Source: a virus (Duplodnaviria; Caudoviricetes). From it: a DNA stretch of 64,000 nt. Numbering within the stretch: position 1 is the stretch's first letter; each line of letters begins with the position of its first letter. The notes beneath the pieces are model-generated. The model did no database searches. It was not told where the DNA came from and worked only from the letters and a program-made list of their open reading frames with translations. Of this stretch, positions 1 to 64,000 are shown one piece after another. The position numbers and the translations under genes were made by a program. The stretch is from the IMG/VR virus record IMGVR_UViG_3300042549_001429, positions 933 to 64,932 of that record; one strand, written 5' to 3'.

Positions 1-1
1 G

Positions 2-1087
2 ACGGGTGTTGTAACAGTTGAGCGCAGTCAGACTGCTGAGACGTATGCTGAGACGACCAAGGGTCTAAAGATTGACCGTGGTTATTTGAGCTCGTTGTTC
101 ATCAATGACGCCAAGAAGGACGAGTGTGTGTTTGAGGACGTGATGGTCTTGGTTGCTGACATTGAGATAGCAAACATTTTGCAGATTGAGAACGTGTTGA
201 AACCGGTGATAAGCGAAGGCAAGAAGCTGTTGATTATATCCCCGTGCAATACGAACGTGGTAAACACGTTGGCGGCTAACAGCATGAAGGGTAACTTGAA
301 AGTGGTGGCTGTTGCTCCGCCTAATTTTGGTTATAAGCAGCATGAGCTGATGCAAGACATTGCGCTTAGCGTTGGTGCTACCTACTTCAGTGAGAAGACG
401 GGTGACGACTTGAGCCATATCAACTATGGTGACTTGGGTCATGCAGCGAAAGTGATTGTTGGTAAGGACAAAACTGTGTTGATACGCAGTGAGGCCAAAT
501 CTGACCAAGGGTCAATTGACGAGAGAGTGGCTCAATTGTGGGAGATGCACAAGTCTGCTACCAAAAAGGCTGACAAAGACTTCATGTTGGAGCGCATTGC
601 TTCACTTACAGGTGGCATTGGTGTCATTTTCGTGGGTGGTCAGACTGACCTAGAGCAAAAAGAGTTGTATGACAGGGTTGATGACGCTGTTTGTGCGGTG
701 AGAAGCGCTCTTGAGGAGGGCATATTGCCGGGGGCCGGCAAGGCATTGGTCGATGAGACGGCTGCATTGCTCTCTGAGATGGTTGACATCAATATTAGTG
801 ACGAGCATGACGCAGCATTGAAGATTGTGGTGAACGCACTTATGGCTCCATTCCAACAAATCCTTGCAAATGCGGGCCTCAAGCCTAGTGACGTGTATAA
901 AGACGGCACACCGGTGGGTCATGGGTACAATTTGAAGACCGGTAAGATGGGCGACCTAGTTGAGATGGGTGTTATTGACCCGTTGAAGGTAACGAGAAGC
1001 GCACTTCAGAACGCAATCAGCGTGGCTGTAACGATACTAAGTACAAATGCAATCATAACCATGGCTCGTAGCTATGAGCAACAATAA
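2..1087 (+). CDS. groEL: Phage-encoded chaperonin GroEL (5'-truncated by window)
   Basis: Frame is open from base 2 (TGVVTVERSQ..GLKIDRGYLS); GroEL motifs ERIASLTGG, RVDDAVCAVRSALEEGILPGAG, GVIDPLKVTRSALQNA. Confidence 0.95.
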   Translation, partial: TGVVTVERSQTAETYAETTKGLKIDRGYLSSLFINDAKKDECVFEDVMVLVADIEIANILQIENVLKPVISEGKKLLIISPCNTNVVNTLAANSMKGNLKVVAVAPPNFGYKQHELMQDIALSVGATYFSEKTGDDLSHINYGDLGHAAKVIVGKDKTVLIRSEAKSDQGSIDERVAQLWEMHKSATKKADKDFMLERIASLTGGIGVIFVGGQTDLEQKELYDRVDDAVCAVRSALEEGILPGAGKALVDETAALLSEMVDINISDEHDAALKIVVNALMAPFQQILANAGLKPSDVYKDGTPVGHGYNLKTGKMGDLVEMGVIDPLKVTRSALQNAISVAVTILSTNAIITMARSYEQQ

Positions 1088-1182
1088 TAAGATTATGACA
1101 GAAATTGAATGGATAGTAGTAATTGTTGGTTATATTTTATGGTATTCGGTAGGATATAGTCAAGGTATAAAAAATAAAAAAA

Positions 1183-1440
1183 ATGAAACCAATAGGTAAA
1201 TACATTGTGGTTAAAGACGTTCAAGAGAGCGTTAAGACTGAGAGTGGGTTGATACTATCAGGTGAGGATACCAATCAGCTGCGATACAAAAGGGCTGAGG
1301 TGATTGCACCGGGTAGTGACGTGAGTGTTATTGACAAGGGTGACGAGCTGTACTACGACAAGGCGCACAGCTTTACGATGCTCATCAATGACGAGCAGTT
1401 CACGATAATATCGGAAAGAGATGTGGTGGTGGTGATTTAG
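1183..1440 (+). CDS. groES: Co-chaperonin GroES
   Basis: MKPIGKYIVVK..KTESGLIL..IISERDVV; 85 aa; follows groEL. Confidence 0.9.
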   Translation: MKPIGKYIVVKDVQESVKTESGLILSGEDTNQLRYKRAEVIAPGSDVSVIDKGDELYYDKAHSFTMLINDEQFTIISERDVVVVI

Positions 1441-1886
1441 TCACCACCATTTTTTTTGAGTCGCTGCGCTTTGCAGTACTCGTTCATCTGTATAATCATA
1501 TTCCTGTAGACCTTGTCTGAGTAAGACACATTTTTGTGGAACATGGGGTTGGCTGATAGGCTTGTTGGAATCTCTTCACCGTTTAGTTTTCGGTAGATGT
1601 CAAGGACCACACGTGTGGCTTTGTAGCTAAGTTGGTAAAGTGCTTTTCCGTCTGCGCCTTTTCTGCGAAAAGTTTCAATCCATCCATCTCGGTGCAAGTC
1701 TTTGAAGCGGTCGGCACTCCAACTTACAATTTCGCAGTATTCATCAAACTTATCTTTGCTAAAGTAACTTTCGGAGTAGAGGAACAGGATTATGTCAAGG
1801 TCTGCTTGGGTAAGCCCATGCTTCATTTTCATATAGTACCTGATGACTCTCCAAAATTTTAGGTAGTCATTTGGTGGTGATTTCAT
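1437..1886 (-). CDS. Putative winged-helix (MarR-like) DNA-binding protein
   Basis: GLTQADLDIILFLY...DGWIETFR..ALYQLSYKA pattern; lone antisense gene with its own promoter. Confidence 0.5.
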   Translation of the reverse strand: MKSPPNDYLKFWRVIRYYMKMKHGLTQADLDIILFLYSESYFSKDKFDEYCEIVSWSADRFKDLHRDGWIETFRRKGADGKALYQLSYKATRVVLDIYRKLNGEEIPTSLSANPMFHKNVSYSDKVYRNMIIQMNEYCKAQRLKKNGGD

Positions 1887-1901
1887 TTAATTTTATTTTA
1901 T

Positions 1902-1922
1902 TACATTTGTAAAGCAAAGTTA
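1902..1922. promoter_or_regulatory. Closely opposed Bacteroidota-type -7 elements (+ TACATTTG 1902-1909; - TAACTTTG 1915-1922)
   Basis: Match to the TAnnTTTG consensus between divergent ORFs 1886(-) and 1936(+). Confidence 0.55.
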
Positions 1923-1935
1923 AAAAATTATAGCT

Positions 1936-2169
1936 ATGGCAGATGAGAAAAACCCAAAGAAAGTCGAGGAGGAAGTTAAGACGCTTCGTCAGGAGATGGA
2001 CGCCATAACTTTTAAGAACAAGCAAGCCAAAGAGATTGCTGCCATTCAAGCCGGGAAGGAGAAGTTGAAAGACAAGCTTTCAAAGAATAGAGAGCGCAGG
2101 GTTGGAGCAGCAAGTAAAATCTCAGGCTTGGGCAGATTGCAAGGATTAGCTACATTTAAAACCAAATAA
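1936..2169 (+). CDS. Small basic hypothetical protein
   Basis: 77 aa Lys-rich ORF. Confidence 0.7.
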   Translation: MADEKNPKKVEEEVKTLRQEMDAITFKNKQAKEIAAIQAGKEKLKDKLSKNRERRVGAASKISGLGRLQGLATFKTK

Positions 2170-2180
2170 AAAAAAGCAAA

Positions 2181-2369
2181 ATGAAAAAATCAGTTCCGAA
2201 TCTTCCTGCATCTTCTAAGTTGCAGCCTCCTTCAGGTGGTGGACCATCTATCAAAGGAGCATTGAAAGCAAAGCCATTGGCTATGTCAGGTGGTGTACCT
2301 TCTAAGGGTGCTAAGTCTACTGTTGCAAAAGGTGGTGTATCTAAGAACCTTGTTAAAAAAGCAAAGTAA
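2181..2369 (+). CDS. Small basic hypothetical protein
   Basis: 62 aa K/G/S/P-rich ORF with A-rich leader. Confidence 0.65.
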   Translation: MKKSVPNLPASSKLQPPSGGGPSIKGALKAKPLAMSGGVPSKGAKSTVAKGGVSKNLVKKAK

Positions 2370-2497
2370 TGATGAAAGGTAAAATGGATGGCTTAGTTGG
2401 CAAGGCCGCTAAAGCTGTAAACAAAGTAGGTAAAGAAGTAAAGCCTGCTGTAAAAGCTATTAAAAAAGCAGTTAAAGCTGCACCTAAAAAGAAATAA
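2369..2497 (+). CDS. Lys/Ala-rich histone-H1-like micro-protein (42 aa, not in ORF track)
   Basis: MMKGKMDGLVGKAAKAVNKVGKEVKPAVKAIKKAVKAAPKKK; TAATG coupling to the previous ORF. Confidence 0.6.
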   Translation: MMKGKMDGLVGKAAKAVNKVGKEVKPAVKAIKKAVKAAPKKK

Positions 2498-2499
2498 TT

Positions 2500-2652
2500 A
2501 TGGCAACGTCAAAATTAGTTGAGAAAACTACTGAAGAGGAAGTAAAGCCAACGCAAGTAGTTGTTGAGCCTACTCCTGTTGTTGAAGAAAAAAAGGAAGA
2601 GCAAGAAGTTGTTCAATATCCCGGTAACCCTACTAGAGGATTCCGTCAATAA
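2500..2652 (+). CDS. Small acidic hypothetical protein (50 aa, not in ORF track)
   Basis: MATSKLVEKTTEEEVKP...GNPTRGFRQ; fills the operon gap. Confidence 0.6.
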   Translation: MATSKLVEKTTEEEVKPTQVVVEPTPVVEEKKEEQEVVQYPGNPTRGFRQ

Positions 2653-2658
2653 TCTACT

Positions 2659-2949
2659 ATGGCTGACAAGTCTAAAATGAAATGTAACAGTCCTGTCCCC
2701 TCTGATAGAGCGGGAAAGAAAAGGATGGTTAAAGCCTGTTCCGGAGGGGAGGAGAAGCTCCTCCACTTTGGAGCAAAGGGCTATGGTCATAACTATAGCG
2801 CTGAGGCACGTAAGAGTTTTAAGGCACGTCATAGTTGTGACACGGCAACTGACAAGTTAACTCCACGCTATTGGGCGTGTAAGAACTTATGGGCAGGCCC
2901 GGGTGGTTCAACCAAATCATCTCCTAAGGGAAGAAAAGGAAAATACTAA
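2659..2949 (+). CDS. Small basic phage protein
   Basis: HFGAKGY..RKSFKARHSC..RYWACKNLW motif recalled from aquatic viral genomes. Confidence 0.7.
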   Translation: MADKSKMKCNSPVPSDRAGKKRMVKACSGGEEKLLHFGAKGYGHNYSAEARKSFKARHSCDTATDKLTPRYWACKNLWAGPGGSTKSSPKGRKGKY

Positions 2950-3284
2950 TGAAAGACGCTTGCTATAAAAAAGTAAAAGCATCTTATGATGTGTTCCCTT
3001 CTGCTAGGGCTTCTCAAGCTATTGCTAAATGTCGTAAGGCATCAGGCAATGTAAGGAAGTCAGAGGAGGGTACAAGCCTAAAGCGTTGGGAGAAGGAGAA
3101 GTGGCAAGACACTAAGAGTGGTAAAGCCTGTGGAGCCGGAGGAAAGAATGAGTACTGTCGTCCAACGACACGAGTGTCTTCAAAGACACCAAAGACCAAG
3201 AGTGAAATTAGCCCGTCAAAACTTGCAGCAAAAAAGGCTGAGAAGTCACGGGTAGGTATGGGAAATAAAGTTTCAAAAGTTTAG
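2949..3284 (+). CDS. Small basic Cys-containing phage protein
   Basis: DACYKKVKA..FPSA..LKRWEKEKW..CRPT.RVS.KTPKT. Confidence 0.7.
   Translation: MKDACYKKVKASYDVFPSARASQAIAKCRKASGNVRKSEEGTSLKRWEKEKWQDTKSGKACGAGGKNEYCRPTTRVSSKTPKTKSEISPSKLAAKKAEKSRVGMGNKVSKV
3174..3189. repeat. 16-bp palindromic motif copy (GTGTCTTCAAAGACAC), intragenic
   Basis: Exact match to the dispersed motif. Confidence 0.9.
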
Positions 3285-3292
3285 TATATTTG
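3285..3292 (+). promoter_or_regulatory. Bacteroidota -7 promoter element TATATTTG
   Basis: TAnnTTTG about 20 nt upstream of ATG 3314. Confidence 0.55.
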
Positions 3293-3313
3293 TTCAAATT
3301 AAAATCAAATCAA

Positions 3314-3718
3314 ATGGCAACGAAAGTTAACAAATCAAATGCGGAGTTATTGGAATTAGTGCGTGCACTGAATATGACTCCTGCAGAAAAGGGTAGCAAA
3401 GCTGAAGCTAAGCTCAAGAAGATTGCTGAGAAAATCAAGCCAATCTTTGAAAGTTACAACGAGAAGCGTGAAGACATTCGTCTTGACCATGCTCACACGG
3501 AGTCCAATGGTGTATTGGACCTGAATGAGAAAGGTGAATACAAGTTCACTAAAGATGGAATCAAGGCGATGGCTAAGGACATGAAAAAACTTCTTGATGA
3601 TACTTTTGAGTTTTATCAGTTTACATTTTCAACCGAAGGTATCGAAAGCTTCAAGTTCCTCGCAGGATGGGTTGAAGGCATAGAGCCTGAGCAACCTTCC
3701 GAAAGCGATGAGCAATAA
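3314..3718 (+). CDS. Hypothetical protein
   Basis: Start moved to the ATG after the AAATCAAATCAA leader. Confidence 0.75.
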   Translation: MATKVNKSNAELLELVRALNMTPAEKGSKAEAKLKKIAEKIKPIFESYNEKREDIRLDHAHTESNGVLDLNEKGEYKFTKDGIKAMAKDMKKLLDDTFEFYQFTFSTEGIESFKFLAGWVEGIEPEQPSESDEQ

Positions 3719-3803
3719 AGTAAAAACACAATAGACGTAATAAGCAAGGCATCAGCTCTTTTGGGTTGATGCCATTGTTGTTTATACACCATAAAAAATA
3801 ATC

Positions 3804-3968
3804 ATGGAAAAGAGCAAAGGTCTAGGAGATACTATCGAGAAGATAACCACAGCAACCGGAATAAAAAAAGTAGTTGAAACTGTAGCAAAAGCAACAGGCA
3901 AAGATTGTGGCTGCAAAGCACGCAAAGACGCATTAAATAGAGCATTTCCTTATCAAGATAAAAAATAA
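3804..3968 (+). CDS. Small phage protein with CGC motif (54 aa, not in ORF track)
   Basis: MEKSKGLGDTIEKITTATGIKKVV..DCGCKARKDALN. Confidence 0.7.
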   Translation: MEKSKGLGDTIEKITTATGIKKVVETVAKATGKDCGCKARKDALNRAFPYQDKK

Positions 3969-3973
3969 AAAAT

Positions 3974-4459
3974 ATGTCAGTTTTTAAATCACAATTTTCA
4001 AGAGCACTCGCAGTTATCAAGAGCGATAACGCTGACGTGCCGTTTCCTGCTCCTGTAAAATCAGGGGAGAACACAAGTGCCGTAGAGAACGAGCTTGTTG
4101 ATACTGCAGGCGACTTTATCAATGCAGGTGTAAAGACCGGTGACATTGTTTACAACACTACTGATGGCTTAGCTGCTACAGTATTGTCTGTGACAAGTGC
4201 TACTGTGATTGTGCTTAATGCTGACATCTTCGCTGCCGCTGAAAAGGTTTACACTATCTACCAAGCAAGTCCTCAGACTACCATTGGCAACACAGGATGT
4301 AATCTTTACATTGGTGGAGCGGGTAACGTAAAGGTTACTACAATTGGCGGAGACATTATTACATTCACTGCTGTACCTGTTGGCTCAGTATTGCCTGTTC
4401 AGGTGATTAAGCTTCACAGCACAGGAACTACAGCTACACTTGTAAATGCTCTTTGGTAA
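3974..4459 (+). CDS. Putative virion structural protein
   Basis: Beta-rich; C-terminal LYIGGAGNVKV..FTAVPVGSVLPVQV motif typical of phage structural proteins. Confidence 0.55.
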   Translation: MSVFKSQFSRALAVIKSDNADVPFPAPVKSGENTSAVENELVDTAGDFINAGVKTGDIVYNTTDGLAATVLSVTSATVIVLNADIFAAAEKVYTIYQASPQTTIGNTGCNLYIGGAGNVKVTTIGGDIITFTAVPVGSVLPVQVIKLHSTGTTATLVNALW

Positions 4460-4747
4460 ATGAATCCTCAAGAAAACAATAGGCTTGATTATATGGCAGC
4501 AGAGTTAGATGCGTTGAAAAATGACGTAGCTGAGGTAAAGGCTATTGTCAAAGATATGCATAACCTTCTTTCAGGCAACCCTATCGACAAAGACTCAAGC
4601 GGAATGATTGGGGATTTGAGGAAGATGAAGCATGAAGTTTATGAGTTGAAATCTGAATTGAAAAAATACAAGAACTATTTTTATGCGCTAGTTACCCTAG
4701 TGGGGCTTGGCGTATTAAAAGTGATTATTGAAATACTAAAAGGGTAA
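4460..4747 (+). CDS. Coiled-coil protein with C-terminal TM helix (possible lysis accessory)
   Basis: Heptad pattern, then YFYALVTLVGLGVLKVII. Confidence 0.55.
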   Translation: MNPQENNRLDYMAAELDALKNDVAEVKAIVKDMHNLLSGNPIDKDSSGMIGDLRKMKHEVYELKSELKKYKNYFYALVTLVGLGVLKVIIEILKG

Positions 4748-4869
4748 TGGCAAAGTCAGTATCAAGTATAAAAAAAGTTAGCTTCGGTAAAAGAAAAACC
4801 GGTGTAGCTAAGAAATCATATAACAAACACAGTCCAAAACCAAAAAAATATAGGGGGCAAGGAAGATGA
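4747..4869 (+). CDS. Small basic protein ending KKYRGQGR (40 aa, not in ORF track)
   Basis: TAATG and ATGA overlaps with both neighbours. Confidence 0.6.
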   Translation: MAKSVSSIKKVSFGKRKTGVAKKSYNKHSPKPKKYRGQGR

Positions 4870-5102
4870 AAAAATTTTTTGAATGGTCAGCAGGATTCTT
4901 GTCTGAGAACGGACAAGCTTCAAGTAAAAGATTTGTAGGAGTGTTTAGTGCAATAGCATTGTGCTACACTTTGTATGCCAACCATGATTCGGTCAATGAA
5001 CCTTCAGAGGCTTTGGTGTATTCGGTTGCGGCTTTGTCTGCTGCTGCTCTAGGTATTAGTGCGGCTGAGAAGATATTTAAAAAGCCGGCTGACAAAGAAT
5101 GA
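4866..5102 (+). CDS. Putative holin (2 TM)
   Basis: SSKRF followed by two hydrophobic helices and a charged C-terminus; lysis context. Confidence 0.65.
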   Translation: MKKFFEWSAGFLSENGQASSKRFVGVFSAIALCYTLYANHDSVNEPSEALVYSVAALSAAALGISAAEKIFKKPADKE

Positions 5103-5857
5103 AAAATCTTTCCAAGGAGGAGCTACTAAGTAGATTGGAAGCGATTAATCGTAGCAATGCGATTATTTACTTTGACCTAAATGGATTTATTCTTGGTATG
5201 AATGCGATATTCTTGAAGGCTATGGGGTTTCAAGAAAAGGAACACGATAAAATAATAGGCAAGCATCACAGCATTTTTGTGTCCTACGAGTACTCAAAGT
5301 CTGATGACTACAAAAAGTTTTGGGAGACCTTAGCAAGTGGTCAATTTTATGAGGGTGAATTTGAAAGGAGAAAAGTAGACGGAAGCCCAATTTATTTGCA
5401 AGCAACCTACAACCCAATCTTTGACGATAGTGGAACAATTACAAAAGTAATGAAGATAGCAACCGACATTACTGAAACCGTTGTCAGCAAGAATAAAATT
5501 AATGAGCTATCAAAGACCTTGCAGACTGAGTTAGATAATACTAACAAGTTAAAGTTAGCTATTGAAATAGAAAAGGACGCAGCGTTAAACGATTTGGATG
5601 CAACAATAAAGAAAAGTCAAAACGAGCTGATTAAAACAATTGTTAAATCTGCTTTATTCGTGATTATGAGCGTAGGCTTTATTACAACCATTATGTACTC
5701 GTTTGCAATCTTGTCAAACAAGGACACACAGATTATTGGGTCAACGTGGTCGAATATGTTTTCGGTTTTATTGACCAATGCATTCTCAATAGTAGGTACC
5801 ATTATGGGAATTAAATATGCAACACAAGACGATAAAAAAATAAAAAATGAAAATTAG
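5099..5857 (+). CDS. PAS/PAC sensor - coiled coil - 2 TM protein in lysis cassette
   Basis: AINRSNAIIYFDLNG..IIGKHHSIFV..FWETL..GEFERR..YLQATYNPIFD..KVMKIATDIT, then coiled coil and two hydrophobic helices. Confidence 0.85.
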   Translation: MKNLSKEELLSRLEAINRSNAIIYFDLNGFILGMNAIFLKAMGFQEKEHDKIIGKHHSIFVSYEYSKSDDYKKFWETLASGQFYEGEFERRKVDGSPIYLQATYNPIFDDSGTITKVMKIATDITETVVSKNKINELSKTLQTELDNTNKLKLAIEIEKDAALNDLDATIKKSQNELIKTIVKSALFVIMSVGFITTIMYSFAILSNKDTQIIGSTWSNMFSVLLTNAFSIVGTIMGIKYATQDDKKIKNEN

Positions 5858-6314
5858 TAACCACCTATCTCTTTCCGAGGTAACAAGAAGCGAAACAGCA
5901 AAGCGTAGAGGAATCAGTAACACTCCAACCGCTGAGCATTTAGAGAACTTTAAGAAATTGGCTGAAAATATATTTGAGCCTATTCGTGAGCATTTTAAAG
6001 TACCTATTCATGTGTCGTCAGGGTACAGAAGCAAGGAGCTCAATTCTGCTATAGGTGGAAGTTTGTCCTCTCAGCATTGTCAGGGCGAAGCCATTGACAT
6101 CGACATGGATGGAAGCAGTAGTGGTGTTACCAACGCTGACGTTTACAACTTTATTAAGGACAATCTTGAGTTTGACCAATTGATTTGGGAATTTGGTACA
6201 GACGCTAATCCTGATTGGGTTCACGTTTCTTACGAAAGCACAGGCAAACAACGCAAGCAAAAACTAAAAGCTGTAAAAACAAATGGTAAGACTTCTTACG
6301 TTAATTTGCCTTAG
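5847..6314 (+). CDS. Endolysin, peptidase M15 family
   Basis: SSGYRS..SQHCQGEAID..WVHVS zinc-peptidase motifs. Confidence 0.9.
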   Translation: MKISNHLSLSEVTRSETAKRRGISNTPTAEHLENFKKLAENIFEPIREHFKVPIHVSSGYRSKELNSAIGGSLSSQHCQGEAIDIDMDGSSSGVTNADVYNFIKDNLEFDQLIWEFGTDANPDWVHVSYESTGKQRKQKLKAVKTNGKTSYVNLP

Positions 6315-6738
6315 TCTATCCTTATTTTCTTGCGCAACAAGAAAGGTAGCTATATCTAAGTCTGTAGTGGAGACACGTACAGACAGTGTTGTCGTGGAGA
6401 AAAAAGATAGCGTAGCGGTTCAGCAGAATGCTATTAGCATAAAGGAGGACATTGACGAGATTGAGATTGTGCCAATAGACACCTCCAAGCCTTTAGTTAT
6501 TGGAGGCAAAGAGTACTTTAATGCTACGGTCAAAATTAAAAAGACCAAGCGTGAGGTTGTAGATTCTACAAAAACAACTGTTGCTGTTAGCGACTATAAG
6601 CAGACCGAGGTCAGCAAAGAAGAGACAAAAGAGACTTATGACAAGTCAATAGATAAGAAGCCTAGCTACATGAATTTGTGGTGGCTTCTATTGATTCCAA
6701 TCGCTGTTTTGTCGATTAGATTCTTCCTTAAAAAATAA
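6283..6738 (+). CDS. Putative unimolecular spanin (lipoprotein with C-terminal TM)
   Basis: Signal peptide with lipobox LFSC, beta-rich middle, C-terminal LWWLLLIPIAVLSI. Confidence 0.65.
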   Translation: MVRLLTLICLSLSLFSCATRKVAISKSVVETRTDSVVVEKKDSVAVQQNAISIKEDIDEIEIVPIDTSKPLVIGGKEYFNATVKIKKTKREVVDSTKTTVAVSDYKQTEVSKEETKETYDKSIDKKPSYMNLWWLLLIPIAVLSIRFFLKK

Positions 6739-6751
6739 GGGTTATCTTTAG

Positions 6752-6759
6752 TATATTTG
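6752..6759 (+). promoter_or_regulatory. Bacteroidota -7 element TATATTTG
   Basis: Consensus match about 20 nt before ATG 6779. Confidence 0.5.
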
Positions 6760-6778
6760 TTTAATTATTTGACAGCGA

Positions 6779-9700
6779 ATGGCACGGATAAGTACATACC
6801 CAATAATATCTACCCCTACCCTCAACGACTTGTTGATTGGTACAGACGTGGACAACCTCAATAACACTAAGAATTTTACGATTAGTGAGATTGGTGATTT
6901 GATTGGACAAGACTACGTGCCCTATGTTGGAGCTACAGGCAACGTAAATTTAGGCGCTTTTAACATTCAAGCAGCTGCATTTATTGTGCCGGGAGGTCTT
7001 GCGAACCAATTCCTAAAAGCCAATGGTACGCTAGACAGCACCGCATACGTTCCTGAGACAAGAACAATTACCATTAATGGTACGACATTTAATCTTTCAG
7101 CCAATAGAACTTGGGACCTGCCTACGATTGATAGCTTAACAACTATTGGTACAAGTGGAGCAGCGACATACATTGGCAAGGTTTTAAATATCCCTGTCTA
7201 TCAGGCTCAGGGGAACTATATCACTCAACTTTCGGGAGAGGCTACAGCCTTAGGCCCCGGAAATGCAACCGTTACTCTTGATAACACCGCTGTAATTAGC
7301 AAGGTATTGTCAGGATTAAATATTACAGGAGGCAACATTGTTGCTTCTGACAATATTTTACAGGCATTCGGTAAGGTTCAAAACCAAATCAACAGTCTTG
7401 TTGGCGGTGTTCAGTACCAAGGTACATGGAATGCAGCAACCAATACTCCATTCTTACAGAGTTCAGTTGGAACGAAGGGTTACTATTATGTGGTAAGTGT
7501 GCCGGGTAATACAAACCTTAACGGCATTACTGATTGGAGACTTGGTGATTGGGCTATATTTAATGGGACAACATGGGACAAGGTTGACAATACTGATGCG
7601 GTTGTAAGCGTTAATGGATATACCGGAGCCGTAGTATTGACCTTTAGCGATGTCGGTGCTCCTCCTGCAACAAGAAATCTCACCATCAATGGCGTTGGTT
7701 ATGACTTGAGTGCAGATAGGTCTTGGACAGTTGGTGACGTAAGAACTGATGGTTCTTATGCGAATCCGTCTTGGATTACTTCACTTGGTTGGAATAAGAT
7801 TACAAGCACGCCTACTACGTTAGCCGGATATGGCATTACTGATGGCGCATCAAATACTACCACATTAACAATTAATGGAGTAACATTTGACCTTAGCGCC
7901 AATAGAACTTGGAATGTAGGGACAGTAACTAGCATTGCTACAAGTGGGCCACTTACAGGTGGAACCATTACTACATCAGGTACAATAGGCATTACTCAGG
8001 CGGGTCCAACTACGGATGGTTATTTGAGTAGCGCTGATTGGAATGACTTTAATGATAAACTAGATTCGCTTTCAGCTGCAGCTCCAATTACTTTGGCGGC
8101 AGGGGTTATAGGCATTACTCAGTCAGGAGCGTCCTCAAATGGTTATTTGAGTTCAACTGATTGGAATACTTTCAACAATAAACAGAATGCGCTTACCAAC
8201 CCGGTTACGGGTACCGGTACAACATATACGCTTCCAATGTGGAGCGGAGCAACTACGCTTACCAATAGTCCATTGTCTTATGTATCTGATGCATTTACGT
8301 TTCAATACAACAGCAACTCAGGCGGCACGGTAAACTTTACAAACAGTGGATTGACTGCGTACACGTATTCAATTCAGATGAACAACTTTGGTTCTCCGAG
8401 GTCAACTGTACACAGCTATACTGATGGCATTGTTGTAAACTCAATTGCCGGCACTCAGGTGTCACGAATGTTTGCCAATGGTAATTTTATCCTTGGTGAT
8501 GGCTTTGTTGACAATGGCTATAAGCTTGAGATAGAAGGAAATCTTTATGTTGATACAATTGCAAATGCAACTGTTGATACTGACAAGTTCCTTGTTTCAG
8601 ATTCAGGAGTTATTAAGTATAGAACAGGAGCAGAGTTAATTAGCGATATTGGAGCTGTTCCTTCTACTAGAACGCTTACCATTAATGGTACCGCTTTTGA
8701 TTTAAGCGCTGACCGTAGTTGGTCAGTTGGTACGGTTACATCTGTAGACATGAGTGTGCCTACAGGGTTTACCATTTCAGGGAATCCCGTTACATCTAGT
8801 GGCACACTTGCTGTAGCATTTGCTTCAGGATACAGTTTGCCTACAAATGCTGTTCAGGCCAATTGGACTACAGCGTATAATGATTCAATTGTAAGTGCTT
8901 CAGTAACAGGTACTGCTACTAAAACTTTGACATTGAATCAGCAAGATGGCGGTACTGTTACAGCTTCTTGGACTGACATTGATACAGCCCCGGTTACAAG
9001 TGTGTTTGGAAGAACAGGGGCAATTATAGCTCAGTCGGGTGATTACACAACGACCCTTGTTACCGAGGGCACTAATTTATATTACACAGACGGGCGTGCT
9101 CGTTTGGCTATTAGTCTTACTACAACAGGCAGCAGTGGTGCTGCTACATACAATAGTGGTACAGGAGTATTTAATATCCCTAATTACGGAAGTGCGTTAA
9201 CTGCTTACGTTCCTTATTCAGGAGCGACTCAAAGTGTTAACCTTGGAGAGTGGGGATTGACCGCAGGATTTGTAGGGTTTGACCTTACTCCTACCGGTAC
9301 ACCATCTGTTCCGGGCACGATGTTTTGGAGTGCTGACGATGAGACTGTAGACCTTGTAATGGATGCAGGCGTTACTCAGAAGATTGGTCAGGAGACGTTC
9401 TACCTTGTAAAGAATCAGACAGGAACAGCTATACCAAAGGGGACTGTTGTTCGTGCTGATGGAACGGTAGGGTCAAGCGGAAGGATATTGATTGCTCCAT
9501 TCTTAGCGAATGGCACAGTACCTTCTAAGTTCTGTATCGGTGTAACGGCAGAGACTATTGCTGATGGAGCAGATGGATTTGTTACTGCATTTGGAAAGAT
9601 TCGTCAGATTAACACTGCGTCTTTCCCGAATGGTACTGTGCTTTATGCCTCCCCTACTTCAGCGGGTGGATTCACTGCAACAGCTCCTCAGGCACCGAAC

Positions 9701-11491
9701 AACATTGTAACGGTAGCTATTGTAATTAACTCAAGCACAAGCAATGGAGCAATATTCGTAAGGCCAACTTTTTCCTCAAACATTAATGAGGATGAAGGGG
9801 TAAAGATTACTTCTCCTGTAGCGAACGAAGGTTTGTTTTATAATGGTGGCTATTGGGTAAATAAGACTATCGCTGCTGCGCTTGGATATACTCCTGCAAA
9901 TGCAGCAACTACGCTAACTATAAATGGGCAAACTTACGACATCAGTGCCAATCGCACATGGTCAGTAGGTACTGTTACTAGTGTTGACATGAGCGTGCCT
10001 ACAGGATTCGGTATAGCAGGTAATCCTATTACAGGCGCAGGCACTCTTGCTTTGACATTTGCAGCAGGCTACAGCTTGCCGACAAATGCATCTCAAGCGA
10101 ATTGGGACACAGCATACAGCAATCGAATTACATCTTTGACAACTACAGGTACAAGTGGTGCAGCTACGTTGGTCTCCAACGTGCTCAACATTCCTCAGTA
10201 CCAAGCTCAGGGCAACTATATTACTTCACTTACGGGTGAAGCCACAGCAAGTGGACCGGGCGCAGCAAGTGTCACGCTCACCAACTCTGCTGTTACCGGC
10301 AAGGTCCTTACAGGGCTCACTGTAGCGGGTTCTTCTATCGCATCGACAGATAGTATCCTTACAGCATTTGGTAAGCTCCAAGGTCAAGTAAATGACCTTA
10401 TCGGTGGCTTGCAATATCAGGGTACTTGGAACGCATCTACAAACACTCCTACCATTACATCAGGTGTTGGTACTGATGGTCACTTCTACATTGTTAGTGT
10501 GGCAGGAAATACCACCATTGATGGAATAAGTGGATGGGAGATTGGGGATTGGATAGTATTCCATGGCACTGCTTGGCAAAAGGTGGACAACACTGAGTCT
10601 GTAGTTTCTGTGAATGGACTTACGGGAGCAGTTACGCTTACTACTAGCAATATATCTGAGGGAACTAATTTGTACTTTACAAACAGCAGGGCTCGTCAGG
10701 CTATCAGTTTAACTACTAGCGGCAACAGTGGTGCTGCCACTTATGATAACGGAACAGGGGTATTGAATGTGCCTCAGTACAGCTTATCAGGATTAGGTGG
10801 GGTGCCAACTACAAGGACATTGACTATTAATGGTACAGCTTTTGATTTGAGCGCTAATAGAAGTTGGAGCGTAGGTACGGTTACTAGCATTGCTACTAAC
10901 GGCCCGATTCAAGGAGGGACTATTACAGGAACAGGAACGATAAGCATTACGCAGGCAGGTTCTGCCTCAGATGGATACTTGAGCAGCACTGATTGGAATA
11001 CGTTTAACAACAAGCAGGGTACAATAAGCTTGACTACTACAGGAAATAGCGGTTCATCTACATTTATTTCTAACGTGTTAAACGTGCCTACCTATACTCT
11101 TGCAGGATTGGGAGGTGTGCCTACTACTAGAACGCTTAGCATTAACGGTGTAAGTTTTGACTTGAGTGCAGATAGAAGTTGGAGTGTTGGTACGCTTACA
11201 GGCTCAGGTAATACGAACTATGTTCCTAAATGGAACGGCAGCACGTCACTTACTGACAGCTTATTATTTGATAATGGTAGTGGATTAGGATTGGGTACTG
11301 CGAGCATCAATGCTTCAGCGTTGTTCCAAATGGACAGCACGACTAAAGGCTTCTTGCCTCCACGTATGACAGCTGCTCAAAGAGGAGCTATCTCAGCACC
11401 TGCTCAAGGATTGATAGTTTATCAAACAGATGGCGTAATTGGTTTGTATATTTACGCTAACTCCGTATGGAGAACACTTGGAATGATTTAA
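6779..11491 (+). CDS. Long tail fibre protein with modular internal repeats
   Basis: 1570 aa, T/G/S-rich; repeated RTLTINGxxxDLSAxRxWxVG, DWNTFNNKQ and YQGTWNA modules. Confidence 0.8.
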   Translation: MARISTYPIISTPTLNDLLIGTDVDNLNNTKNFTISEIGDLIGQDYVPYVGATGNVNLGAFNIQAAAFIVPGGLANQFLKANGTLDSTAYVPETRTITINGTTFNLSANRTWDLPTIDSLTTIGTSGAATYIGKVLNIPVYQAQGNYITQLSGEATALGPGNATVTLDNTAVISKVLSGLNITGGNIVASDNILQAFGKVQNQINSLVGGVQYQGTWNAATNTPFLQSSVGTKGYYYVVSVPGNTNLNGITDWRLGDWAIFNGTTWDKVDNTDAVVSVNGYTGAVVLTFSDVGAPPATRNLTINGVGYDLSADRSWTVGDVRTDGSYANPSWITSLGWNKITSTPTTLAGYGITDGASNTTTLTINGVTFDLSANRTWNVGTVTSIATSGPLTGGTITTSGTIGITQAGPTTDGYLSSADWNDFNDKLDSLSAAAPITLAAGVIGITQSGASSNGYLSSTDWNTFNNKQNALTNPVTGTGTTYTLPMWSGATTLTNSPLSYVSDAFTFQYNSNSGGTVNFTNSGLTAYTYSIQMNNFGSPRSTVHSYTDGIVVNSIAGTQVSRMFANGNFILGDGFVDNGYKLEIEGNLYVDTIANATVDTDKFLVSDSGVIKYRTGAELISDIGAVPSTRTLTINGTAFDLSADRSWSVGTVTSVDMSVPTGFTISGNPVTSSGTLAVAFASGYSLPTNAVQANWTTAYNDSIVSASVTGTATKTLTLNQQDGGTVTASWTDIDTAPVTSVFGRTGAIIAQSGDYTTTLVTEGTNLYYTDGRARLAISLTTTGSSGAATYNSGTGVFNIPNYGSALTAYVPYSGATQSVNLGEWGLTAGFVGFDLTPTGTPSVPGTMFWSADDETVDLVMDAGVTQKIGQETFYLVKNQTGTAIPKGTVVRADGTVGSSGRILIAPFLANGTVPSKFCIGVTAETIADGADGFVTAFGKIRQINTASFPNGTVLYASPTSAGGFTATAPQAPNNIVTVAIVINSSTSNGAIFVRPTFSSNINEDEGVKITSPVANEGLFYNGGYWVNKTIAAALGYTPANAATTLTINGQTYDISANRTWSVGTVTSVDMSVPTGFGIAGNPITGAGTLALTFAAGYSLPTNASQANWDTAYSNRITSLTTTGTSGAATLVSNVLNIPQYQAQGNYITSLTGEATASGPGAASVTLTNSAVTGKVLTGLTVAGSSIASTDSILTAFGKLQGQVNDLIGGLQYQGTWNASTNTPTITSGVGTDGHFYIVSVAGNTTIDGISGWEIGDWIVFHGTAWQKVDNTESVVSVNGLTGAVTLTTSNISEGTNLYFTNSRARQAISLTTSGNSGAATYDNGTGVLNVPQYSLSGLGGVPTTRTLTINGTAFDLSANRSWSVGTVTSIATNGPIQGGTITGTGTISITQAGSASDGYLSSTDWNTFNNKQGTISLTTTGNSGSSTFISNVLNVPTYTLAGLGGVPTTRTLSINGVSFDLSADRSWSVGTLTGSGNTNYVPKWNGSTSLTDSLLFDNGSGLGLGTASINASALFQMDSTTKGFLPPRMTAAQRGAISAPAQGLIVYQTDGVIGLYIYANSVWRTLGMI

Positions 11492-11501
11492 AAGATAAGA
11501 T

Positions 11502-14500
11502 ATGTCTAATTTAGCAACGATAGTAAACAACATATTAGCAGACAGTGGGATTGACGACATCAATGTTGTTGTCACCACAGGGTCATATACTAACCCTGCT
11601 TGGATAGTCTCATTGCCTTGGACTAAGATTACCGGAACTCCTACTACGCTTGCAGGTTACGGCATAACCGATGCCTATACGCAAACGCAGGTAAATAATT
11701 TGCTAAATGCTAAGCTATCGTTGAGTGGTGGCACAATGACAGGTGCTATTAATTTGCCAAATGGTATTGTAGGAATTAATGTCGGAGATGATGCGACTAT
11801 TTCAGATAGAAATGTTGCTAACACAATGTATGTCGCAGGTATTCAAAATACTGATAGAGGATATATTAACTTCAGTGAAACAGGAGGTAATCAACTTGGA
11901 GCAATTAATGGTGGTGATTTAACTTGGAGAGGTGTTCCTATTATTACAACATCAAATGTTTCAGGAACGGTTGATTATATACCTAAGTTTACTGCTGCTA
12001 ATTCAGTAGGTAATAGTGCATTGCGTGAAATTTCAGGTAATTTAGGGTTGGGCATTGCACCAAGCAGTTGGAGTAATGTTAAGGTTCTTCAAATTGGAGC
12101 AACAAGCATAGGTGGATATAGCAATACAGGATATTTTAACTCTAATGCTTATTATAATTCAACTACAAGTTGGACATATGTTAACTCATCATATGCAGCA
12201 AGATATGAATTAAACTCAAGTGATGCAGGTATTCATAAATGGTATGTAGCACCAACAGGAACAGCAGGGGCAACAATATCATTTATTACTGCAATGACTT
12301 TGAATAATTCCGGACAACTTGGTATTGGAGTAGACCCTACTCAAATGCTTGATGTTAATGGCAATGGTAAATTCAGAGGACAGGATTTGTTTCTTGGTAG
12401 TGATGTAACTGCTGATAATGTAATCTACATATACTCAAAGAATGGAGCACAGAGTCAGATAAGAACAAATGCAGGTGTTTCATCTTCTTATAATGGGATG
12501 ATGATTGCTTCAAACTATAACCAAGCAGCTTCATTGCCGTCTTGGAGTTTAGATTTAGGTGGGGCATTAAACTCAACAGGAAATGTAAATACTTTTACAG
12601 TCGGATATAAACCATTTGGTGGAGCGTGGGCATCATTAATGATTGTTAATGCAAATGGAGACACCGTTGTTTCAAATAATTTTACATCAGCAAGTGCTGT
12701 ATTTAACAATGGAACAAATAGTACAAACGGTATTAAAGTAGTTTCATCCACAACGGCATCTGTATTTACAGGAGGTATTGAGTTTATTAGAACAACTGTA
12801 GCAGGAGGCTCTAAGATTCAACCATTAAGAGATGCCGCAATAGGTGGTGTTGGATTTGACTTTTTAGTTACTACCAACAATGCTGCTGAGATAGCCGCTA
12901 GTTATACTTCTGCATTAAGTATTTTAAATACAGGTGTAGCTACCTTTTCTAATAATATATTTATTGGAGCAGGTAAATATTTAGGTTACTCAGCATCTGC
13001 GTATGTTACACCTGAAGATAATATTCAAGGTGCAAGAATTAAAACCCCCGGAGGATTTTTAGTAGAATCAGCAGGTGCGGTTACTTTCAACAACCTTGCA
13101 GGAACGGGAACAAGAATGGTTGTTGTTAATTCAAATGGCGTATTTTCTACACAAGCAATTGGTAGTGGAAGTATTACAGGAAGTGGAACTACTAACTATG
13201 TCCCTAAATTTACAAGTAGTAGTGCTATAGGTAATAGTGTTATTATTGATAGCGGTTCAGATGTAACTGTTGGTAATGCTCTTCGTGTAAATGCTTTTGG
13301 AAACGTAGCAGGTGGAACAATAAGAATGGGTGCTGTAAATGATGGTACAGAGAAGTGGTCTTATTTAGTAAGCACTCAATACAACAGTTCATCTAATCCA
13401 CAAGGATTTTCGGTTATAGGAGCATATACTACTGCAACAGCAAATCAAATTGTAATTGGAGGTAGTATTTATGAAGCTAATCCTGCTACAGAAATACAAT
13501 TTTGGACACATACTGCTGTAACTCACGGAACAGGTGGTTCAAAAAGAATGACAATTGATACCAATGGTAACGTAGGCATAAATACTGCAACACCAACTCA
13601 AAAGTTTGAGGTTAGTGGTGGAGCAATTATTGCTTCAGGTTTTGGAAATCGTGCAGCAGGAACAGGTAAGGCTCTTGAAATTGGAATGGATGGGACAAAT
13701 GCAGTTTTACAAGCACTTGATAGAACGGCAAATGCATTTATTCCAATTGCTATTAATTCAAGTGGAGCTACTTTCAACAATAGTGTAACTGCAGTAGGAT
13801 TGTTTTCAACAACATCAGCAGCAGGAAATTTAGCTGCAAAAATTAGAAATGGGGTTACATCAGGAAGTGGCAGTACAGGATATGGGTTAGCGATAGAAAG
13901 TGAAGCAAGTGCTGCAACAAGTTATGCTTTAACTGTTAGAAACCTTGCAGAGTCAACTACTTATTTTCACATTTCAACTGAAACGGGGAAAGTGGGGTAT
14001 GTTGGAATTGGTACGACATCATCAAATTATAGACTGCAAGTAGGAGACTTAACAAATACATCAGGAGTTAAAAATGATATTTTTATTACAGGTGATACAG
14101 TTAATACAAATGGATTTTATGCAAGATTAATATTTGGTAATTCTAATCAAAGTGGTGGTTCAACTGCAAGTATTAGAGCGGAAAGAATAACAACTAACTT
14201 TGCTACTGAACTTACTTTTTATACTAATGAAGCAGGAAGTGCAGGTAATGGGGCTGAAAGATTACGTATAGCCTCTACAGGAAATATTGGAATAAATACT
14301 GCAAATCCATTAGCAGGACTTCAAATAGAAAAGTACGGCAGCAAGTTTGATTCAGACGTACAGTATAATCAACCTGCAGGTAATGTATTCTTATCTGTAA
14401 CAGGAGCAGTTGCTGACCAAGTCAATTGGTTTGGTATGAGAGGTAGTTACAACTCAAGTACAGGAAGTGCAAATTTACTTTTACAAGCAAACTACAGAGA

Positions 14501-15902
14501 CGTAAATAGTCAGGCAGGTCATTACATTTCATCTAAAGCACAAAGTTTAGGAGTAGCTGATTTTATAATAGGTAAATTAGTTACAACAACTTCTGTCTCA
14601 ACTCCTCCAACATTAGTTCCACAATTAACAATAGCTGCTTCAGGTGCAGTAACAATTTCAAATAATGCATCTCCGGGATTAAATATATCCAAAGATGCAA
14701 GTTTGGACAATAGATATTTAAGATTAACAAATACTCAAGCATCAAGCGTAAATTGGGATTTAATTAATCAACAGAATTCAGGTGGCAATAGCTTTTTAAT
14801 ATATAATGCAACAGCAAGTACAACTTCTGTAGAAATAACTCCAACAGGCAATATGACTGCAAGGGGCGTTATTGGTTGGTATAGCGGTATAGGTGCTTTA
14901 TCTTATGGTAGTGGATTTGTTACAATGGAAACAAATACTGCAAATGCTATCCAATTCAAAACTAACGGTACAACTGCATTAACACTTCAGACTAACCAAA
15001 ATGGAAGATTTGCTAATCTCTTAGGTATTGGCAGAGACCCTTCTCATGCTCTTGATGCTCTTGGCTCAATAAGAGGTTCTGACAGATTGTATTGGAATGG
15101 GTTAAGTCAATTGGTTTATATTCTTAATTATGACCAAATAAATAATGCTGATACAACAACTATTTCAGACTCAACAGCAACAAATGGGTTTGCACTGAGA
15201 AAATCAGGAGGAAGTAGTACATTCTTTTTTGGTAATTACACAAGTTTTCCTCCGGGTAACTATACTGCATATTTTAGATTAAAGGTAGCAAGTAATGCTT
15301 CAGGTTCGTCTCTTGGCACTCTTGATGTCGTTGGTGGTACTATGATTGGGTTTGCAATTACTTTAAGACCAAATATGTTTGCGGCAAGTGATACTTGGCA
15401 ATACATTAAACTTCCATTTACAGTTACAGGTAGTGGATATATTGAATGGAGATTGGTAGGTTGGACAGGAATTACTGACACGTTCTTTGACCATATAATG
15501 GTTTATCAAGAAGGAGGAGAAGGCAATGTATTTACAAGAAGTGCTTATAGCGTATATGTAAATCAGAATACACTTGGAATGCAATTAAATACTTCAGGTG
15601 CATTGACAGTAACAAGTAGTGTTACAGCCACTTCGTTTTTTGAAAGTTCAGATGAAAGATTAAAGTCAAACATAATTGACTTGGACGCTAACGTAAGCAG
15701 TATAATTGCAAAGTCTTATTTAAAGAATGGAATGCAAGAGATTGGTTATCTTGCACAAGATGTCGAAAGGATTCTTCCAAGTGCAATCTCTAAAAGGGAT
15801 GATGGCTACTTAGATTTATCGTATAGGCAAGTCCACACAGCAAAGATTGCTGCCCTTGAGAAAGAAGTATTTGAATTAAAACAACAACTTAAAAACAAAT
15901 AA
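11502..15902 (+). CDS. Tail fibre/spike with C-terminal intramolecular chaperone (peptidase S74)
   Basis: GNVGIxT repeats; C-terminal SDERLKSNI..IGYLAQDVE..YLDLSY plus coiled coil. Confidence 0.85.
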   Translation: MSNLATIVNNILADSGIDDINVVVTTGSYTNPAWIVSLPWTKITGTPTTLAGYGITDAYTQTQVNNLLNAKLSLSGGTMTGAINLPNGIVGINVGDDATISDRNVANTMYVAGIQNTDRGYINFSETGGNQLGAINGGDLTWRGVPIITTSNVSGTVDYIPKFTAANSVGNSALREISGNLGLGIAPSSWSNVKVLQIGATSIGGYSNTGYFNSNAYYNSTTSWTYVNSSYAARYELNSSDAGIHKWYVAPTGTAGATISFITAMTLNNSGQLGIGVDPTQMLDVNGNGKFRGQDLFLGSDVTADNVIYIYSKNGAQSQIRTNAGVSSSYNGMMIASNYNQAASLPSWSLDLGGALNSTGNVNTFTVGYKPFGGAWASLMIVNANGDTVVSNNFTSASAVFNNGTNSTNGIKVVSSTTASVFTGGIEFIRTTVAGGSKIQPLRDAAIGGVGFDFLVTTNNAAEIAASYTSALSILNTGVATFSNNIFIGAGKYLGYSASAYVTPEDNIQGARIKTPGGFLVESAGAVTFNNLAGTGTRMVVVNSNGVFSTQAIGSGSITGSGTTNYVPKFTSSSAIGNSVIIDSGSDVTVGNALRVNAFGNVAGGTIRMGAVNDGTEKWSYLVSTQYNSSSNPQGFSVIGAYTTATANQIVIGGSIYEANPATEIQFWTHTAVTHGTGGSKRMTIDTNGNVGINTATPTQKFEVSGGAIIASGFGNRAAGTGKALEIGMDGTNAVLQALDRTANAFIPIAINSSGATFNNSVTAVGLFSTTSAAGNLAAKIRNGVTSGSGSTGYGLAIESEASAATSYALTVRNLAESTTYFHISTETGKVGYVGIGTTSSNYRLQVGDLTNTSGVKNDIFITGDTVNTNGFYARLIFGNSNQSGGSTASIRAERITTNFATELTFYTNEAGSAGNGAERLRIASTGNIGINTANPLAGLQIEKYGSKFDSDVQYNQPAGNVFLSVTGAVADQVNWFGMRGSYNSSTGSANLLLQANYRDVNSQAGHYISSKAQSLGVADFIIGKLVTTTSVSTPPTLVPQLTIAASGAVTISNNASPGLNISKDASLDNRYLRLTNTQASSVNWDLINQQNSGGNSFLIYNATASTTSVEITPTGNMTARGVIGWYSGIGALSYGSGFVTMETNTANAIQFKTNGTTALTLQTNQNGRFANLLGIGRDPSHALDALGSIRGSDRLYWNGLSQLVYILNYDQINNADTTTISDSTATNGFALRKSGGSSTFFFGNYTSFPPGNYTAYFRLKVASNASGSSLGTLDVVGGTMIGFAITLRPNMFAASDTWQYIKLPFTVTGSGYIEWRLVGWTGITDTFFDHIMVYQEGGEGNVFTRSAYSVYVNQNTLGMQLNTSGALTVTSSVTATSFFESSDERLKSNIIDLDANVSSIIAKSYLKNGMQEIGYLAQDVERILPSAISKRDDGYLDLSYRQVHTAKIAALEKEVFELKQQLKNK

Positions 15903-15903
15903 A

Positions 15904-16275
15904 ATGAAAACAATCGAGCCTGTATCCGTTTGGTTTAACGGTAACGAAGTTCAAGCAACAGTGCTTGCTTCAAGCAGTAGTAATGACAACCTGTTTAATA
16001 GTGCAATTTTTAACTATCAATTGCTTCAGGTTATTGTTAGTCCTGCGAATCCTTATCTTGAGCAATTAAACATCCTAACAAATGGAACTTTACTTATGGA
16101 TGGTGAGACTTATCAGAATTGGGAAACAAATGATTATGCTTATGATTGGATTGCTCAGCAACTGAATCTTACAATCACAGGCAACTATGTACCACCGGTA
16201 CCTCCTGCTCCTGAGCCCGAGCCAACTCCGACTCCTGAGCCTGAAGTAGAAGAAACTCCTGAAATCGAAAAATAA
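15904..16275 (+). CDS. Tail-fibre-associated protein
   Basis: Follows the fibre gene; PE-rich tail. Confidence 0.55.
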   Translation: MKTIEPVSVWFNGNEVQATVLASSSSNDNLFNSAIFNYQLLQVIVSPANPYLEQLNILTNGTLLMDGETYQNWETNDYAYDWIAQQLNLTITGNYVPPVPPAPEPEPTPTPEPEVEETPEIEK

Positions 16276-17048
16276 TGTCTTGGATAAGCTTAGCAAGTAA
16301 TCAGACTGTATCGTTTAACAACTTACAGAATGCTGTAAACAATGGTGTGTTTACTGCTAAGACTGCTATACCCGTAAGTAACGAGCAGATTACTAAGGCT
16401 GATGCGAATACCTACGTAAACATTAATACGTCTTACGGACCGTATGCAGCAAAAGCAAGTAATCAGCTCGTTGTGAAATCTGATTTGCAGGCTGTCATCA
16501 CTTCATACGCTCATACGGTGTATTATAATTCTACTTGTTTTTGGGATGGTATTTATATTGAAGCAGGAGCAGCAAGCGCAACAGCGGCCTGTTCTTTATC
16601 TACTAATTCAATTACTCTGTATAGTTCTGACTTTGCACTTGGTAATGGCTCAGTGCTTTACTTTGATAGTAACCTTTCAAATCCTTGGTATAGCGATGAG
16701 TTATGCGGAGGAACTCCCGGATATTACTTAGTAGGAGAGTATTCATTTCGTTATTACACCATAGCTGACATTCTAAATATTTCAGAATACACTCTTTGTG
16801 CAGGTCAAACATCTTACGCAATTACTAATTGCGGTATAAGTAACTCAAGCGCAGCAGGAGCTTGTTCTGATGCCGGTACTAATCCAAAAACACTTTACTC
16901 AGAATGTGCTACATTATCTGCAGGATGCTCAATACACTTTAATTCAAACCTAACTAATCCTGTAACAGACCTATATGTTTTTGCTCAAGCAAGTTGGGAC
17001 ATGGATGGGTATGGTATAATTTCAAATTATTCATCAGTTCAATGTTAA
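16275..17048 (+). CDS. Cys-rich putative virion protein
   Basis: Two copies of an AC..TLYS..L..G..xF.SNL.NP module. Confidence 0.6.
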   Translation: MSWISLASNQTVSFNNLQNAVNNGVFTAKTAIPVSNEQITKADANTYVNINTSYGPYAAKASNQLVVKSDLQAVITSYAHTVYYNSTCFWDGIYIEAGAASATAACSLSTNSITLYSSDFALGNGSVLYFDSNLSNPWYSDELCGGTPGYYLVGEYSFRYYTIADILNISEYTLCAGQTSYAITNCGISNSSAAGACSDAGTNPKTLYSECATLSAGCSIHFNSNLTNPVTDLYVFAQASWDMDGYGIISNYSSVQC

Positions 17049-17051
17049 AAT

Positions 17052-17288
17052 ATGTCAACAATTAGTTCTTATCCAAACGATGGCAATGTCACTTATAGTG
17101 ACAAGCTTATTGGCACAGATGCCAATGATTCAAACAAAACAAAGAATTTCACTGTAGGTGATATTCTTGCGCTACCAATCCCAACTGTTCCTGTTTACGC
17201 AAACAATGTTGCGGCTAAAGCGGCAGGTCTTGCGGTTGGCAAGATATATCGCATAACCGGAACCGATAATGCGGGAGTAGTTTACTAA
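17052..17288 (+). CDS. Short protein sharing the tail-fibre N-terminal anchor motif
   Basis: ISSYP..D.LIGTD..TKNFT matches the N-terminus of ORF 6779. Confidence 0.65.
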   Translation: MSTISSYPNDGNVTYSDKLIGTDANDSNKTKNFTVGDILALPIPTVPVYANNVAAKAAGLAVGKIYRITGTDNAGVVY

Positions 17289-17293
17289 CTTTG
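17286..17293 (+). promoter_or_regulatory. Bacteroidota -7 element TAACTTTG
   Basis: Consensus match upstream of ATG 17322. Confidence 0.5.
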
Positions 17294-17321
17294 TGCTGTT
17301 AATTAAATTAAATCAAATCAA

Positions 17322-17549
17322 ATGGACATTAGGAAAATATCTGTGGGGCCTGACTACAAGGGTGGTGCGATGCACTACATCGTTGGTCAGAAGGTGCTCG
17401 GAGATACGAATGAAATACACCTCATTAAACTTGTCCCTGAAACGGGGGCAATAAGGATTTATATTATAAACGAGAAGCAAGAGGTTGTAATGTGGAAGGA
17501 GTTCAACCACACCATTCCTTTGTCCATCGAATATAATATAAACATCTAA
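17322..17549 (+). CDS. Conserved hypothetical phage protein
   Basis: IRKISVGPDYKGGAMHY..WKEFN..SIEYNI; AAATCAAATCAA leader. Confidence 0.75.
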   Translation: MDIRKISVGPDYKGGAMHYIVGQKVLGDTNEIHLIKLVPETGAIRIYIINEKQEVVMWKEFNHTIPLSIEYNINI

Positions 17550-18112
17550 TGAGGTCACCATTCTATTTTATAGCGAAGCCCATTAACGGCAAGAGGTACG
17601 ATAACACCAAAATGATTGGTGGCATAGAGTTTATTGTCAGTACCTCAGAAGAAGACCATAAGTTTTCAAATCGTTTTGCTGAGGTGATTGAGTTGCCTTT
17701 GGGATACAAGGGCCCTATCAGGGTTGGTTACACCCTACTCGTGCACCACAACGTATTTAAGTTTTACAACGACATGAAGGGCAGGCAAAAAAGTGGAAAG
17801 TCTTTTTTTAGAGACGACCTATTTTTTATTGAGCCCGACCAATTTTTTATGTACAACGATGGTTCCACGTGGAATGCTTACGATAGGTACTGCTTTGTAA
17901 AGCCAATACCTGCAACTGAGAGTTACATCAAAAAGCCATTTACTGAGGAACCGCTCGTAGGAATAATGAGATACCCTAATGACTATCTTTACAATAAAGG
18001 TATCAGAGAAGGGGACATGGTTTGCTATAGCCCCGACAGCGAGTACGAGTTTACCGTGGACGAGGAGAAGTTATACCGAATGTACGACCATCAAATAACA
18101 ATCAAATTATGA
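17549..18112 (+). CDS. Possible tandem GroES-like protein
   Basis: Two halves, each starting with a (F/C)xxKPI motif and with I+xGxxxxx strands, reminiscent of the GroES fold. Confidence 0.45.
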   Translation: MRSPFYFIAKPINGKRYDNTKMIGGIEFIVSTSEEDHKFSNRFAEVIELPLGYKGPIRVGYTLLVHHNVFKFYNDMKGRQKSGKSFFRDDLFFIEPDQFFMYNDGSTWNAYDRYCFVKPIPATESYIKKPFTEEPLVGIMRYPNDYLYNKGIREGDMVCYSPDSEYEFTVDEEKLYRMYDHQITIKL

Positions 18113-18594
18113 ATCTAATCACATTCGACAACGTATTAAAAGACCCTAAAGAATATGTGGCAGACATACACAAGTATGGATTTCAAGACGTGGCAGATGG
18201 AGACAACGTATTCCGGAACATACAGCCACGTGACATTTACGATGAGTTTGCCCAATATGTCACTAACGTATTTGGTGGTTACAAGGTAAGCGTAAACTTT
18301 ATTCGTAAGTCACCATTGAACCAAGAAGAACCAAACTTTGTACATACTGATGAGATGATGGGAGATATTACTTGTATCTTGTATCTCAACGAGGATGCAC
18401 CAAGTGAGGATGGTACAACTATTTATGACGAACAGGACAAGCCTCTAGCTGTGGTCTACTCTAGGTTCAACCGAATGATAGCATTCAACTCAGACTTGCC
18501 TCATTCAAGAAACCTTTTTGAAAACTTTGGAGAAGGAGAGAATGCTCGATTGATTCAAGTAATATTTTTGAAAAGAAATGAGAGAAGACACTAA
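18109..18594 (+). CDS. 2OG-Fe(II) dioxygenase
   Basis: HTD..CILYLN..GTT..FNRMIAF..H..RL motif set. Confidence 0.8.
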   Translation: MNLITFDNVLKDPKEYVADIHKYGFQDVADGDNVFRNIQPRDIYDEFAQYVTNVFGGYKVSVNFIRKSPLNQEEPNFVHTDEMMGDITCILYLNEDAPSEDGTTIYDEQDKPLAVVYSRFNRMIAFNSDLPHSRNLFENFGEGENARLIQVIFLKRNERRH

Positions 18595-18871
18595 AGACAT
18601 AAAGCTGCGTATTATCAATGCGGGCTATAAGGCTGTGAGTCATTTGATAAAAGTAGCAGAGGAAAACATCATCAATAGCGATGATGATAGCGCTGATGTG
18701 GCCGCAGATAAAATGAAGAACGCTGCTGCTGCCAAGAAGTTGGCAATCTTTGATGCATTTGAGATACTCAATCGTATTGAGGCAGAGAAAGAAAACATTG
18801 ACTCCGCAGAGCGTGGAGTAAGTAAAACAGATACAAAACAAGGATTTGCAGAACGAAGGTCAAAACAATAG
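18578..18871 (+). CDS. Putative terminase small subunit
   Basis: Helical 97 aa protein immediately before TerL. Confidence 0.5.
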   Translation: MREDTKDIKLRIINAGYKAVSHLIKVAEENIINSDDDSADVAADKMKNAAAAKKLAIFDAFEILNRIEAEKENIDSAERGVSKTDTKQGFAERRSKQ

Positions 18872-21095
18872 CCTGTGCCGGGTAGTAAAAGATTACATAC
18901 CTGCAGCCGTCATCTCCAAGAAGAATGGGGTGAGGTCGTGGCTTTATGGCTATAACGACCAATATGACGTTGTTGTAATATCTAAGACCGGACAGATAGG
19001 TGAGATTGTAGAAATCTCAGGGCTAAAGATTGCGCTTCCATTGGCTCCTGAAAAGTGTCTTCAAAGACACAATAATAAAAGCGAGCAGTATTGGGAGCGG
19101 CAAGACTTGCCAAAAGACTTGGCCAAGATTCAGTCGATATTCCAATGGAACGAAAAGCCAAAAGAATTTAAGGACAGGTGGATTGATTACATCGAGCAGG
19201 AGTTTGACTGCAGAGAGCAAGGCCTATGGTTTATGAACAATGGAGTTAAGACCTATATCACCGGCTCCCATTATATGTATCTGCAGTGGTCTAGCATTGA
19301 CGTTGGGTACCCCGACTTCAGAGAAGCCAATAGAATCTATTGGATATTTTGGGAAGCCTGTCGTGCAGACCCAAGAGCATTTGGTATGATATACCTAAAG
19401 ATTAGACGCTCAGGATTTTCGTTTATGTCATCCTCGGAGTGTGTCAACATAGGCACGCTTGCACGTGATGCTCGTATTGGTATCCTGTCTAAGACGGGTG
19501 CCGATGCTAAGAAGATGTTCACCGACAAGGTTGTACCTATTAATAGTAGGTTGCCTTTCTTTTTTAAGCCTGTAATGGATGGTATGGATAGACCTAAGAC
19601 CGAGTTGGCCTTTAGGGTTCCTGCATCCAAGATTACCAAGAAGAATATGTATGAGTCTGAGGATACTGAGATTGACGGGCTAGATACCACGATAGATTGG
19701 AAGAATACTGAAGACAACTCATACGATGGTGAGAAGCTATTGTTCTTGGCCCATGATGAAAGTGGTAAGTGGACAAAGCCTGTAAACATCAAGGAGAATT
19801 GGCGTGTAACCAAGACCTGTCTTCGACTTGGTAGCAAGATTATCGGCAAGTGTATGATGGGTTCAACGTCCAATGCGCTAAGCAAAGGAGGTCAGAACTT
19901 CAAGGACATTTATGAAGAGTCAAACGTCAAGGTTAGAAATGCCAATGGGCAAACCAAGAGTGGACTGTATGCCATATTCATTCCTATGGAGTGGAATATG
20001 GAAGGGTTCATTGACAGGTATGGACATCCCGTATTCAGAAAGCCTGAGGAGCCTATTGCAGGTGTTGACGGCAATTGGATTAAGAACGGTGCAATTGACT
20101 ATTGGGAGGCTGAGGTTGATTCATTAAAGAATGACGCTGACGCACTCAATGAGTTTTACCGTCAGTTCCCAAGAACGGAGTCTCATGCATTCCGTGACGA
20201 GAGCAAGCAGGCAATATTTAACTTGACCAAAATCTATCATCAGATTGATTACAACGACTCGATGATTAAGGAGCACTACATGACTCGTGGAATGTTCTCT
20301 TGGAAGGATGGAATAAAGGACACGCAAGTGATTTGGACTCCTGACCCCCGGGGCAGGTTTAATATAAGTTGGGCCCCTCCTAAGCATTTGCAAAATAATG
20401 TACACATCCGTAATGGTATTAGGTACCCCGGCAATGAGCACATTGGCTCATTCGGTTGTGACTCCTATGACATCTCAGCGGTCGTTGGTGGTCGTGGTTC
20501 TAATGGAGCCCTCCACGGAATGACCAAGTTTCACATGGATGATGCGCCTGTTAATGAGTTTTTCTTGGAGTACATTGCTCGTCCTCAGACGGCAGAGATA
20601 TTTTTTGAGGAGGTATTAATGGCGTGCGTATTCTATGGAATGCCTATCTTAGTGGAGAATAACAAACCAAGACTTTTGTATCACATAAAAAATAGAGGGT
20701 ACAGAGGCTTCTCGATTAACAGGCCTGATAAGCAGTTGGCTAAGTTGACTAAGACTGAGCGTGAGTTGGGAGGTATTCCAAACTCATCAGAGGACGTTAA
20801 GCAAGCGCACGCATCAGCAATTGAATCTTACATTGAGAAGTTTGTTGGACTTGATTTAGAGGCGAAGTACAGAGACCCTGAAGAGATGGGAACGATGCCG
20901 TTCACTAGAACACTTGAGGATTGGGCGAAGTTTGATATAAACGACAGGACTAGATTTGATGCTTGTATTAGTTCAGGATTGGCGATTATGGCCAATCAAA
21001 AGCACCTGTATATCCCTGAGAAAAAAGAATCAAAATTAATTATTAACTTCGCTAAATATAAGAATGAAGGTACAATAAGTCAATTGATTAGATGA
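18846..21095 (+). CDS. terL: Terminase large subunit
   Basis: KIRRSGFS Walker A-like, HDESGK Walker B, GCDSYD and ENN nuclease motifs; start uncertain (TTG). Confidence 0.9.
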   Translation: MQNEGQNNSLCRVVKDYIPAAVISKKNGVRSWLYGYNDQYDVVVISKTGQIGEIVEISGLKIALPLAPEKCLQRHNNKSEQYWERQDLPKDLAKIQSIFQWNEKPKEFKDRWIDYIEQEFDCREQGLWFMNNGVKTYITGSHYMYLQWSSIDVGYPDFREANRIYWIFWEACRADPRAFGMIYLKIRRSGFSFMSSSECVNIGTLARDARIGILSKTGADAKKMFTDKVVPINSRLPFFFKPVMDGMDRPKTELAFRVPASKITKKNMYESEDTEIDGLDTTIDWKNTEDNSYDGEKLLFLAHDESGKWTKPVNIKENWRVTKTCLRLGSKIIGKCMMGSTSNALSKGGQNFKDIYEESNVKVRNANGQTKSGLYAIFIPMEWNMEGFIDRYGHPVFRKPEEPIAGVDGNWIKNGAIDYWEAEVDSLKNDADALNEFYRQFPRTESHAFRDESKQAIFNLTKIYHQIDYNDSMIKEHYMTRGMFSWKDGIKDTQVIWTPDPRGRFNISWAPPKHLQNNVHIRNGIRYPGNEHIGSFGCDSYDISAVVGGRGSNGALHGMTKFHMDDAPVNEFFLEYIARPQTAEIFFEEVLMACVFYGMPILVENNKPRLLYHIKNRGYRGFSINRPDKQLAKLTKTERELGGIPNSSEDVKQAHASAIESYIEKFVGLDLEAKYRDPEEMGTMPFTRTLEDWAKFDINDRTRFDACISSGLAIMANQKHLYIPEKKESKLIINFAKYKNEGTISQLIR
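19055..19070. repeat. 16-bp palindromic motif copy, intragenic (terL)
   Basis: GTGTCTTCAAAGACAC. Confidence 0.9.
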
Positions 21096-23527
21096 AAAAT
21101 ATAACAGTCGAAATAAATGCGGTATCTTTTCCGAGTCAGTTGGCTACTGACGCAGAGAAAGCATCCGATACTTTTGGCCTTCAAGTAGGGCAAGCCATTC
21201 AATACGAATGGTTTAGAAAAGATGGCAGCTCTTGTAGATACTACGGCCAATGGCAAGACTTCCGTAGGCTTAGGCTATACGCAAGAGGCGAGCAGCCTAT
21301 CGGTAAATACAAGAACGAACTAGCCATTGATGGAGACCTATCCTACTTAAACTTGGATTGGACTCCCGTACCTATTCTCCCTAAGTTTATTGACATCGTT
21401 GTAAACGGAATGTCTGATAGACTTTTTAAAGTAAAGGCATACGCACAAGATGCAATGTCTCAGTCTAAGAGAAGCAAGTATCAGGACATGGTCGAGTCTC
21501 AAATGGTTGCAAAGCCTGTGCTTGAGATTATTCAACAAGAGACAGGAGCGAATCCATTTATGACCGACCCCGACAATCTTCCGGAAACAGATGAAGAGTT
21601 GTCATTGTATATGCAGCTTAACTATAAGCCTGCTATTGAGATTGCCGAAGAAGAAGCCATTAACACAATCTTTGAGGAGAATCATTACGATGATACCCGG
21701 AAAAGATTGAACTACGATATTGCTACCATTGGTATTGCTATTGCTAAGCACGAGTTTCTTCAGGGAACAGGCGTGCAGGTCTCTTATGTAGACCCTGCCA
21801 ATGTGGTTTACAGTTACACAGAAGACCCATTCTTTAAGGATTGCTTCTATTGGGGTGAGATTAAAACCATGCCAATTACTGAGTTGATGAAGATTGACCA
21901 ATCCCTTACTAAAGAGGACTTGCAGCAAATTACTCAGTACAGCCAAGCATGGTACGACTATTACAACGTAGCGCAGTTCTACGAGAACAGTATGTTCTTT
22001 AGAGATACCTGCACCTTGCTATACTTCAATTACAAGAGCACTAAGAAAATCGTCTACAAGAAAAAGAAACTTGATGGCGGTGGTTCTCGTGTTATTGAGA
22101 AGGACGACACCTTTAATCCTCCTGCTGAAATGATGGAGGAAGGTAATTTTGAAAAGATTGAGAAGACCATTGACGTGTGGTATGATGGTATTATGGTTAT
22201 GGGTACCAACATTCTTATTCAGTGGAAGCTGTCTGAGAATATGGTGAGACCTAAGTCAGCCTCTCAGCACGCATTACCAAACTATGTTGCTTGCGCTCCA
22301 CGTATGTACAAGGGAGTTATTGAATCACTATGCAGAAGGATGATACCATTTGCTGACTTGATTCAAATCACTCACTTAAAACTACAGCAGGTTATTGCAC
22401 GTACTGTGCCTGATGGTGTATTCATTGATGCCGATGGTCTTAATGAGATTGACTTGGGTACCGGTAATGCGTACAATCCTGAGGATGCATTGAGACTATA
22501 CTTCCAAACGGGTAGTGTTATTGGCCGTAGCTTTACGCAGGACGGTGACTTTAACAATGCTAGAGTTCCAATTACGCAGCTTACGTCTAACTCAGGAGCA
22601 GCCAAGACGCAGATGCTTATCACCAATATGAACCACTACATTGATATGATTAGGTCCGTAACCGGGCTTAACGAAGCAAGAGATGGTTCAATGCCTGACC
22701 CGAACTCATTGGTTGGGTTACAGAAACTAGCAGCACTAAACTCAAATACAGCAACAAGACATATTCTTGATGCTTCTTTGTATATTTATCGTTCATTGTC
22801 TGAAGCATTAACTTACAGGGTGGCAGACATCCTAGAGTATTCTGACTTTAAGGATGAGTTCGCTAACCAAATTGGCAAGTACAACGTCTCTATCTTGAAC
22901 GAGATTAAGGACTTGTACATTTACGACTTTGGTATCTTTATCGAGGTTTCTCCGGATGAGGAGCAGAAAGCTCAGCTTGAAGCCAACATTCAGATGGCAT
23001 TGTCTAAAGGCGACATTAATCTTGAGGATGCAATTGACATCAGAGAGATTAAGAACATAAAGCTTGCCAATCAATTGCTCAAGATGAAGCGAGTTAGACT
23101 GCAGGAGCGTGAGGAAAAGATGGCTATGCAGAAGCAAGCCATAATTGCTCAGCAGCAAATGCAGGCTCAGCAATTGGCAGCAGAGACCGCTATGCAAAAG
23201 ATACAGATGGAGACTCAAGCCAAGATGCAGCTAAAGCAAGCCGAGGTAGCGTTTGATATTGAGAAAGCTCAGAATGAAGCAACGCTTAAATCTCAACTAA
23301 TGAGAGAGGAGTTTGAGTATAACCTTCAGCTTCGTGATATTGAGGTGGGTAGCTTGACGGAAAGAGAAAAAATGAAAGAGGACGCTAAGGCGAAAAGAAT
23401 TAGTCAACAAAACACCGAGCAATCTAAATTAATTAATCAAAGAAAGAACAATTTACCTCCTTTGAGTTTTGAATCAAATGAGGATAGTTTGGATGGATTT
23501 GATTTGGCAGAATTTGAACCTCGTTAA
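21092..23527 (+). CDS. Portal protein
   Basis: 811 aa after TerL; Q-rich coiled C-terminus as in podoviral/crAss-like portals. Confidence 0.85.
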   Translation: MKNITVEINAVSFPSQLATDAEKASDTFGLQVGQAIQYEWFRKDGSSCRYYGQWQDFRRLRLYARGEQPIGKYKNELAIDGDLSYLNLDWTPVPILPKFIDIVVNGMSDRLFKVKAYAQDAMSQSKRSKYQDMVESQMVAKPVLEIIQQETGANPFMTDPDNLPETDEELSLYMQLNYKPAIEIAEEEAINTIFEENHYDDTRKRLNYDIATIGIAIAKHEFLQGTGVQVSYVDPANVVYSYTEDPFFKDCFYWGEIKTMPITELMKIDQSLTKEDLQQITQYSQAWYDYYNVAQFYENSMFFRDTCTLLYFNYKSTKKIVYKKKKLDGGGSRVIEKDDTFNPPAEMMEEGNFEKIEKTIDVWYDGIMVMGTNILIQWKLSENMVRPKSASQHALPNYVACAPRMYKGVIESLCRRMIPFADLIQITHLKLQQVIARTVPDGVFIDADGLNEIDLGTGNAYNPEDALRLYFQTGSVIGRSFTQDGDFNNARVPITQLTSNSGAAKTQMLITNMNHYIDMIRSVTGLNEARDGSMPDPNSLVGLQKLAALNSNTATRHILDASLYIYRSLSEALTYRVADILEYSDFKDEFANQIGKYNVSILNEIKDLYIYDFGIFIEVSPDEEQKAQLEANIQMALSKGDINLEDAIDIREIKNIKLANQLLKMKRVRLQEREEKMAMQKQAIIAQQQMQAQQLAAETAMQKIQMETQAKMQLKQAEVAFDIEKAQNEATLKSQLMREEFEYNLQLRDIEVGSLTEREKMKEDAKAKRISQQNTEQSKLINQRKNNLPPLSFESNEDSLDGFDLAEFEPR

Positions 23528-23545
23528 AATGTTGAAAAATTTATC

Positions 23546-23553
23546 TAAGTTTG
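23546..23553 (+). promoter_or_regulatory. Bacteroidota -7 element TAAGTTTG
   Basis: Consensus match 20 nt before ATG 23574. Confidence 0.5.
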
Positions 23554-23573
23554 TATAAATTAAATCGAATCAA

Positions 23574-24665
23574 ATGGAATTAAAAGTAAGAGCAGTGGAC
23601 ATTATTGAACCTAAGAGTGTTCAAGAAGTTGAAAAGGAATTGCTTGAAAAGCATGATGAGGCTTTAAAGCAAGAGAGTAATTCAGGTCAAGACTCAGGTG
23701 CAGGCAGCGAACCCGCTCCCGCAACACCACAAGAGTTGAGAGATGAAGACGTTCTTTCATATATTGGGAAAAGGTACAATAAACAGATTAACTCATTGGA
23801 TGATTTGGTTGCTGAGCGTAAAGACTCAGAGCCGCTTCCTGATGACGTGTCTGCTTATTTGCAATACAAGAAGGATACAGGCCGTGGATTCGAGGACTTT
23901 CTTAGTTTAAAGAAAGACTTTGATGAAATGAATCCTGACCAACTTCTTAAAGAATACCTGACTGCTACGCAGGAGGGTCTCGATAGTGATGACATCGAGG
24001 CTTTGATGGATGACTACAGATTTGACGAGGAGTTGGATGATGAGTCAACCGTAAAGAAAGCAAAAATCGCAAAAAAGAAAGTACTTGCTGAAGCCAAGAA
24101 ATACTTCAATTCTCAGAAAGAGAAATACAAGATGCCCCTTGAGTCAAGGTCGGTGTCTATCTCTGATGAAGAGAAGGAGGTTTACGAAAGCTACAAGCAG
24201 TATATTCAAGAGGCAAAGACCATAGAGGAAGAGACCAAGCGTAAGCGTCAATGGTTTGACCAAAAGACGGACGAGGTTTTTAATGGAGAGTTCAAAGGTT
24301 TTGAGTTCAATGTTAATGACAAGAAGATTATGTTTGCTCCCGGGGATGCCAATGAGTTGAAGAAAGTCCAAGCGACACCACAGAACTTTATCAATAAGTT
24401 CTTGGATGACCAAGGATTAATCAAAGACGCAGCAGGTTATCATAGGTCATTGTCAATAGCAATGCATCCTGAAAAGTTTGCCAAGTTCTTTTATGAACAA
24501 GGAATGTCAGACGCAACTGACGATGTTACTCGTAAAATCAAGAACATCAATATGTCAGACCGTAAGACTCCTGAGGTTGGCAAGGCAACAGGTAGCGTGC
24601 AGGTGAGGGCGGTAAACCCCGATTCAGGTAGAAACCTGAAAATCCGCAGCATAAAAAAAATGTAA
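23574..24665 (+). CDS. Capsid scaffolding protein (putative)
   Basis: Acidic, helical; lies between portal and capsid genes. Confidence 0.65.
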   Translation: MELKVRAVDIIEPKSVQEVEKELLEKHDEALKQESNSGQDSGAGSEPAPATPQELRDEDVLSYIGKRYNKQINSLDDLVAERKDSEPLPDDVSAYLQYKKDTGRGFEDFLSLKKDFDEMNPDQLLKEYLTATQEGLDSDDIEALMDDYRFDEELDDESTVKKAKIAKKKVLAEAKKYFNSQKEKYKMPLESRSVSISDEEKEVYESYKQYIQEAKTIEEETKRKRQWFDQKTDEVFNGEFKGFEFNVNDKKIMFAPGDANELKKVQATPQNFINKFLDDQGLIKDAAGYHRSLSIAMHPEKFAKFFYEQGMSDATDDVTRKIKNINMSDRKTPEVGKATGSVQVRAVNPDSGRNLKIRSIKKM

Positions 24666-24685
24666 AAACTTAAAACTAAAAAACA

Positions 24686-26104
24686 ATGGCAGGTTCATTA
24701 TTAAGTAATCCTACCTTTCAACTTCAGCCGAGTGCTGAACAGGTAGCGTTACAAACAAACTACATTACCAACTTCAACTTCTTGAATCAGTATCTACCTG
24801 ATACTTACGAGAAGGAATTTGAGCGTTATGGTAATCGCACAATCGCTTCTTTCCTTAGAATGGTAGGAGCTGAGATGCCTTCTAACTCTGACCAAATTAA
24901 GTGGGCAGAACAAGGCCGTCTTCACATCAAGTACACCAACTGTACTTCTGCAGCAGCATTGGCAGCTAACACTGCTACTTTCACTGTAGCTGATTCAGGT
25001 GTAACTTACATCGCAATCCGTGTAGGTCAGACTGTAATGATTCAGAACAACGCTTCAGGTGTGTTCAACAAAGCAATCGTAACTGCTGTACCTTCTGCAA
25101 CTACTTTCACTGTAGCTTACTATGAGGCAACAGGACAAGCATTCGCAGTTTCTACTCAGTGTACTGTATTCATTTACGGTTCTGAGTTCAAGAAAGGAAC
25201 CAACGGAATGATTGGCTCATTGGAATCTGAAGATGAAATCTTCTCTAACAACCCTATTATCATCAAAGATAAGTATGCGGTTAACGGTTCTGATATGGCT
25301 CAAATCGGTTGGGTTGAGGTTACCACTGAGAACGGTGCTACCGGTTACTTGTGGTATTTGAAATCAGAGCACGAGACTCGTCTTCGTTTTGAAGACTATC
25401 TTGAGACTTCAATGATTGAAGCAGTACCTGCTGCTACCGGTTCCGGTGCTAAGACTGCAGGTATGATGGGTTCTGAAGGTATCTTCTACGTTGTTAACAA
25501 CAGAGGTAACGTATGGGGTGGTGGAACTCCAACTTCTCTTAATGAGTGGGATACTATCGTTTCTCGTCTTGACAAGCAAGGAGCTATCGAAGAAAACGTA
25601 ATCTTCGTAAATCGTGGTCTAAGCTTTGACATCGACAATATGTTGGCTACATTGAACGGATACACTTCAGGTGGTGTTGCTCAGTCTGCATCATTCGGTT
25701 TGTTCGACAACGATGTTGACATGGCGTTGAACCTTGGCTTCACAGGTTTCCGTAGAGGTTATGACTTCTACAAGTCTGATTGGAAGTACTTGAACGACCC
25801 AACCATGCGTGGTGGTTTAAACCAAACTGCTGCTACAGCAACCGGTACTATCACAGGTTTGATGGTTCCTGCAGGTTCTACTTCAGTGTATGACCAAATC
25901 ATGGGTAAGAACGCTAAGCGTCCATTCTTGCACGTACGTTACAGAGCTTCTGAAGCTGAAGACAGACGTTACAAGACTTGGATTACAGGTTCTGCCGGTG
26001 GTGCTGCTACTAGCGACCTTGATGCAATGGAGGTAAACTTCCTTTCTGAGCGTTGTGTTTGTACCCTTGGTGCTAACAACTTCGTATTGTTCAGATTTGG
26101 ATAA
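24686..26104 (+). CDS. Major capsid protein
   Basis: 472 aa after the scaffold; strong codon bias; followed by a terminator. Confidence 0.85.
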   Translation: MAGSLLSNPTFQLQPSAEQVALQTNYITNFNFLNQYLPDTYEKEFERYGNRTIASFLRMVGAEMPSNSDQIKWAEQGRLHIKYTNCTSAAALAANTATFTVADSGVTYIAIRVGQTVMIQNNASGVFNKAIVTAVPSATTFTVAYYEATGQAFAVSTQCTVFIYGSEFKKGTNGMIGSLESEDEIFSNNPIIIKDKYAVNGSDMAQIGWVEVTTENGATGYLWYLKSEHETRLRFEDYLETSMIEAVPAATGSGAKTAGMMGSEGIFYVVNNRGNVWGGGTPTSLNEWDTIVSRLDKQGAIEENVIFVNRGLSFDIDNMLATLNGYTSGGVAQSASFGLFDNDVDMALNLGFTGFRRGYDFYKSDWKYLNDPTMRGGLNQTAATATGTITGLMVPAGSTSVYDQIMGKNAKRPFLHVRYRASEAEDRRYKTWITGSAGGAATSDLDAMEVNFLSERCVCTLGANNFVLFRFG

Positions 26105-26113
26105 AAAATAATT

Positions 26114-26145
26114 GGAGGGTGTCTTTAAAGACACTCTCCTTTTTT
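26114..26145 (+). terminator. Intrinsic terminator whose stem contains the perfect palindrome GTGTCTTTAAAGACAC (26119-26134)
   Basis: GGAGGGTGTC-TTTAAA-GACACTCTCC followed by a T-tract. Confidence 0.85.
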
Positions 26146-26177
26146 AATTAATTAAATCAAATTAAATTCAATAATAA

Positions 26178-26921
26178 ATGGCAAAGATTAATACCCCTGT
26201 AGACAAGGTCTACAAGTTGAAAAATGGAAGCCCACTTTCATATACATTAGCATCAAGAAACCACCCTAGATTTCCTTTAATGTGGTTTGATGAGAAGAAC
26301 AATGTGAATAGAGCTCTTAGATACGCATCCAATCAGAAGTCTCCTTTCGAGGATGAGCAAGATGGAAACTCTATCATTGAGCCAATTCTTTTTGAGGATG
26401 GATTTTTAAGAGTGCCAAAACAAAACCCGGTATTGCAACAGTTCTTGCACTACCATCCTTTGAATGGAATTATCTTCTCAGAGGTTGACAAAGAAAAAGA
26501 AGCGGCTGATGAAGTTGCTGATTTGAACTTGGAGGTTGAGGCATTAGTAGAAGCTCGTCAATTAAGTATCGACCAAATTGAAACTCTTACAAGAGTAATG
26601 TTTGGCAAAGACCCATCAACTGTGTCAACTGCTGAATTGAAGCGTGACATTTTGGTGTTTGCTAAGACAGACCCTAAAGAGTTCTTGAACATATTGAATG
26701 ACCCCGAACTAAAATATCAAGCTAAGATTCGTTTGTTCTTTGAGAACAAGCTGTTAATCTTGAGAAATGGAGACAAAGAGGTGTGGTACAATACCCCAAC
26801 CAATAAGAAGAAAATGCTATCGGTTCCTTATGGCGAAGACCCATACGAAATGGTTGCACACTTCTTACAATCAGACGAAGGTATTGACTCATTAAAGATG
26901 TTAGAAGCCGTTTTAGCATAG
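26178..26921 (+). CDS. Conserved protein downstream of capsid gene (putative structural)
   Basis: 247 aa; synteny. Confidence 0.55.
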   Translation: MAKINTPVDKVYKLKNGSPLSYTLASRNHPRFPLMWFDEKNNVNRALRYASNQKSPFEDEQDGNSIIEPILFEDGFLRVPKQNPVLQQFLHYHPLNGIIFSEVDKEKEAADEVADLNLEVEALVEARQLSIDQIETLTRVMFGKDPSTVSTAELKRDILVFAKTDPKEFLNILNDPELKYQAKIRLFFENKLLILRNGDKEVWYNTPTNKKKMLSVPYGEDPYEMVAHFLQSDEGIDSLKMLEAVLA

Positions 26922-26942
26922 ATTGATAGATAGATTGAGTAG

Positions 26943-26974
26943 AAAGGGGGGCATCTTGTGCCCTCTTTTTTTTT
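26943..26974 (+). terminator. Intrinsic terminator
   Basis: AAAGGGGGGCA-TCTTG-TGCCCTCTTT plus a long T run. Confidence 0.75.
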
Positions 26975-26977
26975 ATG

Positions 26978-26985
26978 TATATTTG
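26978..26985 (+). promoter_or_regulatory. Bacteroidota -7 element TATATTTG
   Basis: Consensus match upstream of ATG 27000. Confidence 0.5.
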
Positions 26986-26999
26986 TAAAAAAGGAAATA

Positions 27000-27743
27000 A
27001 TGATAAACTCAGTTAGAAATACCGTATTATCTGTTCTAAATAAGAACAACTACGGGTACATATCTCCCTCTGATTTCAACTTGTTTGCTACGCAAGCACA
27101 GCTTGAGGTGTTCGAGGAATACTTTTCTGAGTACAATAAGACCATTAACATGGAGAATGCTCGTCAGTCAGGCACTGAATATGCTGACTTACGAAAACCA
27201 ATTGAGGAGGCAATGGAAGTATTTGCTTTGACCTCTACATTGACTCAGTTTGCTCCCGCTACAAACAGGTTCTTATTACCATCGGTAAGCACGACAGGTT
27301 TTGACTATTTTATGATTAACAAGATTCTTTGTTATGACGCTTCAGTTAGCCCAAGAGTACTCAAGGGTGAGGCAGAGAAGGTGCCGCATACAAGAATAAC
27401 TTTACTGAATAATTCAAACCTTACTGCTCCTACAGAGATGTATCCTGCTTATACGCAGGAGGGCAATGTGCTTACTGTATATCCCTCTACATTTAACTTG
27501 GCAAATGAGGTTGAGGCCAACTACTTTAGATACCCTAAGGTACCAAAGTGGACTTACGTAACTCTTGCTAATGGCGAGCCTATCTTTAATCAGTCTCAAG
27601 CAGACTATCAAGACTTTGAGGTGCCGGCAGAAGATGAGTACAAGTTGGTCACAAAGATTCTTCAGTATTGCGGGGTGTCAATTCGTGAAACAGAGGTTAC
27701 TCAATTTGCTATGGCTCAAGAGCAGATGGAAAAAACTCAATAA
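27000..27743 (+). CDS. Tail ring/adaptor protein
   Basis: MINSVRNTVLSVLNKNNYGYISPSDFN..YFRYPK; start moved from GTG 26958, which lies inside the terminator. Confidence 0.65.
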   Translation: MINSVRNTVLSVLNKNNYGYISPSDFNLFATQAQLEVFEEYFSEYNKTINMENARQSGTEYADLRKPIEEAMEVFALTSTLTQFAPATNRFLLPSVSTTGFDYFMINKILCYDASVSPRVLKGEAEKVPHTRITLLNNSNLTAPTEMYPAYTQEGNVLTVYPSTFNLANEVEANYFRYPKVPKWTYVTLANGEPIFNQSQADYQDFEVPAEDEYKLVTKILQYCGVSIRETEVTQFAMAQEQMEKTQ

Positions 27744-27755
27744 AAAATATAGGTT

Positions 27756-28679
27756 ATGTCATATATATCGCAGTATCAGTATTATGAGAATGGGGGAGTC
27801 AACCCTCAGGATGCCAATTGGGGCTCGTATCAGTACGTTAGTTTGGAAGATGTTGTAAACAATTTCTTGTTGATGTATGCGGGCAACCATTCATTGGTTA
27901 ATAATGAGGAACGATATAAGATTTTGTTTCACGCAAAGCGTGCCATTCAAGAATTGAACTACGATGCGTTCAAAGAAATCAAAGTATTGGAGCTTATGGT
28001 TCCTGATACATTGAGATTTATTCTTCCTTCTGACTATGTCAATTGGGTTCGTATTTCACTATACAAAGATGGATGGCTTCGTCCATTGTCTGAAAACATT
28101 CAGACGCTTTCTGCTAAGGCATATTTGCAAGACCAACAAGGAAAAATATTGTTCGACCAAAACGGCAATGCTCTTTCTCCTGAGTTTTCAGATATTGACT
28201 TTGACAGATTAACCCATATCAAGAAAAGTATCTACCTTAATCAAGATAATCAATTCGATGGTAATGAGGGATGGAACTACGATGGGATGTGGTATTTTGA
28301 AGGCAACATTGGTGCGGCTTATGGCTTAGATACTGAGACTGCCAACTTCAATCCTACGTTTAATGTAGACCGAAAGGCAGGTGTAATTAACTTTGATTCA
28401 CCGATGACCGGTCAGCAGTGTATTCTTGAGTACGTATCAGATGGTATGGAGCAAGGAGACAATTCAAAAATTACTGTAAACAAGTTATTTGAGAAGTACA
28501 TTTATGCTTACATTCAGTATGAAATTCTGAACAGCAAGTTAGGTGTGCAAGAATATATTGTCGCTCGTGCTCGTAAAGAAAAATCTGCGCTATTAAGAAA
28601 CGCAAAGATTAGAATAAGCAACATTCATCCCGGAAGACTCTTGATGAACTTGAGAGGATTGGACAAGCAAATTAAATAA
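27756..28679 (+). CDS. Tail tubular/ring protein
   Basis: AKRAIQELNYD..LPSDYVNWVRIS..LEYVSDG. Confidence 0.65.
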   Translation: MSYISQYQYYENGGVNPQDANWGSYQYVSLEDVVNNFLLMYAGNHSLVNNEERYKILFHAKRAIQELNYDAFKEIKVLELMVPDTLRFILPSDYVNWVRISLYKDGWLRPLSENIQTLSAKAYLQDQQGKILFDQNGNALSPEFSDIDFDRLTHIKKSIYLNQDNQFDGNEGWNYDGMWYFEGNIGAAYGLDTETANFNPTFNVDRKAGVINFDSPMTGQQCILEYVSDGMEQGDNSKITVNKLFEKYIYAYIQYEILNSKLGVQEYIVARARKEKSALLRNAKIRISNIHPGRLLMNLRGLDKQIK

Positions 28680-28680
28680 G

Positions 28681-31600
28681 ATGACAAAACTTACAAGAAA
28701 CTTCGTAGCGGGCAGGATGAACAAGGTCGTTGATGAACGACTGCTTCCTGAAGGAGAGTACATTGACGCTATGAATGTAAGAATGGGTTCTACCGAGAAC
28801 TCAGAGGTTGGGGTTATTGAGAATACAAAGGGCAATTTGCCCCTTACTAATTTAACGTACACTAACGGAACTTTGCTTAGTACCAATGCAAAATGTATTG
28901 GAGCTATCGAAGATAGTGCCAATGAGGCTATATATTGGTTTGTTCACGACCCTACCTTTAGTGTAGGTGCGACAGGCAAACTTGATATGATTGTGTCTTT
29001 TAATGTAAGCACAGGCATATTGACCTACCACGTTATTTCAATTAACGATGGGAGCAATGTGAATACCACATTGAATTTTAATCCAAGCTACCTTATTACG
29101 GGAGTAGACTTGTTGGACAACAAGTTGTTGTTTTTTACAGACGACTATAATGCCCCAAGGGTTATTGATATTACTACCAATTACCCTAATCCTGTTGCAA
29201 ACATTGACGCTGTATCTGCAGAGTCATTGCTAGTTATAAAGAAGCCTCCTGTGCAGTCACCGGGCGTTCAACCTATTATAACCAATGGGCAAGAAAATTA
29301 TTTAGATACACGATTTATTTGTTTTGCATACAGGTATAAGTACGCAAACGGAGAGTACAGTGCCACATCTCAGTGGTCTGCTCCTGCGTTTGTGCCAAGA
29401 CCTTTTAGCTTTAGCATTGAGAGTTACCTAAATGAAGGTATGACCAACTTCTGTAACTCAGCCATCATCACCTATAACTCAGGTGGCCCGCTTGTTGTGG
29501 GCATTGACCTGTTATTTAAAAAGGCTGATGGAAATATCATTAGAGTTATTGAGAAGCTTGATAAGGCTATTTTAGGTATCCCTAATAATACCAATCAGCA
29601 ATACACTTTTACCAATAGCAAAATCTTTACAGTACTATCAGAGGCTGAGCTTCTTAGATTGTACGACAATGTACCAAGATTTGCTAAAGCCCAAACTATT
29701 ATGGGCAACAGATTGATGTATGGTAACTATGTAGAGGGCTATGATTTGGTTGACTCTACGGGAGCACCTGTTAAGTTTGAGTACACTACTCAGTTGGTGT
29801 CCCTACCGATAGGTGTAACTAACATTGACGATGGTCTTCAGTCAGGTAACTATACCATTAATGGTAGCGTTAACGTAGCCAACTCAGTTGTAACAATTGA
29901 TTTGGCAGGTCAAAGTTTGGTTGCAGGTTCAGCCATAAACCTAGACCTTGTAATAGCACACGCTCAGTTTACAGGGCAATCACCATTTCCTACTGAGACT
30001 ACTGACGATGTAAGATTAAACTTTGCGTTTTTCTTATCGACTAACTATACTTCTGTTTACCAATTAGCAACGAGCATTGAGTTTCAAAACGCTATTGGTA
30101 CCGCTGCAAATATTCAACCTATTGCTAACGCTTGTAATGGTACAACCTTTACTGATGCGTTCAACTGTGCTATCCCTCAGAACCTAAATACGCTTATCAA
30201 AAGTGGTAGTGGTATTAGTGCGGTTGGGCAGCCGTTTGGTATTGTAACAAGCCCTGCTAGTAGTGTAATTGGACTTCAGTTGCCCGCTATGCGCTATGTC
30301 AATAACTTGACTACTCCGACACAAACTGTCTTTGAGTACTATGACGTGTCATTGGCAGAGGCTACATTCCAAGAGATAGCAAACACGCAAAGCTTGCACA
30401 GCAATAGAGACTATGAGATTGGTATTGTTTACATGGATGATTATAACAGGGCTACAACTGCCTTGGTTAGTCCAAACAATACTGAGCATATCCCTTGCGG
30501 TTTATCTGCTAGTAAGAACTCTCTTCAAGTTACAATACCTGCAACACAAAAGCCACCGGCTTGGGCTAAGAGATACAAGTTTGTAATAAAGCCCGACCAA
30601 GAGAACTATGAGACAATCTATTGTAGCATTTTCTTTGAAGACCCTGAGACCAACAATGCTTACTTCTTGCTTGAGGGCGAGAATGCACGTAAGGTTGAGC
30701 CGGGAGATAGACTCATTGTAAAGGCCGATTCAAGTGGGCCAACTACAACTTGTGTTTATGCTACCATCCTTGAGAAGTCAGCACAGGCTTCAGGTTTTAT
30801 TGAAATACCAAGTGAGTTAGACCCTGATGTCCTTATCCCTGTACCTGCGGGAGTGTATGCAAAGATTAATCCAAACAGCTTTAACATTGTTCAGGATGAG
30901 TTGGCAATTATAGCACCGGGCAAGATTACGGTTACCTCACCAAGAGGCGGTACCTACCCTAAGTTGTACTATCCAATGAACCGATTTGATACGGCTACTT
31001 CTGCGTGGGTTGATTACGATGTACCTGCAGGTAGTCGAATTGTATTAAGCATTAAGCAGAGCAGGGGTGGTGTAGGAGATGCTTGTGAGGAGAGAAGAAA
31101 CTTCTTGGAGAAAACATTAATATCAAGCAATGCATACGACAATATGTATGATTGGTTTGTTGGTGAAAATGTAGAGCAGTTTCTAAATGATGGGTCAAGA
31201 TTTGCAGGAGCAGGCGCTTGTATCCCGGATAACGAGTTTGTTCCGGGCATTACTAACATTGTAGGCAATCTTCCTACTGACCTATGTGTTAACTACTATA
31301 GGTTTTATAGAAATAGTTCTACCAATCAATTGCAGTTGATGGTTACGGGCACATTGCCTTGTACAGGTATTGGGTACCCTAACTCTCGTGCATCAGTGGT
31401 TGAGGTAAACATTACCGTATTCCGTTCTGACAAGACCATTATATTTGAGACAGAGCCTTCTGACGCTTTGCCTGACGTATTCTTTGAGAATGAGATGTCA
31501 TTTGCAATTGTGAATGGAAACCATCAAGGAAACATTCAGAATCAAAACGTATCCACAGGCACACCTGCTATTATTGACACCAAGTTCTTTAACTGCTTTG

Positions 31601-33099
31601 CATTCGGTAACGGAGCAGAGAGTTACAAAATTCGTGACTCAATTGTAGGCGCATCGTTTAATCTTGGTAACAGGGTAACAAGCGTATCTGCTCAAGATTA
31701 CAAAGAGGCTGATAGATTCGCTGACATTACTTACAGTGGTATTTATAGCGCAGAATCAAACGTCAATAAACTCAACGAGTTTAATTTAGGCTTGCTTAAC
31801 TATAAGGTTTGTGAGCCATCCTTTGGGGATATTAACTTAATGGATGGAAGACAGACTGATATTTTAGTTCTTCAAGAAGATAAAATCTCTTACGTACTTT
31901 CAAGCAAGAATCTTATTTCAGACTCTACAGGTGGAGGCGTTATTGCCTCTGTGCCTGAGGTGTTGGGTAATCAGATTGCTAGGGTTGAGAAGTATGGCAT
32001 CAGTTTTAATCCTGAGAGTTATGTACAGTGGGGATACGACAGGTTCTTTACTGACGTGAAGCGTGGAGCTGTACTTCAACTTAGAGGCGACTCAGCAGGC
32101 AGCGACCAATTGATTGTTATTTCTGAATCAGGTATGAGAACTTGGTTTAGAGATACGTTTAACGCTTCGTACGATACTCAGAAGCTTGGTGGCTTTGACC
32201 CTTACATGAATGAGTACGTTTTATCAAGCAACGAAAGAGAGTTACCTCTCAATCCTGAGTGTTTGAATTGCGGAATCTCTCAGACGTTTAATCTGTCTAC
32301 CGTTGGTGAAGAAGAAGGCTCAGTTGAGTATTGCGTTGACTTGGGTCCAAACGTAGGTTCTACTAATGTGGTGTACACTGTTAACGCTATTAGCGCAGGA
32401 GCATCATTTGAGATAGAGGTTGAGTATGACGGAAACACTGTAACCACAGGTGAGGTGAGTGCAAGTGGTGTATTGACTTTTAACAAGGATAATGTATCAG
32501 TAGAAACTTCAAACATTACTATCACCTATACGGGAGATATTACATTGACCGTGCTTGCTGAATGTTGTGGCGCTATTCCTCTTACTATCGTTCAAGTAGT
32601 AGTGACGAATGATTTTGATAGTGGCGATACCATCCATACTGAGTACAGATTTGTGGATGGCACATACACGTCTCCTTTGCAGTCTGCTCTTACAATATTC
32701 TCTTCAGGCACTAATAACCCACTCGTGTCAAGATATGGTGTTACAGTGGGCCCTATAGGCGCAGGAGCATTCCCGCCTGCAGGTAGTACGCTGAGAATGA
32801 TTGCAAACAAGCTATCGACTGATACGTTTGTATTTAATCCTGCAACAGACAAGTTTAAATATTATACTTCAGACACGTTGTATGCAAACAATAGTGGAGC
32901 AATTTCTACCTTGTTAGGGTTGGCAACAACTGCTACTCCTAATCAGGGAACAGCGGGTAATAACTACGCTGAATTTACGGTTCCTGCTTTACAAGATTAC
33001 TTATATTTGATTTGGGATTTTAGAGCCTCCACTTCTGTTACGCTTTGCTACTCAGATGAGAGTACTGTTGATGCGTGCTGCGGATGTGAGGTAACTTAA
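28681..33099 (+). CDS. Tail muzzle/stabilisation protein (crAss-like), N-terminal part
   Basis: NFVAGRMNKxxDERLLPEGEYxDAxN start; FAYRYKY; GNRLMYGNY; YGISFNPES. Confidence 0.75.
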   Translation: MTKLTRNFVAGRMNKVVDERLLPEGEYIDAMNVRMGSTENSEVGVIENTKGNLPLTNLTYTNGTLLSTNAKCIGAIEDSANEAIYWFVHDPTFSVGATGKLDMIVSFNVSTGILTYHVISINDGSNVNTTLNFNPSYLITGVDLLDNKLLFFTDDYNAPRVIDITTNYPNPVANIDAVSAESLLVIKKPPVQSPGVQPIITNGQENYLDTRFICFAYRYKYANGEYSATSQWSAPAFVPRPFSFSIESYLNEGMTNFCNSAIITYNSGGPLVVGIDLLFKKADGNIIRVIEKLDKAILGIPNNTNQQYTFTNSKIFTVLSEAELLRLYDNVPRFAKAQTIMGNRLMYGNYVEGYDLVDSTGAPVKFEYTTQLVSLPIGVTNIDDGLQSGNYTINGSVNVANSVVTIDLAGQSLVAGSAINLDLVIAHAQFTGQSPFPTETTDDVRLNFAFFLSTNYTSVYQLATSIEFQNAIGTAANIQPIANACNGTTFTDAFNCAIPQNLNTLIKSGSGISAVGQPFGIVTSPASSVIGLQLPAMRYVNNLTTPTQTVFEYYDVSLAEATFQEIANTQSLHSNRDYEIGIVYMDDYNRATTALVSPNNTEHIPCGLSASKNSLQVTIPATQKPPAWAKRYKFVIKPDQENYETIYCSIFFEDPETNNAYFLLEGENARKVEPGDRLIVKADSSGPTTTCVYATILEKSAQASGFIEIPSELDPDVLIPVPAGVYAKINPNSFNIVQDELAIIAPGKITVTSPRGGTYPKLYYPMNRFDTATSAWVDYDVPAGSRIVLSIKQSRGGVGDACEERRNFLEKTLISSNAYDNMYDWFVGENVEQFLNDGSRFAGAGACIPDNEFVPGITNIVGNLPTDLCVNYYRFYRNSSTNQLQLMVTGTLPCTGIGYPNSRASVVEVNITVFRSDKTIIFETEPSDALPDVFFENEMSFAIVNGNHQGNIQNQNVSTGTPAIIDTKFFNCFAFGNGAESYKIRDSIVGASFNLGNRVTSVSAQDYKEADRFADITYSGIYSAESNVNKLNEFNLGLLNYKVCEPSFGDINLMDGRQTDILVLQEDKISYVLSSKNLISDSTGGGVIASVPEVLGNQIARVEKYGISFNPESYVQWGYDRFFTDVKRGAVLQLRGDSAGSDQLIVISESGMRTWFRDTFNASYDTQKLGGFDPYMNEYVLSSNERELPLNPECLNCGISQTFNLSTVGEEEGSVEYCVDLGPNVGSTNVVYTVNAISAGASFEIEVEYDGNTVTTGEVSASGVLTFNKDNVSVETSNITITYTGDITLTVLAECCGAIPLTIVQVVVTNDFDSGDTIHTEYRFVDGTYTSPLQSALTIFSSGTNNPLVSRYGVTVGPIGAGAFPPAGSTLRMIANKLSTDTFVFNPATDKFKYYTSDTLYANNSGAISTLLGLATTATPNQGTAGNNYAEFTVPALQDYLYLIWDFRASTSVTLCYSDESTVDACCGCEVT

Positions 33100-33111
33100 A
33101 AAATAAAAACA

Positions 33112-34476
33112 ATGGCGACAAGTTCATCATACTATTTAAACGCACCTTCTCTTGGGTCTGCTACTGCAGTGTTTACGAACGCAGCATTGTCTGTATGTGC
33201 TGCTGACGGCTTTTACTCGGATGGTGTAATAGTAAGAGAGCAAGTAGGATGCGTATTATTACCTCAGCAAACGTGTCCGGCTTGTGCTACACCTTGCGGA
33301 ACAACTATTAATGCGAGTGGTGGTCAAGGAATTTATTTGCTTGATTTGGAAACGGGCACAACCGTATCGGATATAGGTGCTGTTATCATTAGATTTAATC
33401 CACAAGGAGTACCTGATGGTATCAGAGCTACTCTTGGTGCTAACGTCTATAATAAATTAACCTCACCGGTAGATGGGCTCCATCAATCATCAAATGCAGG
33501 AGCGCTTACTTTTGTTGGGCAAACTTCTGCTGACTGTGGAATATCAGGAACTACTTACCCTACTTTGGCAGAGTTTGAGTATAATGGTACAGCCTTCGTT
33601 GCTACAGGGGACACACAGAGTGTTACTGTTGCAGCAGGAGACGTCTCGCTAGGGGCTTCAGCACCGGGCAATACGATGATGGTTATTCCTAAGCTTACAC
33701 CATCCCCATCAATTATAAACTTTGAGGTGGTTGGTCCTTGTTCAGGTACAGCGTGGTCTATGTCAGTTGCTTGTCCTGTATTGCTTACAGGATTTAGCTC
33801 AAGCGTTATGGCGGCCACATCAAATGCGGCTTGCTTATTGGCTGAGACTACAACATATTACAATGCATCATTGGCTAATACTCCGGGCACTGTAGGCTTG
33901 TATGATTTTGTTTTTGCGGATGCTTATGGAAATACTCCATTGGCTGCAGGATTCTATTACGCAGCAGGTTCTATTACCGGTAGTAATGAGTGGTTCCAAG
34001 TAAACGCAAGCGGTGTTGTTATTGTATTAGGAGTTTGTGCCGCACCTGTTTCTTATAATTGTGTGAGTGGAACTTGCGTAAACCCGGGTGACGGTACAGG
34101 AACTTATGCTACATTGGGAGAATGTGAGGCAGCTTGTAGTTCTCCTAGCGTGATTGGTGTTTTTGGATACATGGAGCCTTGCATTGGCGGTACTATTGAC
34201 GACTATATGGGGGCTTCAGTCTCCCTTGATGAGGCTGTAGACGTTATTACTACCTTTGGGGTAGACGTGTTTTATGTAACAGGAGGAGGGACTTGTGGAG
34301 GCACTACATCAACTCAGTCTTTTACGATAGAGATAAATGAGGGAGAAACCTCATCTGCATTTAACGCTTGTTTGTTCGGTGCTTATTTCTCATCGGGAGC
34401 AACAATATGTGGGGCTTGTATAACAAGCTGCGATAATCCAAATGTAGATTTAGGCGCATCTGAGTGCGTTTATTAA
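33112..34476 (+). CDS. Cys-rich putative virion/tail protein
   Basis: 454 aa, many Cys, G/S/T-rich. Confidence 0.6.
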   Translation: MATSSSYYLNAPSLGSATAVFTNAALSVCAADGFYSDGVIVREQVGCVLLPQQTCPACATPCGTTINASGGQGIYLLDLETGTTVSDIGAVIIRFNPQGVPDGIRATLGANVYNKLTSPVDGLHQSSNAGALTFVGQTSADCGISGTTYPTLAEFEYNGTAFVATGDTQSVTVAAGDVSLGASAPGNTMMVIPKLTPSPSIINFEVVGPCSGTAWSMSVACPVLLTGFSSSVMAATSNAACLLAETTTYYNASLANTPGTVGLYDFVFADAYGNTPLAAGFYYAAGSITGSNEWFQVNASGVVIVLGVCAAPVSYNCVSGTCVNPGDGTGTYATLGECEAACSSPSVIGVFGYMEPCIGGTIDDYMGASVSLDEAVDVITTFGVDVFYVTGGGTCGGTTSTQSFTIEINEGETSSAFNACLFGAYFSSGATICGACITSCDNPNVDLGASECVY

Positions 34477-34487
34477 AATAAAAAACT

Positions 34488-35291
34488 ATGGCAAATTACA
34501 CGCTAACATTTAGTGATATGGCTCAGGGATGGGTATCGTTCTATTCCTACTATCCTGACTATATGATTGGGATGAACAACTTCTTCTATTCATTCAAGGG
34601 AGGCAATATCTATCGTCATAACACAAACGAGAACAGAAACACGTTCTATGGTCCTTGGTTTGTTAGGATAGGAAATCCTGCGGGGGCTTTTACCAATACC
34701 ACTTTACAGAGTGTGTTTAATACCGGTGCCCTTGAAAGCAAACTTTTTAAAACCATTAGCCTAGAGGGTGATGCCAAGTGGGCAGCACAATTGACTACTG
34801 ACCTTCAGTTCTCAGGGTTTATCGAGGCCAATTGGTTTGAGAAAAAAGAAGCGTCATTCTTTGCGTTTATTAGGAACAACAAGGTGGGTGAGCTTGCACT
34901 ACGAAGTGTGAATGGTATAGGACAAAGCAATGTTGTGACCGGTGGCAACGTAGTAAACTTTGCTCCGACAGTTGAAATCGGCAGCATCATTAGTATTGGC
35001 GACTTGCTGTACTTTGCATTGCCGCCATACACTGCACCTGTGCTTGCGGGTAGAGTTACTGCTATTACAGTGAATCTTCCTGCGGGAATAAACCGATTAA
35101 CAATTGACACTACAATACCGGGCACTACTCCGATACCAATTCAAAATGCATTTTTCTTGTACATCAAGGACTCTGTTGCTGAATCTCATGGAGTATTAGG
35201 TCATTATTGCACATTCAATATACAGAACACTTCAAACAGTAAGATTGAGTTGTTTGCAGTTCAGTCTGAGGTGATGAAAAGTTACCCTTAA
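34488..35291 (+). CDS. Muzzle/stabilisation protein C-terminal module
   Basis: TLTFS..GWVSFYSY.P..SVFN..KLFKTISLEG..KKE..ELFAV.SE. Confidence 0.6.
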   Translation: MANYTLTFSDMAQGWVSFYSYYPDYMIGMNNFFYSFKGGNIYRHNTNENRNTFYGPWFVRIGNPAGAFTNTTLQSVFNTGALESKLFKTISLEGDAKWAAQLTTDLQFSGFIEANWFEKKEASFFAFIRNNKVGELALRSVNGIGQSNVVTGGNVVNFAPTVEIGSIISIGDLLYFALPPYTAPVLAGRVTAITVNLPAGINRLTIDTTIPGTTPIPIQNAFFLYIKDSVAESHGVLGHYCTFNIQNTSNSKIELFAVQSEVMKSYP

Positions 35292-35312
35292 ATTTAATAT
35301 CTTTGTTAGAGT

Positions 35313-35723
35313 ATGGGACTATATATACGAGAACTGCAGGACACGGACTACGAGAATATTCTTGTTGGTTGGTGGCAGCAGTGGGGATGGGAGCCTCCAC
35401 AAAAAGACTTCCTTCCTAATGATGGCAAAGGTGGTATCATAGTCTATGACGATGAGACCCCGGTGTGCGCAGGATATATGTACCTTACTAATTCTAAAGT
35501 GGCTTGGGTTGATTGGATAATATCGAACAAGGAATACACAAAAAAGCCACAAAGAAAAGACGCCATTAAGTTATTGGTGTCAGCGTTGACTGAGATATGC
35601 AAAAACACAGGAAGTAAGTATGTCTACGCTTTGATAAAAAACCAAAGCCTTATAGGAACCTATGAGGAACTTGGATACCTTAAAGGTGATTCATACACAA
35701 GTGAAATGATAAAAGCATTATAA
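35313..35723 (+). CDS. GNAT-like acetyltransferase-fold protein
   Basis: GIIVYD..PVCAG.MY..AWVDWIIS..YEELGY; position before the ejection proteins, as for T7 gp13. Confidence 0.6.
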   Translation: MGLYIRELQDTDYENILVGWWQQWGWEPPQKDFLPNDGKGGIIVYDDETPVCAGYMYLTNSKVAWVDWIISNKEYTKKPQRKDAIKLLVSALTEICKNTGSKYVYALIKNQSLIGTYEELGYLKGDSYTSEMIKAL

Positions 35724-35724
35724 T

Positions 35725-36552
35725 ATGGCAGTTACAACAGCAGCAGTAGTAGGAATAGCGGCAACAGCCGCAACTACCGGTATGTCATTTGCCCAAGCAG
35801 GCAAACAAAAGAAAGCTATGCGTCAAGCAGAGCGAGATGCCGATGAGGCTATGCAGGCGGCAAGAAAAAAATTAGAGGTCAATGTGTTTGACCAACTATC
35901 TATTCAGAAAGAACCATTTGAATTGGAGCGAGAAGCTCTACTCTCTCAGGGAGCTCAGGCTATTCAAGCCGGAGTCGAAAGTGAGAGAGGCGCTGCAGCT
36001 ACTGCAGGTCGTGTTCAGATGGCACAGCAAGAAGGACAAGGAGCCGTTAGAACCGCAATGGGTCAGGAGTTGCAAGGTCTTGAAAGATTGAGTGCACAAG
36101 AAGAAGGAAGGCTAAGAGACATTGGCGTTCAGCTAGACCTTGAAGAAGTTGCCGGGGCACAACTTGCTGCTGCAAATGCGCAAGAGTTACAAGCTCAAGC
36201 AATGCAACAGGGTATGGAAGGGGTAGTAAGTCTTGCAGGTCAGGTCGCTTCTACAGCTCCTTTATTTCAAAGAAATCGTGCTGCTGAAAAAGCAGCCATT
36301 GGTCAAATGAGTTTTACTACTGAGGATTTTCAAAAGTTTGGCAATGTTGCTGAAAAAGGGGGTTTAGGAGCTCCGGGGACTGATGGGTTTACAAATTTAG
36401 ACTTTAGTGCTGTAAGCGGAATGAGTAATCAACAGTACAACAAGTTTTTGAAAGCGCTTACACCTCAGCAAAGAATGATGTTGTTTACTAACCCACAATT
36501 TGCAAAAGCTTCTGAGTTAATAAATCCTACAGCTGCACGCCTTATTAGATAA
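35725..36552 (+). CDS. Internal virion/ejection protein 1
   Basis: Hydrophobic Ala-rich N-terminus, A/Q/G-rich helices. Confidence 0.6.
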   Translation: MAVTTAAVVGIAATAATTGMSFAQAGKQKKAMRQAERDADEAMQAARKKLEVNVFDQLSIQKEPFELEREALLSQGAQAIQAGVESERGAAATAGRVQMAQQEGQGAVRTAMGQELQGLERLSAQEEGRLRDIGVQLDLEEVAGAQLAAANAQELQAQAMQQGMEGVVSLAGQVASTAPLFQRNRAAEKAAIGQMSFTTEDFQKFGNVAEKGGLGAPGTDGFTNLDFSAVSGMSNQQYNKFLKALTPQQRMMLFTNPQFAKASELINPTAARLIR

Positions 36553-36579
36553 TTGGTAAATAATATAAAAGTTTAATTG

Positions 36580-38310
36580 ATGGCAACATACTATAAATAT
36601 GCAGAGCGGAGCGCTGAGTCTCAGATAAATTGGGCTGAGATAGGCAAGAACATGACGGATATGCTTCAGAACGAAGTGGCTATCCGTGAAGAAAAAAAAG
36701 CCGCTATAGATGCTGCATCAAGAGAGTTTGGTGAGAAGCTTGCTAACCCTCCTCAGGGAGAGCATAAGTCAGCAAACCAATGGGCATTGGAATATGGAGA
36801 CAATGCTTCTCAGTATATGTTGATGCAGGATAGACTTTTGAAGCAAGGTTTATTGAAACCTAAAGACTATATGGTTACTCGTCAAAATTTAATGGACGGA
36901 ACCAAGCAAGCGTTTAATTTGACTAAAGAGTTTCAAGAAACTTTTAAAATGAAAATGGACCGTTATAAAAAAGGTGAGTCTCAAGACTTAGAACTTTTTC
37001 TTAACGCTCAGGCTGAAAAATTTGGAGACTTCACAAAGTCTCAGCTATACATCAACCCTACTGATGGCTCCGTTAACGTGGCTATGAAAGAAAAGAAAGT
37101 GATTGATGGCAAAGAGGTTTTTGTAATGAACCAAAACCCAAACGAGTTTACTACCATCAGTTCATTGAGGAATACTATTGCCGGTACCTACGATAAGTTT
37201 GATACCAATGCTGTATCAACTGCGTTCGCTGAATCTTTAGGTAAAGAAGAAACGGCAAGCATTGTATTTGGTACGCTATCACAAGGTGGTGCTATTACAA
37301 CCGTTGAAGATATTACAAGCAGAACAGACTTGGATGCTGATGGCAAAACTGTCATGTTCAAATTTATTGATGCGGAGAATCAAATGATTACTGCCGCTCT
37401 TGAGAATCCATACAACAGATTGTCTGTTCTTACTAATACAAAGAAGTTCGCTCCTAATGGGAAGCAGTACACATTTACTTACGATGAGGCTGATGCAAAA
37501 GCAAATCCTGAGAAGGTATTATTGAAGGTTGATTCTACTACAGGTCAGCCTACTCCTCAGTTTAGTGATGAGCAAATGAAAGTGTCTAACGAAGCCATGC
37601 GTATAGAAGTTCGTTCTAAGTATGACTATAAGAAAGGCATTGACGCAACAGCACAAGCACAGCTACAGGAAAGAAGACCTAGAACTGAAGGTGAAATGGG
37701 AAGAGCTGATAAATTAAAAGATGCTGAAAACTTTGGTAAGAATTTAGGTATGGCATTAAAGTCTCAAAACGCAGAAGAGCGTGGCAATGCGGTTAAATAC
37801 TTGGGCCAAAAGGCAGGTCGACAGGTTATTATAAAAGATGGTAAGTTTGTTGTTAAAGACCTAGACGGGAAAGGGGAATCTTCTTATAACTTAAATGCTG
37901 ACCCTGATAAATTAGCAAGTAGTTTAGTTAGTGCATTTGGAGTAGACCTTCCTGAAGATACTATTCTTAAATTTGCTAAATCAACATTGAAAGGAAATAA
38001 AACCAATACTCTTGGAGAAGCAAGCGCAATTAACGTGCAACCTCCTGCTCCTGAAAAAATAACCATACCTTTAGGGGGGATAACTCAACCTTCTCAAAAG
38101 GCGATTAAACTTCTTCAAGGAGCATTAGGCCCTAATTTTATTGTTAAAGAGGTAGGTCTTAATCCTTTTGGAAATGACATTGAAATCACGACAAAAGATG
38201 GCAAACAGACATATCCATTTACTTCAGGTAAGTCAGAAGCTGCTGCAGGTGCAATTCAAAAAGACCTTCAGGATTGGGTACAAAAGTATGGAGGACCTAA
38301 AGAGTTATAA
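36580..38310 (+). CDS. Internal virion/ejection protein 2
   Basis: 576 aa; synteny. Confidence 0.55.
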   Translation: MATYYKYAERSAESQINWAEIGKNMTDMLQNEVAIREEKKAAIDAASREFGEKLANPPQGEHKSANQWALEYGDNASQYMLMQDRLLKQGLLKPKDYMVTRQNLMDGTKQAFNLTKEFQETFKMKMDRYKKGESQDLELFLNAQAEKFGDFTKSQLYINPTDGSVNVAMKEKKVIDGKEVFVMNQNPNEFTTISSLRNTIAGTYDKFDTNAVSTAFAESLGKEETASIVFGTLSQGGAITTVEDITSRTDLDADGKTVMFKFIDAENQMITAALENPYNRLSVLTNTKKFAPNGKQYTFTYDEADAKANPEKVLLKVDSTTGQPTPQFSDEQMKVSNEAMRIEVRSKYDYKKGIDATAQAQLQERRPRTEGEMGRADKLKDAENFGKNLGMALKSQNAEERGNAVKYLGQKAGRQVIIKDGKFVVKDLDGKGESSYNLNADPDKLASSLVSAFGVDLPEDTILKFAKSTLKGNKTNTLGEASAINVQPPAPEKITIPLGGITQPSQKAIKLLQGALGPNFIVKEVGLNPFGNDIEITTKDGKQTYPFTSGKSEAAAGAIQKDLQDWVQKYGGPKEL

Positions 38311-38328
38311 TACTTATAAAAAACAAAA

Positions 38329-41300
38329 ATGAACGAGTTAGAGAAATTGTATAACGTATTGTTTCGTGAAGGAAAGACATCAAAGTCATTCCAAGAATTT
38401 CAAACTCAATACGCTAATGATAATGCGTATAGAGAGAAGGTTTATGAAGTTGTTCTTAGAGATGGATTTACCGATAAAGACAAAGAAACTTTCTTCTCAG
38501 TGTACAAACCATCGTCTAGTGTTCAGTCACCTGCTGCTCAGTTGCCTGTTGCTGAGGAAATAAAAAAAAAAGAAAGTACTACGGCATTACCATCGGCAGA
38601 TGGTGGATTGGCGCAACAAGGGCCTAAAAACCGTGCTCCATTATTTAAGCCTGAAGGATTTGATAAACAAATGCCTACTGCTGCAGACGCAACCTTCGTC
38701 AAGAAACCTAAGTTAGATTTAGTAGAAAAGAAAGTAGCAACAGCTGTAGATGATAGAGCTCTTGAGGTAGAAAAAAGAAAAGCCGAAGACCTATTTGATA
38801 AGCAGACTGTAAAGCCACGAGTAGACCAAAGCGTTTACTTGAAAGAAAGGCTTTCTAATATCAACAAGAACCTTATTAACAGGGAGGAAGAATACGTTGT
38901 CCCTGAAATGCAGTATCAATTCGGAGACTTAGGATTTAAGTTTGAAGAGACAGGTGCGACCGGTGACTTTATGAAAGTGGTTGCCCCTAATGGTAAAACA
39001 ATAGAAGTGTCTTTAGATAACTTCCTTGACTCATCATCTGAAGCAGAGGCAAACAAGCTACAAAGTTTTATCAAAAACAATACTCCTCAAAAGGGATTGT
39101 TTGTGCTTGAAAAAACAATGAGAGAACAGGACAAAAAGTTCAACTCTCAAAAGCAAGTCGATGATGAGATTAAAAAAATCAACGCAGATGTAACTGCTTT
39201 GAATCAAAAGCAGAAGAACTTTTTATTAAAGAAGACTGCATACGAAAACGAGATAGCAGAGTTAGAAAAGACACCTGCTTCACAAAGGAATACCGAGCAA
39301 TTTAATGCCAAGCTAAATCAGTTAGAGCAGCGAAGAGCTGCAATGACCGAAGAGGTTCAGTCTATTCTTGGTGAAGAGGAAGCAATAAAAAATAAAGGCA
39401 AGGCACTAGATACTTCTGTAGGTAAGTACACTATCGCAAAATCAAAGCAAGGGACTTGGGGTGGAGGTATATGGGATTCGTTTCTTGGTGGTATTGGCAA
39501 GATGGCATCTGCCGCTGCGAGCACCACTATTGATATAATGACAGAGATAGCCCCTGCAGGTTTCGGAATGAGTCCTCAGGATGTTAAAAATGTAACCATT
39601 GAAAAGGCTGCTAAGATTGGCGTTGCTCCTCCTACAGCAAATCAAAATATTGAAGATTGGAAAAAGACATTGACCCCTCAGCAATTGAATGATTGGGAGG
39701 ATGAGATGGATGATTACATAAAAAAATCTTTGAAGAAGGAGGTTCTACCTTCTACTCGTGTTGGTTTAAAAACATTGGCAGGAGACCCTGATACCACGCT
39801 TGAATGGGAGAACCTAAAGAAGCAGGGATTTTGGGGTGGTGCTTTTCTAGGATTAGCAGAATCACTTCCTGCCATGATAGGCGGCTCCGGTCCTGCAGGA
39901 TGGGCTCAGAGAACAGCACAGATGTATGGTCAAGTGTCAGATGGATTGGCTCAAGAGATGGAGAACGACCCTGAGTTTGCAGACATATCAGAGAATGAAA
40001 AGTTAGCAATCACTTTACCAATTGGTATTACCTCTGCTGTGTTAGAAGCTTACGGTTTAAAAAATGTGTTAGCAAGCACCGGTATAATCAACAAAATTAC
40101 AATGTCCGCTTTAGGTAAAGCGGGGAGAGGTGTTGGTGCAAAGTCATTTAGAGAGCTAGTAGAGAACGAGGTTCAGAGTAGATTACTAAAAGGAACATTG
40201 ATTTTAGGGGCAGCAGGTCTTGCTGAAGGTGAGACAGGTGCGCTTCAAGAAGTTTCTGAAACCACATTCAAAGCAATCTACAATGAAATTAAGGGGAAGG
40301 ATATGTTTGAAACCCCTGAATCAGCGTTGGATTTTGTAGAGAATGTTGTTGTGGCAGGAGCGCAAGAAGCCGTTGGTGGATTCGTGTTGGGAGTGCCGTC
40401 TTCTGTAAGTGCCGCTTATAGTGAGAAAGGATTTCTCAAAATGGACGATAATGTCTTCAGGACATTTGAGCTCATGGCTAATGATGAGACACTGCAAAGT
40501 GCTTATATAGCCAAGCTGAAAGAGAAGATTGCGAATGGCGAAATAACCGTAGAAGAAGGTAAGAATAAGTTAAATGACTATCGTAATTCAGTTGGCTTAT
40601 TCAGACAACTACCTGATGGCTTAACCACTCAGCAGAAGAAAGAGGCGATGAATCTTTTGAAAGAGAAAAGAGATTTAGAGCAGTACGTAAACGGTAAAGA
40701 TGCTTCTTTAGTTAGCCGTCAGAAGAATAGAATCAATGCTATCAATGAAGAGCTTACAAAAATATCTGAGCAAGATGGTGGGCAGGTTCAATCAGAGACA
40801 ACTCCTGAGGCTACAAAAAGAAGAGAAAGAATTGTAGAGTTACTCAAGGTGCTCGAAGATGACAATACTGCCATCGAATACGATACCTCAAATAAATTGC
40901 CTTTAGAAGAAAGGAACAAAGTAATTGAAGAAATAAAAACCCTTAAAGCAGAAGAAGATGCCGTTCAAAAGCAAGCAACAAGTCAAGTACCTGTACAGTC
41001 AGGAGCCGGAGTTAGCCAAGAAGTGGCGCAAGGAGAACCCCAAGCAGAACCTCAAGTCGCTACCCAAGAAGGTGTCCAAGAAGAAGTAGTGTCTTCAAAG
41101 ACACGGGTCAACATTGCCCCGTTCTTTAATACAAAAGTTGAGACAGTACAAGAGGCTGAGCAATTAAGACAGGCTCCTGAATACAAGGCGTATAAGGAGA
41201 CCTTGGTTAAACTTGCTGAGCAACTTGGTATCCCGGGTATAATTATTGACGATGTTATCGGTGGTTACAAGAATGAGTCGGGTGAAGAGATTGTAGAAAT

Positions 41301-44300
41301 TTCAAATCAGATTACGTTTGAGAATGCTACCTTAGACCAAGTCGAAGAATATGCGGCTATGATAGCTGCCCTTGCTCCTGAGGTTCAAGAGGCTTCTATT
41401 GCCGCTCAGTATGTAAACGAAGGTGATGCCACGCACAATGCAAACGAGTACCGATTTAAAGTAAACAACATTGACAATGCAATAAAAGCATTGAAGGGGG
41501 CAGGTATAACTGACTTTAGCATAAACGAAAACGATAGCACTGTAACATTTACTGATGTTTTTGACTTCGCAGATGCTCAACTTCAAGATAAAATCGGTAA
41601 GTTTGCAGAGTTATTAGACGAAAATAATACAACTTATGAACAACAGCAATTTAGACCAACCGAATCAAGGTATGTCGACAAGGGAAAGAGGAAAGAAATT
41701 ATTAGAAGAGTTAAGAGCGATGGGGCCCGACCTGAGTCTCGTGGGCAAGGTTTCAATGAGGCCGTTGAGCAGGCAATCCAACGTGACGCAGCCTTCCAAG
41801 GAACAACCTATGAAGAATACTCAGGAGCCAAACCAAAAGGCCCTGCAGCAGGAAACAGACTCTTCAATGAGCCAATCAAGGCAGTTGCGGAAATTGCGAA
41901 TAGATATTATCAACGAGCGTTCGGAACTAAGAGACCTGATTTCAAAGGGACAAGACAGCTCGACAAAGCAAGAGCCAAAAGGATAAGCGATGCCTTTGAT
42001 GCAATGAAGCATTCGCCAAACGACCCTCAGGTTCGTGCGGCATACAATGCTTTGGCTAAAGAAACCATTGCTCAATACCAAGCATTTTTAGATGCAGGCT
42101 ATGTTGTTGAGATAAACAATCAAGAGCCTTATGCAAATTCTCAAGAGATGATTGATGACTTGAGAAACAACAAGCGTATCAAAATATTCTCTACAGAGTC
42201 AGGATTCGGAGATACTCCAATCACTGCTAAGCAAAGAAAAGAAAACCCACTTCTAGCTAAGACTAAGTTTACTGATGTGAACGGGCAGCCTATGCTCGTT
42301 AATGACTTGTTCCGTGCGGTTCACGACTTCTTTGGACACGCTGAGTTAGGCAACTCATTTGGTCCACTAGGAGAAGAGAATGCTTGGAACGTGCACGCAC
42401 GTATGTATTCTCCGTTGGCAAGAAGAGCAATGACCACTGAGACACGTGGTCAAAACTCATACGTAAACTTCTCAGGAATTAACGAAGAGGCTGACAAGAT
42501 AAGAGAGCAATCAAGAAAACTTCGTGAAGAAGGTAAGCTTGAGGAGGCTCTAAAATTAACAGATGAGATTTACGAGAAGACTTCTTTCGCAGACCAAAAG
42601 GTAGGATTACTACCTGAAGAGTTCTCTCAGATAGATGAAGAGGTTGTTGCTGAACCTGTGGCAGAACCGGTGGTAGAAGAAGAGGTAACAGAAGAGTTTG
42701 TTCCTATATCATACGGAGACATTACCGGGGCTGCATTTACCAAGGAAAATGCAATTGACTACGAGGAGGATACTAGAGAAGATACTAACGGAAGACAGTA
42801 CACTTATTTATCATCAATAACCATGGAGGTTGTGGATGGTAATGGGGAAACTGTTGGCACAATCACCAAGCTATCTGATGGAGAGGGATTACTTTCATTC
42901 ACAGCAGAAGACTTAAATGGTCGTACTGTTTTAAAAGGAAAGGAGTTCCCTACACTAAGAGATGCTAAAGTTGCTCTTGCTGAAGTCACCAATAAGATTC
43001 GTCAGAAAGAATTTGATAAGCAGCAGAAGGCTGTTACCAAAGAAAGAGAAGCAGCTAAGTCTAAAGCTGACAAGGCTAAGGCTCGTGAGAAGGCTAAGCA
43101 AAAAGCAAAGGAGCCACAGGTTGAAGAGGAAGTAGTTGAGGAAGTACAAGGCAAGATGGACGAACTTCTTGAGCTTGACCCTAAGCAAAAAGGCACCGGT
43201 CAAAAGATTCTCGATGGTCTTGACAGCATGATTAAAGACATTGAGAAGTTCGAGAAAGGAACTCTTGGTGTCAACATTGCTCTTCCAATAATGAAGGGTA
43301 TCCTTCAAACTATTAGAGCCTTGGTTCAAGCCGGGATGACTTTGCAAGAAGCCATAAAGAAAGCAGCGAAGGACAGCGGTACAACCGTTAAGCAGGTTGT
43401 AAATGGTATCAATGCCATTGGACAGATTGCTCCTATACAAGAAGCATACGATGCGCTGATGGCTAAAGCGGATGCATTAATCGCCCGTCAGAAGTCAAGG
43501 GGTATTGCTGACAAGAAGATTGTGTCCAACTTGGATACAATGATTCGTAACTCAGATGTCTACAAGAATGCCACTGATGCACAGCGTAAGATTATGGAGC
43601 GTGAGGCACGAGTGAAGATGGGTGTCGGTCCACGTAAGGCCGCATCAATCGGACGTGTTATTGGTGTTCTGAAAGACATTACAAACGTATCAAGACAAGA
43701 GAAGCTACAAATCATATCAAGGATTCGTGAGCTGTCAAGAGATGTAGCAAAGGATTTGGCTCAGGAGATTAAAGACCTAGCTAAAGAAGGCAAGATTACT
43801 GCTGTTCAAGCGGCTAATGTTATTGCTAGATTTGGTAATGTCAATCTATTAAATGAGATGTCTGTGTCCAATTTTGTGGACTACATGGCTAAGGTTTTTG
43901 CTGATGCTGATTACGATAATAAAATTAAGGGGGCTAGAAGTAAGATTGCAAAAGCAAGAAATAACATAGCCACTAAGATTGGTATCGCTGATGGGCTAAT
44001 GCTTCCATTACAGAAACTATTTTCAATTAACCCTGAGCTTATACCGGACGCACAACTTGAGCGCTACCTAGAGCTTCTTAAAATGTTTTCTGCAAGTGAC
44101 GCTGTTCTCACGCTTGAAAATAAGGTTGCTGTCAAGAAAGATGTAGACGCTATCCTTAAAGATATTGACGCAGAGCAATCAAAGGCTGATGAGTTGGCTG
44201 AGATATTTAGTAATTCTAAGAACCAAGTATTTAATGATGAGGGTGATTTAGATTACGCTGCATCATTAAAGAAGATGGTTAAGGAAGGAGATATAACAGA

Positions 44301-47300
44301 AGAGGATGCTGAACTTATGCGTAAGTATAAGCAAGATATAATCCCTCAGGTTGAACCTACTCCATTGAGTGACGAAGAGATTGCAAAAAAGAAAGAAGAG
44401 CAAATTGCTGATTTGAAAAAAGCCAAGGTAGTAACCGATGGCCTTCCATCAAGAGATGAGAATAGACTAGCAAAGAGATTGGCTGATTTGATTGCAAATA
44501 CTTCAAAGGAAGACTTAATGAAGTTGAGTCTTACTGACCTAAAGAATTTGTTGAAAGTAGTTAACAACATAAACAATGGATACCTCCCTCACTATGCACA
44601 AATAATGGTGGAGAAAATCAATGCCATTAAATACGGTAAAATTCTTGCAGCTGCAATTAAAGCGGCCAAGCCTTTAAAGTTCTCTGAACTATACTCAAGG
44701 TTTAAGGCTGCTATTATTCGTAGTCAGAAGGGTGGTATTGCTGAGATGGTTAGAAGAAACCCTCTCTACTATATTGACCAAGTATTCGGTGACTTCAAAA
44801 CTAAAAACATATTTGAGGCACTGTTTGAGCAGACCGCAGAAGCTGAAGCGAACTTCAAAGCTGAACTTAAAAAGGTTCAAACCATATTGGAAAAGGCTGA
44901 AGCAAAAGTTGCCAAGTCTTTCAATCTAAACCCTGACGAGACTTTGATGTCTAAGTTCAAGATGATGACCTATATGATTCAGCTTGAGTATGAGTCAAAC
45001 AAAGGTAGCGAACAGGTTAACCCTGCTGCCGCTTACCTTAGGGAGACCATCAAACATATTGACGGAGGTAAGTCAAGATTCGGTGAGCGTGATGCCAATA
45101 TGCTCCAAGATATACTTACCAATTATTCTAAAGATGGAGAGATAGATAATGAAAAACTATTCAACTCTTTCAACCAAGCCGAGAAGGATGCTATCAGTGA
45201 TATTAGGAAGGTCAACGAGTCTTTGAAAGATAAGGCTCAGTACACTGCTGCGATTATTCGTGGTGATGCTATCGACCCATTAAATAACTACGTACACTTG
45301 AATGTGCTTCACGATACGGAGCCGCTCGATGTAAGTGCTGCTACTGACTTCTTGAACCAAGCAAACAACTCACGTAGACCATCAACAAAAGCTAAGTCTT
45401 TAATATCAAGAACTAAAGGCGCTAAGCCTTTGAACTTCGATGTATTTGCTTCTGCTCAGCGTGGCGCTAAGTTTGTCATATTGGATTACAACTTGACCGA
45501 GCCTATCCGTACTGCACGCAGAACAATGAATCAGGCTACTGCTGAATTAGAAGAGCAGGGAAGAATACCTAAGATGCAGAGGGATGTTAAGAACGCAATT
45601 GACGGAGCGTTTGAGGAAGCAGTAAGCAATCTACTTACTAACTCTATACTTCAGAACTCACTTGCTGACGAGGCGATTGACTTTATAAGCAAGCAAGGGT
45701 ATCGTGCAGTTCTTGCAGGTACAGGAAGGTTTGCTGCGGAATTAACCTCAAACATTTCTTATGCGATATTAGCAGACCCGAAGGCATTCACTACAGGTGC
45801 AAAGTATAAAGGTTTGATTATGTCAACGCTTGCTCCTGCTATCATGGAGAATGTAGGAAGCAAGCAGACCAACAGGATATTCCCTAACACCACATTGTCA
45901 GGAAGTTTTGTTGATACCTCTATCCTAAGCCAAGCAACAGGCATTCAAGGCACGAGCTCAAAGAATCCTGTGCTCAACAAGATGCAGCAGATATACAACC
46001 TTACAGGTAAAAAGTATCAGAATGTTATCGAGTTGACTGCAGATACTTTAATCTCTACTCCGGATAAACTCGTGATGAGACCGATGTGGTTTGGTGCATT
46101 TGCTAATGAGTTTAAAAAGGCATCAGGCAGTGAGGTTGACTTCGATAAGATAGCAGCAAACGACAAGGCTTATATGGATGCCAATCAAGATGCAATCCAA
46201 AAGGCCAAGAGAGCAGCAGACCAAAAGTCAGTGATGACAGGTGCTACAGACAATGCCTTTATGGGAATCCTAAAAGGAACTGTAAAGCCTAATCAAAGTT
46301 TCTCATCAAGAGCGTTCAATAACTTCAACAACTACATGACTCGCTTCTTGATATTTGAATATGTTACTGCACGTACAGCCATTTATGCAATGGTTGGAGA
46401 CGGCTCATTATCTAAGCGTCAGGGAGCCGCAATGCTCGCTGCTGTAGCCACACGTATGACTGTGTACACATTGCTTTCTCAGATGATGGCAAATGGTATC
46501 ATGGGATTGTTTGGAATAGGAGACGATGAAGAGGAGGATGAAAAATCATTGATGCAAAAAATCGGTCAGTCTCTTACAGGTACATTTACTTCGCTATTGA
46601 TTGGTCGTGACTTTGGTAATGCCACTAAGTTGGTAATCAACTATGGTCTTGAGGAAATCAATGAGAAGCACCTTGACTTCCTAAGAGAAGGAGAGTACGA
46701 CCCATACAAAGATGGAATCGCTTACTCAATAATTCCAAGAGAGGACAGACCTGATGATAACTTGGGCAACCTTCTTATGAATATGACCGGTTCACTTGGC
46801 CCGGCATACAACACCGCTAATCTTATTTACAAAAACAGAAATAGGATTGTAACGGGAGAGACAGAGAAGAAAGAACTTGATGCTATTGAAAGAGAAGACC
46901 GAACAGTTAAAGAACGTATCCCACTAGAACTCTTAGGAAACTTTGGTTTGATTCCTTTTTACAAGGATGTAAAGAAGATGGTAAATAAATCAATCTACGC
47001 AAGCATCAAAGAAGCAGAGAGAGTAGCAGAGAGAAACAAGCGAAGAGATACTGACTTGCTTGGTGGATACGAGAATAAGACTGACCTCAAACGCTATAAT
47101 CCTGAGCTATACGAGAAGAACTTTGGTGAAGGGTCAGAATGGTACGAGTCAACCAAAGAAGAGCGTGAGGCTAAAGAAAAAGAGGCCAAGGAGGAACAGA
47201 AGATAAAAGACAGGATGAACAACTATACTCCTGAAGGTGAAGGTGGCTTTGGCTCCGCAGGATTTGGAAAAAAGAAAAGCAAGAAGAAAGGTTCAGGTGG

Positions 47301-47334
47301 AGGCTTTAAGGCTAAGAAGTTTGGAGGCGACTAA
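38329..47334 (+). CDS. Giant internal virion/ejection (polyvalent) protein
   Basis: 3001 aa, helical, G/A-rich hydrophobic stretches, FRAVHDFFGH..GEENAW..ETRGQNS domain. Confidence 0.7.
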   Translation: MNELEKLYNVLFREGKTSKSFQEFQTQYANDNAYREKVYEVVLRDGFTDKDKETFFSVYKPSSSVQSPAAQLPVAEEIKKKESTTALPSADGGLAQQGPKNRAPLFKPEGFDKQMPTAADATFVKKPKLDLVEKKVATAVDDRALEVEKRKAEDLFDKQTVKPRVDQSVYLKERLSNINKNLINREEEYVVPEMQYQFGDLGFKFEETGATGDFMKVVAPNGKTIEVSLDNFLDSSSEAEANKLQSFIKNNTPQKGLFVLEKTMREQDKKFNSQKQVDDEIKKINADVTALNQKQKNFLLKKTAYENEIAELEKTPASQRNTEQFNAKLNQLEQRRAAMTEEVQSILGEEEAIKNKGKALDTSVGKYTIAKSKQGTWGGGIWDSFLGGIGKMASAAASTTIDIMTEIAPAGFGMSPQDVKNVTIEKAAKIGVAPPTANQNIEDWKKTLTPQQLNDWEDEMDDYIKKSLKKEVLPSTRVGLKTLAGDPDTTLEWENLKKQGFWGGAFLGLAESLPAMIGGSGPAGWAQRTAQMYGQVSDGLAQEMENDPEFADISENEKLAITLPIGITSAVLEAYGLKNVLASTGIINKITMSALGKAGRGVGAKSFRELVENEVQSRLLKGTLILGAAGLAEGETGALQEVSETTFKAIYNEIKGKDMFETPESALDFVENVVVAGAQEAVGGFVLGVPSSVSAAYSEKGFLKMDDNVFRTFELMANDETLQSAYIAKLKEKIANGEITVEEGKNKLNDYRNSVGLFRQLPDGLTTQQKKEAMNLLKEKRDLEQYVNGKDASLVSRQKNRINAINEELTKISEQDGGQVQSETTPEATKRRERIVELLKVLEDDNTAIEYDTSNKLPLEERNKVIEEIKTLKAEEDAVQKQATSQVPVQSGAGVSQEVAQGEPQAEPQVATQEGVQEEVVSSKTRVNIAPFFNTKVETVQEAEQLRQAPEYKAYKETLVKLAEQLGIPGIIIDDVIGGYKNESGEEIVEISNQITFENATLDQVEEYAAMIAALAPEVQEASIAAQYVNEGDATHNANEYRFKVNNIDNAIKALKGAGITDFSINENDSTVTFTDVFDFADAQLQDKIGKFAELLDENNTTYEQQQFRPTESRYVDKGKRKEIIRRVKSDGARPESRGQGFNEAVEQAIQRDAAFQGTTYEEYSGAKPKGPAAGNRLFNEPIKAVAEIANRYYQRAFGTKRPDFKGTRQLDKARAKRISDAFDAMKHSPNDPQVRAAYNALAKETIAQYQAFLDAGYVVEINNQEPYANSQEMIDDLRNNKRIKIFSTESGFGDTPITAKQRKENPLLAKTKFTDVNGQPMLVNDLFRAVHDFFGHAELGNSFGPLGEENAWNVHARMYSPLARRAMTTETRGQNSYVNFSGINEEADKIREQSRKLREEGKLEEALKLTDEIYEKTSFADQKVGLLPEEFSQIDEEVVAEPVAEPVVEEEVTEEFVPISYGDITGAAFTKENAIDYEEDTREDTNGRQYTYLSSITMEVVDGNGETVGTITKLSDGEGLLSFTAEDLNGRTVLKGKEFPTLRDAKVALAEVTNKIRQKEFDKQQKAVTKEREAAKSKADKAKAREKAKQKAKEPQVEEEVVEEVQGKMDELLELDPKQKGTGQKILDGLDSMIKDIEKFEKGTLGVNIALPIMKGILQTIRALVQAGMTLQEAIKKAAKDSGTTVKQVVNGINAIGQIAPIQEAYDALMAKADALIARQKSRGIADKKIVSNLDTMIRNSDVYKNATDAQRKIMEREARVKMGVGPRKAASIGRVIGVLKDITNVSRQEKLQIISRIRELSRDVAKDLAQEIKDLAKEGKITAVQAANVIARFGNVNLLNEMSVSNFVDYMAKVFADADYDNKIKGARSKIAKARNNIATKIGIADGLMLPLQKLFSINPELIPDAQLERYLELLKMFSASDAVLTLENKVAVKKDVDAILKDIDAEQSKADELAEIFSNSKNQVFNDEGDLDYAASLKKMVKEGDITEEDAELMRKYKQDIIPQVEPTPLSDEEIAKKKEEQIADLKKAKVVTDGLPSRDENRLAKRLADLIANTSKEDLMKLSLTDLKNLLKVVNNINNGYLPHYAQIMVEKINAIKYGKILAAAIKAAKPLKFSELYSRFKAAIIRSQKGGIAEMVRRNPLYYIDQVFGDFKTKNIFEALFEQTAEAEANFKAELKKVQTILEKAEAKVAKSFNLNPDETLMSKFKMMTYMIQLEYESNKGSEQVNPAAAYLRETIKHIDGGKSRFGERDANMLQDILTNYSKDGEIDNEKLFNSFNQAEKDAISDIRKVNESLKDKAQYTAAIIRGDAIDPLNNYVHLNVLHDTEPLDVSAATDFLNQANNSRRPSTKAKSLISRTKGAKPLNFDVFASAQRGAKFVILDYNLTEPIRTARRTMNQATAELEEQGRIPKMQRDVKNAIDGAFEEAVSNLLTNSILQNSLADEAIDFISKQGYRAVLAGTGRFAAELTSNISYAILADPKAFTTGAKYKGLIMSTLAPAIMENVGSKQTNRIFPNTTLSGSFVDTSILSQATGIQGTSSKNPVLNKMQQIYNLTGKKYQNVIELTADTLISTPDKLVMRPMWFGAFANEFKKASGSEVDFDKIAANDKAYMDANQDAIQKAKRAADQKSVMTGATDNAFMGILKGTVKPNQSFSSRAFNNFNNYMTRFLIFEYVTARTAIYAMVGDGSLSKRQGAAMLAAVATRMTVYTLLSQMMANGIMGLFGIGDDEEEDEKSLMQKIGQSLTGTFTSLLIGRDFGNATKLVINYGLEEINEKHLDFLREGEYDPYKDGIAYSIIPREDRPDDNLGNLLMNMTGSLGPAYNTANLIYKNRNRIVTGETEKKELDAIEREDRTVKERIPLELLGNFGLIPFYKDVKKMVNKSIYASIKEAERVAERNKRRDTDLLGGYENKTDLKRYNPELYEKNFGEGSEWYESTKEEREAKEKEAKEEQKIKDRMNNYTPEGEGGFGSAGFGKKKSKKKGSGGGFKAKKFGGD
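41089..41104. repeat. 16-bp palindromic motif copy, intragenic
   Basis: GTGTCTTCAAAGACAC. Confidence 0.9.
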
Positions 47335-47744
47335 ACGTGCCTCACATACTTCATCTCCTTCTGCTTATCATAGTAGACCATTAACTCAGCGTCATTAAAC
47401 GAACCATCACGGGGAGGGCGACCTCCCCATTTAACTTCTCCTCTTAGTTTGTTGGCCTGACCGTATATGATTCCATCATCACAAGCCCATATCAAAACAG
47501 GAGTAATCCTTTTGTCTATTAGTTTGACCAACTTCCTTGCCGATACAGGCAGAGGGTATGCCAACTTCATTGACCTGAGTCTGCCCTTTACTTCTGCGTA
47601 TGCTATCAAGTTGTTGTCCTTGTCGAACACTTTGTAGTCGATGTCCTGAGGGTCTAGTTTTTTGTAAGACCCTCCAAAAATACTGACGAACAACTCGATT
47701 GCTTTCTTCTCTCTTAATAAGTCTGTTTCTGTTTCAAAAATCAT
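47331..47744 (-). CDS. PD-(D/E)XK-type endonuclease
   Basis: E..DIDY..YAEVKGR. Confidence 0.6.
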   Translation of the reverse strand: MIFETETDLLREKKAIELFVSIFGGSYKKLDPQDIDYKVFDKDNNLIAYAEVKGRLRSMKLAYPLPVSARKLVKLIDKRITPVLIWACDDGIIYGQANKLRGEVKWGGRPPRDGSFNDAELMVYYDKQKEMKYVRHV

Positions 47745-47928
47745 CTTCTTCTATTGACTTTAAAATTAAACGTAGGTCTACGATTATGTCTCTGATGTCC
47801 TTTTCTGCGGGCTTAAAGTCCCTGTCCACAAGGTTCTCGTAGATGTTTGCTAACAACAAATGGTTTTGATTTATTCTAAAAGATATACGCTCCGCCCGGG
47901 CGTTCTCTTTCTTCAGGTAGTTCTCCAT
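47734..47928 (-). CDS. Hypothetical protein
   Basis: 64 aa ORF in operon. Confidence 0.6.
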   Translation of the reverse strand: MENYLKKENARAERISFRINQNHLLLANIYENLVDRDFKPAEKDIRDIIVDLRLILKSIEEDDF

Positions 47929-48424
47929 AGTCTATCATTCCGTTAAACATTAAATTTATTTTCTTGTAGACGAGGAACTCTTTACCAATCGGTGTGCGAT
48001 AATCAATCATGTCAATTATGTTTTTAATTCTCTCGTACTTTTCTATCTTTTTATTTAGCCTTTCTCTGTCCAAAAGTAGTTCATCAATCCTTACTTTTAG
48101 ACTAACAATGTTCTTATTTTCTTCATCAATGGTTTCAGTGACTACATTACCAAAGGCATTCTTACAATGGACATACTTCTCTGCCATTCCATCTGTGTAT
48201 TTAATCATGTCGTCCACGTCATACATATAGTGCACTATTGATGAGTGGTCTTTCTTCAAGTACCTTCCTATCTCTGAGCGAGTATATCCTCTGTCGCTAA
48301 GTATCTTGGAAAATATCTTACGAGCGTTTACCGCTTCTCTCTTGTTTGTTTTCTTTACTATCTCTACTTTAAATGCTTCTGAAACAATAGTCCTTAACAC
48401 ATCCATTTCGTATGTACTATTCAT
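47876..48424 (-). CDS. DnaA domain-IV-like HTH protein
   Basis: VNARKIF..SEIGRYLKKDHSSIVH resembles the DnaA IG..F..DHTTV motif. Confidence 0.7.
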   Translation of the reverse strand: MNSTYEMDVLRTIVSEAFKVEIVKKTNKREAVNARKIFSKILSDRGYTRSEIGRYLKKDHSSIVHYMYDVDDMIKYTDGMAEKYVHCKNAFGNVVTETIDEENKNIVSLKVRIDELLLDRERLNKKIEKYERIKNIIDMIDYRTPIGKEFLVYKKINLMFNGMIDYGELPEERERPGGAYIF

Positions 48425-48668
48425 GTTTTTCTCCTTTATAGATTTCAACTTTAATTCCATGAGCTCCTAGCTCTTTTAATCGGTACTCCTGCAGCTTAGA
48501 AACTTTCCCTGTTGGTCTCTTGACTTCAATGAATATAACGTCAGAGTCCTTTGGTATGGCTATCAGGTCAGGGATGCCATTCTTGTTGGTGTTAATCAAC
48601 TTGATTACGTAATATCCCTGAGCCTCTAACTCTTTAATTTTCTTTGTCTGTATCTGCTGCTCTGTCAT
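48417..48668 (-). CDS. VRR-NUC domain nuclease
   Basis: MTEQQIQ..GIPDLI..FIEVK..GKVS.LQ. Confidence 0.85.
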   Translation of the reverse strand: MTEQQIQTKKIKELEAQGYYVIKLINTNKNGIPDLIAIPKDSDVIFIEVKRPTGKVSKLQEYRLKELGAHGIKVEIYKGEKHE

Positions 48669-48973
48669 ACCTCTATTGACTTTGTTTCTTTCAACAACTC
48701 TTTGATTGACATATTCACCTGAGTACATTCTTTAATGAACTCTATAAGCCGCTCTAGGTCCTCAGCCCTGAAGGCAAACCTATTTGCTAAAAAGAAACCA
48801 TAAGGCTTACAGCTTTCGTCCAAATCAATCTCGTCAATTTGAACGGCCAATTGTTTTTGTGGTAGAACAACCAATGTGAATATCACGGTGTACTCCTTCC
48901 CTTCCTTTATCCACTTGTGTGCAGGGATTCTGCTTGGTTTTTCTTTGTCATTGATGCAGATACACTTAATCAT
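48665..48973 (-). CDS. Hypothetical protein
   Basis: 102 aa ORF in operon. Confidence 0.7.
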   Translation of the reverse strand: MIKCICINDKEKPSRIPAHKWIKEGKEYTVIFTLVVLPQKQLAVQIDEIDLDESCKPYGFFLANRFAFRAEDLERLIEFIKECTQVNMSIKELLKETKSIEV

Positions 48974-49620
48974 TTTTCCGTTTCGTTTATTTCGTTTATG
49001 TCATAGTAAAAAGAATTTCCGTTTGCGCTAACCCACCGGTCGCTTTCTGCCTCCACGCACTGCAGCTCTGTGTCCACCTTGAACTCTTTAGGTTCCACGG
49101 GAAACGTATTGGTTATGAAGTTAGAGTCCTTCCAATAAATCCTGTTGTTCGGTTGGCACAGCAGGTACCCCTCGTCAGCCAATAGGATGTGGCCACACTT
49201 GTAGTCGGTAGGCTCGTCAGAGTACGGATTGTTGAACCAATCCACGGTGAGCAGGTACGTTGCCCACACGAGCGTCTTGTCCTTGAGTATCACCTTGCAT
49301 CGTTTCTCTGCTAGATATAAGTACTCAATCACGCTCACGTTCTCGCTGAAGCAATCCCACAACTGCTTGAAGTCGCTCGGGATGTCGTTGGTTGGCTCGT
49401 GGAAGAACAACTCTGAGATAGGCACACGGCTCCTGAGCATCCCATAGTCGGTCATAATGTGGAAGGTTAGAATCTTCCCCGCCACACTCTGAATAGCGAA
49501 TGCGTAGCAGTTGTCGTAGGTCTTGTGGTCTTCCTCTTTCTTGGTCAACCAACTCCTGCGAACTTTTAACTTTAGGTTGGGGATGTTGGCATTCAAAACA
49601 TTCTGTTCGTTAGTTATCAT
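48970..49620 (-). CDS. Conserved hypothetical phage protein
   Basis: QLWDCFS..YLLTVDW..KCGH..QPNNRI motif. Confidence 0.7.
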   Translation of the reverse strand: MITNEQNVLNANIPNLKLKVRRSWLTKKEEDHKTYDNCYAFAIQSVAGKILTFHIMTDYGMLRSRVPISELFFHEPTNDIPSDFKQLWDCFSENVSVIEYLYLAEKRCKVILKDKTLVWATYLLTVDWFNNPYSDEPTDYKCGHILLADEGYLLCQPNNRIYWKDSNFITNTFPVEPKEFKVDTELQCVEAESDRWVSANGNSFYYDINEINETEK

Positions 49621-49847
49621 AGTTTCTCTAGTTCTTGTTTAACTTCTTCCCAATATCTCCATTGTTTATCTAATGGATAAATATGCCAATCAATACAGCG
49701 TTTTATCTCACCTAATGCTATCAGTGCACATTGTTTGGCATTATAATTAAGTTGATTTACAAATAACACATCATCATTTGTTGTTGGATAATAAGAATAC
49801 TTTTTAAACTTATGTACCAACTCTTCTGCTTTTTCTTTAGGTGTCAT
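49617..49847 (-). CDS. Hypothetical protein (MTPKEKA family)
   Basis: MTPKEKAEEL..AKQCALIA..YWEEVKQE; AT-richer than neighbours. Confidence 0.7.
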   Translation of the reverse strand: MTPKEKAEELVHKFKKYSYYPTTNDDVLFVNQLNYNAKQCALIALGEIKRCIDWHIYPLDKQWRYWEEVKQELEKL

Positions 49848-51300
49848 AAAAATCTTTTTTAAAATGGTTGATAGTGTAGTCTTTCTTTTTGGTCACTGCT
49901 TTATAAATTTCGTACTCAATTCCGTCCTTGGCAAATACCCAATAAACTTTATTCTCAAGCCTATCCTTGGTCGTCATCCTATCCTTGCTCTGCCAATAAC
50001 TCGTAGCACTGAAGTCAATGTTATAGTACACCAAGAAGTCAGCGTCACGCAAAGATATTCCCTCTCTACCTGATACAATCTGAAGGGCAATGCTCTTGTC
50101 AGTGTCTTCAAAGACACTCAATTCTGTAGTCAGGGTGTCACCAAATACACTCTTCAGTGCAGCCAACTCCTCCTTGAACTTGTAGAAGATTCCAATCTTG
50201 GACGTACAGAAGTTGTCGTAAATGAACTGAGCCTTAGTCAGGTCAAGCACCATACTGTTACCGCTCTCGAACTTTATCGTTCCACTGCACAACTGATGAA
50301 CCTTCATCATCAACTTGACCGGGGTGTCTGCAAGGATGGTCTCCTCTTTCCCCTCGATAACCAAGTCACGCTTTAGTTTCTTAATCATTGAGTAAGTCCT
50401 GTCGCTCATCTGTACCTCAAGCACCTCCTCAATGGTCTCTGCTTTGAACCCTGCCTCCGCTTGCGTGTAGTTAATCGTGTACGGCTCCATGGCTTTGACT
50501 ATCGTATCCAAGCCACCGCTGTAGTCCTTGATAAACATCCCGTTGATTTTCTTTTGCGTCACGTTCACGTACTTATCACAGAATCTGTAAAAGTTTCTGA
50601 ACTCATCGAACGGATTTTTTGGGATAGCATAGACCTGATGGTACATCTGAGAGTAAGACTCAGGGGTTGGTGTCCCTGATAGCAGTATTACCTTTGGCCT
50701 GTACTTTTGAATCACGCTCGCTACCAACTCTGCCCTGCCACTTGGCTTAGGGAATGCTCCCATGCTGTGAGCCTCATCGCAAACTATTAAATCCCATCTC
50801 TCATTGTTCATTACCAAGTGGAGGCTCTCGTAGTTGATTACCGTAATTTGATAGGATGGCATAAGAAGATTATAGTCAGCCTCAATTGTGCTGATGGCTT
50901 TCTTCTTGGTAATAAATAGCACACGCTGTGCGTGTATTCTATCGGCAATACCTAGACTCGTAAGAGTCTTGCCTGTCCTCACCTCCATGGCAAGGTACAG
51001 GAACCCATGCTTCTCAAGTATCTGAGAGCCTTTCTCGATTATGTCTGTCTGATAATCTCTGAATGTTACGCCTCCTTTCTTTTCCATCTCGTGTAGGTTT
51101 TTGTAGTACTCGCAGCTCCTGATTATTCTGTCTACAGTTTCTTTGTCGGTAGTGTGTTTAGGCACTTTGAGTATCTCTACATTACGACCTCTACCTACTT
51201 TTACATCTTTGGTTTGTGTGACAACTGATTTAAGAATCTCGCATTGCCTCCACATCATCTCGTTACTGTAACAGGGTATGCGTGGTACTATGTCTATCAT
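49837..51300 (-). CDS. SF2 (SNF2/DEAH-like) helicase
   Basis: FRDYQ, EVRTGKT, DEAH, SGTP, EGISL, QSKDR motifs. Confidence 0.9.
   Translation of the reverse strand: MIDIVPRIPCYSNEMMWRQCEILKSVVTQTKDVKVGRGRNVEILKVPKHTTDKETVDRIIRSCEYYKNLHEMEKKGGVTFRDYQTDIIEKGSQILEKHGFLYLAMEVRTGKTLTSLGIADRIHAQRVLFITKKKAISTIEADYNLLMPSYQITVINYESLHLVMNNERWDLIVCDEAHSMGAFPKPSGRAELVASVIQKYRPKVILLSGTPTPESYSQMYHQVYAIPKNPFDEFRNFYRFCDKYVNVTQKKINGMFIKDYSGGLDTIVKAMEPYTINYTQAEAGFKAETIEEVLEVQMSDRTYSMIKKLKRDLVIEGKEETILADTPVKLMMKVHQLCSGTIKFESGNSMVLDLTKAQFIYDNFCTSKIGIFYKFKEELAALKSVFGDTLTTELSVFEDTDKSIALQIVSGREGISLRDADFLVYYNIDFSATSYWQSKDRMTTKDRLENKVYWVFAKDGIEYEIYKAVTKKKDYTINHFKKDFYDT
50102..50117. repeat. 16-bp palindromic motif copy, intragenic (helicase)
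   Basis: GTGTCTTCAAAGACAC. Confidence 0.9.
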
Positions 51301-51632
51301 TTTTTCAATCTCTTTTTACAATTACCGCAGAACATCTTTCTGCTGTACTCGGTGATTAATGGTTGGGTGCACTCGCATCCTATTTCTTTTCTCGTTCCGT
51401 CCCTGTTGAAGTTCTCTTCCATTACTAAGACTATCTCAACACACTTCTCGAACATCTCGAATGCAGAAAAATAATCTATCATCATCTCGAACAACTCAAA
51501 CGGTGGGTCTTGGTCAGGTGCGTGAGCAAACAGGCTTACATCTGAATTAAGTATCTCATCCATTGTATTCTTACCTGTTATTACATTGAATGAATTAATC
51601 ATTCCAATGTGAATCATTTGTTCTTGTGTCAT
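51297..51632 (-). CDS. Hypothetical protein with C-terminal Zn ribbon
   Basis: CEC...CGNC. Confidence 0.65.
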   Translation of the reverse strand: MTQEQMIHIGMINSFNVITGKNTMDEILNSDVSLFAHAPDQDPPFELFEMMIDYFSAFEMFEKCVEIVLVMEENFNRDGTRKEIGCECTQPLITEYSRKMFCGNCKKRLKK

Positions 51633-51638
51633 AATTTT

Positions 51639-54059
51639 TTAAAATGGTGGTTCCTCATTTGTTGTCTTCTTGCTTCTGATAATTATCCATCTACCTTGTT
51701 GGTCTCTGTCCTCCTCAGGCATCGTGCCCTCCTTGTAAATAGCGTAGGCTATCAACCACTTGTAGAACTTTGTCCTGCTGATTGTCATCCTACCCCTCGG
51801 GCCGTAGTCAGGATACTCATCAATGAAGTTGGAATACAATTCGTTCTTGTATAGTCTCGTGTCCGTCTGCAGTGCTACGTTCCTTTCGTTGTTGTCAACA
51901 AGTCCACACCACTCTATAAACTCGTGGCAAGTCTCTGCTGATAACTGACGAATCTTTAGGTTGACAAACTTACTCTTCACAAGTCCTGTCCTCAGGTAGT
52001 TGGTCAGACATCCAATCATGTAGTTGTCGAACTCACACCAATCGTCATCGTTCCAATCACCGAACATCAACTTACCAAACTCATCTAGTGGGGTAAACTC
52101 TTTCGTGTAGTACTGATGCAACTCCAACTCCCACTTACGTCTTGCGAATGAATTACCTGCCCCCTTGATAGCATAGTTGGTAGTTATCGCAATCTTAGGT
52201 GACTTGCTGAATGGTATCTTGATAGCGTCCTTGTTCTTCTTCTCTAGTGTCAAACCCTCGGTCACTACACTGAACAGTCGCTCGAAGTCGAAGTGCTTTC
52301 TCACATCATCGAAGCAAAGTATCTGCGTGTCTGCAGACACCAACTGATAAGCGAAGCTGCGCTCGAATGCGAATGACTTACCGTCAATCACCACAAGTTT
52401 TTTCATCTTACTCAGGGCATTCATCAATAATCCTTTGCCCGTTCCTCCTTCAGGGTTGTCACTGATTACCTCATCGTTCAGAATCACAGCAGGGCAGAAG
52501 CTCAGGTTCTTGTAGCCATGGAGTAGGAATCCAATCGTACTCTCCATCGTCCTGACTCTGTTATCATCACCCCCGTTGATATTGCTCACGAACTTTTTGA
52601 AGTCACATTTTTGAGTCACACCACACAACGTGAAGTTTCTGTCTATCACGTGGTCTTTCCATACGTAACCACCCAAGTCCAAATAGTCTAGCGTGGTAAC
52701 GCCATCCTTGGTAATTTTTATTGCGCAGTTTTTGTAGTACAGGTATGACGACTCCTTGTTGTCAGCGATAAAGTAAATGTCAATCGTAGACAGAAGCGAC
52801 AAGAACTCTTCCTTGAAGAATCTAGTTTGGTCAGCGAAGTAATTGTACACAGCCACATCGTCCAACTCCAATAGGTGCGTAAGCACGAAGTCCTTAATCT
52901 CTTTCTCACTCGTGTGGTCAATCAAGTTGTTGGTGACCTTAACGAATATGTAATTCTTGCCACCCTCAGGGCAGTACTTGTAGAAGCCATTGTCCTCAAG
53001 GAACTGCTTGAACTGAATGTGGATTATCTTGATGACCCCCTTATCGTTTCTGTCCCAAAAAGTTTGTTTGGAATTTTCCTCCTCAACTTTTGTGAGCACT
53101 GATTCGATGGTCTCGCTATCCAAGTTGGAGTCTTGCAATTGGATGCGTATCTCTTTTTTTGATACGCCTCTTCTCAGTTTGGCTTTGATTGAATTGATTC
53201 TCTCCTCGTCCTCGTAGTACTTGGTACCGAAGTTAGCAGTGTGTCTGTAGGCTGAGTCAATTGTTGTACCAATCTCCCTAAGTGAGAAGTCGTCTGAAGC
53301 GAACTGATTAAGCACGTAGGAGGCAAGGCTTTTGTTGATACCGAAGTCGTTGAACGCCATCGCTAGAACGTATGCGTTCTGATTACGCTGACCCTCACTC
53401 ATCGGATACTTTTTCTCCCACCACTTTACAAGTATCTCTACAATCTTATTCTCATCTGTGATAGGGATGGTAGCCTTGTCTCTCGTTCTACTCACCTCCG
53501 TGTACTCAGGCTCCTCAATTACATCCCAAATGGATGAGTTGTCATTAACGTAAATTAAGGGGTCGTAGGACTCGTAACATACTCGGCTAAGGTTCTTGCT
53601 CGTCTTATCGAAATAAGCGCTGTTAAAGTACTTTTCTAGGCTATTAAAGAAACTTGTATGGTTGTCTGCATCTGCAGGAATCTTAACCAATACTTTCAGG
53701 CCATTGCCTGATGGTGAAATGAATACTGAGAAGACATATTTGTTCTTGCTCAGGTTCTCTTTGTCCTGCAGTAATTCTTTCTGCTTGGTGTAGCCATCAA
53801 AGTCCAAGCATATCAATCCTGAATGCTGAAGCAATGAAGCGTCTGTCCTCTTGTTGAATGTACCGCTGAAGCAAATTGCAGGCAGCTGTTTCTTGAGCTC
53901 CTGTCTCTCGGGCTTGTTTTTTTCCAAGCGTATTTTCTTTACCAACTCCTTAGTCGCACCTGAGCCATCCTTAATCCTCTCAAGGATTACGTGTACATCA
54001 CGGAAGAAAGGTGTGTCGGTGTCTCTAATGCTTTGGAATATAGTTACAGTATGTGTCAT
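51639..54059 (-). CDS. Primase-helicase (BT4734/VirE-N-like primase, PriCT, P-loop helicase)
   Basis: HSGLICLDFD, FISPSGNGLK, SRVCYESYDP, EGQRN, GGTGKG, FDD. Confidence 0.85.
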   Translation of the reverse strand: MTHTVTIFQSIRDTDTPFFRDVHVILERIKDGSGATKELVKKIRLEKNKPERQELKKQLPAICFSGTFNKRTDASLLQHSGLICLDFDGYTKQKELLQDKENLSKNKYVFSVFISPSGNGLKVLVKIPADADNHTSFFNSLEKYFNSAYFDKTSKNLSRVCYESYDPLIYVNDNSSIWDVIEEPEYTEVSRTRDKATIPITDENKIVEILVKWWEKKYPMSEGQRNQNAYVLAMAFNDFGINKSLASYVLNQFASDDFSLREIGTTIDSAYRHTANFGTKYYEDEERINSIKAKLRRGVSKKEIRIQLQDSNLDSETIESVLTKVEEENSKQTFWDRNDKGVIKIIHIQFKQFLEDNGFYKYCPEGGKNYIFVKVTNNLIDHTSEKEIKDFVLTHLLELDDVAVYNYFADQTRFFKEEFLSLLSTIDIYFIADNKESSYLYYKNCAIKITKDGVTTLDYLDLGGYVWKDHVIDRNFTLCGVTQKCDFKKFVSNINGGDDNRVRTMESTIGFLLHGYKNLSFCPAVILNDEVISDNPEGGTGKGLLMNALSKMKKLVVIDGKSFAFERSFAYQLVSADTQILCFDDVRKHFDFERLFSVVTEGLTLEKKNKDAIKIPFSKSPKIAITTNYAIKGAGNSFARRKWELELHQYYTKEFTPLDEFGKLMFGDWNDDDWCEFDNYMIGCLTNYLRTGLVKSKFVNLKIRQLSAETCHEFIEWCGLVDNNERNVALQTDTRLYKNELYSNFIDEYPDYGPRGRMTISRTKFYKWLIAYAIYKEGTMPEEDRDQQGRWIIIRSKKTTNEEPPF

Positions 54060-54062
54060 TCT

Positions 54063-54222
54063 ATGTCGTTTTAATGTCGATTCTATGTCGCTTATTGATA
54101 GTTAACTATCTGATTACTAGAACTAATGTCGATAATGTCAATTTTATTCTTAAAATATAATTTAAAAAAAATAAGAAGAATAGATACACACATATAGAAA
54201 TATGGGAGAAACGTCTTGACAT
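54063..54222. repeat. ATGTCG iterons, 14-bp palindrome GATAGTTAACTATC and AT-rich tract: candidate origin
   Basis: ATGTCG at 54063, 54074, 54085, 54126; ATGTCA at 54135; palindrome 54097-54110. Confidence 0.55.
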
Positions 54223-54242
54223 TTTCGTCACGCATTGGAGGT

Positions 54243-54269
54243 AAAAAAAGGGGAAGTTTACACTCCCCC
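54243..54269 (-). terminator. Intrinsic terminator after SSB gene
   Basis: GGGGAG-TGTAAA-CTTCCCC + T7 on the - strand. Confidence 0.7.
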
Positions 54270-54294
54270 GATTCTTATTCCTAAATGGGTTAGA

Positions 54295-54600
54295 TTAGAA
54301 CGGAAGGTCTCCGTCCTCCTCAGGCTCAGGCACAACTGCTTTTGGCTCTGCCTTTGGCTTTGCCTCTGCCTGTGGCTTAGCGCCACCCTGTGTCGGCTCG
54401 TAGGTATCCAACTCAACATAGTGATTGCCACTGCGGGCAGTCTTAATGTTGAGGTTTACCCATCCATTTTTCTCGTGTTCCCTGATGAATGCTACCGCAT
54501 CGTCAGCCTTGATTGACATTCTCCCCACCACGAAGTCGGGAGCCTTTTCGTTTCTCTTGAATGAGAAACCATCTGCAAAGATTTTTTCGTCTTGTGCCAT
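54295..54600 (-). CDS. Single-stranded DNA-binding protein (putative)
   Basis: Small beta domain, flexible linker, acidic EEDGDLPF tail; next to exonuclease/Sak. Confidence 0.7.
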   Translation of the reverse strand: MAQDEKIFADGFSFKRNEKAPDFVVGRMSIKADDAVAFIREHEKNGWVNLNIKTARSGNHYVELDTYEPTQGGAKPQAEAKPKAEPKAVVPEPEEDGDLPF

Positions 54601-54620
54601 TGTGAATTGATTTTAAATGT

Positions 54621-54674
54621 GCCTCAGTCTATTTGAACCAACCACCCACCTCTGAGGCTAAGTGGATGATTGGT
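54621..54674 (-). promoter_or_regulatory. H-type RNA pseudoknot in SSB leader
   Basis: P1 ACCAAUCAUCCAC/GUGGGUGGUUGGU (13 bp with GU pairs); loop GCCUCAG pairs with downstream CUGAGGC. Confidence 0.7.
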
Positions 54675-54682
54675 TTGTCTTT

Positions 54683-54698
54683 GTGTCTTTGAAGACAC
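54683..54698. repeat. 16-bp palindromic motif copy
   Basis: GTGTCTTTGAAGACAC at the exonuclease stop codon. Confidence 0.9.
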
Positions 54699-55432
54699 TA
54701 TAAAAGATACTCGTCAATATAGTAATTGACAATGTCATCTGATGGATTCTTGCCGAAGTACTTATCGTAAACCTCGATGGCTCTGCCAACCTTGGCTTCG
54801 CCTGACTTAACAAAGTCCTCCGTAGGTCTAAAGATTCCTAGCACTCCCGTGCCCTTGTCGATTACATAGAACACCAAAGGCTTACCAAACAACTCCTGAT
54901 AAATGTAGCACTGTGAGTCGTAGTTATAAGACTTGGCCGACCATTTGAACTTATGAATGTCACTCGTAGTCTTCAGGTCAATCACCGCATTGTCTGTTAC
55001 AATGTCGGCCTTACCCTTCCACATCATGCCTTGGATTTCTCCAACCGCAGGCGTCTCATACTGATTGCCATCTTTGTAAATCTCATCGTAGAAGGCAATG
55101 TTGCCGTTGATGATATTGACTAGCGATTGAATCTCCTCCTGCTCTTTCTTGAGCATACAGAACGGTAAGTTGTTGGTCTCACAGAACGCTTTGTACTCCT
55201 TGGTAGTACGTGTGCTCACGTCCACCGAAGGCACATCCTTGGCCTTCTCAGGCTCAAGGATTAACTGATGGAAGTAACGGCCATCCATGAAGGCTTTGTT
55301 GTCCTCCCTCGGCTTGCCAAAGTCCTGAGGGTTCGAGAGTAGCGTGCCAATGTCTGAGTTGGATAGGTAGTTCTTACCGACTCCATTGTAGTACTCATTG
55401 TCGTCACGTAGTTTTGAAATGATATTGTCCAT
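54698..55432 (-). CDS. PD-(D/E)XK exonuclease (RecE/DUF3799-like)
   Basis: YLSNSDI..GRYFHQLILEP..KGKADI..IDLKTT..YDSQCYIY. Confidence 0.8.
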   Translation of the reverse strand: MDNIISKLRDDNEYYNGVGKNYLSNSDIGTLLSNPQDFGKPREDNKAFMDGRYFHQLILEPEKAKDVPSVDVSTRTTKEYKAFCETNNLPFCMLKKEQEEIQSLVNIINGNIAFYDEIYKDGNQYETPAVGEIQGMMWKGKADIVTDNAVIDLKTTSDIHKFKWSAKSYNYDSQCYIYQELFGKPLVFYVIDKGTGVLGIFRPTEDFVKSGEAKVGRAIEVYDKYFGKNPSDDIVNYYIDEYLL

Positions 55433-56076
55433 TACTTTGCGTTTATTAGGTTAGCGATTTCTTTCTTTAATGCAGGACTGATTTTGTACTTGCGTGTAAG
55501 TTGCGCACCAATCTTCTCAATGCCTGAGGCTTTGTTGGTAGTCACATACTTGACAACCGCATTCCAATTGTCAGTGTCTTTCTTCAACTCAATCAAGCCA
55601 TCACCTACTGCAGGTGCTGCTTTCTTTGGAGCCTCAGCCTTCGCTGTAGACTCACCCTCAGGTAAATCCTCGCCTGCATAAATGTAAATCCCCAATCCAA
55701 ACATCGCTAGGTTCTTAACCAAGCAACGCATAAGTGTTTTGTTAATGTCGAACGTAGTAGCCGCATCCACCTGCTTGTCACCGAATCGGGTGCTGTAGGT
55801 GTAAGCAACTTTTCTCATTGACTTGTTCTTGCCGTCCATTACAGGAAGCCACATCTCAAGGGTCTCACCCTCGATAGTCACAGTGGTGTGACACATGAAT
55901 CCAAGTACCTCATCGTACTCTGTCTCTAGGATTTTGTAGGTAGCGTCAGGACACGCTCTCTTAGTTTCTGACCAAGCCCACGCCCATGACAGGTACGTAA
56001 GGTTGTCTTTCTTTTCAACGTGCTCATTCACATTGATAGCCGATAGTCTTTCAAAGACAGTTTGCTTTTTTTCCAT
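55432..56076 (-). CDS. sak: Sak/Rad52-like single-strand annealing protein (DUF1071)
   Basis: LTYLSWAWAW..MWLPVMD..RCLVKNLAMFGLGIYIYAGEDLP. Confidence 0.85.
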   Translation of the reverse strand: MEKKQTVFERLSAINVNEHVEKKDNLTYLSWAWAWSETKRACPDATYKILETEYDEVLGFMCHTTVTIEGETLEMWLPVMDGKNKSMRKVAYTYSTRFGDKQVDAATTFDINKTLMRCLVKNLAMFGLGIYIYAGEDLPEGESTAKAEAPKKAAPAVGDGLIELKKDTDNWNAVVKYVTTNKASGIEKIGAQLTRKYKISPALKKEIANLINAK

Positions 56077-56110
56077 TTGATTTGATTTGATTAGATTGAT
56101 AAATGATTGA

Positions 56111-56413
56111 CTAGATAAATACTGAACGCTCCAATTCTTTAACGATTGACACATAGTCCCTATCCTCCGCTATCCTGCGCTCGACTGATGCGATGCCATG
56201 GATGATTGTTGTATGGGTAATTTGGTAGCCCGCCTCACACATATAGCGCTCAATGTACGTCACCTGCATTGGCCTCTTTGAGCATAGGTAATAAATTAAG
56301 TGCCTAGCGTCCACGTACTTTCTCTTCTTAGATTTGGAGAAGAGCTCCTCCTTTGTGATGCCAAACAGGTCGATAACCCGTTCTACATACTGATTAAAAA
56401 CATCATGCTTCAT
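56111..56413 (-). CDS. DnaA domain-IV-like HTH protein
   Basis: FGITKEELFSKSKKR..VDARHLIYYL..HTTIIHG. Confidence 0.7.
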   Translation of the reverse strand: MKHDVFNQYVERVIDLFGITKEELFSKSKKRKYVDARHLIYYLCSKRPMQVTYIERYMCEAGYQITHTTIIHGIASVERRIAEDRDYVSIVKELERSVFI

Positions 56414-56435
56414 AAGTAGATTTGATTATAAGAAA

Positions 56436-56443
56436 CAAATATA
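56436..56443 (-). promoter_or_regulatory. Bacteroidota -7 element TATATTTG
   Basis: CAAATATA on the + strand, upstream of 56413. Confidence 0.55.
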
Positions 56444-56468
56444 GTGAATATGTTGATTCTTGGTACAA

Positions 56469-56717
56469 TTATTTTTCAGAAATTTTTGAAAAGATTTTAG
56501 CCTCAACATCGTCAAGCACGAACCCACGGATATTGTCATTGTAATAAAACTCCCCTGTGCTTAGCACCTGAATGGTTTGTTCTAGTACAGAATATACAAT
56601 AACATCCGTACAACTGCTGATTAATACTGACTCAGGATACTTGTCTAAGAAATTTTGCCTGCTCATAAATCGACCTGAGTCGATGAATACTTCTAACGGT
56701 GATTGATTTTTTTTCAT
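56469..56717 (-). CDS. Hypothetical protein
   Basis: Start moved to the ATG after the AAATCAAATCAA leader. Confidence 0.65.
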   Translation of the reverse strand: MKKNQSPLEVFIDSGRFMSRQNFLDKYPESVLISSCTDVIVYSVLEQTIQVLSTGEFYYNDNIRGFVLDDVEAKIFSKISEK

Positions 56718-56730
56718 TTGATTTGATTTT

Positions 56731-56778
56731 ATGGGAGCCGAGGCTCCCGTTACTTTGTATAAATTTCGTACAAATATA
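56731..56778 (-). promoter_or_regulatory. -7 element TATATTTG (56771-56778) followed by 5' leader hairpin ACGGGAGC-CTCG-GCTCCCAT
   Basis: Consensus match plus GC-rich stem-loop 56731-56750. Confidence 0.55.
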
Positions 56779-56785
56779 GTACAAT

Positions 56786-57088
56786 TTATTTGTAAAAACA
56801 AAGGTCTGTAAATTTCACATAGACATACCCATCGTGTGTGATTTTGTCGGCACTGTCCCACGACTCCTTGGTGATTACGTGACCGTCAGGATACCTTGGA
56901 TTCTGCTGCTCCAACTCAGACTTTAGTTTCTGAATGTACAGCGTAGCGTCCATCAACTCCTCCTGTAAATGGTTTAACCACTCAATAAGCGGAAGTGTAT
57001 TACCCTCCAAGGTAGTCCCGTATTTGGTGACGCCAACCTCAGACCTCTGTGCGTACTTGTCTACCACATCTTTAACTATCTTATCCAT
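56786..57088 (-). CDS. Conserved phage protein (MazG-like helical fold possible)
   Basis: RSEVGVTKYGTTL..WLNHLQEELMDATLY. Confidence 0.55.
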   Translation of the reverse strand: MDKIVKDVVDKYAQRSEVGVTKYGTTLEGNTLPLIEWLNHLQEELMDATLYIQKLKSELEQQNPRYPDGHVITKESWDSADKITHDGYVYVKFTDLCFYK

Positions 57089-57470
57089 ATACCACCTCCC
57101 CCATAGTTAAGTGTTGAAAAACTATGTCAGCATCGTTCGCATCTCCTGAGCCACCAACGAAATTGTAAATGGCGTACCGCTCGCTAGACTGAACCAACTT
57201 GCTTAGCCTGTCCTGCATAGTGGTTGCGCTTATCGTCCCGATTACATCCTCCTCATTCTCCACGTCATTGATTGGTACCTCAACACCATGGTCAAGGATT
57301 GCTTTGAGGATTGCTGTCGATATGTACGGGTCTTCCTCTTTAGGAACCGCCTTCCTGATTCTCTCGATGGCATCATCGCTCAGGAAGTACCAATAATTAC
57401 TGCCACCCTCGATGGCTGTGACGAACACATCTTCTAGGACGTCACGACTGATTTCGATTTCAACTTTCAT
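57081..57470 (-). CDS. Hypothetical early protein
   Basis: TAIEGGSNYW..DA.DAD.VFQ..GEVVYG. Confidence 0.7.
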   Translation of the reverse strand: MKVEIEISRDVLEDVFVTAIEGGSNYWYFLSDDAIERIRKAVPKEEDPYISTAILKAILDHGVEVPINDVENEEDVIGTISATTMQDRLSKLVQSSERYAIYNFVGGSGDANDADIVFQHLTMGEVVYG

Positions 57471-57705
57471 TGTCAATTGTTTTATAGTTTAAAGATTTCT
57501 TTCCGTAGTAGTGGCAGTACTCCTCCACATCGTGCCAAACATCTGTGACCCCATATTGAAGCCCATCCGACCCACTGTTTAACGAGTAAGCGAAGTCCTC
57601 TGCCTCCTGCTTGGTGATGAATGCGTAAACGTGCCCTGAATTGTATCCATCGCAGTCAACTCCATCGGCAAGCACCCAATGCGTAGCGTATTCTTTCTTT
57701 GCCAT
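57460..57705 (-). CDS. Hypothetical early protein
   Basis: 81 aa ORF. Confidence 0.65.
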   Translation of the reverse strand: MAKKEYATHWVLADGVDCDGYNSGHVYAFITKQEAEDFAYSLNSGSDGLQYGVTDVWHDVEEYCHYYGKKSLNYKTIDNES

Positions 57706-57706
57706 G

Positions 57707-58021
57707 TTAATCTTCTTTTGATTTGATTTCTAATGTGTCACACGCATCCTCGATAGCCAACCATATTTGCTCCATCGTAGCCTCATTGGTCAACGCCATC
57801 TCAAGTACCTGCTGTGCCTGCTCTTCTGAGCAATGGTGACCTTCCATTACATCGTCAACGTGCCACAGGTTCTCCATGAAGTAGCCTCGGGATTTTAGTG
57901 TTTGTCTCGCTGTTAAGACATCTTTTAATTGTCTCTTTGCTTGATTCAATTGGTCTCTAAGATAGTCAATTTCAAGTTGAGCAGTACCTGCTGCCGTCAT
58001 TTGGTAGTGATTCTTTGACAT
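57707..58021 (-). CDS. Hypothetical early protein
   Basis: 104 aa; WHVDDV motif. Confidence 0.65.
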   Translation of the reverse strand: MSKNHYQMTAAGTAQLEIDYLRDQLNQAKRQLKDVLTARQTLKSRGYFMENLWHVDDVMEGHHCSEEQAQQVLEMALTNEATMEQIWLAIEDACDTLEIKSKED

Positions 58022-58174
58022 AGTGATTTGATTTGTTTATAGATTACGTAAATGAAAAGACCCACGTGCAAGACAATATAAATTGTGATTGCAAGTGGAA
58101 CGGACAGGAAAAAGAAGTACATCAATTGTCCTGTGATGGATAAGATTTTTTTCATGCCATATATTTTTGGTTTG

Positions 58175-58375
58175 TTAAGTGTTTATAAATCCTCCTTCAA
58201 TTGCTATAGTCCGTCCCTTCTCAAGGGCTCTGTTTAATGATTCGTAGTCCTCAATTAATCCTTCAGAGCCATCATCGTAGACAACGAACAACTCGAATAG
58301 ACCTGAACTGAATACCTCTTTTGCTTTGTCGGTTACCACGAACCACACGAAGCCGTCAATAATTTTTACTTCCAT
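58175..58375 (-). CDS. Hypothetical early protein
   Basis: 66 aa; first gene downstream of hammerhead HH-D. Confidence 0.65.
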   Translation of the reverse strand: MEVKIIDGFVWFVVTDKAKEVFSSGLFELFVVYDDGSEGLIEDYESLNRALEKGRTIAIEGGFINT

Positions 58376-58402
58376 GATTAAATTGATTTGATTGATTAAT
58401 TT

Positions 58403-58453
58403 TCCGTTTCATCCTTTCGGAATCGTCAGTCAGGACACCCATCCTGATACGGA
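58403..58453 (-). ncRNA. Type III hammerhead ribozyme HH-D (U.U at base of stem II)
   Basis: UCCGUA^ UCAGGA UGGGUG UCCUGA CUGACGA UUCC GAAA GGAU GAAA CGGA; predicted cut 3' of 58448. Confidence 0.85.
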
Positions 58454-58458
58454 GGGCA

Positions 58459-58474
58459 GTGTCTTTGAAGACAC
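58459..58474. repeat. 16-bp palindromic motif copy in extended hairpin 5' of HH-D
   Basis: GTGTCTTTGAAGACAC. Confidence 0.9.
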
Positions 58475-58488
58475 CACCCCTGAGGATG

Positions 58489-59580
58489 CTAGGCTTGGAA
58501 CCTGAGCACCTCACTCTCACTGAACCACTCACCGCAACCACTACAGTGGTAGTTCGAGAACCCGTCATGCTCCAAGTCATGGAAGCACTCCACACACACA
58601 GGCTTCTCATTGAGTACATCAAAGTCGCAGTCATCGCAGTCATCATCAATGAAGTCTAGCAAACTCAATTGGTATTTGTTAGCCACATACTTTGTCTCCT
58701 TCAAGTCCTCCTCCTCGTAGTACCATGCCCTGCTTGTCTCCTGAATATACGAAGTGTGAAACATCTCACCCGCACTCGTCTCCTTGATATTGAAGTAAAT
58801 CCAACAGGTCAAAGACTTACCCTTCACAACAATTGGCACCTGCTTTCTCCTGTACCAAGTCGGGTGACCCTCCAACCTGTCAAGGTTTGCCAACACCGTA
58901 CCACTCACCTTGAACACGTCCACCTCCACATTGTAACCTTTTCCACTCTCGTCAATCAAGTAGGGAAGTCCCCTGATTATAAGCGGATACTTGTTTAAGG
59001 TCTTGCCCTTACCCACGTGCTTGGAACTTGTCAGGTAGCGATTGTAATTGTTGTAGCCCTTCTTGAGCGTACCATACACCGCAACCAAGTTATCCTCCAA
59101 CACATTGTCTTTGCTGTACCACACACCGTCACGCTGTGTCCACAACTCTTTGTTGTAAATCTGATACGTCCTGCTGTGCGTGTTGATAGTCACGAACCTG
59201 CACTCATGCTGCTCCAATTCTTTTTTCCACTTGTGGCGGGGCACTCTCCCGAGGCTCTCAGCCAATACACGTGAGTCACTCTTGTTGACATTACCCAAGC
59301 CACGTATCGTGCCATTCATCATAAGCCACTCATGCTTGTTGTCACCGCATCTGAATGGGTGCGTGTTCTCTTTGTTGATGGCACCCACAGTGGCGTACCT
59401 GAAGTGAGCAATGAAAGGGCGCTCTGTATCTAGCACCTTGTACTCTGCTGATTTGTGATAGGTCACCTCAAAGGTATCCAACCATATTACCCCCAAGCCA
59501 TGAGGATTGATTCGTGCTGAAGTCTTTGCGACCTCCTTGGACATTTGCTTGCCCTTCTGTTTGATAATGATTACACACAT
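58489..59580 (-). CDS. Class II glutamine amidotransferase - gamma-glutamylcyclotransferase - Zn finger fusion
   Basis: True start MCVII (Ntn Cys); NPHGLG, HFRYAT, NTHPF, MNG, SDS; then VAVYGTLKKG..LDRLEGHP; CxxC..CxxC. Confidence 0.85.
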   Translation of the reverse strand: MCVIIIKQKGKQMSKEVAKTSARINPHGLGVIWLDTFEVTYHKSAEYKVLDTERPFIAHFRYATVGAINKENTHPFRCGDNKHEWLMMNGTIRGLGNVNKSDSRVLAESLGRVPRHKWKKELEQHECRFVTINTHSRTYQIYNKELWTQRDGVWYSKDNVLEDNLVAVYGTLKKGYNNYNRYLTSSKHVGKGKTLNKYPLIIRGLPYLIDESGKGYNVEVDVFKVSGTVLANLDRLEGHPTWYRRKQVPIVVKGKSLTCWIYFNIKETSAGEMFHTSYIQETSRAWYYEEEDLKETKYVANKYQLSLLDFIDDDCDDCDFDVLNEKPVCVECFHDLEHDGFSNYHCSGCGEWFSESEVLRFQA

Positions 59581-59602
59581 AGATAGATTTGGTTTGTGGG
59601 CA

Positions 59603-59618
59603 GTGTCTTTGAAGACAC
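59603..59618. repeat. 16-bp palindromic motif copy in 5' leader of GATase gene
   Basis: GTGTCTTTGAAGACAC between promoter and start codon. Confidence 0.9.
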
Positions 59619-59646
59619 AGAACCCGATTAATAAACGAGTAATAGA

Positions 59647-59678
59647 CAAAGATAATACATAGAATGTACATATCCAAA
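59647..59678 (-). promoter_or_regulatory. Bacteroidota sigma promoter (-33 TTTG, N20, -7 TATCTTTG)
   Basis: Both consensus elements present. Confidence 0.75.
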
Positions 59679-59686
59679 TTTATTTT

Positions 59687-59848
59687 TTAGTAGACCTTCT
59701 TTGCCTTGAACTTTGAGCGCTCAAGATTCGGTCGGTCTCCAATGAATTTGTAGTAGGCTTTGTCAACCGCCTCCCACTTTGTGTGGGCTGTTACGTTCAG
59801 CACGTAGACAGTCCCGTAGTAGATTTTAAAGTAGTGTAAACTCTCCAT
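59687..59848 (-). CDS. Small early protein (53 aa, not in ORF track)
   Basis: MESLHYFKIYYG..KFKAKKVY; fills the operon gap. Confidence 0.55.
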   Translation of the reverse strand: MESLHYFKIYYGTVYVLNVTAHTKWEAVDKAYYKFIGDRPNLERSKFKAKKVY

Positions 59849-59849
59849 G

Positions 59850-60035
59850 CTATTTGATTTTAGTTAGGTTAAAAGGGATGGCATCCAAGCCATACTCAAA
59901 CGTGTAGCCCTCAGCCTCACACCTGCTAAGCAGGTCAGCGCAAGCCTCATACGTGTTGTCATCCTCAGCGAACTCGCTCAGGATTAATTGTACCTTGTAA
60001 GGTAGCGTCTCGATTACTTCAAATAAGTCTTCCAT
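59850..60035 (-). CDS. Hypothetical early protein
   Basis: DLFE..GYTFEYGLDA.PFNL. Confidence 0.65.
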   Translation of the reverse strand: MEDLFEVIETLPYKVQLILSEFAEDDNTYEACADLLSRCEAEGYTFEYGLDAIPFNLTKIK

Positions 60036-60082
60036 TTTAATTTTGTTTTGTGGAGGGTTTCAACCCCCTCGGGTTTGAAATT

Positions 60083-60131
60083 CTGTTTCGTTCTTTAGAA
60101 CTCATCAGCCCGGGCACACACCCGGGGACAG
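60083..60131 (-). ncRNA. Type III hammerhead ribozyme HH-C
   Basis: CUGUC^ CCCGGG UGUGUG CCCGGG CUGAUGA GUUC UAAA GAAC GAAA CAG; predicted cut 3' of 60127. Confidence 0.92.
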
Positions 60132-60151
60132 CCGGGAGCCGAAGCCCCCGG
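60132..60151 (-). other. C(UUCG)G hairpin immediately 5' of HH-C
   Basis: CCGGGGGC-UUCG-GCUCCCGG. Confidence 0.75.
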
Positions 60152-60155
60152 ATTA

Positions 60156-60365
60156 TTACCTACCAACCATAAACTCTTGCTCGATAGCGAAATTTTTCAG
60201 GTCACTCTTGGTGACCTCACCTATGATTAGGTGCACGTTGCTCTCCTCCGTACTCCTAGCAATGAATTGATTGGTTTTAAGCAACACGTTCCACTCATTG
60301 GCAATCTCATTTGCCTCCTGTTTTGTGCCTACAAAGTAGGTCTTCACTGAAGTAGTCTTTTCCAT
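60156..60365 (-). CDS. Hypothetical early protein
   Basis: 69 aa ORF. Confidence 0.65.
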   Translation of the reverse strand: MEKTTSVKTYFVGTKQEANEIANEWNVLLKTNQFIARSTEESNVHLIIGEVTKSDLKNFAIEQEFMVGR

Positions 60366-60370
60366 TTTGA

Positions 60371-60913
60371 TTATTGATTGATAGTTGTCAACACTCGATT
60401 GAAGTCCTCAGGTCGCACGACCACGAAGTAATTCGGTCTATACACCCCGTCCGTATCACTCTCCCACCTTCTGTAAGGCACACCCAACGCCATCAAGCCT
60501 ATCTCAATGGGCACAAGCGTGCCAAGGTCATTGCTATGCCACACCGAATACAGGGGCTTGCTATAGCCACCCTCAGGAATCCACACGCTAGACAGGTCGA
60601 ACTCAGGCTCTGCCTCAGGGATGAAGTCACCCACAAAACTTTCCACGTGCACCCACTCACCGTTCCAAGCGTGCCCGTTCAAATACCACTGCCCTTTCTT
60701 TTGCACTATGCTCACGTCAGGGATGCCGTTCAACCGCTCCTTTGTTGTTGGAGTAGGCCAACCCGCATTGGTTATCCAAAGGCCGTCCGTCCTGAACTCA
60801 GCAATTGAATGGCCATGCAGCCAAATAGTTCGGCCATCCGTCCACGTGTTGCCGATTCGTCTGTACTCGTTGCGCAAAAAAGCGCTCACAATTTTTTCAG
60901 TTACTTGTCTCAT
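60371..60913 (-). CDS. Hypothetical early protein
   Basis: LHGHSIA..GWPTPTTKERLN motif recalled from phage early proteins. Confidence 0.7.
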   Translation of the reverse strand: MRQVTEKIVSAFLRNEYRRIGNTWTDGRTIWLHGHSIAEFRTDGLWITNAGWPTPTTKERLNGIPDVSIVQKKGQWYLNGHAWNGEWVHVESFVGDFIPEAEPEFDLSSVWIPEGGYSKPLYSVWHSNDLGTLVPIEIGLMALGVPYRRWESDTDGVYRPNYFVVVRPEDFNRVLTTINQ

Positions 60914-60917
60914 TTTG

Positions 60918-61112
60918 TTATTGGTTTTTGGTTGCTGAATAAATTCTTAATCCGTTTACTTTTTGCACGCTCACTTGGAACTTGCTGTGAATAGCCTCAA
61001 GGCTTGCCTTGTACTTTGCCACCTGCTCGGGGGTCAAGTAAAGCAGGCGGTCGATTACGTCCTGAACTATCTCAGCACGCTCATTGATTGGGTCTTGGTC
61101 TTTGGTTTGCAT
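60918..61112 (-). CDS. Hypothetical early protein
   Basis: Start moved to MQTKDQ, downstream of HH-B. Confidence 0.6.
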   Translation of the reverse strand: MQTKDQDPINERAEIVQDVIDRLLYLTPEQVAKYKASLEAIHSKFQVSVQKVNGLRIYSATKNQ

Positions 61113-61136
61113 AAAATAAAATTTGAAATGTGGTTT

Positions 61137-61187
61137 GCTGTTTCGTTCTTTTGAACTCATCAGGGAGGGCACTCACCCACCGACAGC
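61137..61187 (-). ncRNA. Type III hammerhead ribozyme HH-B
   Basis: GCUGUC^ GGUGGG UGAGUG CCCUCC CUGAUGA GUUC AAAA GAAC GAAA CAGC; predicted cut 3' of 61182. Confidence 0.9.
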
Positions 61188-61188
61188 A

Positions 61189-61204
61189 GTGTCTTTGAAG
61201 ACAC
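61189..61204. repeat. 16-bp palindromic motif copy 5' of HH-B
   Basis: GTGTCTTTGAAGACAC. Confidence 0.9.
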
Positions 61205-61215
61205 CACTGCCACGC

Positions 61216-61434
61216 CTAGAACCTCTCAGGCTTGTTGCGCTCGGGCTTGCTGAAAAGCAGCACCCCCGCAACAAAAAGCAGGGATAACTCAGCCAAGAAA
61301 AACACAGCCAAGTAAAGCAGGCTAATAAAATTGAACTCAGGTAAATCCTGCACAAGGGCAACACTAACTCTGAAGAGGGACACAGCCACAAAAATGTAGC
61401 AAAGGGTAAGGGTAATTTTCTCGAACTTTTTCAT
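61216..61434 (-). CDS. Small 2-TM membrane protein flanked by two hammerheads
   Basis: Two long hydrophobic segments. Confidence 0.65.
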   Translation of the reverse strand: MKKFEKITLTLCYIFVAVSLFRVSVALVQDLPEFNFISLLYLAVFFLAELSLLFVAGVLLFSKPERNKPERF

Positions 61435-61458
61435 TGTAATATGGTTTTAAATTGGTTT

Positions 61459-61510
61459 GCTGTTTCGCCCTTTGGGGCTCATCAGGCGGGGCAACACACC
61501 CCGCTACAGC
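61459..61510 (-). ncRNA. Type III hammerhead ribozyme HH-A
   Basis: GCUGUA^ GCGGGG UGUGUUG CCCCGC CUGAUGA GCCC CAAA GGGC GAAA CAGC; predicted cut 3' of 61505. Confidence 0.92.
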
Positions 61511-61532
61511 GGAGGGGGATTGAGCCCCCTCC
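61511..61532 (-). other. GC-rich hairpin immediately 5' of HH-A
   Basis: GGAGGGGG-CUCAAU-CCCCCUCC. Confidence 0.75.
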
Positions 61533-61539
61533 CTTTGCA

Positions 61540-62400
61540 TTACCGCAGGAATCCTCGGATGCTATCGCCCTCCTCGCCTGTGTTTATGTAGGCTTGGAAC
61601 GCCTTTGCTAGTTTTAGCACCTCCTCAGCCTTTTGGGCGTCCCCGTTGTACATGGAAAGGATAACAGGGCGCACACGCTTGATAAATGAATCGAAAGAGC
61701 CTGTGGGATTATTTACCGAAAAGTCAACCAAGTGGTAAAACAATTCGTAGCGTCTCATTACCTGCTTTACGCTCTCAAAGCGGGACGGCAAGCGGAACTC
61801 AAGGCAAGAGCCCTTCACCAAGGCAACTTGGTAGCGGTCACCGTAGTGCAACGGGTCTAGGCGCTTGTTGCTCCCGCAGTACCTGTTTGTTAGCCTGTTT
61901 CTGAAGAGGGCAAGCACCACGCCTGCATTTTTGCGCACCTTGCAAAGTAAATCCGTCCCATCCAAGCCCTCGCAGGCAATTGTGATGTGACCCCCGCAAC
62001 GTCTATCTGAGGGGCTGTAGCGGTCATCAATGATTTTTTCCGCTTTGTAAATCATATCGTACACCTTTGTCCTCCATTGCCCCGCAGGGAGCAAAGGGAG
62101 CACATGGGTCACCGCCTCATAGCCGCAGGATGCATCCCGCTCAAAGCCGCAAAACAATTCGTACTCCCGCACCGCATTGCGGCTCAATTGATTTTTCTCA
62201 ATTTCAAAGCCTATGGTGAACCTTGAGGCGTATTCGACCCCGTCAAACTTTATGGCTTTTTGGTCGGCTTTTTTAAGCCCCGCAACGTCCACGCTGTATT
62301 TGGACTTATTCAAAAACAAGGGCTGTGGCTTTCTGTGATAGCCCGCTACTTCGCCTCTTTCTAGTTCGCCTGTGATTTTGTACTCGATACCTTTTTGCAT
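61540..62400 (-). CDS. Putative amidoligase (COOH-NH2 ligase)
   Basis: IGFEIE..RDAS..YEAVT..CGGHI..LEFR motif order. Confidence 0.75.
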   Translation of the reverse strand: MQKGIEYKITGELERGEVAGYHRKPQPLFLNKSKYSVDVAGLKKADQKAIKFDGVEYASRFTIGFEIEKNQLSRNAVREYELFCGFERDASCGYEAVTHVLPLLPAGQWRTKVYDMIYKAEKIIDDRYSPSDRRCGGHITIACEGLDGTDLLCKVRKNAGVVLALFRNRLTNRYCGSNKRLDPLHYGDRYQVALVKGSCLEFRLPSRFESVKQVMRRYELFYHLVDFSVNNPTGSFDSFIKRVRPVILSMYNGDAQKAEEVLKLAKAFQAYINTGEEGDSIRGFLR

Positions 62401-62417
62401 GATTTCTGTGGTTTAAA

Positions 62418-62433
62418 GTGTCTTTGAAGACAC
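62418..62433. repeat. 16-bp palindromic motif copy, intergenic
   Basis: GTGTCTTTGAAGACAC. Confidence 0.9.
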
Positions 62434-62437
62434 AGGA

Positions 62438-63106
62438 TTAAAGTTGATTATTTTGAGAATTTTGATTATTGATTGAACGATACAGGAACTCGATTGCATC
62501 CACTACAGCGGAACTTTCGCCCCCTGTGATTTTTACACGTCCTTCAGTGTCTACTTTTACGCTTAGGCTTTGCCCGTCTACTTTGTAGGATAAGGAAAGA
62601 ACCACCTGTGAACGTGTTTCGACCTGTGGGGCGTTCTCTTCGCCTTCGCCTTCACCTTCACCGCCTTCACCTTGTCCACCGCCTTCAGGGGCATTTTCCA
62701 CCTGCTTTGCAAACTTCAAAAGTCCTTCTAGCGACCTGTTTGGCTCTTCGCCTTGCGCCTCCAATTCATCGCATTTTGCTTTGAACGTGTCAACAACTTC
62801 ATCCTTCAACTTGGATGCCTTCACTACTTTGTAGAAAAAGGATTTTTGCCACCCGAAGACCTTCAAGCCTATTTGCTCATTAGTCCACGAAATGCCTTCT
62901 TCAGCGCAAAGCCTTTGCCCGTCCTCAGAGCCGAACCACTGCACCACCGACCCAACCAACTTGGAAAGGGTCAATGTCTGTTCAAACTTCTTTTTCTTGG
63001 CGTTGGTGATAGTACGCTGCACCGCCCTTATTTCCTGTAGGTTCAAAGCCTGTTTGACCTGTGGGAGGCTAAGGAAAGCCTGTTCGATTGATAGTAAATT
63101 ACTCAT
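62438..63106 (-). CDS. First early gene, hypothetical (possible HTH; G/E linker)
   Basis: 222 aa; WTNEQIGLKVFGWQKSFFYKVV helix-turn-helix-like segment. Confidence 0.65.
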   Translation of the reverse strand: MSNLLSIEQAFLSLPQVKQALNLQEIRAVQRTITNAKKKKFEQTLTLSKLVGSVVQWFGSEDGQRLCAEEGISWTNEQIGLKVFGWQKSFFYKVVKASKLKDEVVDTFKAKCDELEAQGEEPNRSLEGLLKFAKQVENAPEGGGQGEGGEGEGEGEENAPQVETRSQVVLSLSYKVDGQSLSVKVDTEGRVKITGGESSAVVDAIEFLYRSINNQNSQNNQL

Positions 63107-63157
63107 TTTTAATGGTTTATGTGGTTGAATAGGTCAATTGTCCGTCAATTGCCTGTA

Positions 63158-63187
63158 CAAATATAGTCAAAATCTAATTGCTCCAAA
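63158..63187 (-). promoter_or_regulatory. Early Bacteroidota sigma promoter (-33 TTTG, N18, -7 TATATTTG)
   Basis: Both consensus elements at the head of the minus-strand operon. Confidence 0.75.
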
Positions 63188-63332
63188 CTTTTTTTCTGTT
63201 TTTGTTTAATTCTAGTATAAATCTTTTTAGCCTCAGGGCTTTACGGGAGGCACAAAGGGGCTGTTTTGTTTATGTCTACAGACTACAGGAGGGGGGCAAA
63301 GCCCTTTCTCTTTGCCTGTGGGCTCTTTGTTA

Positions 63333-63348
63333 GTGTCTTTGAAGACAC
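63333..63348. repeat. 16-bp palindromic motif copy in non-coding region
   Basis: GTGTCTTTGAAGACAC. Confidence 0.9.
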
Positions 63349-63351
63349 AAA

Positions 63352-63423
63352 GGGGGCGCAACGGGCGCAACAAAGGGAGGGAGGGGCGCAATACGGGGCG
63401 CAATACAGGGCAACGGGGGGCGC
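63352..63423 (+). repeat. GC-rich short repeats (GGGCGCAA x4 plus variants)
   Basis: GGGCGCAAC, GGGCGCAAC, GGGGCGCAATAC x2, GGGGCAAC, GGGGGGCGC. Confidence 0.7.
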
Positions 63424-63645
63424 TTTACGTCCTGAGGGGGTGCTGCGGTGCTACAGCCATGGCAAAAAGGCAAAAAATCCTGAGGGGCGGAGGCAAAACG
63501 TACCCCCACCCCTCGAAAAAAAAGTCGTTTTCGGACACGGGCTGTCTTCACCAAACCGCTATATAGCCCAAACACTCCGGGTATCTGATAATTTTTTTAT
63601 CTTTACCCTGAAATATTTCGTTTACTGTTTTAAAACAAAAAGATT

Positions 63646-63879
63646 ATGAAACTAAATTTGAAGAACTCGATTTACTCTAAGGGCTACACGATGGGTAGTG
63701 GCTTAGATGTAGAGAAGGGTCGGTTGATTAACAATCGTCCTGATGGCATGACGGGCATTGCTAAGGCTGCCGAGGTAAAGAAAGCAATGAAGCAAGCTGA
63801 GAAGGTGAGCATGATTGCTGATGGTGTTAGTTTAGGATACCTTAAAGCAGAGATACTTGAGGGTCCTGAAAAGATGTAG
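63646..63879 (+). CDS. Hypothetical protein
   Basis: 77 aa; followed by a terminator. Confidence 0.65.
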   Translation: MKLNLKNSIYSKGYTMGSGLDVEKGRLINNRPDGMTGIAKAAEVKKAMKQAEKVSMIADGVSLGYLKAEILEGPEKM

Positions 63880-63901
63880 TGTTTTGGGTTTATTGGTTAG
63901 T

Positions 63902-63937
63902 AAAAGGGAGGCTTAGTTTTAGGTCTCCTTTTCTTTT
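63902..63937 (+). terminator. Intrinsic (possibly bidirectional) terminator
   Basis: AAAAGGGAGGCTTA-GTTT-TAGGTCTCCTTTTCTTTT. Confidence 0.7.
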
Positions 63938-63947
63938 ATGCTATTAT

Positions 63948-63985
63948 CGACATTTCTAACACAGTTTTATGTCGTTTTTATGTCG
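63948..63985. repeat. Second ATGTCG iteron cluster
   Basis: Inverted CGACAT at 63948; ATGTCG at 63969 and 63980. Confidence 0.55.
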
Positions 63986-64000
63986 TTTTTATTTTTATAA

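Follow-up and report, generated by a model that had tools for sequence, protein, structure and literature searches.

Occurrence of the palindrome

The window analysed here is a stretch of 64,000 nucleotides, corresponding to bases 933-64932 of a virus record that is 64,932 bp long and has direct terminal repeats. It carries 11 exact copies of the 16-base palindrome GTGTCTTYRAAGACAC, the same number as the whole record, and each was recovered at the position given in the original prediction:

3174..3189, plus strand: motif copy, centre CA, in the gene of a 111-aa protein (2949-3284); GTG TCT TCA AAG ACA C, read as VSSKT
19055..19070, plus strand: motif copy, centre CA, in the large terminase (TerL) gene (18846-21095), about 209 nt from its start; read as CLQRH
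26114..26145, plus strand: intrinsic terminator of the capsid gene; the motif (26119-26134, centre TA) forms the stem top, with a stem extension and T6
41089..41104, plus strand: motif copy, centre CA, in the giant 3001-aa gene (38329-47334); read as VSSKT, residue 921
50102..50117, minus strand: motif copy in the SNF2 helicase gene (49837-51300); GUGUCUUUGAAGACAC in mRNA sense
54683..54698, minus strand: motif copy between cistrons, next to the stop codon of the exonuclease gene (54698-55432) and abutting it; centre CA in the sense direction
58453..58480, minus strand: extended hairpin with the motif (58459-58474) as its top, directly 5' of a hammerhead; -18.8 kcal/mol
59603..59618, minus strand: motif copy in the leader of a GGACT/GATase-like gene; -13.2 kcal/mol with flanks
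61179..61215, minus strand: extended hairpin with the motif (61189-61204) as its top, abutting hammerhead stem III; -20.5 kcal/mol, z -4.9
62418..62433, minus strand: intercistronic motif copy, in the order stop of 62438-63106, 4 nt, motif, 17 nt, ATG of 61540-62400
63333..63348, no strand assigned: motif copy by GC-rich TTGCGCCCC repeats in the control region, which lies upstream of the predicted early promoter

On the plus strand the centre is CA in copies 3174, 19055, 41089 and 50102, TA in the single copy 26119, and TG in copies 54683, 58459, 59603, 61189, 62418 and 63333. The flip of the centre between 50.1 and 54.7 kb, which had been pointed out before, is real but secondary, as nine of the ten asymmetric copies are GUGUCUUCAAAGACAC when read in mRNA sense. 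The SNF2 copy at 50102 is the sole exception, because a Glu codon (GAA) forces its centre. The six TG copies are intergenic as proposed; the one at 59603 falls inside a mechanical TTG-started ORF, yet a promoter-like site (59647-59678) stands some 30 nt upstream of it. The copies are densest at the genome end with the early genes, as had been stated.

No match to the palindrome occurred in 100 dinucleotide-preserving shuffles of the window, which bears out the claim that its recurrence is not chance, and the reversed control pattern gave no match in the whole 64,932-bp record. A scan allowing any centre and up to two mismatches returned the 11 known sites and zero extra (0.32 expected), so the motif copies are all-or-none. 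Translation confirmed the four intragenic frames (VSSKT, CLQRH, VSSKT and VFEDT), and a protein motif is excluded as had been argued. An assembly or adapter artefact is likewise excluded: the same 16-mer is present in at least 163 stretches of independent IMG/VR contigs and also in contigs of many public runs. The observation of the palindrome itself is confirmed; its first interpretation is partly supported.

Distribution and symmetry

In this freshwater phage of Bacteroidota and in its relatives, the exact copies number about ten to twenty per genome. Five related records of the uncultured clade of ~60-kb phages had 9-19 copies each with no match in the reversed-pattern controls. Among 80 loci around the Sak gene, 28 had at least three motif copies.

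The centre was YR in 172 of 172 copies (CA 112, TG 40, TA 16, CG 4), and as all four YR combinations occur, each half-site ends in Y. With YR always at the centre and with symmetric variants, the motif has two-fold half-site symmetry. The proposal of a site for a dimeric DNA-binding protein gains from this symmetry, from selection and from a plausible predicted reader.

Constraint on copies inside genes

Intragenic copies stand at homologous positions in the TerL, SNF2 helicase, 111-aa and giant genes. The SNF2 copy is spelled by aGT GTC TTT GAA GAC ACn, codons that encode SVFEDT (VFEDT on the minus strand), and AGT GTC TTT GAA GAC is fixed in 29/29 family sequences, bar one TTC that keeps a CG centre; non-family genomes with the identical peptide use GTA/GTG and TTC codons instead. 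Synonymous diversity is 0.007 at this site versus 0.39 in the 40 flanking codons. Because the synonymous positions are frozen relative to the flanks, there is nucleotide-level selection inside genes, and the original prediction survived this check of its intragenic copies.

The site in the 111-aa gene is found in the same place (~225 nt from the start) in genomes G002-G006. Its Val codon is GTG in 5/5 GTGTCTT-type genomes, GTC in G006, a genome of the GTCTCTT type, and GTA in the non-family genome G007, and the peptide is identical in all of them despite these codons. The giant gene has one copy in each of G001-G005, 2.6-3.4 kb into the gene. The TerL site, which makes up 42 of the 168 exact IMG/VR copies, is exact in the window, G002, G003 and G004 and has one mismatch in G005; in G006 and G009 it takes the variant form of those genomes (SLQRD), and MW202828.1, G007, G008 and G010 have no motif at this site.

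Lineage variants of the motif

Sister lineages carry symmetric variants of the motif, GTCTCTT..AAGAGAC and GTGTCGTTAACGACAC. There are 14 copies of GTGTCGTTAACGACAC in MW202828.1, and GTCTCYTYRARGAGAC-type sites number 10 in G006, 10 in G009, 6 in G010 and 3 in G011; the GTGTCTT type was absent from G009-G011. Four of the ten sites in G006 have one mismatch, and two of these are half-converted hybrids, a form seen in neither G009 nor G010.

The change includes coding sites. In G006 the TerL site in variant form reads ESLQRD in place of KCLQRH, and the SNF2 site of G006/L225 (AGT CTC TTT GAA GAG ACC) reads SLFEET in place of SVFEDT. In the 111-aa gene of G006 the left half is converted by a synonymous GTG>GTC change, which breaks the hairpin pairing. 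The capsid terminator hairpin is in variant form in G006 and G009. Such a lineage-wide switch, with its amino-acid cost at coding sites, implies a sequence-specific trans factor, though the covariation comes from few lineages and is confounded by phylogeny.

Control region and candidate reader

The control region precedes the following features:

63158..63187, minus strand: Bacteroidota-type promoter-like site (TTTG-N18-TAtaTTTG, pattern match to the Bacteroidota sigma-A consensus only), ahead of the first early gene
62438..63106, minus strand: first early gene, 222 aa, candidate motif reader by its helix-turn-helix, distribution and predicted homodimer

The control-region copy is present in 14 of the 17 genomes shown, and the orientation of its centre is unbiased (CA 5, TG 5, CG 2, TA 2).

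The 62438-63106 protein consists of a helical domain with a predicted helix-turn-helix (residues 76-98), an acidic Gly/Glu linker and a beta-beta-beta-alpha C-domain. Homologues were found in G001-G006, MW202828.1 and G009; none was detected in G010, which has 6 variant sites and is the sole exception among the complete genomes tested that bear the motif or a variant. The protein occurs in 20/28 motif-plus loci versus 3/42 motif-minus loci. Most genomes of the GTGTCTT type retain its helix GWQKSFFYK, even where identity falls to ~40%, and all three variant genomes (G006, G009 and MW202828.1) have it altered; G001 and L215 are exceptions, with a different helix yet the GTGTCTT motif.

The protein was predicted as a homodimer with a score of 0.62 versus 0.00 for the best control, a mark reached by 20/30 proteins solved as pairs and by 1/23 single chains; three runs had at least 97% of contacts in common, and partner pLDDT was at least 79. 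The best long structural matches were weak, namely the Spo0J DNA-binding domain (Z 5.2, rmsd 3.6, 98 aligned) and the KorB DNA-binding domain (Z 4.8, rmsd 3.0, 83 aligned), and among helical proteins a Z of about 5 does not rise above noise. By sequence, Pfam gave no DNA-binding family, the PDB profile search gave nothing, and Foldseek gave no match below E 0.1. Four ORFs had been put forward as binders of the motif. Among them 62438-63106 is the best candidate and a plausible reader. The DnaA_C-like ORF 56111-56413 showed no covariation with motif type.

Use of the palindrome in RNA

The palindrome had been described as the stem of the capsid terminator, and this holds. The intrinsic terminator lies 14 nt past the capsid gene, with the stem GGAGgGTGTC..GACACtCTCC followed by T6 (-18.2 kcal/mol, z -5.5), and a motif-based hairpin stands 3' of the capsid gene in G001-G006 and G009.

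Four hammerhead type III candidates were identified with RF00008, whose gathering score is 48.5 bits:

58401..58455, minus strand: 32.5 bits, E 7e-4 on 10 kb
60080..60134, minus strand: 35.0 bits, E 1.4e-4, preceded by the non-motif GC hairpin CCGGGGGCTTCGGCTCCCGG
61135..61189, minus strand: 43.4 bits, E 6e-7
61457..61512, minus strand: 43.6 bits, E 5e-7, preceded by a non-motif GC hairpin

The reuse of the motif as an RNA hairpin beside ribozymes, also proposed earlier, is well founded, as the motif caps hairpins 5' of hammerheads. A hammerhead core lies 3' of 57 of the 172 copies in sense direction and of none in antisense, and TG was never the centre of a hammerhead-adjacent copy. All 108 hammerhead-like sites are on the sense strand with a hairpin directly upstream of each. 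In motif-plus loci 61 of these 83 hairpins are motif-based and 22 are not; in motif-minus relatives 17/17 hammerheads follow non-motif GC hairpins. Fold energies are -18 to -20.5 kcal/mol, and the stem extensions of hammerhead-adjacent copies, that of the 58453..58480 hairpin among them, contain G.U pairs, valid in sense RNA only. In the hammerhead at 61135..61189, the final base of the motif aligns to position 1 of the model, and because stem III starts there the transcript must run through the motif.

Intercistronic copies, read in mRNA sense, have CA centres in 87 cases versus TG in 6. Two RNA-library contigs span the copy at 54683, a weak observation from contigs only.

Several of these RNA-level features fit equally well a reader of the RNA hairpin, which speaks against the operator reading developed below. 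The 16-mer would then be a standard stem-loop of mRNA 3' ends, exposed by hammerhead cleavage or exonuclease trimming, and an RNA-binding protein, encoded by phage or host, would attach to it and so stabilise each cistron or control it, on the model of the histone stem-loop with SLBP or of boxB with N protein. The copies lie 0-20 nt past stops and 15-30 nt before the next ATG (60-100 nt with a hammerhead), which together with the CA bias, the sense-only hammerheads and the G.U extensions suits this explanation. So does the finding that 5/5 one-mismatch variants beside hammerheads are G.U in sense RNA; genome-wide covariation suits any sequence-specific reader, and the C-domain of 62438-63106 has weak PUR-repeat matches (probability 0.54). 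However, the conserved copy upstream of the predicted early promoter has a random centre orientation, ribosomes would unwind the intra-ORF copies, and the loop of the SNF2 copy, UUGA, is the "wrong" one. Symmetry also marks the YR rule, the synonymous change in G006 converts one half-site while breaking the pair, and on the plus strand all one-mismatch variants divide into 8 G.U and 9 C.A. Seven stem pairs invariant per genome would also be unusual for a hairpin read mainly through its loop. We consider an RNA reader possible but rather unlikely.

Proposed function and alternatives

Starting from the conservation, symmetry, synonymous constraint, genome-wide covariation and hammerhead and terminator anatomy established above, the explanation we prefer, with about an even chance of being correct, is that the motif serves a phage homodimer as its operator and doubles as an RNA hairpin, with 62438-63106 as the candidate reader. 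GTGTCTTYRAAGACAC would be a lineage-specific cis element of two inverted half-sites (GTGTCTTY), which a phage-encoded homodimer would read sequence-specifically, most likely as dsDNA. The reader would be the first early protein, with sites upstream of its own promoter, after early-cistron stops, behind the capsid gene and inside four genes, and this arrangement may serve autoregulation and control of read-through in the early operon. Every transcribed palindrome also folds as RNA, a second property that the phage exploits. With 3-5 flanking pairs the palindrome makes the hairpin abutting stem III of intercistronic hammerheads, where self-cleavage would leave it close to the 3' end of the mRNA upstream; followed by a U-run, it makes the capsid terminator.

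A signal in single-stranded DNA or a cruciform is improbable, be it a hairpin promoter as in phage N4, a site for replication or priming, or a signal for site-specific nicking or packaging that a structure-specific enzyme of the phage would recognise. The 7-bp arms and T-YR-A centre could extrude, the phage has a primase-helicase, an SSB-like protein, a PD-(D/E)XK nuclease-like protein and a resolvase-like endonuclease, and the concentration of copies at the early-gene end would agree with it. But no RNA polymerase was recognised in the phage (the giant protein lacks a DFDxD motif, and neither PDB nor PHROG matched it to a polymerase) and host-type promoter-like sites exist; half-converted sites do not fold, and RNA runs through the motif into hammerhead stem III.

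Very improbable, in our estimate, is that no trans factor exists and that a simple hairpin or terminator cassette between cistrons spread through the genome by copying and was then inherited, as with REP elements or the PeSL cassettes known from T4-type phages. Other GC hairpins fill this role at 2/4 hammerheads here, as in the motif-plus and motif-minus loci above, and motif-free relatives are viable. Yet this leaves unexplained the exact identity without near-misses, the frozen synonymous sites in four genes and the coordinated change of positions 3/14 or 6/11 at dispersed sites, among them coding ones where amino acids were replaced. The copies share no flanking sequence, so there is no cassette, and a 16-nt repeat would lack the homology on either side that gene conversion of its inner bases needs.

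Least credible of all is that the motif binds or decoys a protein of the host, for instance a regulator or nuclease of Bacteroidota, as had also been suggested: lineage variants could track different hosts and the phage appears dependent on host RNA and DNA polymerases, but among the matches listed from one genome per species of 185,579 cellular species the exact 16-mer gave scattered single matches in unrelated phyla, as chance predicts, and the multi-copy contigs were phage-like (a 56-kb contig with at least 5 copies in a Cytophagales MAG and one with 2 copies in a Flavobacteriaceae MAG).

For the operator read by a phage homodimer, the layout of the sites is similar to that of dispersed operators under one global regulator or organiser, being KorB/OB-like, parS-like or stoperator-like. 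The closest known case to the 16-mer of this phage is that of the 17-bp palindromes of Cluster O mycobacteriophages.

Genome setting and copies of the palindrome

The window spans bases 933-64932 of a record of 64,932 bp with direct terminal repeats. In database comparison it comes nearest to uncultured podophages and to Flavobacterium, Cellulophaga and Maribacter phages, and most of the public runs containing its sequence are metagenomes of lakes or other fresh water. The coding strand is + up to 47.3 kb and - from there to the right end. The + block encodes GroEL/ES, lysis, tail, TerL, portal and capsid proteins, a crAss-type muzzle protein and a 3001-aa protein. The - block is the early/replication region, with an SNF2 helicase, a primase-helicase, an SSB-like protein, an exonuclease, a Sak annealase and many small ORFs. 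No tRNAs were found in the window, and no integrase was present among the Pfam and PHROG matches of its ORFs. Two genes of the + block are referred to below.

18846-21095, + strand: TerL (Pfam/PHROG matches)
24686-26104, + strand: capsid gene (Pfam/PHROG matches)

A pattern scan found 11 copies of the 16-bp palindrome GTGTCTTYRAAGACAC, at 3174, 19055, 26119, 41089, 50102, 54683, 58459, 59603, 61189, 62418 and 63333, exactly as in the original prediction. Dinucleotide-preserving shuffles gave zero matches, in line with the earlier claim that this number is beyond chance. When any centre and up to two mismatches were allowed, no further site appeared in the window; copies are thus either exact or absent. 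The window contains 15 perfect 7+2+7 palindromes, and this motif accounts for 11 of them.

Some other features of the genome were observed. GroEL and GroES homologues and a second GroES-like protein of 187 aa are encoded at 86-1440 (+) and 17549-18112 (+). A 101-aa protein (54295-54600, -), kept in all relatives, has an acidic D-L-P-F tail like the SSB C-terminal tip and is probably a phage SSB. The protein at 58489-59649 (-) is GATase-like and GGACT (gamma-glutamyl cyclotransferase-like), and the 286-aa protein at 61540-62400 (-) we take to be amidoligase-like from its appearance; both are present in the related genomes G001-G006 and in the sister genome MW202828.1, and absent from the related genomes G007 and G008. 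The A-rich word AATCAAATCAA lies just 5' of start codons in many loci (4-12 copies per 20-kb locus; e.g. window 58376-58400), and is probably an SD-less leader or translation-initiation context in these Bacteroidota phages. Near the right genome terminus (window 63940-64000, also in the fetched loci L203, L210 and L211) there are AAAACGACAT / AAAATCGACAT repeats, with 4-6 copies in some relatives, which may be a terminal-repeat or packaging-related signal.

Distribution of the motif

In IMG/VR contigs, at least 163 stretches contain the exact 16-mer. Five related records had 19, 13, 14, 16 and 9 matches with at most one mismatch, against 0 for the reversed control. It means that the motif is a multi-copy character of the clade, and the concern raised earlier that it could be an artefact is answered. 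Around homologues of the Sak gene, 80 loci were fetched, and 28 of them had at least three copies; these 28 motif-plus loci and the window make up the set used for motif statistics (29 sequences, 172 copies). Their central dinucleotide was CA in 112 copies, TG in 40, TA in 16 and CG in 4. The other 12 dinucleotides never occurred there, though the pattern allowed any, so the centre is always pyrimidine-purine, and the most fitting notation for the element is an inverted pair of GTGTCTTY half-sites. One-mismatch variants were rare, and in 17 of 20 the change fell on pair 6/11, apparently the soft position of the motif; in a strand test of these 20 variants, the 17 read on the + strand as 8 G.U and 9 C.A. 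By context, 168 exact copies listed from the IMG/VR contigs comprised 42 in TerL, 38 in an open VSSKT frame, 9 in SNF2, 27 followed by a T-run (T5 or longer), 9 followed by a hammerhead, and 43 others. Two cultured relatives were without the motif: Flavobacterium phage elemoF 6-3D had one chance-level match with two mismatches, and Maribacter phage Panino had none.

One function proposed at the outset was a decoy for a host factor. Among the listed matches to one genome per prokaryotic species, the exact 16-mer gave scattered, chance-like single matches in unrelated phyla, and the decoy was given up; the multi-copy contigs among these matches were phage-like, binned in a Cytophagales MAG and a Flavobacteriaceae MAG. 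A 56-kb contig in a Cytophagales MAG, WTJX01000555.1 (loci L420-L423 and L452), has at least five exact copies within 10 kb and is probably a related phage genome, with a hint of the host group.

Palindromes such as this one fragment assemblies. In the DNA run X1, contigs break and resume exactly across two copies (58450-58479 and 59603-59622), the simplest explanation being strain variants that have the repeat in common. Repeated 11-mers in loci L269 and L260 were considered as further lineage-specific palindromes and rejected: one belongs to a region coding for pentapeptide repeats, and the other is an intergenic motif of 24 nt that is not palindromic. The palindrome is absent from G008 (loci L277-L280), where the early region at 33095-39260 carries five copies of the non-palindromic 24-nt intergenic motif TAACACCAGATAAAATTAATTGCT.

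Intragenic copies

All four intragenic copies of the window are found at homologous positions in relatives, and a further copy always lies 3' of the capsid gene.

About 225 nt into the gene: motif in the 111-aa gene of relatives
About 206-248 nt into the gene: motif in TerL of relatives
2.6-3.4 kb into the gene: motif in the giant gene of relatives
About 1.2 kb into the gene: motif in SNF2 of relatives

A codon alignment of SNF2 was made from 71 sequences, including 29 from motif-bearing genomes. All 29 read aGT GTC TTT GAA GAC ACn, with the single exception of a TTC codon that retains a CG centre, and the adjacent Leu, Thr, Gly and Ala codons are free to vary. Synonymous diversity was 0.007 over the five motif codons and 0.39 over 40 flanking codons, and motif-less relatives keeping the SVFEDT peptide use GTA or GTG, and TTC codons. 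Loss of synonymous conservation in the intragenic copies had been named, along with a lack of protein binding, as what would defeat the idea of a binding site, and the idea survived the synonymous-site check. The TG centre of the SNF2 copy is the sole departure from sense orientation in the window, and the Glu codon dictates it. In TerL, the KCLQRH peptide occurs only where the motif is present, and non-family genomes have unrelated residues. In the 111-aa gene, a Val codon is GTG in 5/5 genomes of the GTGTCTT type; a non-family genome encoding the same peptide has GTA there. The intragenic copies are selected as nucleotides.

Specificity switches in sister lineages

MW202828.1 shares 71% nucleotide identity over the packaging and capsid genes. 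It has 0 copies of the GTGTCTT type; in their place are 14 of GTGTCGTTAACGACAC, which differs symmetrically at pair 6/11. Its usual layout is TAA, 3-4 nt, motif, a leader of about 20 nt rich in A/C, and ATG. A second type, GTCTCTTYRAAGAGAC, is changed at pair 3/14 and has 10, 10, 6 and 3 sites in the related genomes G006, G009, G010 and G011, with one mismatch in 4 of the 10 sites of G006; the GTGTCTT type is absent from G009-G011.

The conserved positions were followed in G006. The capsid terminator carries the new arms, and so do the TerL site (gaG TCT CTT CAA AGA GAC, ESLQRD) and the SNF2 site (AGT CTC TTT GAA GAG ACC, SLFEET), both with amino-acid replacements. The site in the 111-aa gene is half converted, via a synonymous GTG>GTC change. 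Hairpin stability accounts neither for the coordinated change at dispersed sites nor for a pair-breaking change, and a sequence-specific trans factor can explain both. Gene conversion is unlikely as the source of the coordinated change because the copies share no flanks.

Candidate hammerheads, terminator and sense bias

A permissive Rfam search of 54-64 kb revealed four full-length type III hammerhead candidates (RF00008) in intergenic gaps, with E-values from 5e-7 to 7e-4 (10-kb search).

61457-61512, - strand: hammerhead candidate, RF00008, 43.6 bits
61135-61189, - strand: hammerhead candidate, RF00008, 43.4 bits
60080-60134, - strand: hammerhead candidate, RF00008, 35.0 bits
58401-58455, - strand: hammerhead candidate, RF00008, 32.5 bits

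None of the four (32.5-43.6 bits) reaches the RF00008 gathering threshold of 48.5 bits, and Rfam at gathering thresholds gave zero matches in the whole window; candidates below this threshold are missed by standard annotation. By sequence, all four alignments cover model positions 1-54 and contain the CUGANGA...GAAA core, stems I-III and GUC/GUA, as expected for putative type III hammerheads, a class in which stem III is open and the cleavage triplet is NUH. Two of them begin at, or 3 nt past, the last motif base, and the remaining two have unrelated GC hairpins directly 5'.

In the relatives, the CUGANGA...GAAA core was found 23-30 nt 3' of 57 of the 172 motif copies in the sense direction and of 0 copies in the antisense direction, and none of the 57 has a TG centre. 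A census in the relatives gave 108 hammerhead-like sites, all on the sense strand and all (108/108) with an upstream hairpin, which is motif-based in 63. Motif-plus loci had 61 such sites with the motif 5' and 22 with another stable hairpin, and in loci without the motif (motif-minus) other hairpins were present at 17/17. Judged from these patterns, a hairpin plus a predicted hammerhead is a general intercistronic module of the phage group, with the hairpin usually built from the motif in this lineage.

Flanks next to hammerheads lengthen the stem by 3-5 pairs, including G.U pairs that form in the sense RNA only (e.g. gggtgGTGTC..GACACtgccc), and the extended hairpins fold at -18.8 and -20.5 kcal/mol, the bare 16-mer at -5.6. 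The copy at 26119, 3' of the capsid gene, has an extended stem followed by T6 and is a textbook intrinsic terminator (-18.2 kcal/mol). It is the only such terminator among the window copies, the U-run being absent at the other 10. On the sense strand, the centre of intercistronic copies was CA in 87, TG in 6, TA in 8 and CG in 2; this bias is an RNA-level or strand-level constraint. Two RNA-library runs contain small parts of the early region as contigs, which carry no strand or end information, and two of these contigs span the copy at 54683.

Control-region copy

In 14 of 17 genomes inspected, the first early gene is preceded, at a distance of 100-250 nt, by a motif copy flanked by GC-rich simple repeats and a Bacteroidota-type promoter-like site.

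63158-63187, window: promoter-like site TTTG-N18-TAtaTTTG (pattern match)

The centres of the control-region copy (CA 5, TG 5, CG 2, TA 2) show no orientation preference. This unoriented copy, set against the intercistronic bias and taken with the symmetric pyrimidine-purine rule and the half-converted site, favours a symmetric dimer on duplex DNA. We therefore tilt toward duplex DNA being read by a symmetric dimer, with RNA constraints layered onto the transcribed copies.

Bordering the control-region copy on its outer side, GC-rich short direct repeats (TTGCGCCCC-like) are present at 63350-63470 (- strand reading), and relatives have other simple repeats at this position (CCGTTC, CAGCCAA, CTG runs). 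The block may be an origin or another protein-binding array.

Candidate reader of the motif

The leading candidate is the 222-aa first early protein (62438-63106, -). Homologues are present in G001-G006, MW202828.1 and G009, and there was none in G007, G008 and G010. It was found in 20/28 motif-plus and 3/42 motif-minus loci, a comparison confounded by phylogeny and locus truncation. The family is large (928 hits), unannotated and without a Pfam domain. For the protein itself, Pfam gave no meaningful match, a profile search against PDB sequences gave nothing, and Foldseek against PDB gave no match at E <= 0.001. In ESM Atlas the nearest named clusters were DUF3102 at 0.91, a lead only, with just 133-139 shared features.

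The AlphaFold2 model (mean pLDDT 79) suggests a helix-turn-helix (residues 76-98) within a helical domain, an acidic linker that is disordered, and a C-domain of beta-beta-beta-alpha topology. An all-against-representatives search gave weak structural matches amid a coiled-coil background, to the DNA-binding domains of Spo0J (1vz0_A, Z 5.2, rmsd 3.6, 98 aligned) and KorB (8qa8_A, Z 4.8, rmsd 3.0, 83 aligned). A homodimer was predicted at 0.62, compared with 0.00 for the best of three controls; this mark is attained by 20/30 proteins solved as pairs of one chain and by 1/23 single-chain proteins. The runs had at least 97% of contacts in common and a partner pLDDT of at least 79, and the predicted interface is formed by the C-domain with the N-terminal helices, so that the helix-turn-helix stays mostly free. 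The second helix, GWQKS(F/Y)(F/Y)YK, persists in most genomes of the GTGTCTT type, even where overall identity falls to about 40%, with G001 (GFDKSWLYK) and the fetched locus L215 (GWKNSYFCK) as exceptions. In the variant genomes it reads GWNKSYLFK (G006), CISKAHFYR (G009) and GLSKAQGHK (MW202828.1).

Other proteins were rejected. The DnaA_C-like 100-aa protein at 56111-56413, one of the readers first suggested, has a recognition segment identical across different motif types and does not covary with them. The 180-aa protein at 60371-60913 is missing from G002, G006 and MW202828.1. No RNA or DNA polymerase was recognised in the window, and host-type promoter-like sites are present. The idea of a virion RNA polymerase with hairpin promoters was dropped: the giant protein has no DFDxD motif, no PDB sequence match and only PHROGs of unknown function. 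For phi14:2, the available account gives no common motif upstream of early transcripts and hence no precedent (10.1101/2020.03.07.982082). The 3001-aa protein (38329-47334, +) occupies the position of the crAss-like virion RNA polymerase and ranges from 2317 to 3859 aa in relatives.

Interpretation

The original prediction, in which a dimeric protein binds the site sequence-specifically and the palindrome doubles as an RNA hairpin, is still the best-supported reading, based on the symmetry, the switches and the hammerhead and terminator use; the binder itself stays a predicted one. We also considered, as an unlikely extension, that one early protein would use a 16-nt address on two levels, as a duplex operator or organiser and as an RNA stem-loop left by hammerhead self-cleavage and read by that protein or a partner. 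Such a system would correspond, in a virus, to the histone stem-loop and SLBP, with the GTGTCTT, GTCTCTT and GTGTCGT specificities tracking changes in the recognition helix.

The clade offers natural experiments: three types of specificity, four conserved genes with frozen synonymous sites, and a half-converted site. The list of candidate readers is short and is led by a predicted homodimer from the first early gene, which makes the question directly testable. The putative hammerheads between phage genes form a fixed module with an upstream hairpin, standardised in this lineage to the presumed operator sequence, an economical overlap of DNA and RNA signals.

Comparison with known systems

T4-type PeSL cassettes, as far as the accounts in PMC2839356 and PMC4122927 go, are conserved short motifs including a stem-loop between early genes; they combine promoter and terminator in one composite unit with a supposed role in gene shuffling. 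The copies here have just the 16-mer in common, the promoter part is absent and copies lie inside conserved genes; aligned flanks showed no conservation past the 16-mer, and no HUH protein or transposase was among the ORF matches, which also speaks against REP elements. An N4-type hairpin promoter serves a virion RNA polymerase and has a stem of 5-7 bp with a 3-nt loop ahead of transcript starts. Against it, no polymerase was recognised in the giant protein, the loop has 2 or 4 nt, and a hammerhead starts at the last base of the motif.

Stoperators are dozens of identical repressor sites in short intergenic gaps within operons, thought to halt elongation. Those of Cluster A mycobacteriophages, in the description of PMC4351075, were used for comparison. 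Stoperators are asymmetric, strictly transcription-oriented and belong to temperate phages, whereas the motif is symmetric.

As purely functional analogies, the intercistronic RNase III sites of T7 early transcripts and the histone stem-loop with SLBP leave a protective stem-loop at a processed mRNA 3' end. The histone element has 16 nt, a 6-bp stem, a 4-nt loop and a dedicated reader protein. In our case the cleavage would be made by candidate ribozymes and not by RNase III or U7 snRNP, and motif copies also occur in probably untranscribed DNA contexts. Several hammerheads flanking single genes in a long phage transcript, implying gene-length mRNAs, were described by Perreault et al. 2011 (PMC3088659). 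The candidate clusters here are likewise intergenic and around single genes; the obligatory hairpin at stem III and its genome-wide standardisation, as seen here, go unmentioned in the part of PMC3088659 that treats such clusters.

KorB operators (OB) of plasmid RK2 and parS/ParB sites are short perfect palindromes of 13-16 bp in about 10 dispersed copies, often intragenic or promoter-distant. Their reader is a dimeric HTH protein that regulates itself and controls many operons or organises DNA. Our motif is also a short perfect palindrome in multiple dispersed copies, with intragenic ones kept at the nucleotide level. However, the KorB element is a plasmid and here is a lytic phage, and the structural similarity of the candidate is weak. 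No ParB match and no ParA/IncC ATPase partner was found among the 63 ORFs by PHROG or among the 19 largest or flagged ORFs by Pfam, and no N-terminal ParB-like (CTPase) domain was found by sequence in the 62438-63106 protein.

Closest among the cases described so far are the 17-bp palindromes of Cluster O mycobacteriophages, 5'-TGTTCGGNNNCCGAACA, with more than 30 copies; the account in PMC4351075 gives their function as unknown, and its authors predicted a dimeric DNA-binding protein. As there described, both elements combine 7-bp inverted arms that do not vary with a short variable centre, and both have many copies (tens), about one third of them inside ORFs, denser toward one genome end, with no tie to promoters or rearrangement junctions, in apparently lytic phages. 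Sequence, host phylum and phage group are unrelated, so the likeness is of kind and not of descent. The motif has a 2-bp pyrimidine-purine centre and 9-19 copies (11 here), compared with 3 bp and more than 30. In what that account reports for Cluster O, there is no counterpart of the hammerhead coupling with its strong sense bias at intercistronic copies, the frozen homologous intragenic sites or the lineages of switched specificity.

A full-text literature search returned zero papers for the 16-mer, and a description of the element was likewise not found there. Phage-wide palindromic repeats or dispersed operators are already known as a kind, and earlier multi-copy phage palindromes such as those of Cluster O, as so far described, lacked a handle on reader or role. 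What is new here is natural specificity switches with a named candidate reader, and the fusion with a putative hairpin-hammerhead processing module. It could matter for the annotation of many uncultured Bacteroidota phages and for the design of orthogonal protein/site pairs.

What the first reader, a model, noticed from the sequence alone, without database searches (positions are those of the whole stretch)
4866..6738. PAS-domain sensor embedded in the lysis cassette
Seen: ORF 5099-5857 overlaps the holin-like gene (ATGA) and the M15 endolysin gene. It has a PAS/PAC domain, a coiled coil and two C-terminal TM helices, with no kinase, MCP signalling or GGDEF output. Established: the PAS pattern (IIGKHHS.F..FW..L..G...GEF.R..YNPI.D..KV.KIATDIT) is typical of cytoplasmic chemoreceptor-type PAS domains such as BdlA-like proteins, and PAS domains often sense redox, O2 or small ligands. 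Inference: this is a sensor-gated holin or antiholin that ties lysis timing to host physiological state. I know of no characterised example.
Basis: partly seen in the sequence, partly recalled or inferred. Interest (0 to 1): 0.82.

Follow-up and report, generated by a model that had tools for sequence, protein, structure and literature searches.

The report
Phage PAS sensor fused to lysis-cassette hairpin
A complete lake-water phage carries, between its holin-like gene and its cell-wall-cutting enzyme, an optional gene that joins a cytoplasmic PAS sensor through one long helix to an invariant, phage-only two-helix membrane hairpin, so the phage probably times host bursting from a signal inside the cell; this is untested and not described for any studied phage.

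Summary
ORF 5099-5857 (252 aa) overlaps the 78-aa holin-like gene (ATGA) and the M15 endolysin gene (11 nt). It has one PAS domain, one long predicted helix and two C-terminal TM helices, with no other Pfam domain. A canonical coiled coil was not shown.

It belongs to a phage-only family defined by the membrane hairpin. Residues 210-242 are identical in 80 of 80 relatives despite synonymous change. The same hairpin also occurs behind two PAS domains, a GAF domain, or a small unknown N-domain. In that last form, 81 of 90 loci have a phage response-regulator receiver gene in front, and 68 also have a PAS-PAS histidine kinase.

An endolysin of three unrelated families lies within 2.5 kb in 72 of 79 PAS-hairpin loci. 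The gene is optional: 26 of 60 related holin-anchored cassettes carry it.

Best reading (0.5): an accessory, signal-controlled lysis-timing effector, acting on the membrane generically rather than on one holin.

This scan found the family before, on at least eight other windows. Five literature searches found no description. No function was tested.

The parts
4460..4747 (+). 95-aa protein with a helical region and a C-terminal TM segment; XhlA/'hemolysin'-like lysis-associated protein (weak match)
   Evidence: ORF. phrog_937 'hemolysin' E 4.1e-4. Hydrophobic segment at residues 72-95. Its relative L043:4647-4997 matches phrog_937 at E 2e-06 and Pfam XhlA at 1.5e-3, below the cut-off.
4747..4869 (+). 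40-aa very basic protein ending in YRGQGR; function unknown; travels with the cassette
   Evidence: ORF. TAATG and ATGA overlaps with its neighbours. Cluster c5 occurs in 19 of 79 loci, mostly just upstream of the holin-like gene.
4866..5102 (+). 78-aa holin-like membrane protein (family 'c1'): short N-terminus, two hydrophobic stretches, charged C-tail
   Evidence: ORF. No Pfam or PHROG family. One Kyte-Doolittle segment at 49-67 above threshold, and a second weaker stretch at about 23-38 by eye. The family is found in 71 of 79 PAS-hairpin loci. In 4 loci read without the hairpin gene (L328, L332, L369, L387) it lies directly against the M15 gene, gap -4 to +6 nt.
5099..5857 (+). 252-aa PAS - long helix - 2TM hairpin protein (the finding)
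5156..5482 (+). PAS domain (residues about 20-128), predicted cytoplasmic
   Evidence: Pfam PAS_9, PAS_3, PAS and PAS_4, E 8e-11 to 7e-09. Nearest solved sequences: MmoS FAD-PAS 3ewk E 5.2e-09, phototropin LOV1, Aer 8dik. Foldseek top hits are LOV, MmoS and NifL. 48% identical (E 2e-40) to the second PAS of a phage histidine kinase.
5471..5713 (+). One continuous predicted helix (residues 125-205) running from the PAS domain into TM1 (about 183-205)
   Evidence: AlphaFold2 model, helix 125-205. Hydropathy segment 177-206. A heptad register is not evident.
5726..5824 (+). Invariant segment T210-T242: outer-face turn plus TM2, with S/T/N/G residues on one helical face
   Evidence: Identical in 80 of 80 sequences, with a mean of 3.2 codons per site over residues 208-242. 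S/T/N/G clustering R=0.63 against a shuffle mean of 0.23; 0.1% of shuffles reach it. The motif is conserved across the wider family down to 24-31% overall identity.
5847..6314 (+). M15 peptidase endolysin
   Evidence: Peptidase_M15_3 E 6.5e-20. phrog_894 endolysin E 1.8e-37.
6283..6738 (+). 151-aa protein with an N-terminal lipoprotein-type signal (…LFSC) and a C-terminal TM segment: unimolecular-spanin-like
   Evidence: ORF and sequence. Hydrophobic segments at 1-19 and 130-150. phrog_5885 (unknown function) E 8.4e-09. 'Spanin' is inferred from the architecture (recalled features of phage T1 gp11-type spanins).

Best explanation
The 252-aa protein is an accessory, phage-only, signal-controlled effector of the lysis cassette.

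Proposed mechanism:
1. A cytoplasmic PAS domain, whose nearest solved relatives bind flavin, reads a signal inside the infected cell. The likely signal is redox or energy state, or a small ligand.
2. The PAS domain is joined by one uninterrupted helix to TM1 of a two-helix membrane hairpin (N-in, C-in, short outer turn).
3. A change in the PAS domain is passed along the helix and switches the hairpin between an inert and an active state.
4. The active hairpin advances or delays firing of the separate holin-like protein, and so the release of the M15 endolysin.
5. I favour a generic action on the membrane: self-assembly through the polar/small-residue face of TM2, for example a pinholin-like leak that lowers the proton-motive force. 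I favour this over binding to one particular holin.

Shown here: the architecture, the virus-only distribution, the lysis-gene linkage, the optional presence, extreme purifying selection on the hairpin, and the interchangeable signalling inputs.

Inferred: the topology, the cofactor, the nature of the signal, any effect on lysis, and its direction.
For: Placement:
- The gene sits in a run of translationally overlapping genes: XhlA-like, 40-aa basic, holin-like, this gene, M15 endolysin, spanin-like.

Linkage to lysis genes:
- Of the 79 of 80 fetched IMG/VR loci that hold a whole gene, 72 have an endolysin within 2.5 kb. These are M15 (35 loci), GH19 (32) or GH24 (6), three unrelated families.
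- 71 of 79 have the holin-like family within 2.5 kb.
- The gene lies before or after the holin-like gene in different loci.

Accessory nature:
- Holin-anchored loci with at least 1.5 kb on both sides: 26 of 60 carry the hairpin.
- M15-anchored loci: 17 of 57.
- In 21 holin-anchored loci without the hairpin motif that I read, the slot between the two genes was empty in 4, held an i-/o-spanin-like pair in 10, held two small multi-TM proteins in 3, and held a spanin-like protein in 4. Everything found there is lysis-type.

The hairpin is the selected part:
- Residues 210-242 are identical in 80 of 80 sequences, with 3.2 codons per site over 208-242.
- The PAS domain averages 2.67 amino acids per site.
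- The S/T/N/G stripe lies on one face of TM2.

The hairpin behaves as an output module:
- The C-terminal 127 aa find 96 clusters at 50% identity (71 at E<=1e-10), mostly of 130-230 aa.
- N-terminal parts include PAS, 2xPAS, GAF (PF01590, E 2.5e-17) and an unknown small domain.
- In 81 of 90 unique non-PAS loci a receiver-domain gene (PF00072, E 7.7e-08) lies directly upstream. In 68 of 90 a PAS-PAS-HATPase_c kinase lies upstream of that.
- The window's PAS is 48% identical to that kinase's second PAS.
- The window phage has no receiver or HATPase_c domain. Here the sensor is therefore wired directly to the hairpin.

Generic rather than holin-specific action:
- The accompanying holin-like proteins are 17-95% identical to the window's, and the endolysin family changes, while the hairpin is invariant.

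Virus-only distribution:
- Only 8 hits in one genome for each of 185,579 species. All are short MAG contigs labelled with 8 different lineages.
- The nearest ESM Atlas clusters are 100% viral.

Weak evidence of expression:
- Contigs from lake metatranscriptome libraries of 2 studies bridge the holin/hairpin junction. X11 also bridges the hairpin/endolysin junction.
- DNA carry-over is not excluded.
Against: - No experiment exists, and no homologue has a known function. The only PHROG match is phrog_1544, 'unknown function', E 1.4e-3.
- In the non-PAS relatives the lysis link is looser: GH19 or M15 within 3 kb in 41 of 90 loci, and the holin-like family anywhere in the fetched locus in 16 of 90.
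- The 80 PAS-hairpin loci are the closest relatives (70-94% identity), so the counts are not independent events.
- Flavin binding is unproven. The LOV cysteine position is Ser58. The Asn of the N-R-R-K-D/N-G stretch of MmoS and Aer aligns with Arg90.
- Holins are usually very variable. An invariant TM helix could instead mean binding to a conserved host membrane target.
- Hits in RNA libraries may be carried-over DNA.
Confidence: 0.5

Rival explanations
1. Specific antiholin. The hairpin binds the 78-aa holin-like protein in the membrane and holds it inactive until the PAS domain senses a cue. This would be a cytoplasm-sensing counterpart of T4 RI.
For: - The hairpin gene sits next to, and translationally overlaps, the holin-like gene.
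- The two co-occur in 71 of 79 loci.
- The gene is optional, as expected for a regulator.
- In T4, antiholins RI and RIII regulate holin T (abstracts listed: PMC8385771, PMC11413866).
Against: - The hairpin segment 210-242 is invariant, while the proposed partner varies from 17 to 95% identity and falls into two sub-types.
- 8 of 79 loci lack the partner family within 2.5 kb; L034 and L068 are cut close to the gene.
- Only 16 of 90 non-PAS loci have the partner family anywhere in the fetched locus.
Confidence: 0.2
2. It is itself the phage's holin: a class II-like holin (two TM helices, N-in/C-in, charged C-tail) with a large sensory N-terminal extension.
For: - Two TM helices, a charged tail (QDDKKIKNEN) and a position directly upstream of the endolysin.
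- A polar/small face on TM2.
- In L040/L041 and L073/L074 no member of the 78-aa family was found within 2.5 kb. In L040/L041 I also found no other convincing multi-TM ORF.
Against: - Absent from 34 of 60 related holin-anchored cassettes that still carry the holin-like gene, nearly all with M15 as well.
- A separate holin-like gene accompanies it in 71 of 79 loci.
- At 252-372 aa it is far above usual holin size.
- No holin family matches it.
Confidence: 0.1
3. It has no lysis function. It could be a membrane-anchored signalling protein that acts on a conserved host membrane target, for example respiration, division or cell-wall precursor transport. It could also serve superinfection exclusion. 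On this reading it merely rides in the late operon.
For: - The invariance of the outer turn and TM2 fits contact with a conserved target.
- In relatives of large phages the kinase-receiver-hairpin trio is often not next to a recognised lysis gene: 49 of 90 loci have no GH19 or M15 within 3 kb.
- JGI annotates homologues as chemotaxis-type proteins.
Against: - The gene keeps its place among lysis genes through three endolysin replacements and several reorderings.
- The slot it occupies holds only lysis-type genes in the 17 of 21 hairpin-less loci I read where it was not empty.
- No MCP signalling domain is present.
Confidence: 0.15

Closest known systems
Phage T4 lysis inhibition: holin T with antiholins RI (periplasmic) and RIII (cytoplasmic)
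   Same: An accessory phage protein in or near the lysis genes that adjusts holin timing in response to a signal. RI is described as sensing a cue from superinfection and binding holin T (abstracts of PMC8385771 and PMC11413866, seen only in the listing).
   Different: - RI's sensing part is periplasmic and is no PAS domain.
- Here the sensor is a cytoplasmic PAS domain fused by a helix to a 2TM hairpin.
- There is no sequence relation.
- Binding to the holin is not shown here.
Class II holins / pinholin S21-68 of phage 21 (recalled knowledge, not retrieved here)
   Same: Two TM helices, N-in/C-in, a charged C-tail and a small-residue face on TM2. The gene sits directly upstream of the endolysin. 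A pinholin acts by depolarising the membrane rather than by letting the endolysin through.
   Different: - 252 aa, with a 180-residue sensory N-terminal part.
- Optional presence, and accompanied by a separate holin-like gene.
- No holin family match.
- Hole formation is untested.
Flavin-binding PAS sensors joined to effectors by a signalling helix: MmoS, NifL, Aer, LOV-histidine kinases
   Same: - The PAS fold and the exit helix running into the effector.
- Best sequence hits are 3ewk (MmoS) E 5.2e-09, LOV1 and Aer.
- Best fold hits are LOV-HK chimeras, MmoS, NifL 2gj3 and YtvA.
- The Trp aligned with the Trp of the 'W' position in Aer and MmoS is invariant (W75).
   Different: - The effector is a membrane hairpin, not a kinase, an MCP or a transcription factor.
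- The LOV cysteine is replaced by Ser58.
- The Asn of the NRRKxG stretch aligns with Arg90.
- The cofactor is unknown.
Bacterial LytSR two-component system controlling the holin-like/antiholin-like LrgAB (partly recalled; abstract of PMC4830213 seen in the listing)
   Same: A sensor kinase plus a response regulator linked to holin-like membrane proteins and to membrane energy state. This resembles the kinase-receiver-hairpin trio found in relatives.
   Different: - LytR is a DNA-binding regulator acting on transcription, and the system is cellular.
- Here the receiver is a single domain (143 aa), the system is phage-encoded, and the window phage lacks kinase and receiver altogether.

Membership tests
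PAS domain (Pfam PF13426 / PF08447 / PF00989 / PF08448) | Match to the family profile above the curated cut-off | tested here: met
   42.5, 39.4, 38.8 and 36.4 bits against cut-offs of 27, 25.6, 22.6 and 23.1. The model has a five-stranded sheet with flanking helices at residues 21-123. Foldseek hits to PAS/LOV structures have probability 1.00.
LOV blue-light photoreceptor | Photoactive cysteine in the G-R-N-C-R-F-L-Q stretch | tested here: not met
   In the HMMER alignment to phototropin-1 LOV1 the cysteine aligns with Ser58, which is invariant in 27 of 27 aligned relatives.
FAD-binding PAS (Aer / NifL / MmoS type) | Conserved Trp in the helix after the G-x-x-H stretch, and Asn of the N-R-R-K-D/N-G strand (the roles of these residues are recalled, not retrieved) | tested here: inconclusive
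   The Trp is present (W75, invariant; aligned with the Trp of Aer and MmoS). The Asn position aligns with Arg90. Cofactor binding itself cannot be tested with these tools.
Methyl-accepting chemotaxis protein (the name JGI gives to homologues) | MCP signalling domain (the accession PF00015 is recalled, not retrieved) | tested here: not met
   Only PAS families match at E<=0.1. The C-terminal half is a helix plus two TM helices.
Holin (class II) | Small size (about 60-150 aa) | tested here: not met
   252 aa; relatives are 245-392 aa.
Holin (class II) | Two TM helices with N-in/C-in topology and a charged C-terminal tail | tested here: met
   TM segments at 177-206 and 220-238. Helical hairpin in the model. 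Tail QDDKKIKNEN. The topology is inferred from the 180-residue N-terminal soluble PAS part without a signal peptide.
Holin (class II) | Membership of a described holin family | tested here: not met
   No Pfam holin family matches. The only PHROG match is phrog_1544, 'unknown function', E 1.4e-3.
Holin (class II) | Forms lethal membrane lesions that release or activate the endolysin | not testable with these tools
   Needs expression and membrane-potential assays.
Holin (class II) | Required part of the cassette | tested here: not met
   Absent from 34 of 60 holin-anchored and 40 of 57 M15-anchored related loci with at least 1.5 kb on both sides.
Antiholin (T4 RI type) | Periplasmic sensing domain | tested here: not met
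   The outer turn is about 5-14 residues. The sensor domain lies N-terminal of TM1 and has no signal peptide.
Antiholin (any type) | Binds its cognate holin and delays triggering | not testable with these tools
   Needs a two-hybrid or pull-down assay and lysis curves.
Two-component signal transduction system | Histidine kinase (HATPase_c) and receiver (Response_reg) domains | tested here: not met
   Neither is present in the window phage's 64,932-base record, while the controls ring in 12 and 14 of 14 genomes. Both are present beside the hairpin gene in relatives: receiver in 81 of 90 loci, kinase in 68 of 90.

The most novel reading that the evidence does not exclude
Lake phages run a signal-transduction pathway of their own that ends in a dedicated, virus-only membrane hairpin. 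Large phages use a PAS-PAS histidine kinase, a single-domain receiver and a hairpin protein. Smaller phages such as this one short-circuit the pathway by fusing the kinase's PAS sensor, or a GAF domain, straight to the hairpin. The hairpin is a gated membrane-depolarising trigger. Through it the phage chooses its moment of lysis from the host's redox or energy state. This would be a cytoplasm-sensing form of lysis control with no studied counterpart.
Probability: 0.4. Interest if true: 0.85.

Novelty: new variant of a known kind. Interest (0 to 1): 0.7.

Why it matters
Lysis timing sets a phage's burst size and fitness. In the textbook systems it is set by holin accumulation. Signal-dependent adjustment is best known from T4 lysis inhibition, which reads a periplasmic cue.

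Here a classical intracellular sensor domain is hard-wired to a membrane element inside the lysis cassette. In relatives, a whole phage-encoded kinase-receiver pair sits in front of the same element. If this element controls lysis, phages would read host physiology directly to decide when to burst.

The family is common in lake viromes (166, 335 and 253 relatives in three IMG/VR scans). It is modular and small enough for direct tests. A sensor-gated membrane switch would also be a useful part for controllable cell lysis.

Tried and rejected
- Near-identical phage records: a megablast of 3000-12000 against 50,697 GenBank phage records found nothing. A tblastn of the protein gave only 3 records, each matching the PAS part only at 37-41% identity.
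- tRNA genes: none in the window.
- Promoter and terminator scan of 2500-7500: counts were no higher than in shuffles. I do not use it beyond noting a terminator-like hairpin at 3748-3773.
- First synteny count: it used + strand ORFs of at least 40 aa with greedy removal of overlaps. It under-counted the holin-like family at 61 of 79. A profile search over all frames corrected this to 71 of 79. My provisional idea that the hairpin is the only multi-TM protein in L043, L045 and L057 was wrong; the holin-like gene is there.
- Locus L077 was dropped from the 80 because its gene runs off the contig. L034 and L068 are cut close to the gene.
- Complex prediction of the hairpin part (residues 165-252) with the 78-aa protein: no verdict (score 0.00, controls not run). 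This is no evidence either way.
- Single-register heptad test for a coiled coil: no clear register.
- Stand-alone hairpins: of 14 short cluster representatives read, one (P0151, 97 aa) looks like a complete short form. Most of the others look like fragments or internally deleted or chimeric calls. I do not claim a stand-alone holin form.
- RNA libraries: all runs are contigs. Parts without cover mean nothing. Presence in RNA libraries does not prove transcription. The habitat 'lake water' rests on the run labels of several studies.
- ESM Atlas: best score 0.89, which is a lead only.
- Literature: searches found no paper on a PAS-, GAF- or kinase-linked lysis-cassette membrane protein. In PMC7824862 I read only the matched passages; they concern a different receiver-like domain. 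PMC8385771, PMC11413866 and PMC4830213 were seen only as listing and abstract starts. Supplementary files were not opened.
- The host was not determined. The 8 MAG hits carry 8 different lineage labels and are probably binned phage contigs.
Full report
**What the window is**

The window is nearly the whole of a 64,932-base virus record with direct terminal repeats, rated complete. It encodes a large terminase, a portal, structural proteins, a primase/helicase and a helicase. It has long tail-type ORFs and no tRNA genes. No GenBank phage is close to it. Near-identical DNA lies in lake-water metagenomes of several studies.

**The observation**

Between 4460 and 6738 six + strand genes follow one another with overlapping stops and starts:
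- TAATG at 4747.
- ATGA at 4866.
- ATGA at 5099.
- An 11-nt overlap at 5847-5857.
- A 32-nt overlap at 6283-6314.

The six genes are:
- A 95-aa helical protein with a C-terminal TM segment. It matches the XhlA/'hemolysin' PHROG only weakly.
- A 40-aa very basic protein.
- A 78-aa holin-like membrane protein with no family match.
- The 252-aa protein of the finding.
- An M15 endolysin (Pfam E 6.5e-20; phrog_894 E 1.8e-37).
- A 151-aa protein with a lipoprotein-type N-terminus and a C-terminal TM segment. This is the layout of a unimolecular spanin (inference).

The 252-aa protein has one PAS domain, with four Pfam PAS models above cut-off and nothing else at E<=0.1. Hydropathy gives two C-terminal TM segments. 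AlphaFold2 on 27 aligned relatives (mean pLDDT 73.5) gives three elements:
- A PAS fold at residues 21-123.
- One unbroken helix at 125-205 that runs into TM1.
- After a five-residue turn, a second helix at 211-249.

A canonical heptad register is not evident. I therefore call it a long helix, not a proven coiled coil.

**The family**

The protein search found 4,684 proteins at E<=0.001. The best 120 are 69-83% identical and 356-386 aa long. JGI calls many of them 'methyl-accepting chemotaxis protein'. The longer forms carry a second PAS domain inserted after the first. IMG/VR holds 166 relatives, and I fetched the best 80 loci.

Across 80 sequences, residues T210-T242 (the outer turn and TM2) do not change at all. 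The codons do change, at 3.2 per site over residues 208-242. The PAS domain, the long helix and TM1 average 2.6-2.9 amino acids per site. This is purifying selection on the protein, not a conserved DNA element.

The S/T/N/G residues of TM2 lie on one helical face (R 0.63; 0.1% of shuffles reach it).

**The hairpin as a module**

I searched the last 127 residues alone against 1.84 billion cluster representatives. This gave 96 clusters, 71 of them at E<=1e-10, mostly 130-230 aa long and so too short for a PAS domain.

Their N-terminal parts differ:
- A different PAS domain (P0136).
- A GAF domain (P0130, PF01590, E 2.5e-17).
- Most often, a small unknown domain with an L-E-G-N-I-L-K motif.
- In some, a long helix only.

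A model of the small-domain form shows the same plan: a small N-domain, one helix of about 150 residues, and the hairpin (pLDDT 87).

In 90 unique loci of these non-PAS forms:
- The gene directly upstream is a 143-aa single-domain response-regulator receiver in 81 (PF00072, E 7.7e-08).
- The gene before that is a membrane PAS-PAS-HATPase_c histidine kinase in 68.

The window's PAS domain is 48% identical (E 2e-40) to the second PAS of that kinase. The window phage has neither a receiver nor a kinase domain.

The three GAF-hairpin fusions (L162-L164) lack the receiver gene. Other contigs carry a separate GAF gene about 2 kb from the hairpin gene.

So one invariant membrane element receives input in three ways: from a fused PAS domain, from a fused GAF domain, or, by inference, from a phage kinase through a receiver protein. 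This is how output modules of signalling proteins behave.

**Link to lysis**

Among the 79 PAS-hairpin loci with a whole gene:
- 72 have an endolysin within 2.5 kb. These are M15 in 35, GH19 in 32 and GH24 in 6, identified by Pfam and PHROGs.
- 71 have a member of the 78-aa holin-like family within 2.5 kb.

The hairpin gene lies before or after the holin-like gene, and before or after the endolysin, in different loci. The linkage has therefore survived several rearrangements and endolysin replacements.

The loci are close relatives, so these numbers are not independent events.

In the non-PAS forms the link is looser: GH19 or M15 within 3 kb in 41 of 90 loci, and the holin-like family anywhere in the fetched locus in 16 of 90.

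**Optional presence**

I anchored on the holin-like gene and on the M15 gene instead. With at least 1.5 kb on both sides, 26 of 60 holin-anchored loci and 17 of 57 M15-anchored loci carry the hairpin.

In the 21 loci without it that I read, the space between the holin-like gene and the endolysin gene was:
- Empty in 4, with the two genes abutting.
- Filled by a pair resembling i- and o-spanins in 10.
- Filled by two small multi-TM proteins in 3.
- Filled by a spanin-like protein in 4.

The slot is thus a lysis slot, and the hairpin gene is an accessory. A cassette works without it.

**Distribution**

One genome for each of 185,579 prokaryote species gave only 8 hits. All are MAG contigs of 3-89 kb labelled with eight different lineages, which suggests binned phage DNA. 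That scan used a single peptide pattern. The nearest ESM Atlas clusters are 100% viral.

**The sensor**

The nearest solved sequences are the FAD-binding PAS of MmoS (3ewk, E 5.2e-09), phototropin LOV1 and the aerotaxis receptor Aer. Fold neighbours are LOV proteins, LOV-kinase chimeras, MmoS and NifL.
- The LOV cysteine aligns with an invariant serine, so this is not a LOV photoreceptor.
- The tryptophan shared by Aer and MmoS is kept (W75).
- The asparagine of their N-R-R-K stretch aligns with Arg90.

A flavin is plausible but not shown.

**Mechanism**

I commit to this reading: an accessory, signal-controlled effector of lysis timing (0.5).
- The PAS domain senses a cytoplasmic state.
- The long helix transmits the change.
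- The hairpin changes state in the membrane.

The hairpin is invariant, while the holin-like partner (17-95% identity) and the endolysin family vary. I therefore favour a generic action on the membrane, such as self-assembly along the polar face of TM2 and a leak that lowers membrane potential. It is established that loss of membrane potential triggers holins (recalled). I consider a specific antiholin-holin contact less likely (0.2). Main holin (0.1) and a non-lysis role (0.15) are less likely still, for the reasons given under the rivals.

**Expression**

Contigs from lake metatranscriptome libraries of two studies bridge the junction at 5099 (X11 record 2, 4787-5423; X17 record 9, 5057-5284). 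X11 record 3 (5415-6619) also spans the hairpin gene's end, M15 and the start of the spanin-like gene. Contigs cannot show a single transcript, and DNA carry-over is possible. This is only a weak hint.

**Earlier notes of this scan**

After I had found the kinase-receiver context, the look-up showed that the scan had met this family on at least eight other windows, with the same general reading.
- Their word 'optional' gave me the lead.
- Their mention of a phage kinase and relay protein agrees with what I had already found.
- These notes are not independent evidence.

**Literature**

Five full-text searches found no description of a sensor-domain-fused or kinase-linked lysis-cassette membrane protein. 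The jumbo-phage survey PMC7824862 (passages only) discusses a different receiver-like domain.

**Verdict**

This is a new variant of phage lysis control, common in lake viromes and entirely untested.

Noticed in passing
L082-L237 (e.g. L098:1942-3546, L099:3573-4001, L099:4001-4663): Phage-encoded three-gene set in many IMG/VR contigs, some over 300 kb. It consists of a membrane PAS-PAS-HATPase_c histidine kinase, a 143-aa single-domain receiver, and a hairpin protein with a small unknown N-domain (L-E-G-N-I-L-K motif). The receiver is present in 81 of 90 unique loci and the kinase in 68 of 90.
   Followed up: partly
L162-L164; also L166-L174: GAF-hairpin fusion proteins (341-362 aa) occur in three loci that lack the receiver gene. 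In other contigs a separate GAF-only match lies about 2 kb from the hairpin gene. This is a fusion/split pattern.
   Followed up: partly
window 4747-4869: A 40-aa very basic protein ending in K-Y-R-G-Q-G-R overlaps both neighbours by 1 and 4 nt. Related 40-45-aa genes (clusters c5 and c27) recur beside lysis genes in at least 19 of 79 loci. Function unknown.
   Followed up: no
window 38329-47334: A 3001-aa ORF matching only PHROGs of unknown function (phrog_32588 E 3.8e-81; phrog_3170). The 142-aa ORF at 3290-3718 gave a weak, sub-threshold hit to the N4 virion RNA polymerase helical domain.
   Followed up: no
L018:6211-7092, L031:5772-6755, L217:1345-2031: Calcineurin-like metallophosphoesterase genes recur just downstream or upstream of the lysis and hairpin genes in several phage lineages.
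   Followed up: no
L108:5644-6513 (- strand); L115:3133-4992: Near the hairpin trio of large phages there is a class II aminoacyl-tRNA-synthetase-like gene (PF00152, E 1.4e-13). There is also a 620-aa protein that looks like Hsp70/DnaK by eye (not tested).
   Followed up: no
window 58489-59649 (- strand): A 385-aa protein with a gamma-glutamyl cyclotransferase-like part (phrog_2520, E 6.2e-20), a possible auxiliary metabolic gene.
   Followed up: no
window 2949-3284: A DUF5872 protein (PF19197, E 1.4e-12) upstream of the cassette.
   Followed up: no
P0179, P0195, P0196 (cluster representatives): Short forms in which the N-terminal domain is joined directly to TM2 or to the end of TM1. They are either real internal deletions or assembly/gene-call artefacts.
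   Followed up: no

Follow-up and report, generated by a model that had tools for sequence, protein, structure and literature searches.

Hammerhead ribozymes behind strong hairpins at the gene junctions of an uncultured phage: candidate self-processing of an early operon into end-protected mRNAs

Background

Intergenic RNase III cuts in the early polycistronic mRNA of phage T7 leave the upstream messages with a 3' hairpin. Clusters of hammerhead ribozymes in phages are already known, and were published in 2011: according to excerpts of Perreault et al. (PMC3088659), they were proposed to process long transcripts into gene-length mRNAs, and cleavage was shown in vitro for three tandem arrangements and in E. 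coli as well for one of these. The idea of circular RNAs was published there as well; circular or spliced products of the clusters were sought and none was detected (data not shown in that paper). In the engineered pRAP design (stem-loop, twister ribozyme, RBS, ORF), upstream cistrons were weakly expressed without a stem-loop before the cleavage site (PMC9872166).

The window analysed here (64,000 nt; IMG/VR record IMGVR_UViG_3300042549_001429, positions 933 to 64,932) covers almost all of a phage genome that is complete at 64.9 kb, has direct terminal repeats and is tentatively crAss-like. It comes from an uncultured lake phage, with a leftward operon at the right end that is probably early; all features below lie on the minus strand. 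Like the clusters described in the excerpts of PMC3088659, close same-strand hammerheads here flank single genes or short blocks of varied identity; unlike those clusters, all are of type III and on uncultured phage contigs of ~45-67 kb, and orthologous junctions of one operon are occupied in dozens of genomes. The order of ORF, stem-loop, self-cleaving ribozyme, ribosome-loading leader and ORF is identical to that of pRAP (PMC9872166), and in both the stem-loop upstream of the cut gives each freed cistron a hairpin end. Whereas pRAP is engineered, with a twister ribozyme and a Shine-Dalgarno RBS for E. coli, the phage arrangement is natural, with hammerheads and with A-rich, G-poor leaders that have no evident Shine-Dalgarno sequence. 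On the best reading, the phage layout would be a natural counterpart of this synthetic design.

Results and discussion

An earlier note had placed four hammerheads on this strand, and both the matches to the Rfam model RF00008 and an excess of the core pattern bear it out. At the gathering score of 48.5 the model found no match in the window, and all four hammerheads fall under this cut-off, yet all were matched at full length. The scan of the 64-kb window returned hammerhead 1 (61457..61512; 43.6 bits, E 3.2e-6, full length 1-54), hammerhead 2 (61135..61189; 43.4 bits, E 3.8e-6) and hammerhead 3 (60080..60134; 35.0 bits, E 8.8e-4, or E 2.1e-7 when its own genome was searched). Hammerhead 4 (58401..58455) was not recovered at E<=1 in that scan; searching its own genome gave 32.5 bits (E 1.1e-6). 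The pattern CTGANGA..GAAAC occurs five times against 1.05 expected, and the hammerheads account for four of these occurrences. Cleavage sites, taken from the cmscan alignments and the sequence, are GUA in hammerhead 1 (predicted cut 61505/61504; all three stems present in the minimum-energy fold), GUC in hammerhead 2 (61182/61181; a single U-U mismatch in stem I), GUC in hammerhead 3 (60127/60126) and GUA in hammerhead 4 (58448/58447; core CUGACGA). Stop-to-cut distances are 35, 34, 29 and 41 nt, in keeping with the about 40 nt claimed earlier, and the predicted cuts reproduce the claimed unit sizes of 323, 1055 and 1679 nt.

The last gene before hammerhead 1 (61540..62400) encodes a 286-aa protein of unknown function, with no match in Pfam and PHROG searches; in most of the 23 related loci that gave protein matches, a homologue (44-76% identity) is followed by a hammerhead. 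The sole gene of the 323-nt unit (61216..61434), starting 22 nt past hammerhead 1, encodes a small hydrophobic protein of 72 aa (maximum 19-residue hydropathy 2.54). Genes of 64, 180 and 69 aa, with gaps of 4 and 5 nt, make up the 1055-nt unit (60156..61112), and the N-terminus of the 180-aa protein matches Kyano_Gp96 / phrog_554. By ORF and domain searches the 1679-nt unit (58489..60035) holds genes of 61, 53 and 363 aa, the last with amidotransferase-like and GGACT (gamma-glutamyl cyclotransferase-like) domains. Genes inside the released units are spaced by 1-5 nt in the ORF list; the 106-nt gap between the 53-aa and 363-aa genes has a hairpin only (59603-59618), and a survey of gaps and repeats found a hairpin in all gaps of at least 37 nt in the hammerhead block. 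The sole RNA run consists of low-depth contigs of ~150 nt that span no cleavage site.

Folding placed a strong hairpin without a U-tract directly before each of the four ribozymes, as had been claimed, and a listing of minus-strand stems with T-runs includes none of the four. Hairpin 1 (61511..61532; 8 bp, 6-nt loop, GC-rich, no U-tract in the fold) ends 1 nt from stem III of hammerhead 1, hairpin 3 (60132..60151; 8 bp, UUCG loop) ends at stem III position 1, and hairpin 4 (58453..58480; 12 bp including G-U pairs, 16-mer core at 58459-58474) ends on the first position of stem III. Hairpin 2 (61188-61205) has as its core a repeated 16-mer at 61189-61204, and its extended 13-bp form (61182..61211) is predicted to pair with the cleavage site of hammerhead 2 and with the 5' strand of its stem III. 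Hammerhead 2 has a predicted formation cost of 6.9 kcal/mol natively, which falls to 2.3 when the upstream 42 nt are shuffled; in these models the ribozyme would be disfavoured by its own extended hairpin. A canonical hairpin and U-run terminator downstream of the recombination genes (54250..54269) shows that ordinary terminators, too, are in use in the phage.

Hammerhead 4 carries a U-U at 10.1/11.1, adjoining the core, as do nine relatives; in the excerpts of Perreault et al. a U-U at this place was a ground for rejecting candidates (PMC3088659). The retention of this U-U and the predicted competing fold of hammerhead 2 would suit a different role, in which cleavage does not stabilise the downstream genes but shuts them off or destabilises them via 5'-OH-dependent decay, or is conditional, with slow variants, hammerheads 2 and 4 among them, responding to conditions. 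Regulated cleavage in slow phage variants is likewise suggested in those excerpts (PMC3088659). On the other hand, in most copies the core matches the consensus perfectly and the stems pair well, the 3' end with its hairpin and the structured 5' end both appear protective, and the 55-nt motifs have no evident ligand-binding or switch-like extra domain; we regard such a role as quite unlikely.

The claim of a 16-bp palindrome hairpin holds in that it is present at the hammerheads, but it is not specific to them: the 16-mer GTGTCTTCAAAGACAC is repeated across the whole genome, with 11 sites where 0.06 would be expected; only two of them adjoin a hammerhead and nine are elsewhere. The same hairpin stands at ribozyme-free junctions (62418, 59603 and 54683), and at least three copies are within long ORFs, suggesting that its primary role may differ from capping ribozyme-made ends. 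The first of these junctions (62418..62433, in a 37-nt gap between a 222-aa gene and the 286-aa gene) bears a hammerhead in three more distant relatives (L018, L021 and L028). The A-rich leader, too, is present but is no part of a cassette, being common to all genes: the 25 nt 5' of 40 start codons genome-wide have an A content of 0.48-0.53 and a G content of 0.10-0.11.

Ribozyme motif and geometry are conserved among relatives, and the helices covary. With a model built on the four hammerheads, 78 matches, comprising 64 distinct sequences, were found across 43 related viral loci of uncultured phages. The core positions are invariant in 64/64 distinct hammerheads, none of which has a G as its cleavage-site nucleotide. 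Pairing holds in 97.7% of cells, compared with 36-48% when partners are slid, and double changes occur at 12 of 15 pairs. Selection of one hammerhead per locus relied on an exact pattern in which the core, stem II and part of stem III are fixed, and the related sequences share kinship and are not independent samples. A same-strand ORF ends upstream in 71/71 unique hammerheads with enough flank (stop-to-cut median 38 nt; 18-50 nt in 59/71), and a start codon follows 9-49 nt past the ribozyme in 68/70. Positions are syntenic, with one 2-4 kb block a genome: hammerheads after the 286-aa, 180-aa and 363-aa homologues recur between loci (44-85% protein identity), and five relatives have 3-4 hammerheads apiece, each set within 2-4 kb. 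MW202828, the nearest named phage, has the homologous region without a hammerhead, and thus the element is dispensable.

The hairpin is conserved as well. An upstream segment with a folding energy of <= -10 kcal/mol precedes 56 of 72 unique hammerheads, a value that 45 of 400 random 48-mers reach (Mann-Whitney p 2.5e-22), while the other 16 have no strong hairpin; no such hairpin is mentioned in the excerpts of PMC3088659. Among the 56, the post-cleavage tail is 5-7 nt in 53, and the sense strand forms the more stable hairpin in 49, via G-U pairs. Hairpin and stem III are 0-2 nt apart in 53/56, which permits coaxial stacking, and the hairpin might therefore aid ribozyme folding, by stacking on the 4-5 bp stem III and insulating it from upstream coding sequence much as engineered ribozyme insulators do, rather than cap a 3' end. 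In 51 of 72 hammerheads, shuffling the upstream 42 nt does raise the predicted formation cost above that of the native context (mean 3.47 native and 3.90 kcal/mol shuffled; Wilcoxon p 0.004), but the effect is small and is reversed for hammerhead 2. Moreover, the ribozyme-free junctions have the same hairpin, and 16 hammerheads have no strong one. As the hairpin's role in place of capping, folding aid is thus unlikely, although it is compatible with self-processing.

Repeated stem-loops between small variable genes also recall the PeSL motifs of T4-type phages, which are sites of gene swapping according to excerpts of PMC2839356 and PMC4122927; PeSL motifs contain an early promoter and no ribozyme, whereas the phage cassette contains a ribozyme. 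Hairpin and hammerhead could accordingly be patches of homology through which co-infecting phages swap small early genes, RNA cleavage being secondary. Several observations point this way: i) gene content between the kept hammerhead positions varies among relatives, the 66-aa and 69-aa genes being in differing units across L005, L013, L017 and the window; ii) the proteins of the small units are unrelated to one another; iii) the X3 DNA-run contig links 61204 to 61457, i.e. the outer edge of hairpin 2 to the 3' edge of hammerhead 1, and X1 and X3 carry a form linking 59620 to 60364 via 23 other letters; iv) GTGTCTTCAAAGACAC occurs in >120 viral stretches, frequently several a contig. However, the first link in X3 is a single contig with only 30 letters on one side, aligned at 90% likeness, a type of evidence to be treated with caution. 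The invariant core, the never-G cleavage nucleotide and the compensatory changes in three helices, needless for homology patches, indicate selection on RNA, and the greater strength of the hairpin on the sense strand adds to this. We consider DNA-level exchange as the main function improbable; it, too, is compatible with self-processing.

The earlier note had further suggested that the released units could be ligated into circular mRNAs, and this part found no support. Their ends, 5'-OH and 2',3'-cyclic phosphate, could be joined into a closed translatable mRNA by host RtcB or by the reverse hammerhead reaction, and the chemistry is established as suited to RtcB (named in the reference list of PMC8782182). 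As in viroid-like RNAs and retrozymes (PMC7229834), hammerheads of one polarity flank units with ends fit for joining by tRNA ligase or RtcB, here of 294-3284 nt; the viroid-like and retrozyme units code for no protein, pair extensively with themselves and are proven circles, whereas the phage units are protein-coding, encoded as DNA in an operon and only hypothetically circular. In the window, hammerheads 2 and 3 each have a stem III 5' strand that could pair in full (5/5) with the 3' strand of the ribozyme before it, so that a nicked hammerhead could form, and 17 of 35 adjacent pairs in relatives reach 5/5 against 26% of 4458 cross-locus pairs. A control pairing irrelevant to circularisation, however, gave an equal mean (4.27 vs 4.27; fully paired 12/33 control vs 17/33 neighbour pairings), so shared ancestry explains the complementarity of the ends. 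Orthologous units in L010, L039, L012, L009 and L045 pair at merely 2-3 of 5 positions, and the predicted fold of the 323-nt unit hides the 3' tail in its own 13-bp hairpin, with the ends apart. RtcB was sought in the phage genome and not found, and a hairpin beside the cut is a requirement of a linear end, not of a circle. Circular mRNAs are thus very unlikely.

Conclusions

We favour, with a probability of about 0.6, a reading in which an early polycistronic transcript processes itself into mRNAs with protected ends. The leftward operon would be transcribed into one long polycistronic RNA that the four hammerheads punctuate by cutting themselves. Each upstream mRNA would end in a stable hairpin and a tail of 5-7 nt bearing a 2',3'-cyclic phosphate, an end that should resist 3' exonucleases and poly(A) polymerase. 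Each downstream mRNA would begin with a 5'-OH on the paired first nucleotide of stem I, followed by the folded ribozyme, an unstructured A-rich leader (~22 nt) and the start codon. The outcome would be separate blocks of one to three genes, with stability and translation uncoupled from their neighbours. Ribozyme conservation, synteny and the 5-7 nt hairpin-tail geometry fit the end-protected units proposed in the earlier note, while their stabilisation is what we infer from this arrangement.

Against self-processing count the scores of all four hammerheads under the Rfam gathering threshold, the U-U by the core of hammerhead 4 and the predicted competing hairpin of hammerhead 2, the GTGTCTTCAAAGACAC hairpins at ribozyme-free junctions and inside ORFs, the 16 of 72 hammerheads lacking a strong hairpin, and MW202828, whose homologous region has no hammerhead. 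In addition, work on the glmS ribozyme reportedly indicates that a 5'-OH can destabilise RNA in hosts having RNase J, and it could do so here if the host has this enzyme.

The functional likeness to the T7 RNase III sites consists in intergenic cuts and a 3' hairpin on the upstream message. In T7 a host enzyme cuts within the hairpin, whereas the phage RNA would cut itself 5-7 nt past the hairpin and leave a cyclic phosphate and a 5'-OH. If self-processing is true, host RNases would not be needed for the formation of mRNA blocks in this phage.

Hammerhead ribozymes and predicted units

When the window was scanned against Rfam (E<=1), hammerheads 1-3 (minus strand, type III; 61457-61512, 61135-61189 and 60080-60134) matched RF00008 at 43.6, 43.4 and 35.0 bits, and a search of the phage's own genome gave 32.5 bits for hammerhead 4 (58401-58455); all four matches were full length, with E-values of 1e-6 to 1e-3. 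None of the four reached the Rfam gathering score of 48.5 bits, and the window scan at that threshold returned no match, so that routine Rfam annotation is blind to them. A covariance model built from the four sequences and run over the whole window without filters picked up just these four. Each carries the catalytic core CUGANGA ... GAAA, and the cleavage triplets (GUA, GUC, GUC and GUA) obey the NUH rule. The core-adjacent pairs (10.1-11.1, 1.1-2.1 and 15.1-16.1) are standard in hammerheads 1-3, and hammerhead 4 has U-U at 10.1/11.1. Hammerheads 1-4 are genuine on every computational criterion bar the Rfam score cut-off, and are predicted to self-cleave. No other ribozyme class was found in the window at E<=1; the sole other Rfam match was weak and GcvB-like (35552-35689; 26.2 bits, E 0.095, cut-off 42) and is probably due to chance.

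From the alignments, cuts are predicted after 61505, 61182, 60127 and 58448, and therefore units of 323 nt (one 72-aa gene), 1055 nt (64-, 180- and 69-aa genes) and 1679 nt (61-, 53- and 363-aa genes). These sizes are identical to those of the earlier note and agree with the hammerhead spacing reported by a direct-repeat finder (322, 1055 and 1679 nt). Two further observations of that note held: i) a ribozyme soon after a stop codon (stop-to-cut 35, 34, 29 and 41 nt); and ii) a strong hairpin without a U-tract ahead of each ribozyme (61511-61532, 61188-61205, 60132-60151 and 58453-58480). None of these four hairpins is among the minus-strand intrinsic terminators (GC-rich hairpin plus U-run) identified; canonical hairpin-plus-U sites lie elsewhere on this strand, at 54250-54269 and 63482-63514. 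The next start codon follows the ribozyme by 22-44 nt. The A-rich leader before this ATG is present, but is not a specific part of a cassette as had been thought: the 25 nt before 40 start codons genome-wide have the same composition (A 0.48-0.53, G 0.10-0.11), and the leader is therefore the ordinary gene start of this phage.

Genomic setting of the hammerhead cluster

The 64,932-bp virus record has direct terminal repeats and is estimated to be complete (the window takes in bases 933-64932). Up to ~47.3 kb the long ORFs are on the plus strand; between 47.9 kb and 63.1 kb they are on the minus strand. A distant crAss-like affiliation is suggested by Pfam matches to a Crassvirus muzzle protein (E 2.1e-8) and a BT4734-like primase domain, and most DNA runs containing window sequence are labelled as lake or freshwater metagenomes.

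The hammerhead cluster occupies the promoter-proximal portion of the leftward gene block, among small genes without assigned function; downstream in the block are genes for a Sak-type annealing protein, a PDDEXK exonuclease, a primase and a helicase. We infer from this gene layout that the block is early. Genes inside the units overlap or are 1-5 nt apart, while every gap of at least 37 nt in the block holds a hairpin, accompanied by a ribozyme in four of the seven. Sigma-70-like promoters were about as frequent as expected (17 found vs 15.2 expected). The notion that the small units carry a single gene class was rejected, the eight distinct proteins comprising two hydrophobic and otherwise unrelated soluble ones.

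Upstream of the first early gene is a long non-coding region (63107-63650, minus strand) with three GC-rich TTGCGCCCC-like repeats, a copy of the 16-nt palindrome described below (63333) and a strong hairpin with U-run (63482-63514). Short TTTTATGTCG-like direct repeats occur at 63954-63992 and again next to the start of the primase gene (54059-54086). These repeats and hairpins may be promoter or origin signals. In the 363-aa protein (58489-59580), a short class-II glutamine-amidotransferase-like stretch and a GGACT (gamma-glutamyl cyclotransferase-like) domain occur together with a Cys-rich C-terminus; its gene is the best conserved in the block (55-83% identity in relatives), and a hammerhead nearly always comes next.

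Conservation of the ribozymes at orthologous junctions

Exact matches to the string covering core plus stem II in hammerheads 2 and 3 were found in 42 viral contigs, many of 45-67 kb, and one further locus came from a protein search with the 286-aa gene. In these 43 loci the model matched 78 times (64 distinct sequences), about 35 of the 78 being additional copies outside the exact-pattern selection. Base-paired cells made up 97.7% of 949, against 36-48% in slid controls (partners shifted by 1-3 columns), with both-sided changes in 12 of 15 pairs and covariation in all six pairs of stem I; these figures come from an alignment made by fitting to the model, and in one copy per locus stem II and some of stem III were set by the search pattern. 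The type III architecture, in which loops cap stems I and II and stem III is open, is thus backed by covariation. Across the 64 distinct relatives C3, U4, G5, A6, G8, A9, G12, A13, A14, A15.1 and U16.1 were invariant, and the cleavage nucleotide (position 17) was C in 49, A in 13, U in two and G in none. The loops were conserved as well (loop I UGNGUR, loop II NAAA).

The U-U at 10.1/11.1 recurred: besides the window copy at 58401-58455 it is present in nine hammerheads of related loci (L017:8, L010:9546, L012:3164, L039:6032, L005:6911, L028:12553, L028:9651, L016:178 and L030:145), several of the ten being the copy that follows the 363-aa GGACT gene. This conserved variant may be slower or conditional.

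Placement was also regular. After removal of duplicates, all 71 hammerheads with enough flank had a same-strand ORF upstream, with a median stop-to-cut distance of 38 nt (18-50 nt in 59 of the 71), and a start codon lay 9-49 nt after the ribozyme in 68 of 70 cases (median 22). The syntenic order is 222-aa gene, 286-aa gene, hammerhead, variable small genes, 180-aa gene, hammerhead, further small genes, 53-aa and 363-aa genes, hammerhead, and 52-, 104- and 131-aa genes, with protein identities of 44%-85% across syntenic loci. Five relatives whose entire records were searched had 3-4 hammerheads each, all inside 2-4 kb. At the junction of the 222-aa and 286-aa genes, three more distant loci have a hammerhead, while the window has the hairpin alone.

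A 91-nt query spanning hairpin 2 and hammerhead 2 had no BLAST match among 50,697 phage records. The nearest, and only, named phage with a homologous region is MW202828 (MW202828.1, 40854-54262), which shares 68% DNA identity over the GGACT gene and has short gene gaps; no hammerhead was found in these 13.4 kb. Therefore the ribozymes are dispensable in at least one related lineage.

A hairpin abutting stem III

The 48 nt ending at the first position of stem III were folded for 72 unique cases and compared with 400 random 48-mers from the same loci. A fold of -10 kcal/mol or below was reached by 56 of the 72 upstream segments vs 45 of the 400 random ones. In 53 of these 56 the hairpin ended 0-2 nt from stem III, so that the tail predicted to remain after cleavage is 5 nt (26 cases), 6 nt (23) or 7 nt (4). 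Owing to G-U pairs, 49 of the 56 folded better as sense strand than as antisense, and 32 of the 56 hairpins share a GTGTCTT..AAGACAC core. Judged by predicted stability, tail length and sense bias across relatives, the hairpin is therefore an RNA-level feature of the sense strand, and the module is stereotyped far beyond the window genome.

Possibly the hairpin also has a small additional role in helping the ribozyme to fold: the predicted cost of forming the hammerhead in native context was below that with shuffled upstream sequence in 51 of the 72 cases (3.47 vs 3.90 kcal/mol), but for hammerhead 2 the native upstream context had the reverse effect, because the extended hairpin there pairs with that ribozyme's own cleavage site. 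This extended hairpin 2 (61182-61211) has 13 bp including G-U pairs and takes up the 5' strand of stem III together with the cleavage site; it may slow hammerhead 2 before cleavage, and after cleavage it would be a blunt-ended 3' hairpin.

An N4-style hairpin promoter, or other signal for a virion polymerase, was also considered. A crAss-type virion RNA polymerase might be expected in the 3001-aa ORF (38329-47334); its sole Pfam match is a SHOCT-like domain, and a simple pattern search of it found no DFDxD motif. The phi14:2 preprint reports that early transcripts share no upstream motif (10.1101/2020.03.07.982082).

The 16-bp palindrome hairpin, which the earlier note had placed in the cassette, adjoins a hammerhead at two of its 11 window sites but is not cassette-specific, being a genome-wide repeat. 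The 16-nt palindrome GTGTCTTCAAAGACAC occurs 11 times vs 0.06 expected, one copy having TTTAAA; a repeat search located copies at 3174, 19055, 26119, 41089 and 50102 in + orientation and at 54683, 58459, 59603, 61189, 62418 and 63333 in - orientation. The six in the minus-strand early block all lie between genes, and long ORFs contain at least three more (19055, 41089 and 50102, the last antisense to its gene). The 16-mer was present in more than 120 viral stretches (a lower bound), often several times per contig and up to nine times among the matches listed, and may act as RNA or DNA to which a protein binds.

Two variant joints were observed. One contig of X3, a lake metagenome DNA run, joins 61204 to 61457, positions at the edge of hairpin 2 and of hammerhead 1 respectively, and therefore skips or replaces the 72-aa gene; in contigs of X3 and a second DNA run (X1), 23 other letters connect 59620 with 60364, and hammerhead 3 is missing along with three small genes. 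With their short sides and 90% likeness, these joints are weak evidence, compatible with swapping of cassettes at module edges.

Proposed processing, end protection and circularisation

The earlier note had proposed that the units are protected at both ends and could become circular mRNAs. The former part is the best-supported mechanism, and we give processed, end-protected mRNAs a probability of roughly 0.6. A long leftward transcript would be cut into gene blocks by self-cleavage, leaving the upstream block with a 3' hairpin and a short tail carrying a cyclic phosphate, while the first nucleotide of the downstream block would be base-paired and bear a 5'-OH, with the compact ribozyme and then the usual A-rich leader after it. 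In E. coli, such a tail is too short as a single-stranded toehold for 3' exonucleases, poly(A) polymerase requires a 3'-OH, and RNase E acts preferentially on 5'-monophosphate ends that are single-stranded.

The strongest outside support for hairpin-capped processing is by analogy with pRAP, a synthetic design of ribozyme-split operons. Each pRAP unit consists of stem-loop, twister ribozyme, RBS and ORF, and constructs lacking the stem-loop are reported to express only the last cistron well (PMC9872166). The natural hairpin-hammerhead geometry matches what the engineered operons require.

The circular part of the proposal is without support, because the phage genome has no RtcB in a search for it, tail pairing equals that of an irrelevant control, and the ends lie apart in the predicted fold. 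Selection for circles would be expected to make a unit's 3' tail pair with the stem III strand of its 5' ribozyme. Full complementarity was found in 17 of 35 adjacent pairs vs 26% of cross-locus pairs; however, pairing in the reverse combination, which has no bearing on circularisation, gave the same mean (4.27), and several orthologous units had only 2-3 of five tail/stem III pairs. In the predicted fold of the 323-nt unit, the sole unit folded (z = -2.06), the 3' tail sits inside the blunt 13-bp hairpin with the ends apart. Like viroid-like RNAs and retrozymes, the units are bracketed by hammerheads of one polarity (35 such neighbouring pairs in relatives); unlike those non-coding, self-paired RNAs, whose ends are brought together, they carry 1-3 ORFs. 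Metatranscriptome run X20 (13% of sampled words) contributed eight contigs of ~90-206 nt at depth 2-7 to 58300-61700; none of them crosses a cleavage site or has a back-junction, and this coverage is too sparse to reveal ends or junctions. X23 contributed a single 37-nt piece.

The circular extension, an idea that is not new, is unlikely. Equally improbable in our estimate is its fuller form, in which the modules would release early-gene units, host RtcB or the reverse ribozyme reaction would close them into translatable circles, and the conserved GUGUCUUCAAAGACAC hairpin would be the recognition element for a phage factor governing their fate. If true, these would be the first natural ribozyme-made circular mRNAs in a bacterial virus.

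Relation to known phage hammerheads

Hammerheads in prophages are described as flanking, in multiple copies, single genes or short blocks of variable identity, and processing of long phage transcripts by them was proposed by Perreault et al. in 2011, whose tandem hammerheads cleaved in vitro in three arrangements, one of them also in E. coli (PMC3088659). The main text of that article contains neither "terminator" nor "stem-loop" and uses "hairpin" for ribozyme loops only; its supplement may show flanking structure. A 2019 review restates the processing and differential-stability idea, calls most such bacterial and phage ribozymes functional orphans and asks for more work (PMC6765202). The literature searched, mostly non-subscription articles without supplements, contained no account of a natural hairpin-hammerhead module, and none of hammerheads in crAss-like phages.

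What is new is the conserved combination: in many uncultured phages, orthologous junctions of a single operon carry a sense-strand hairpin directly next to stem III. With ribozymes at orthologous junctions in dozens of genomes, and the same junction existing among relatives as hairpin alone or as hairpin plus ribozyme, this phage group is an unusually clean natural case. Therefore, together with the pRAP-like geometry, it makes a concrete test possible of whether the stability and ratio of early messages are determined by self-cleavage together with a 3' hairpin, without dependence on host RNases.
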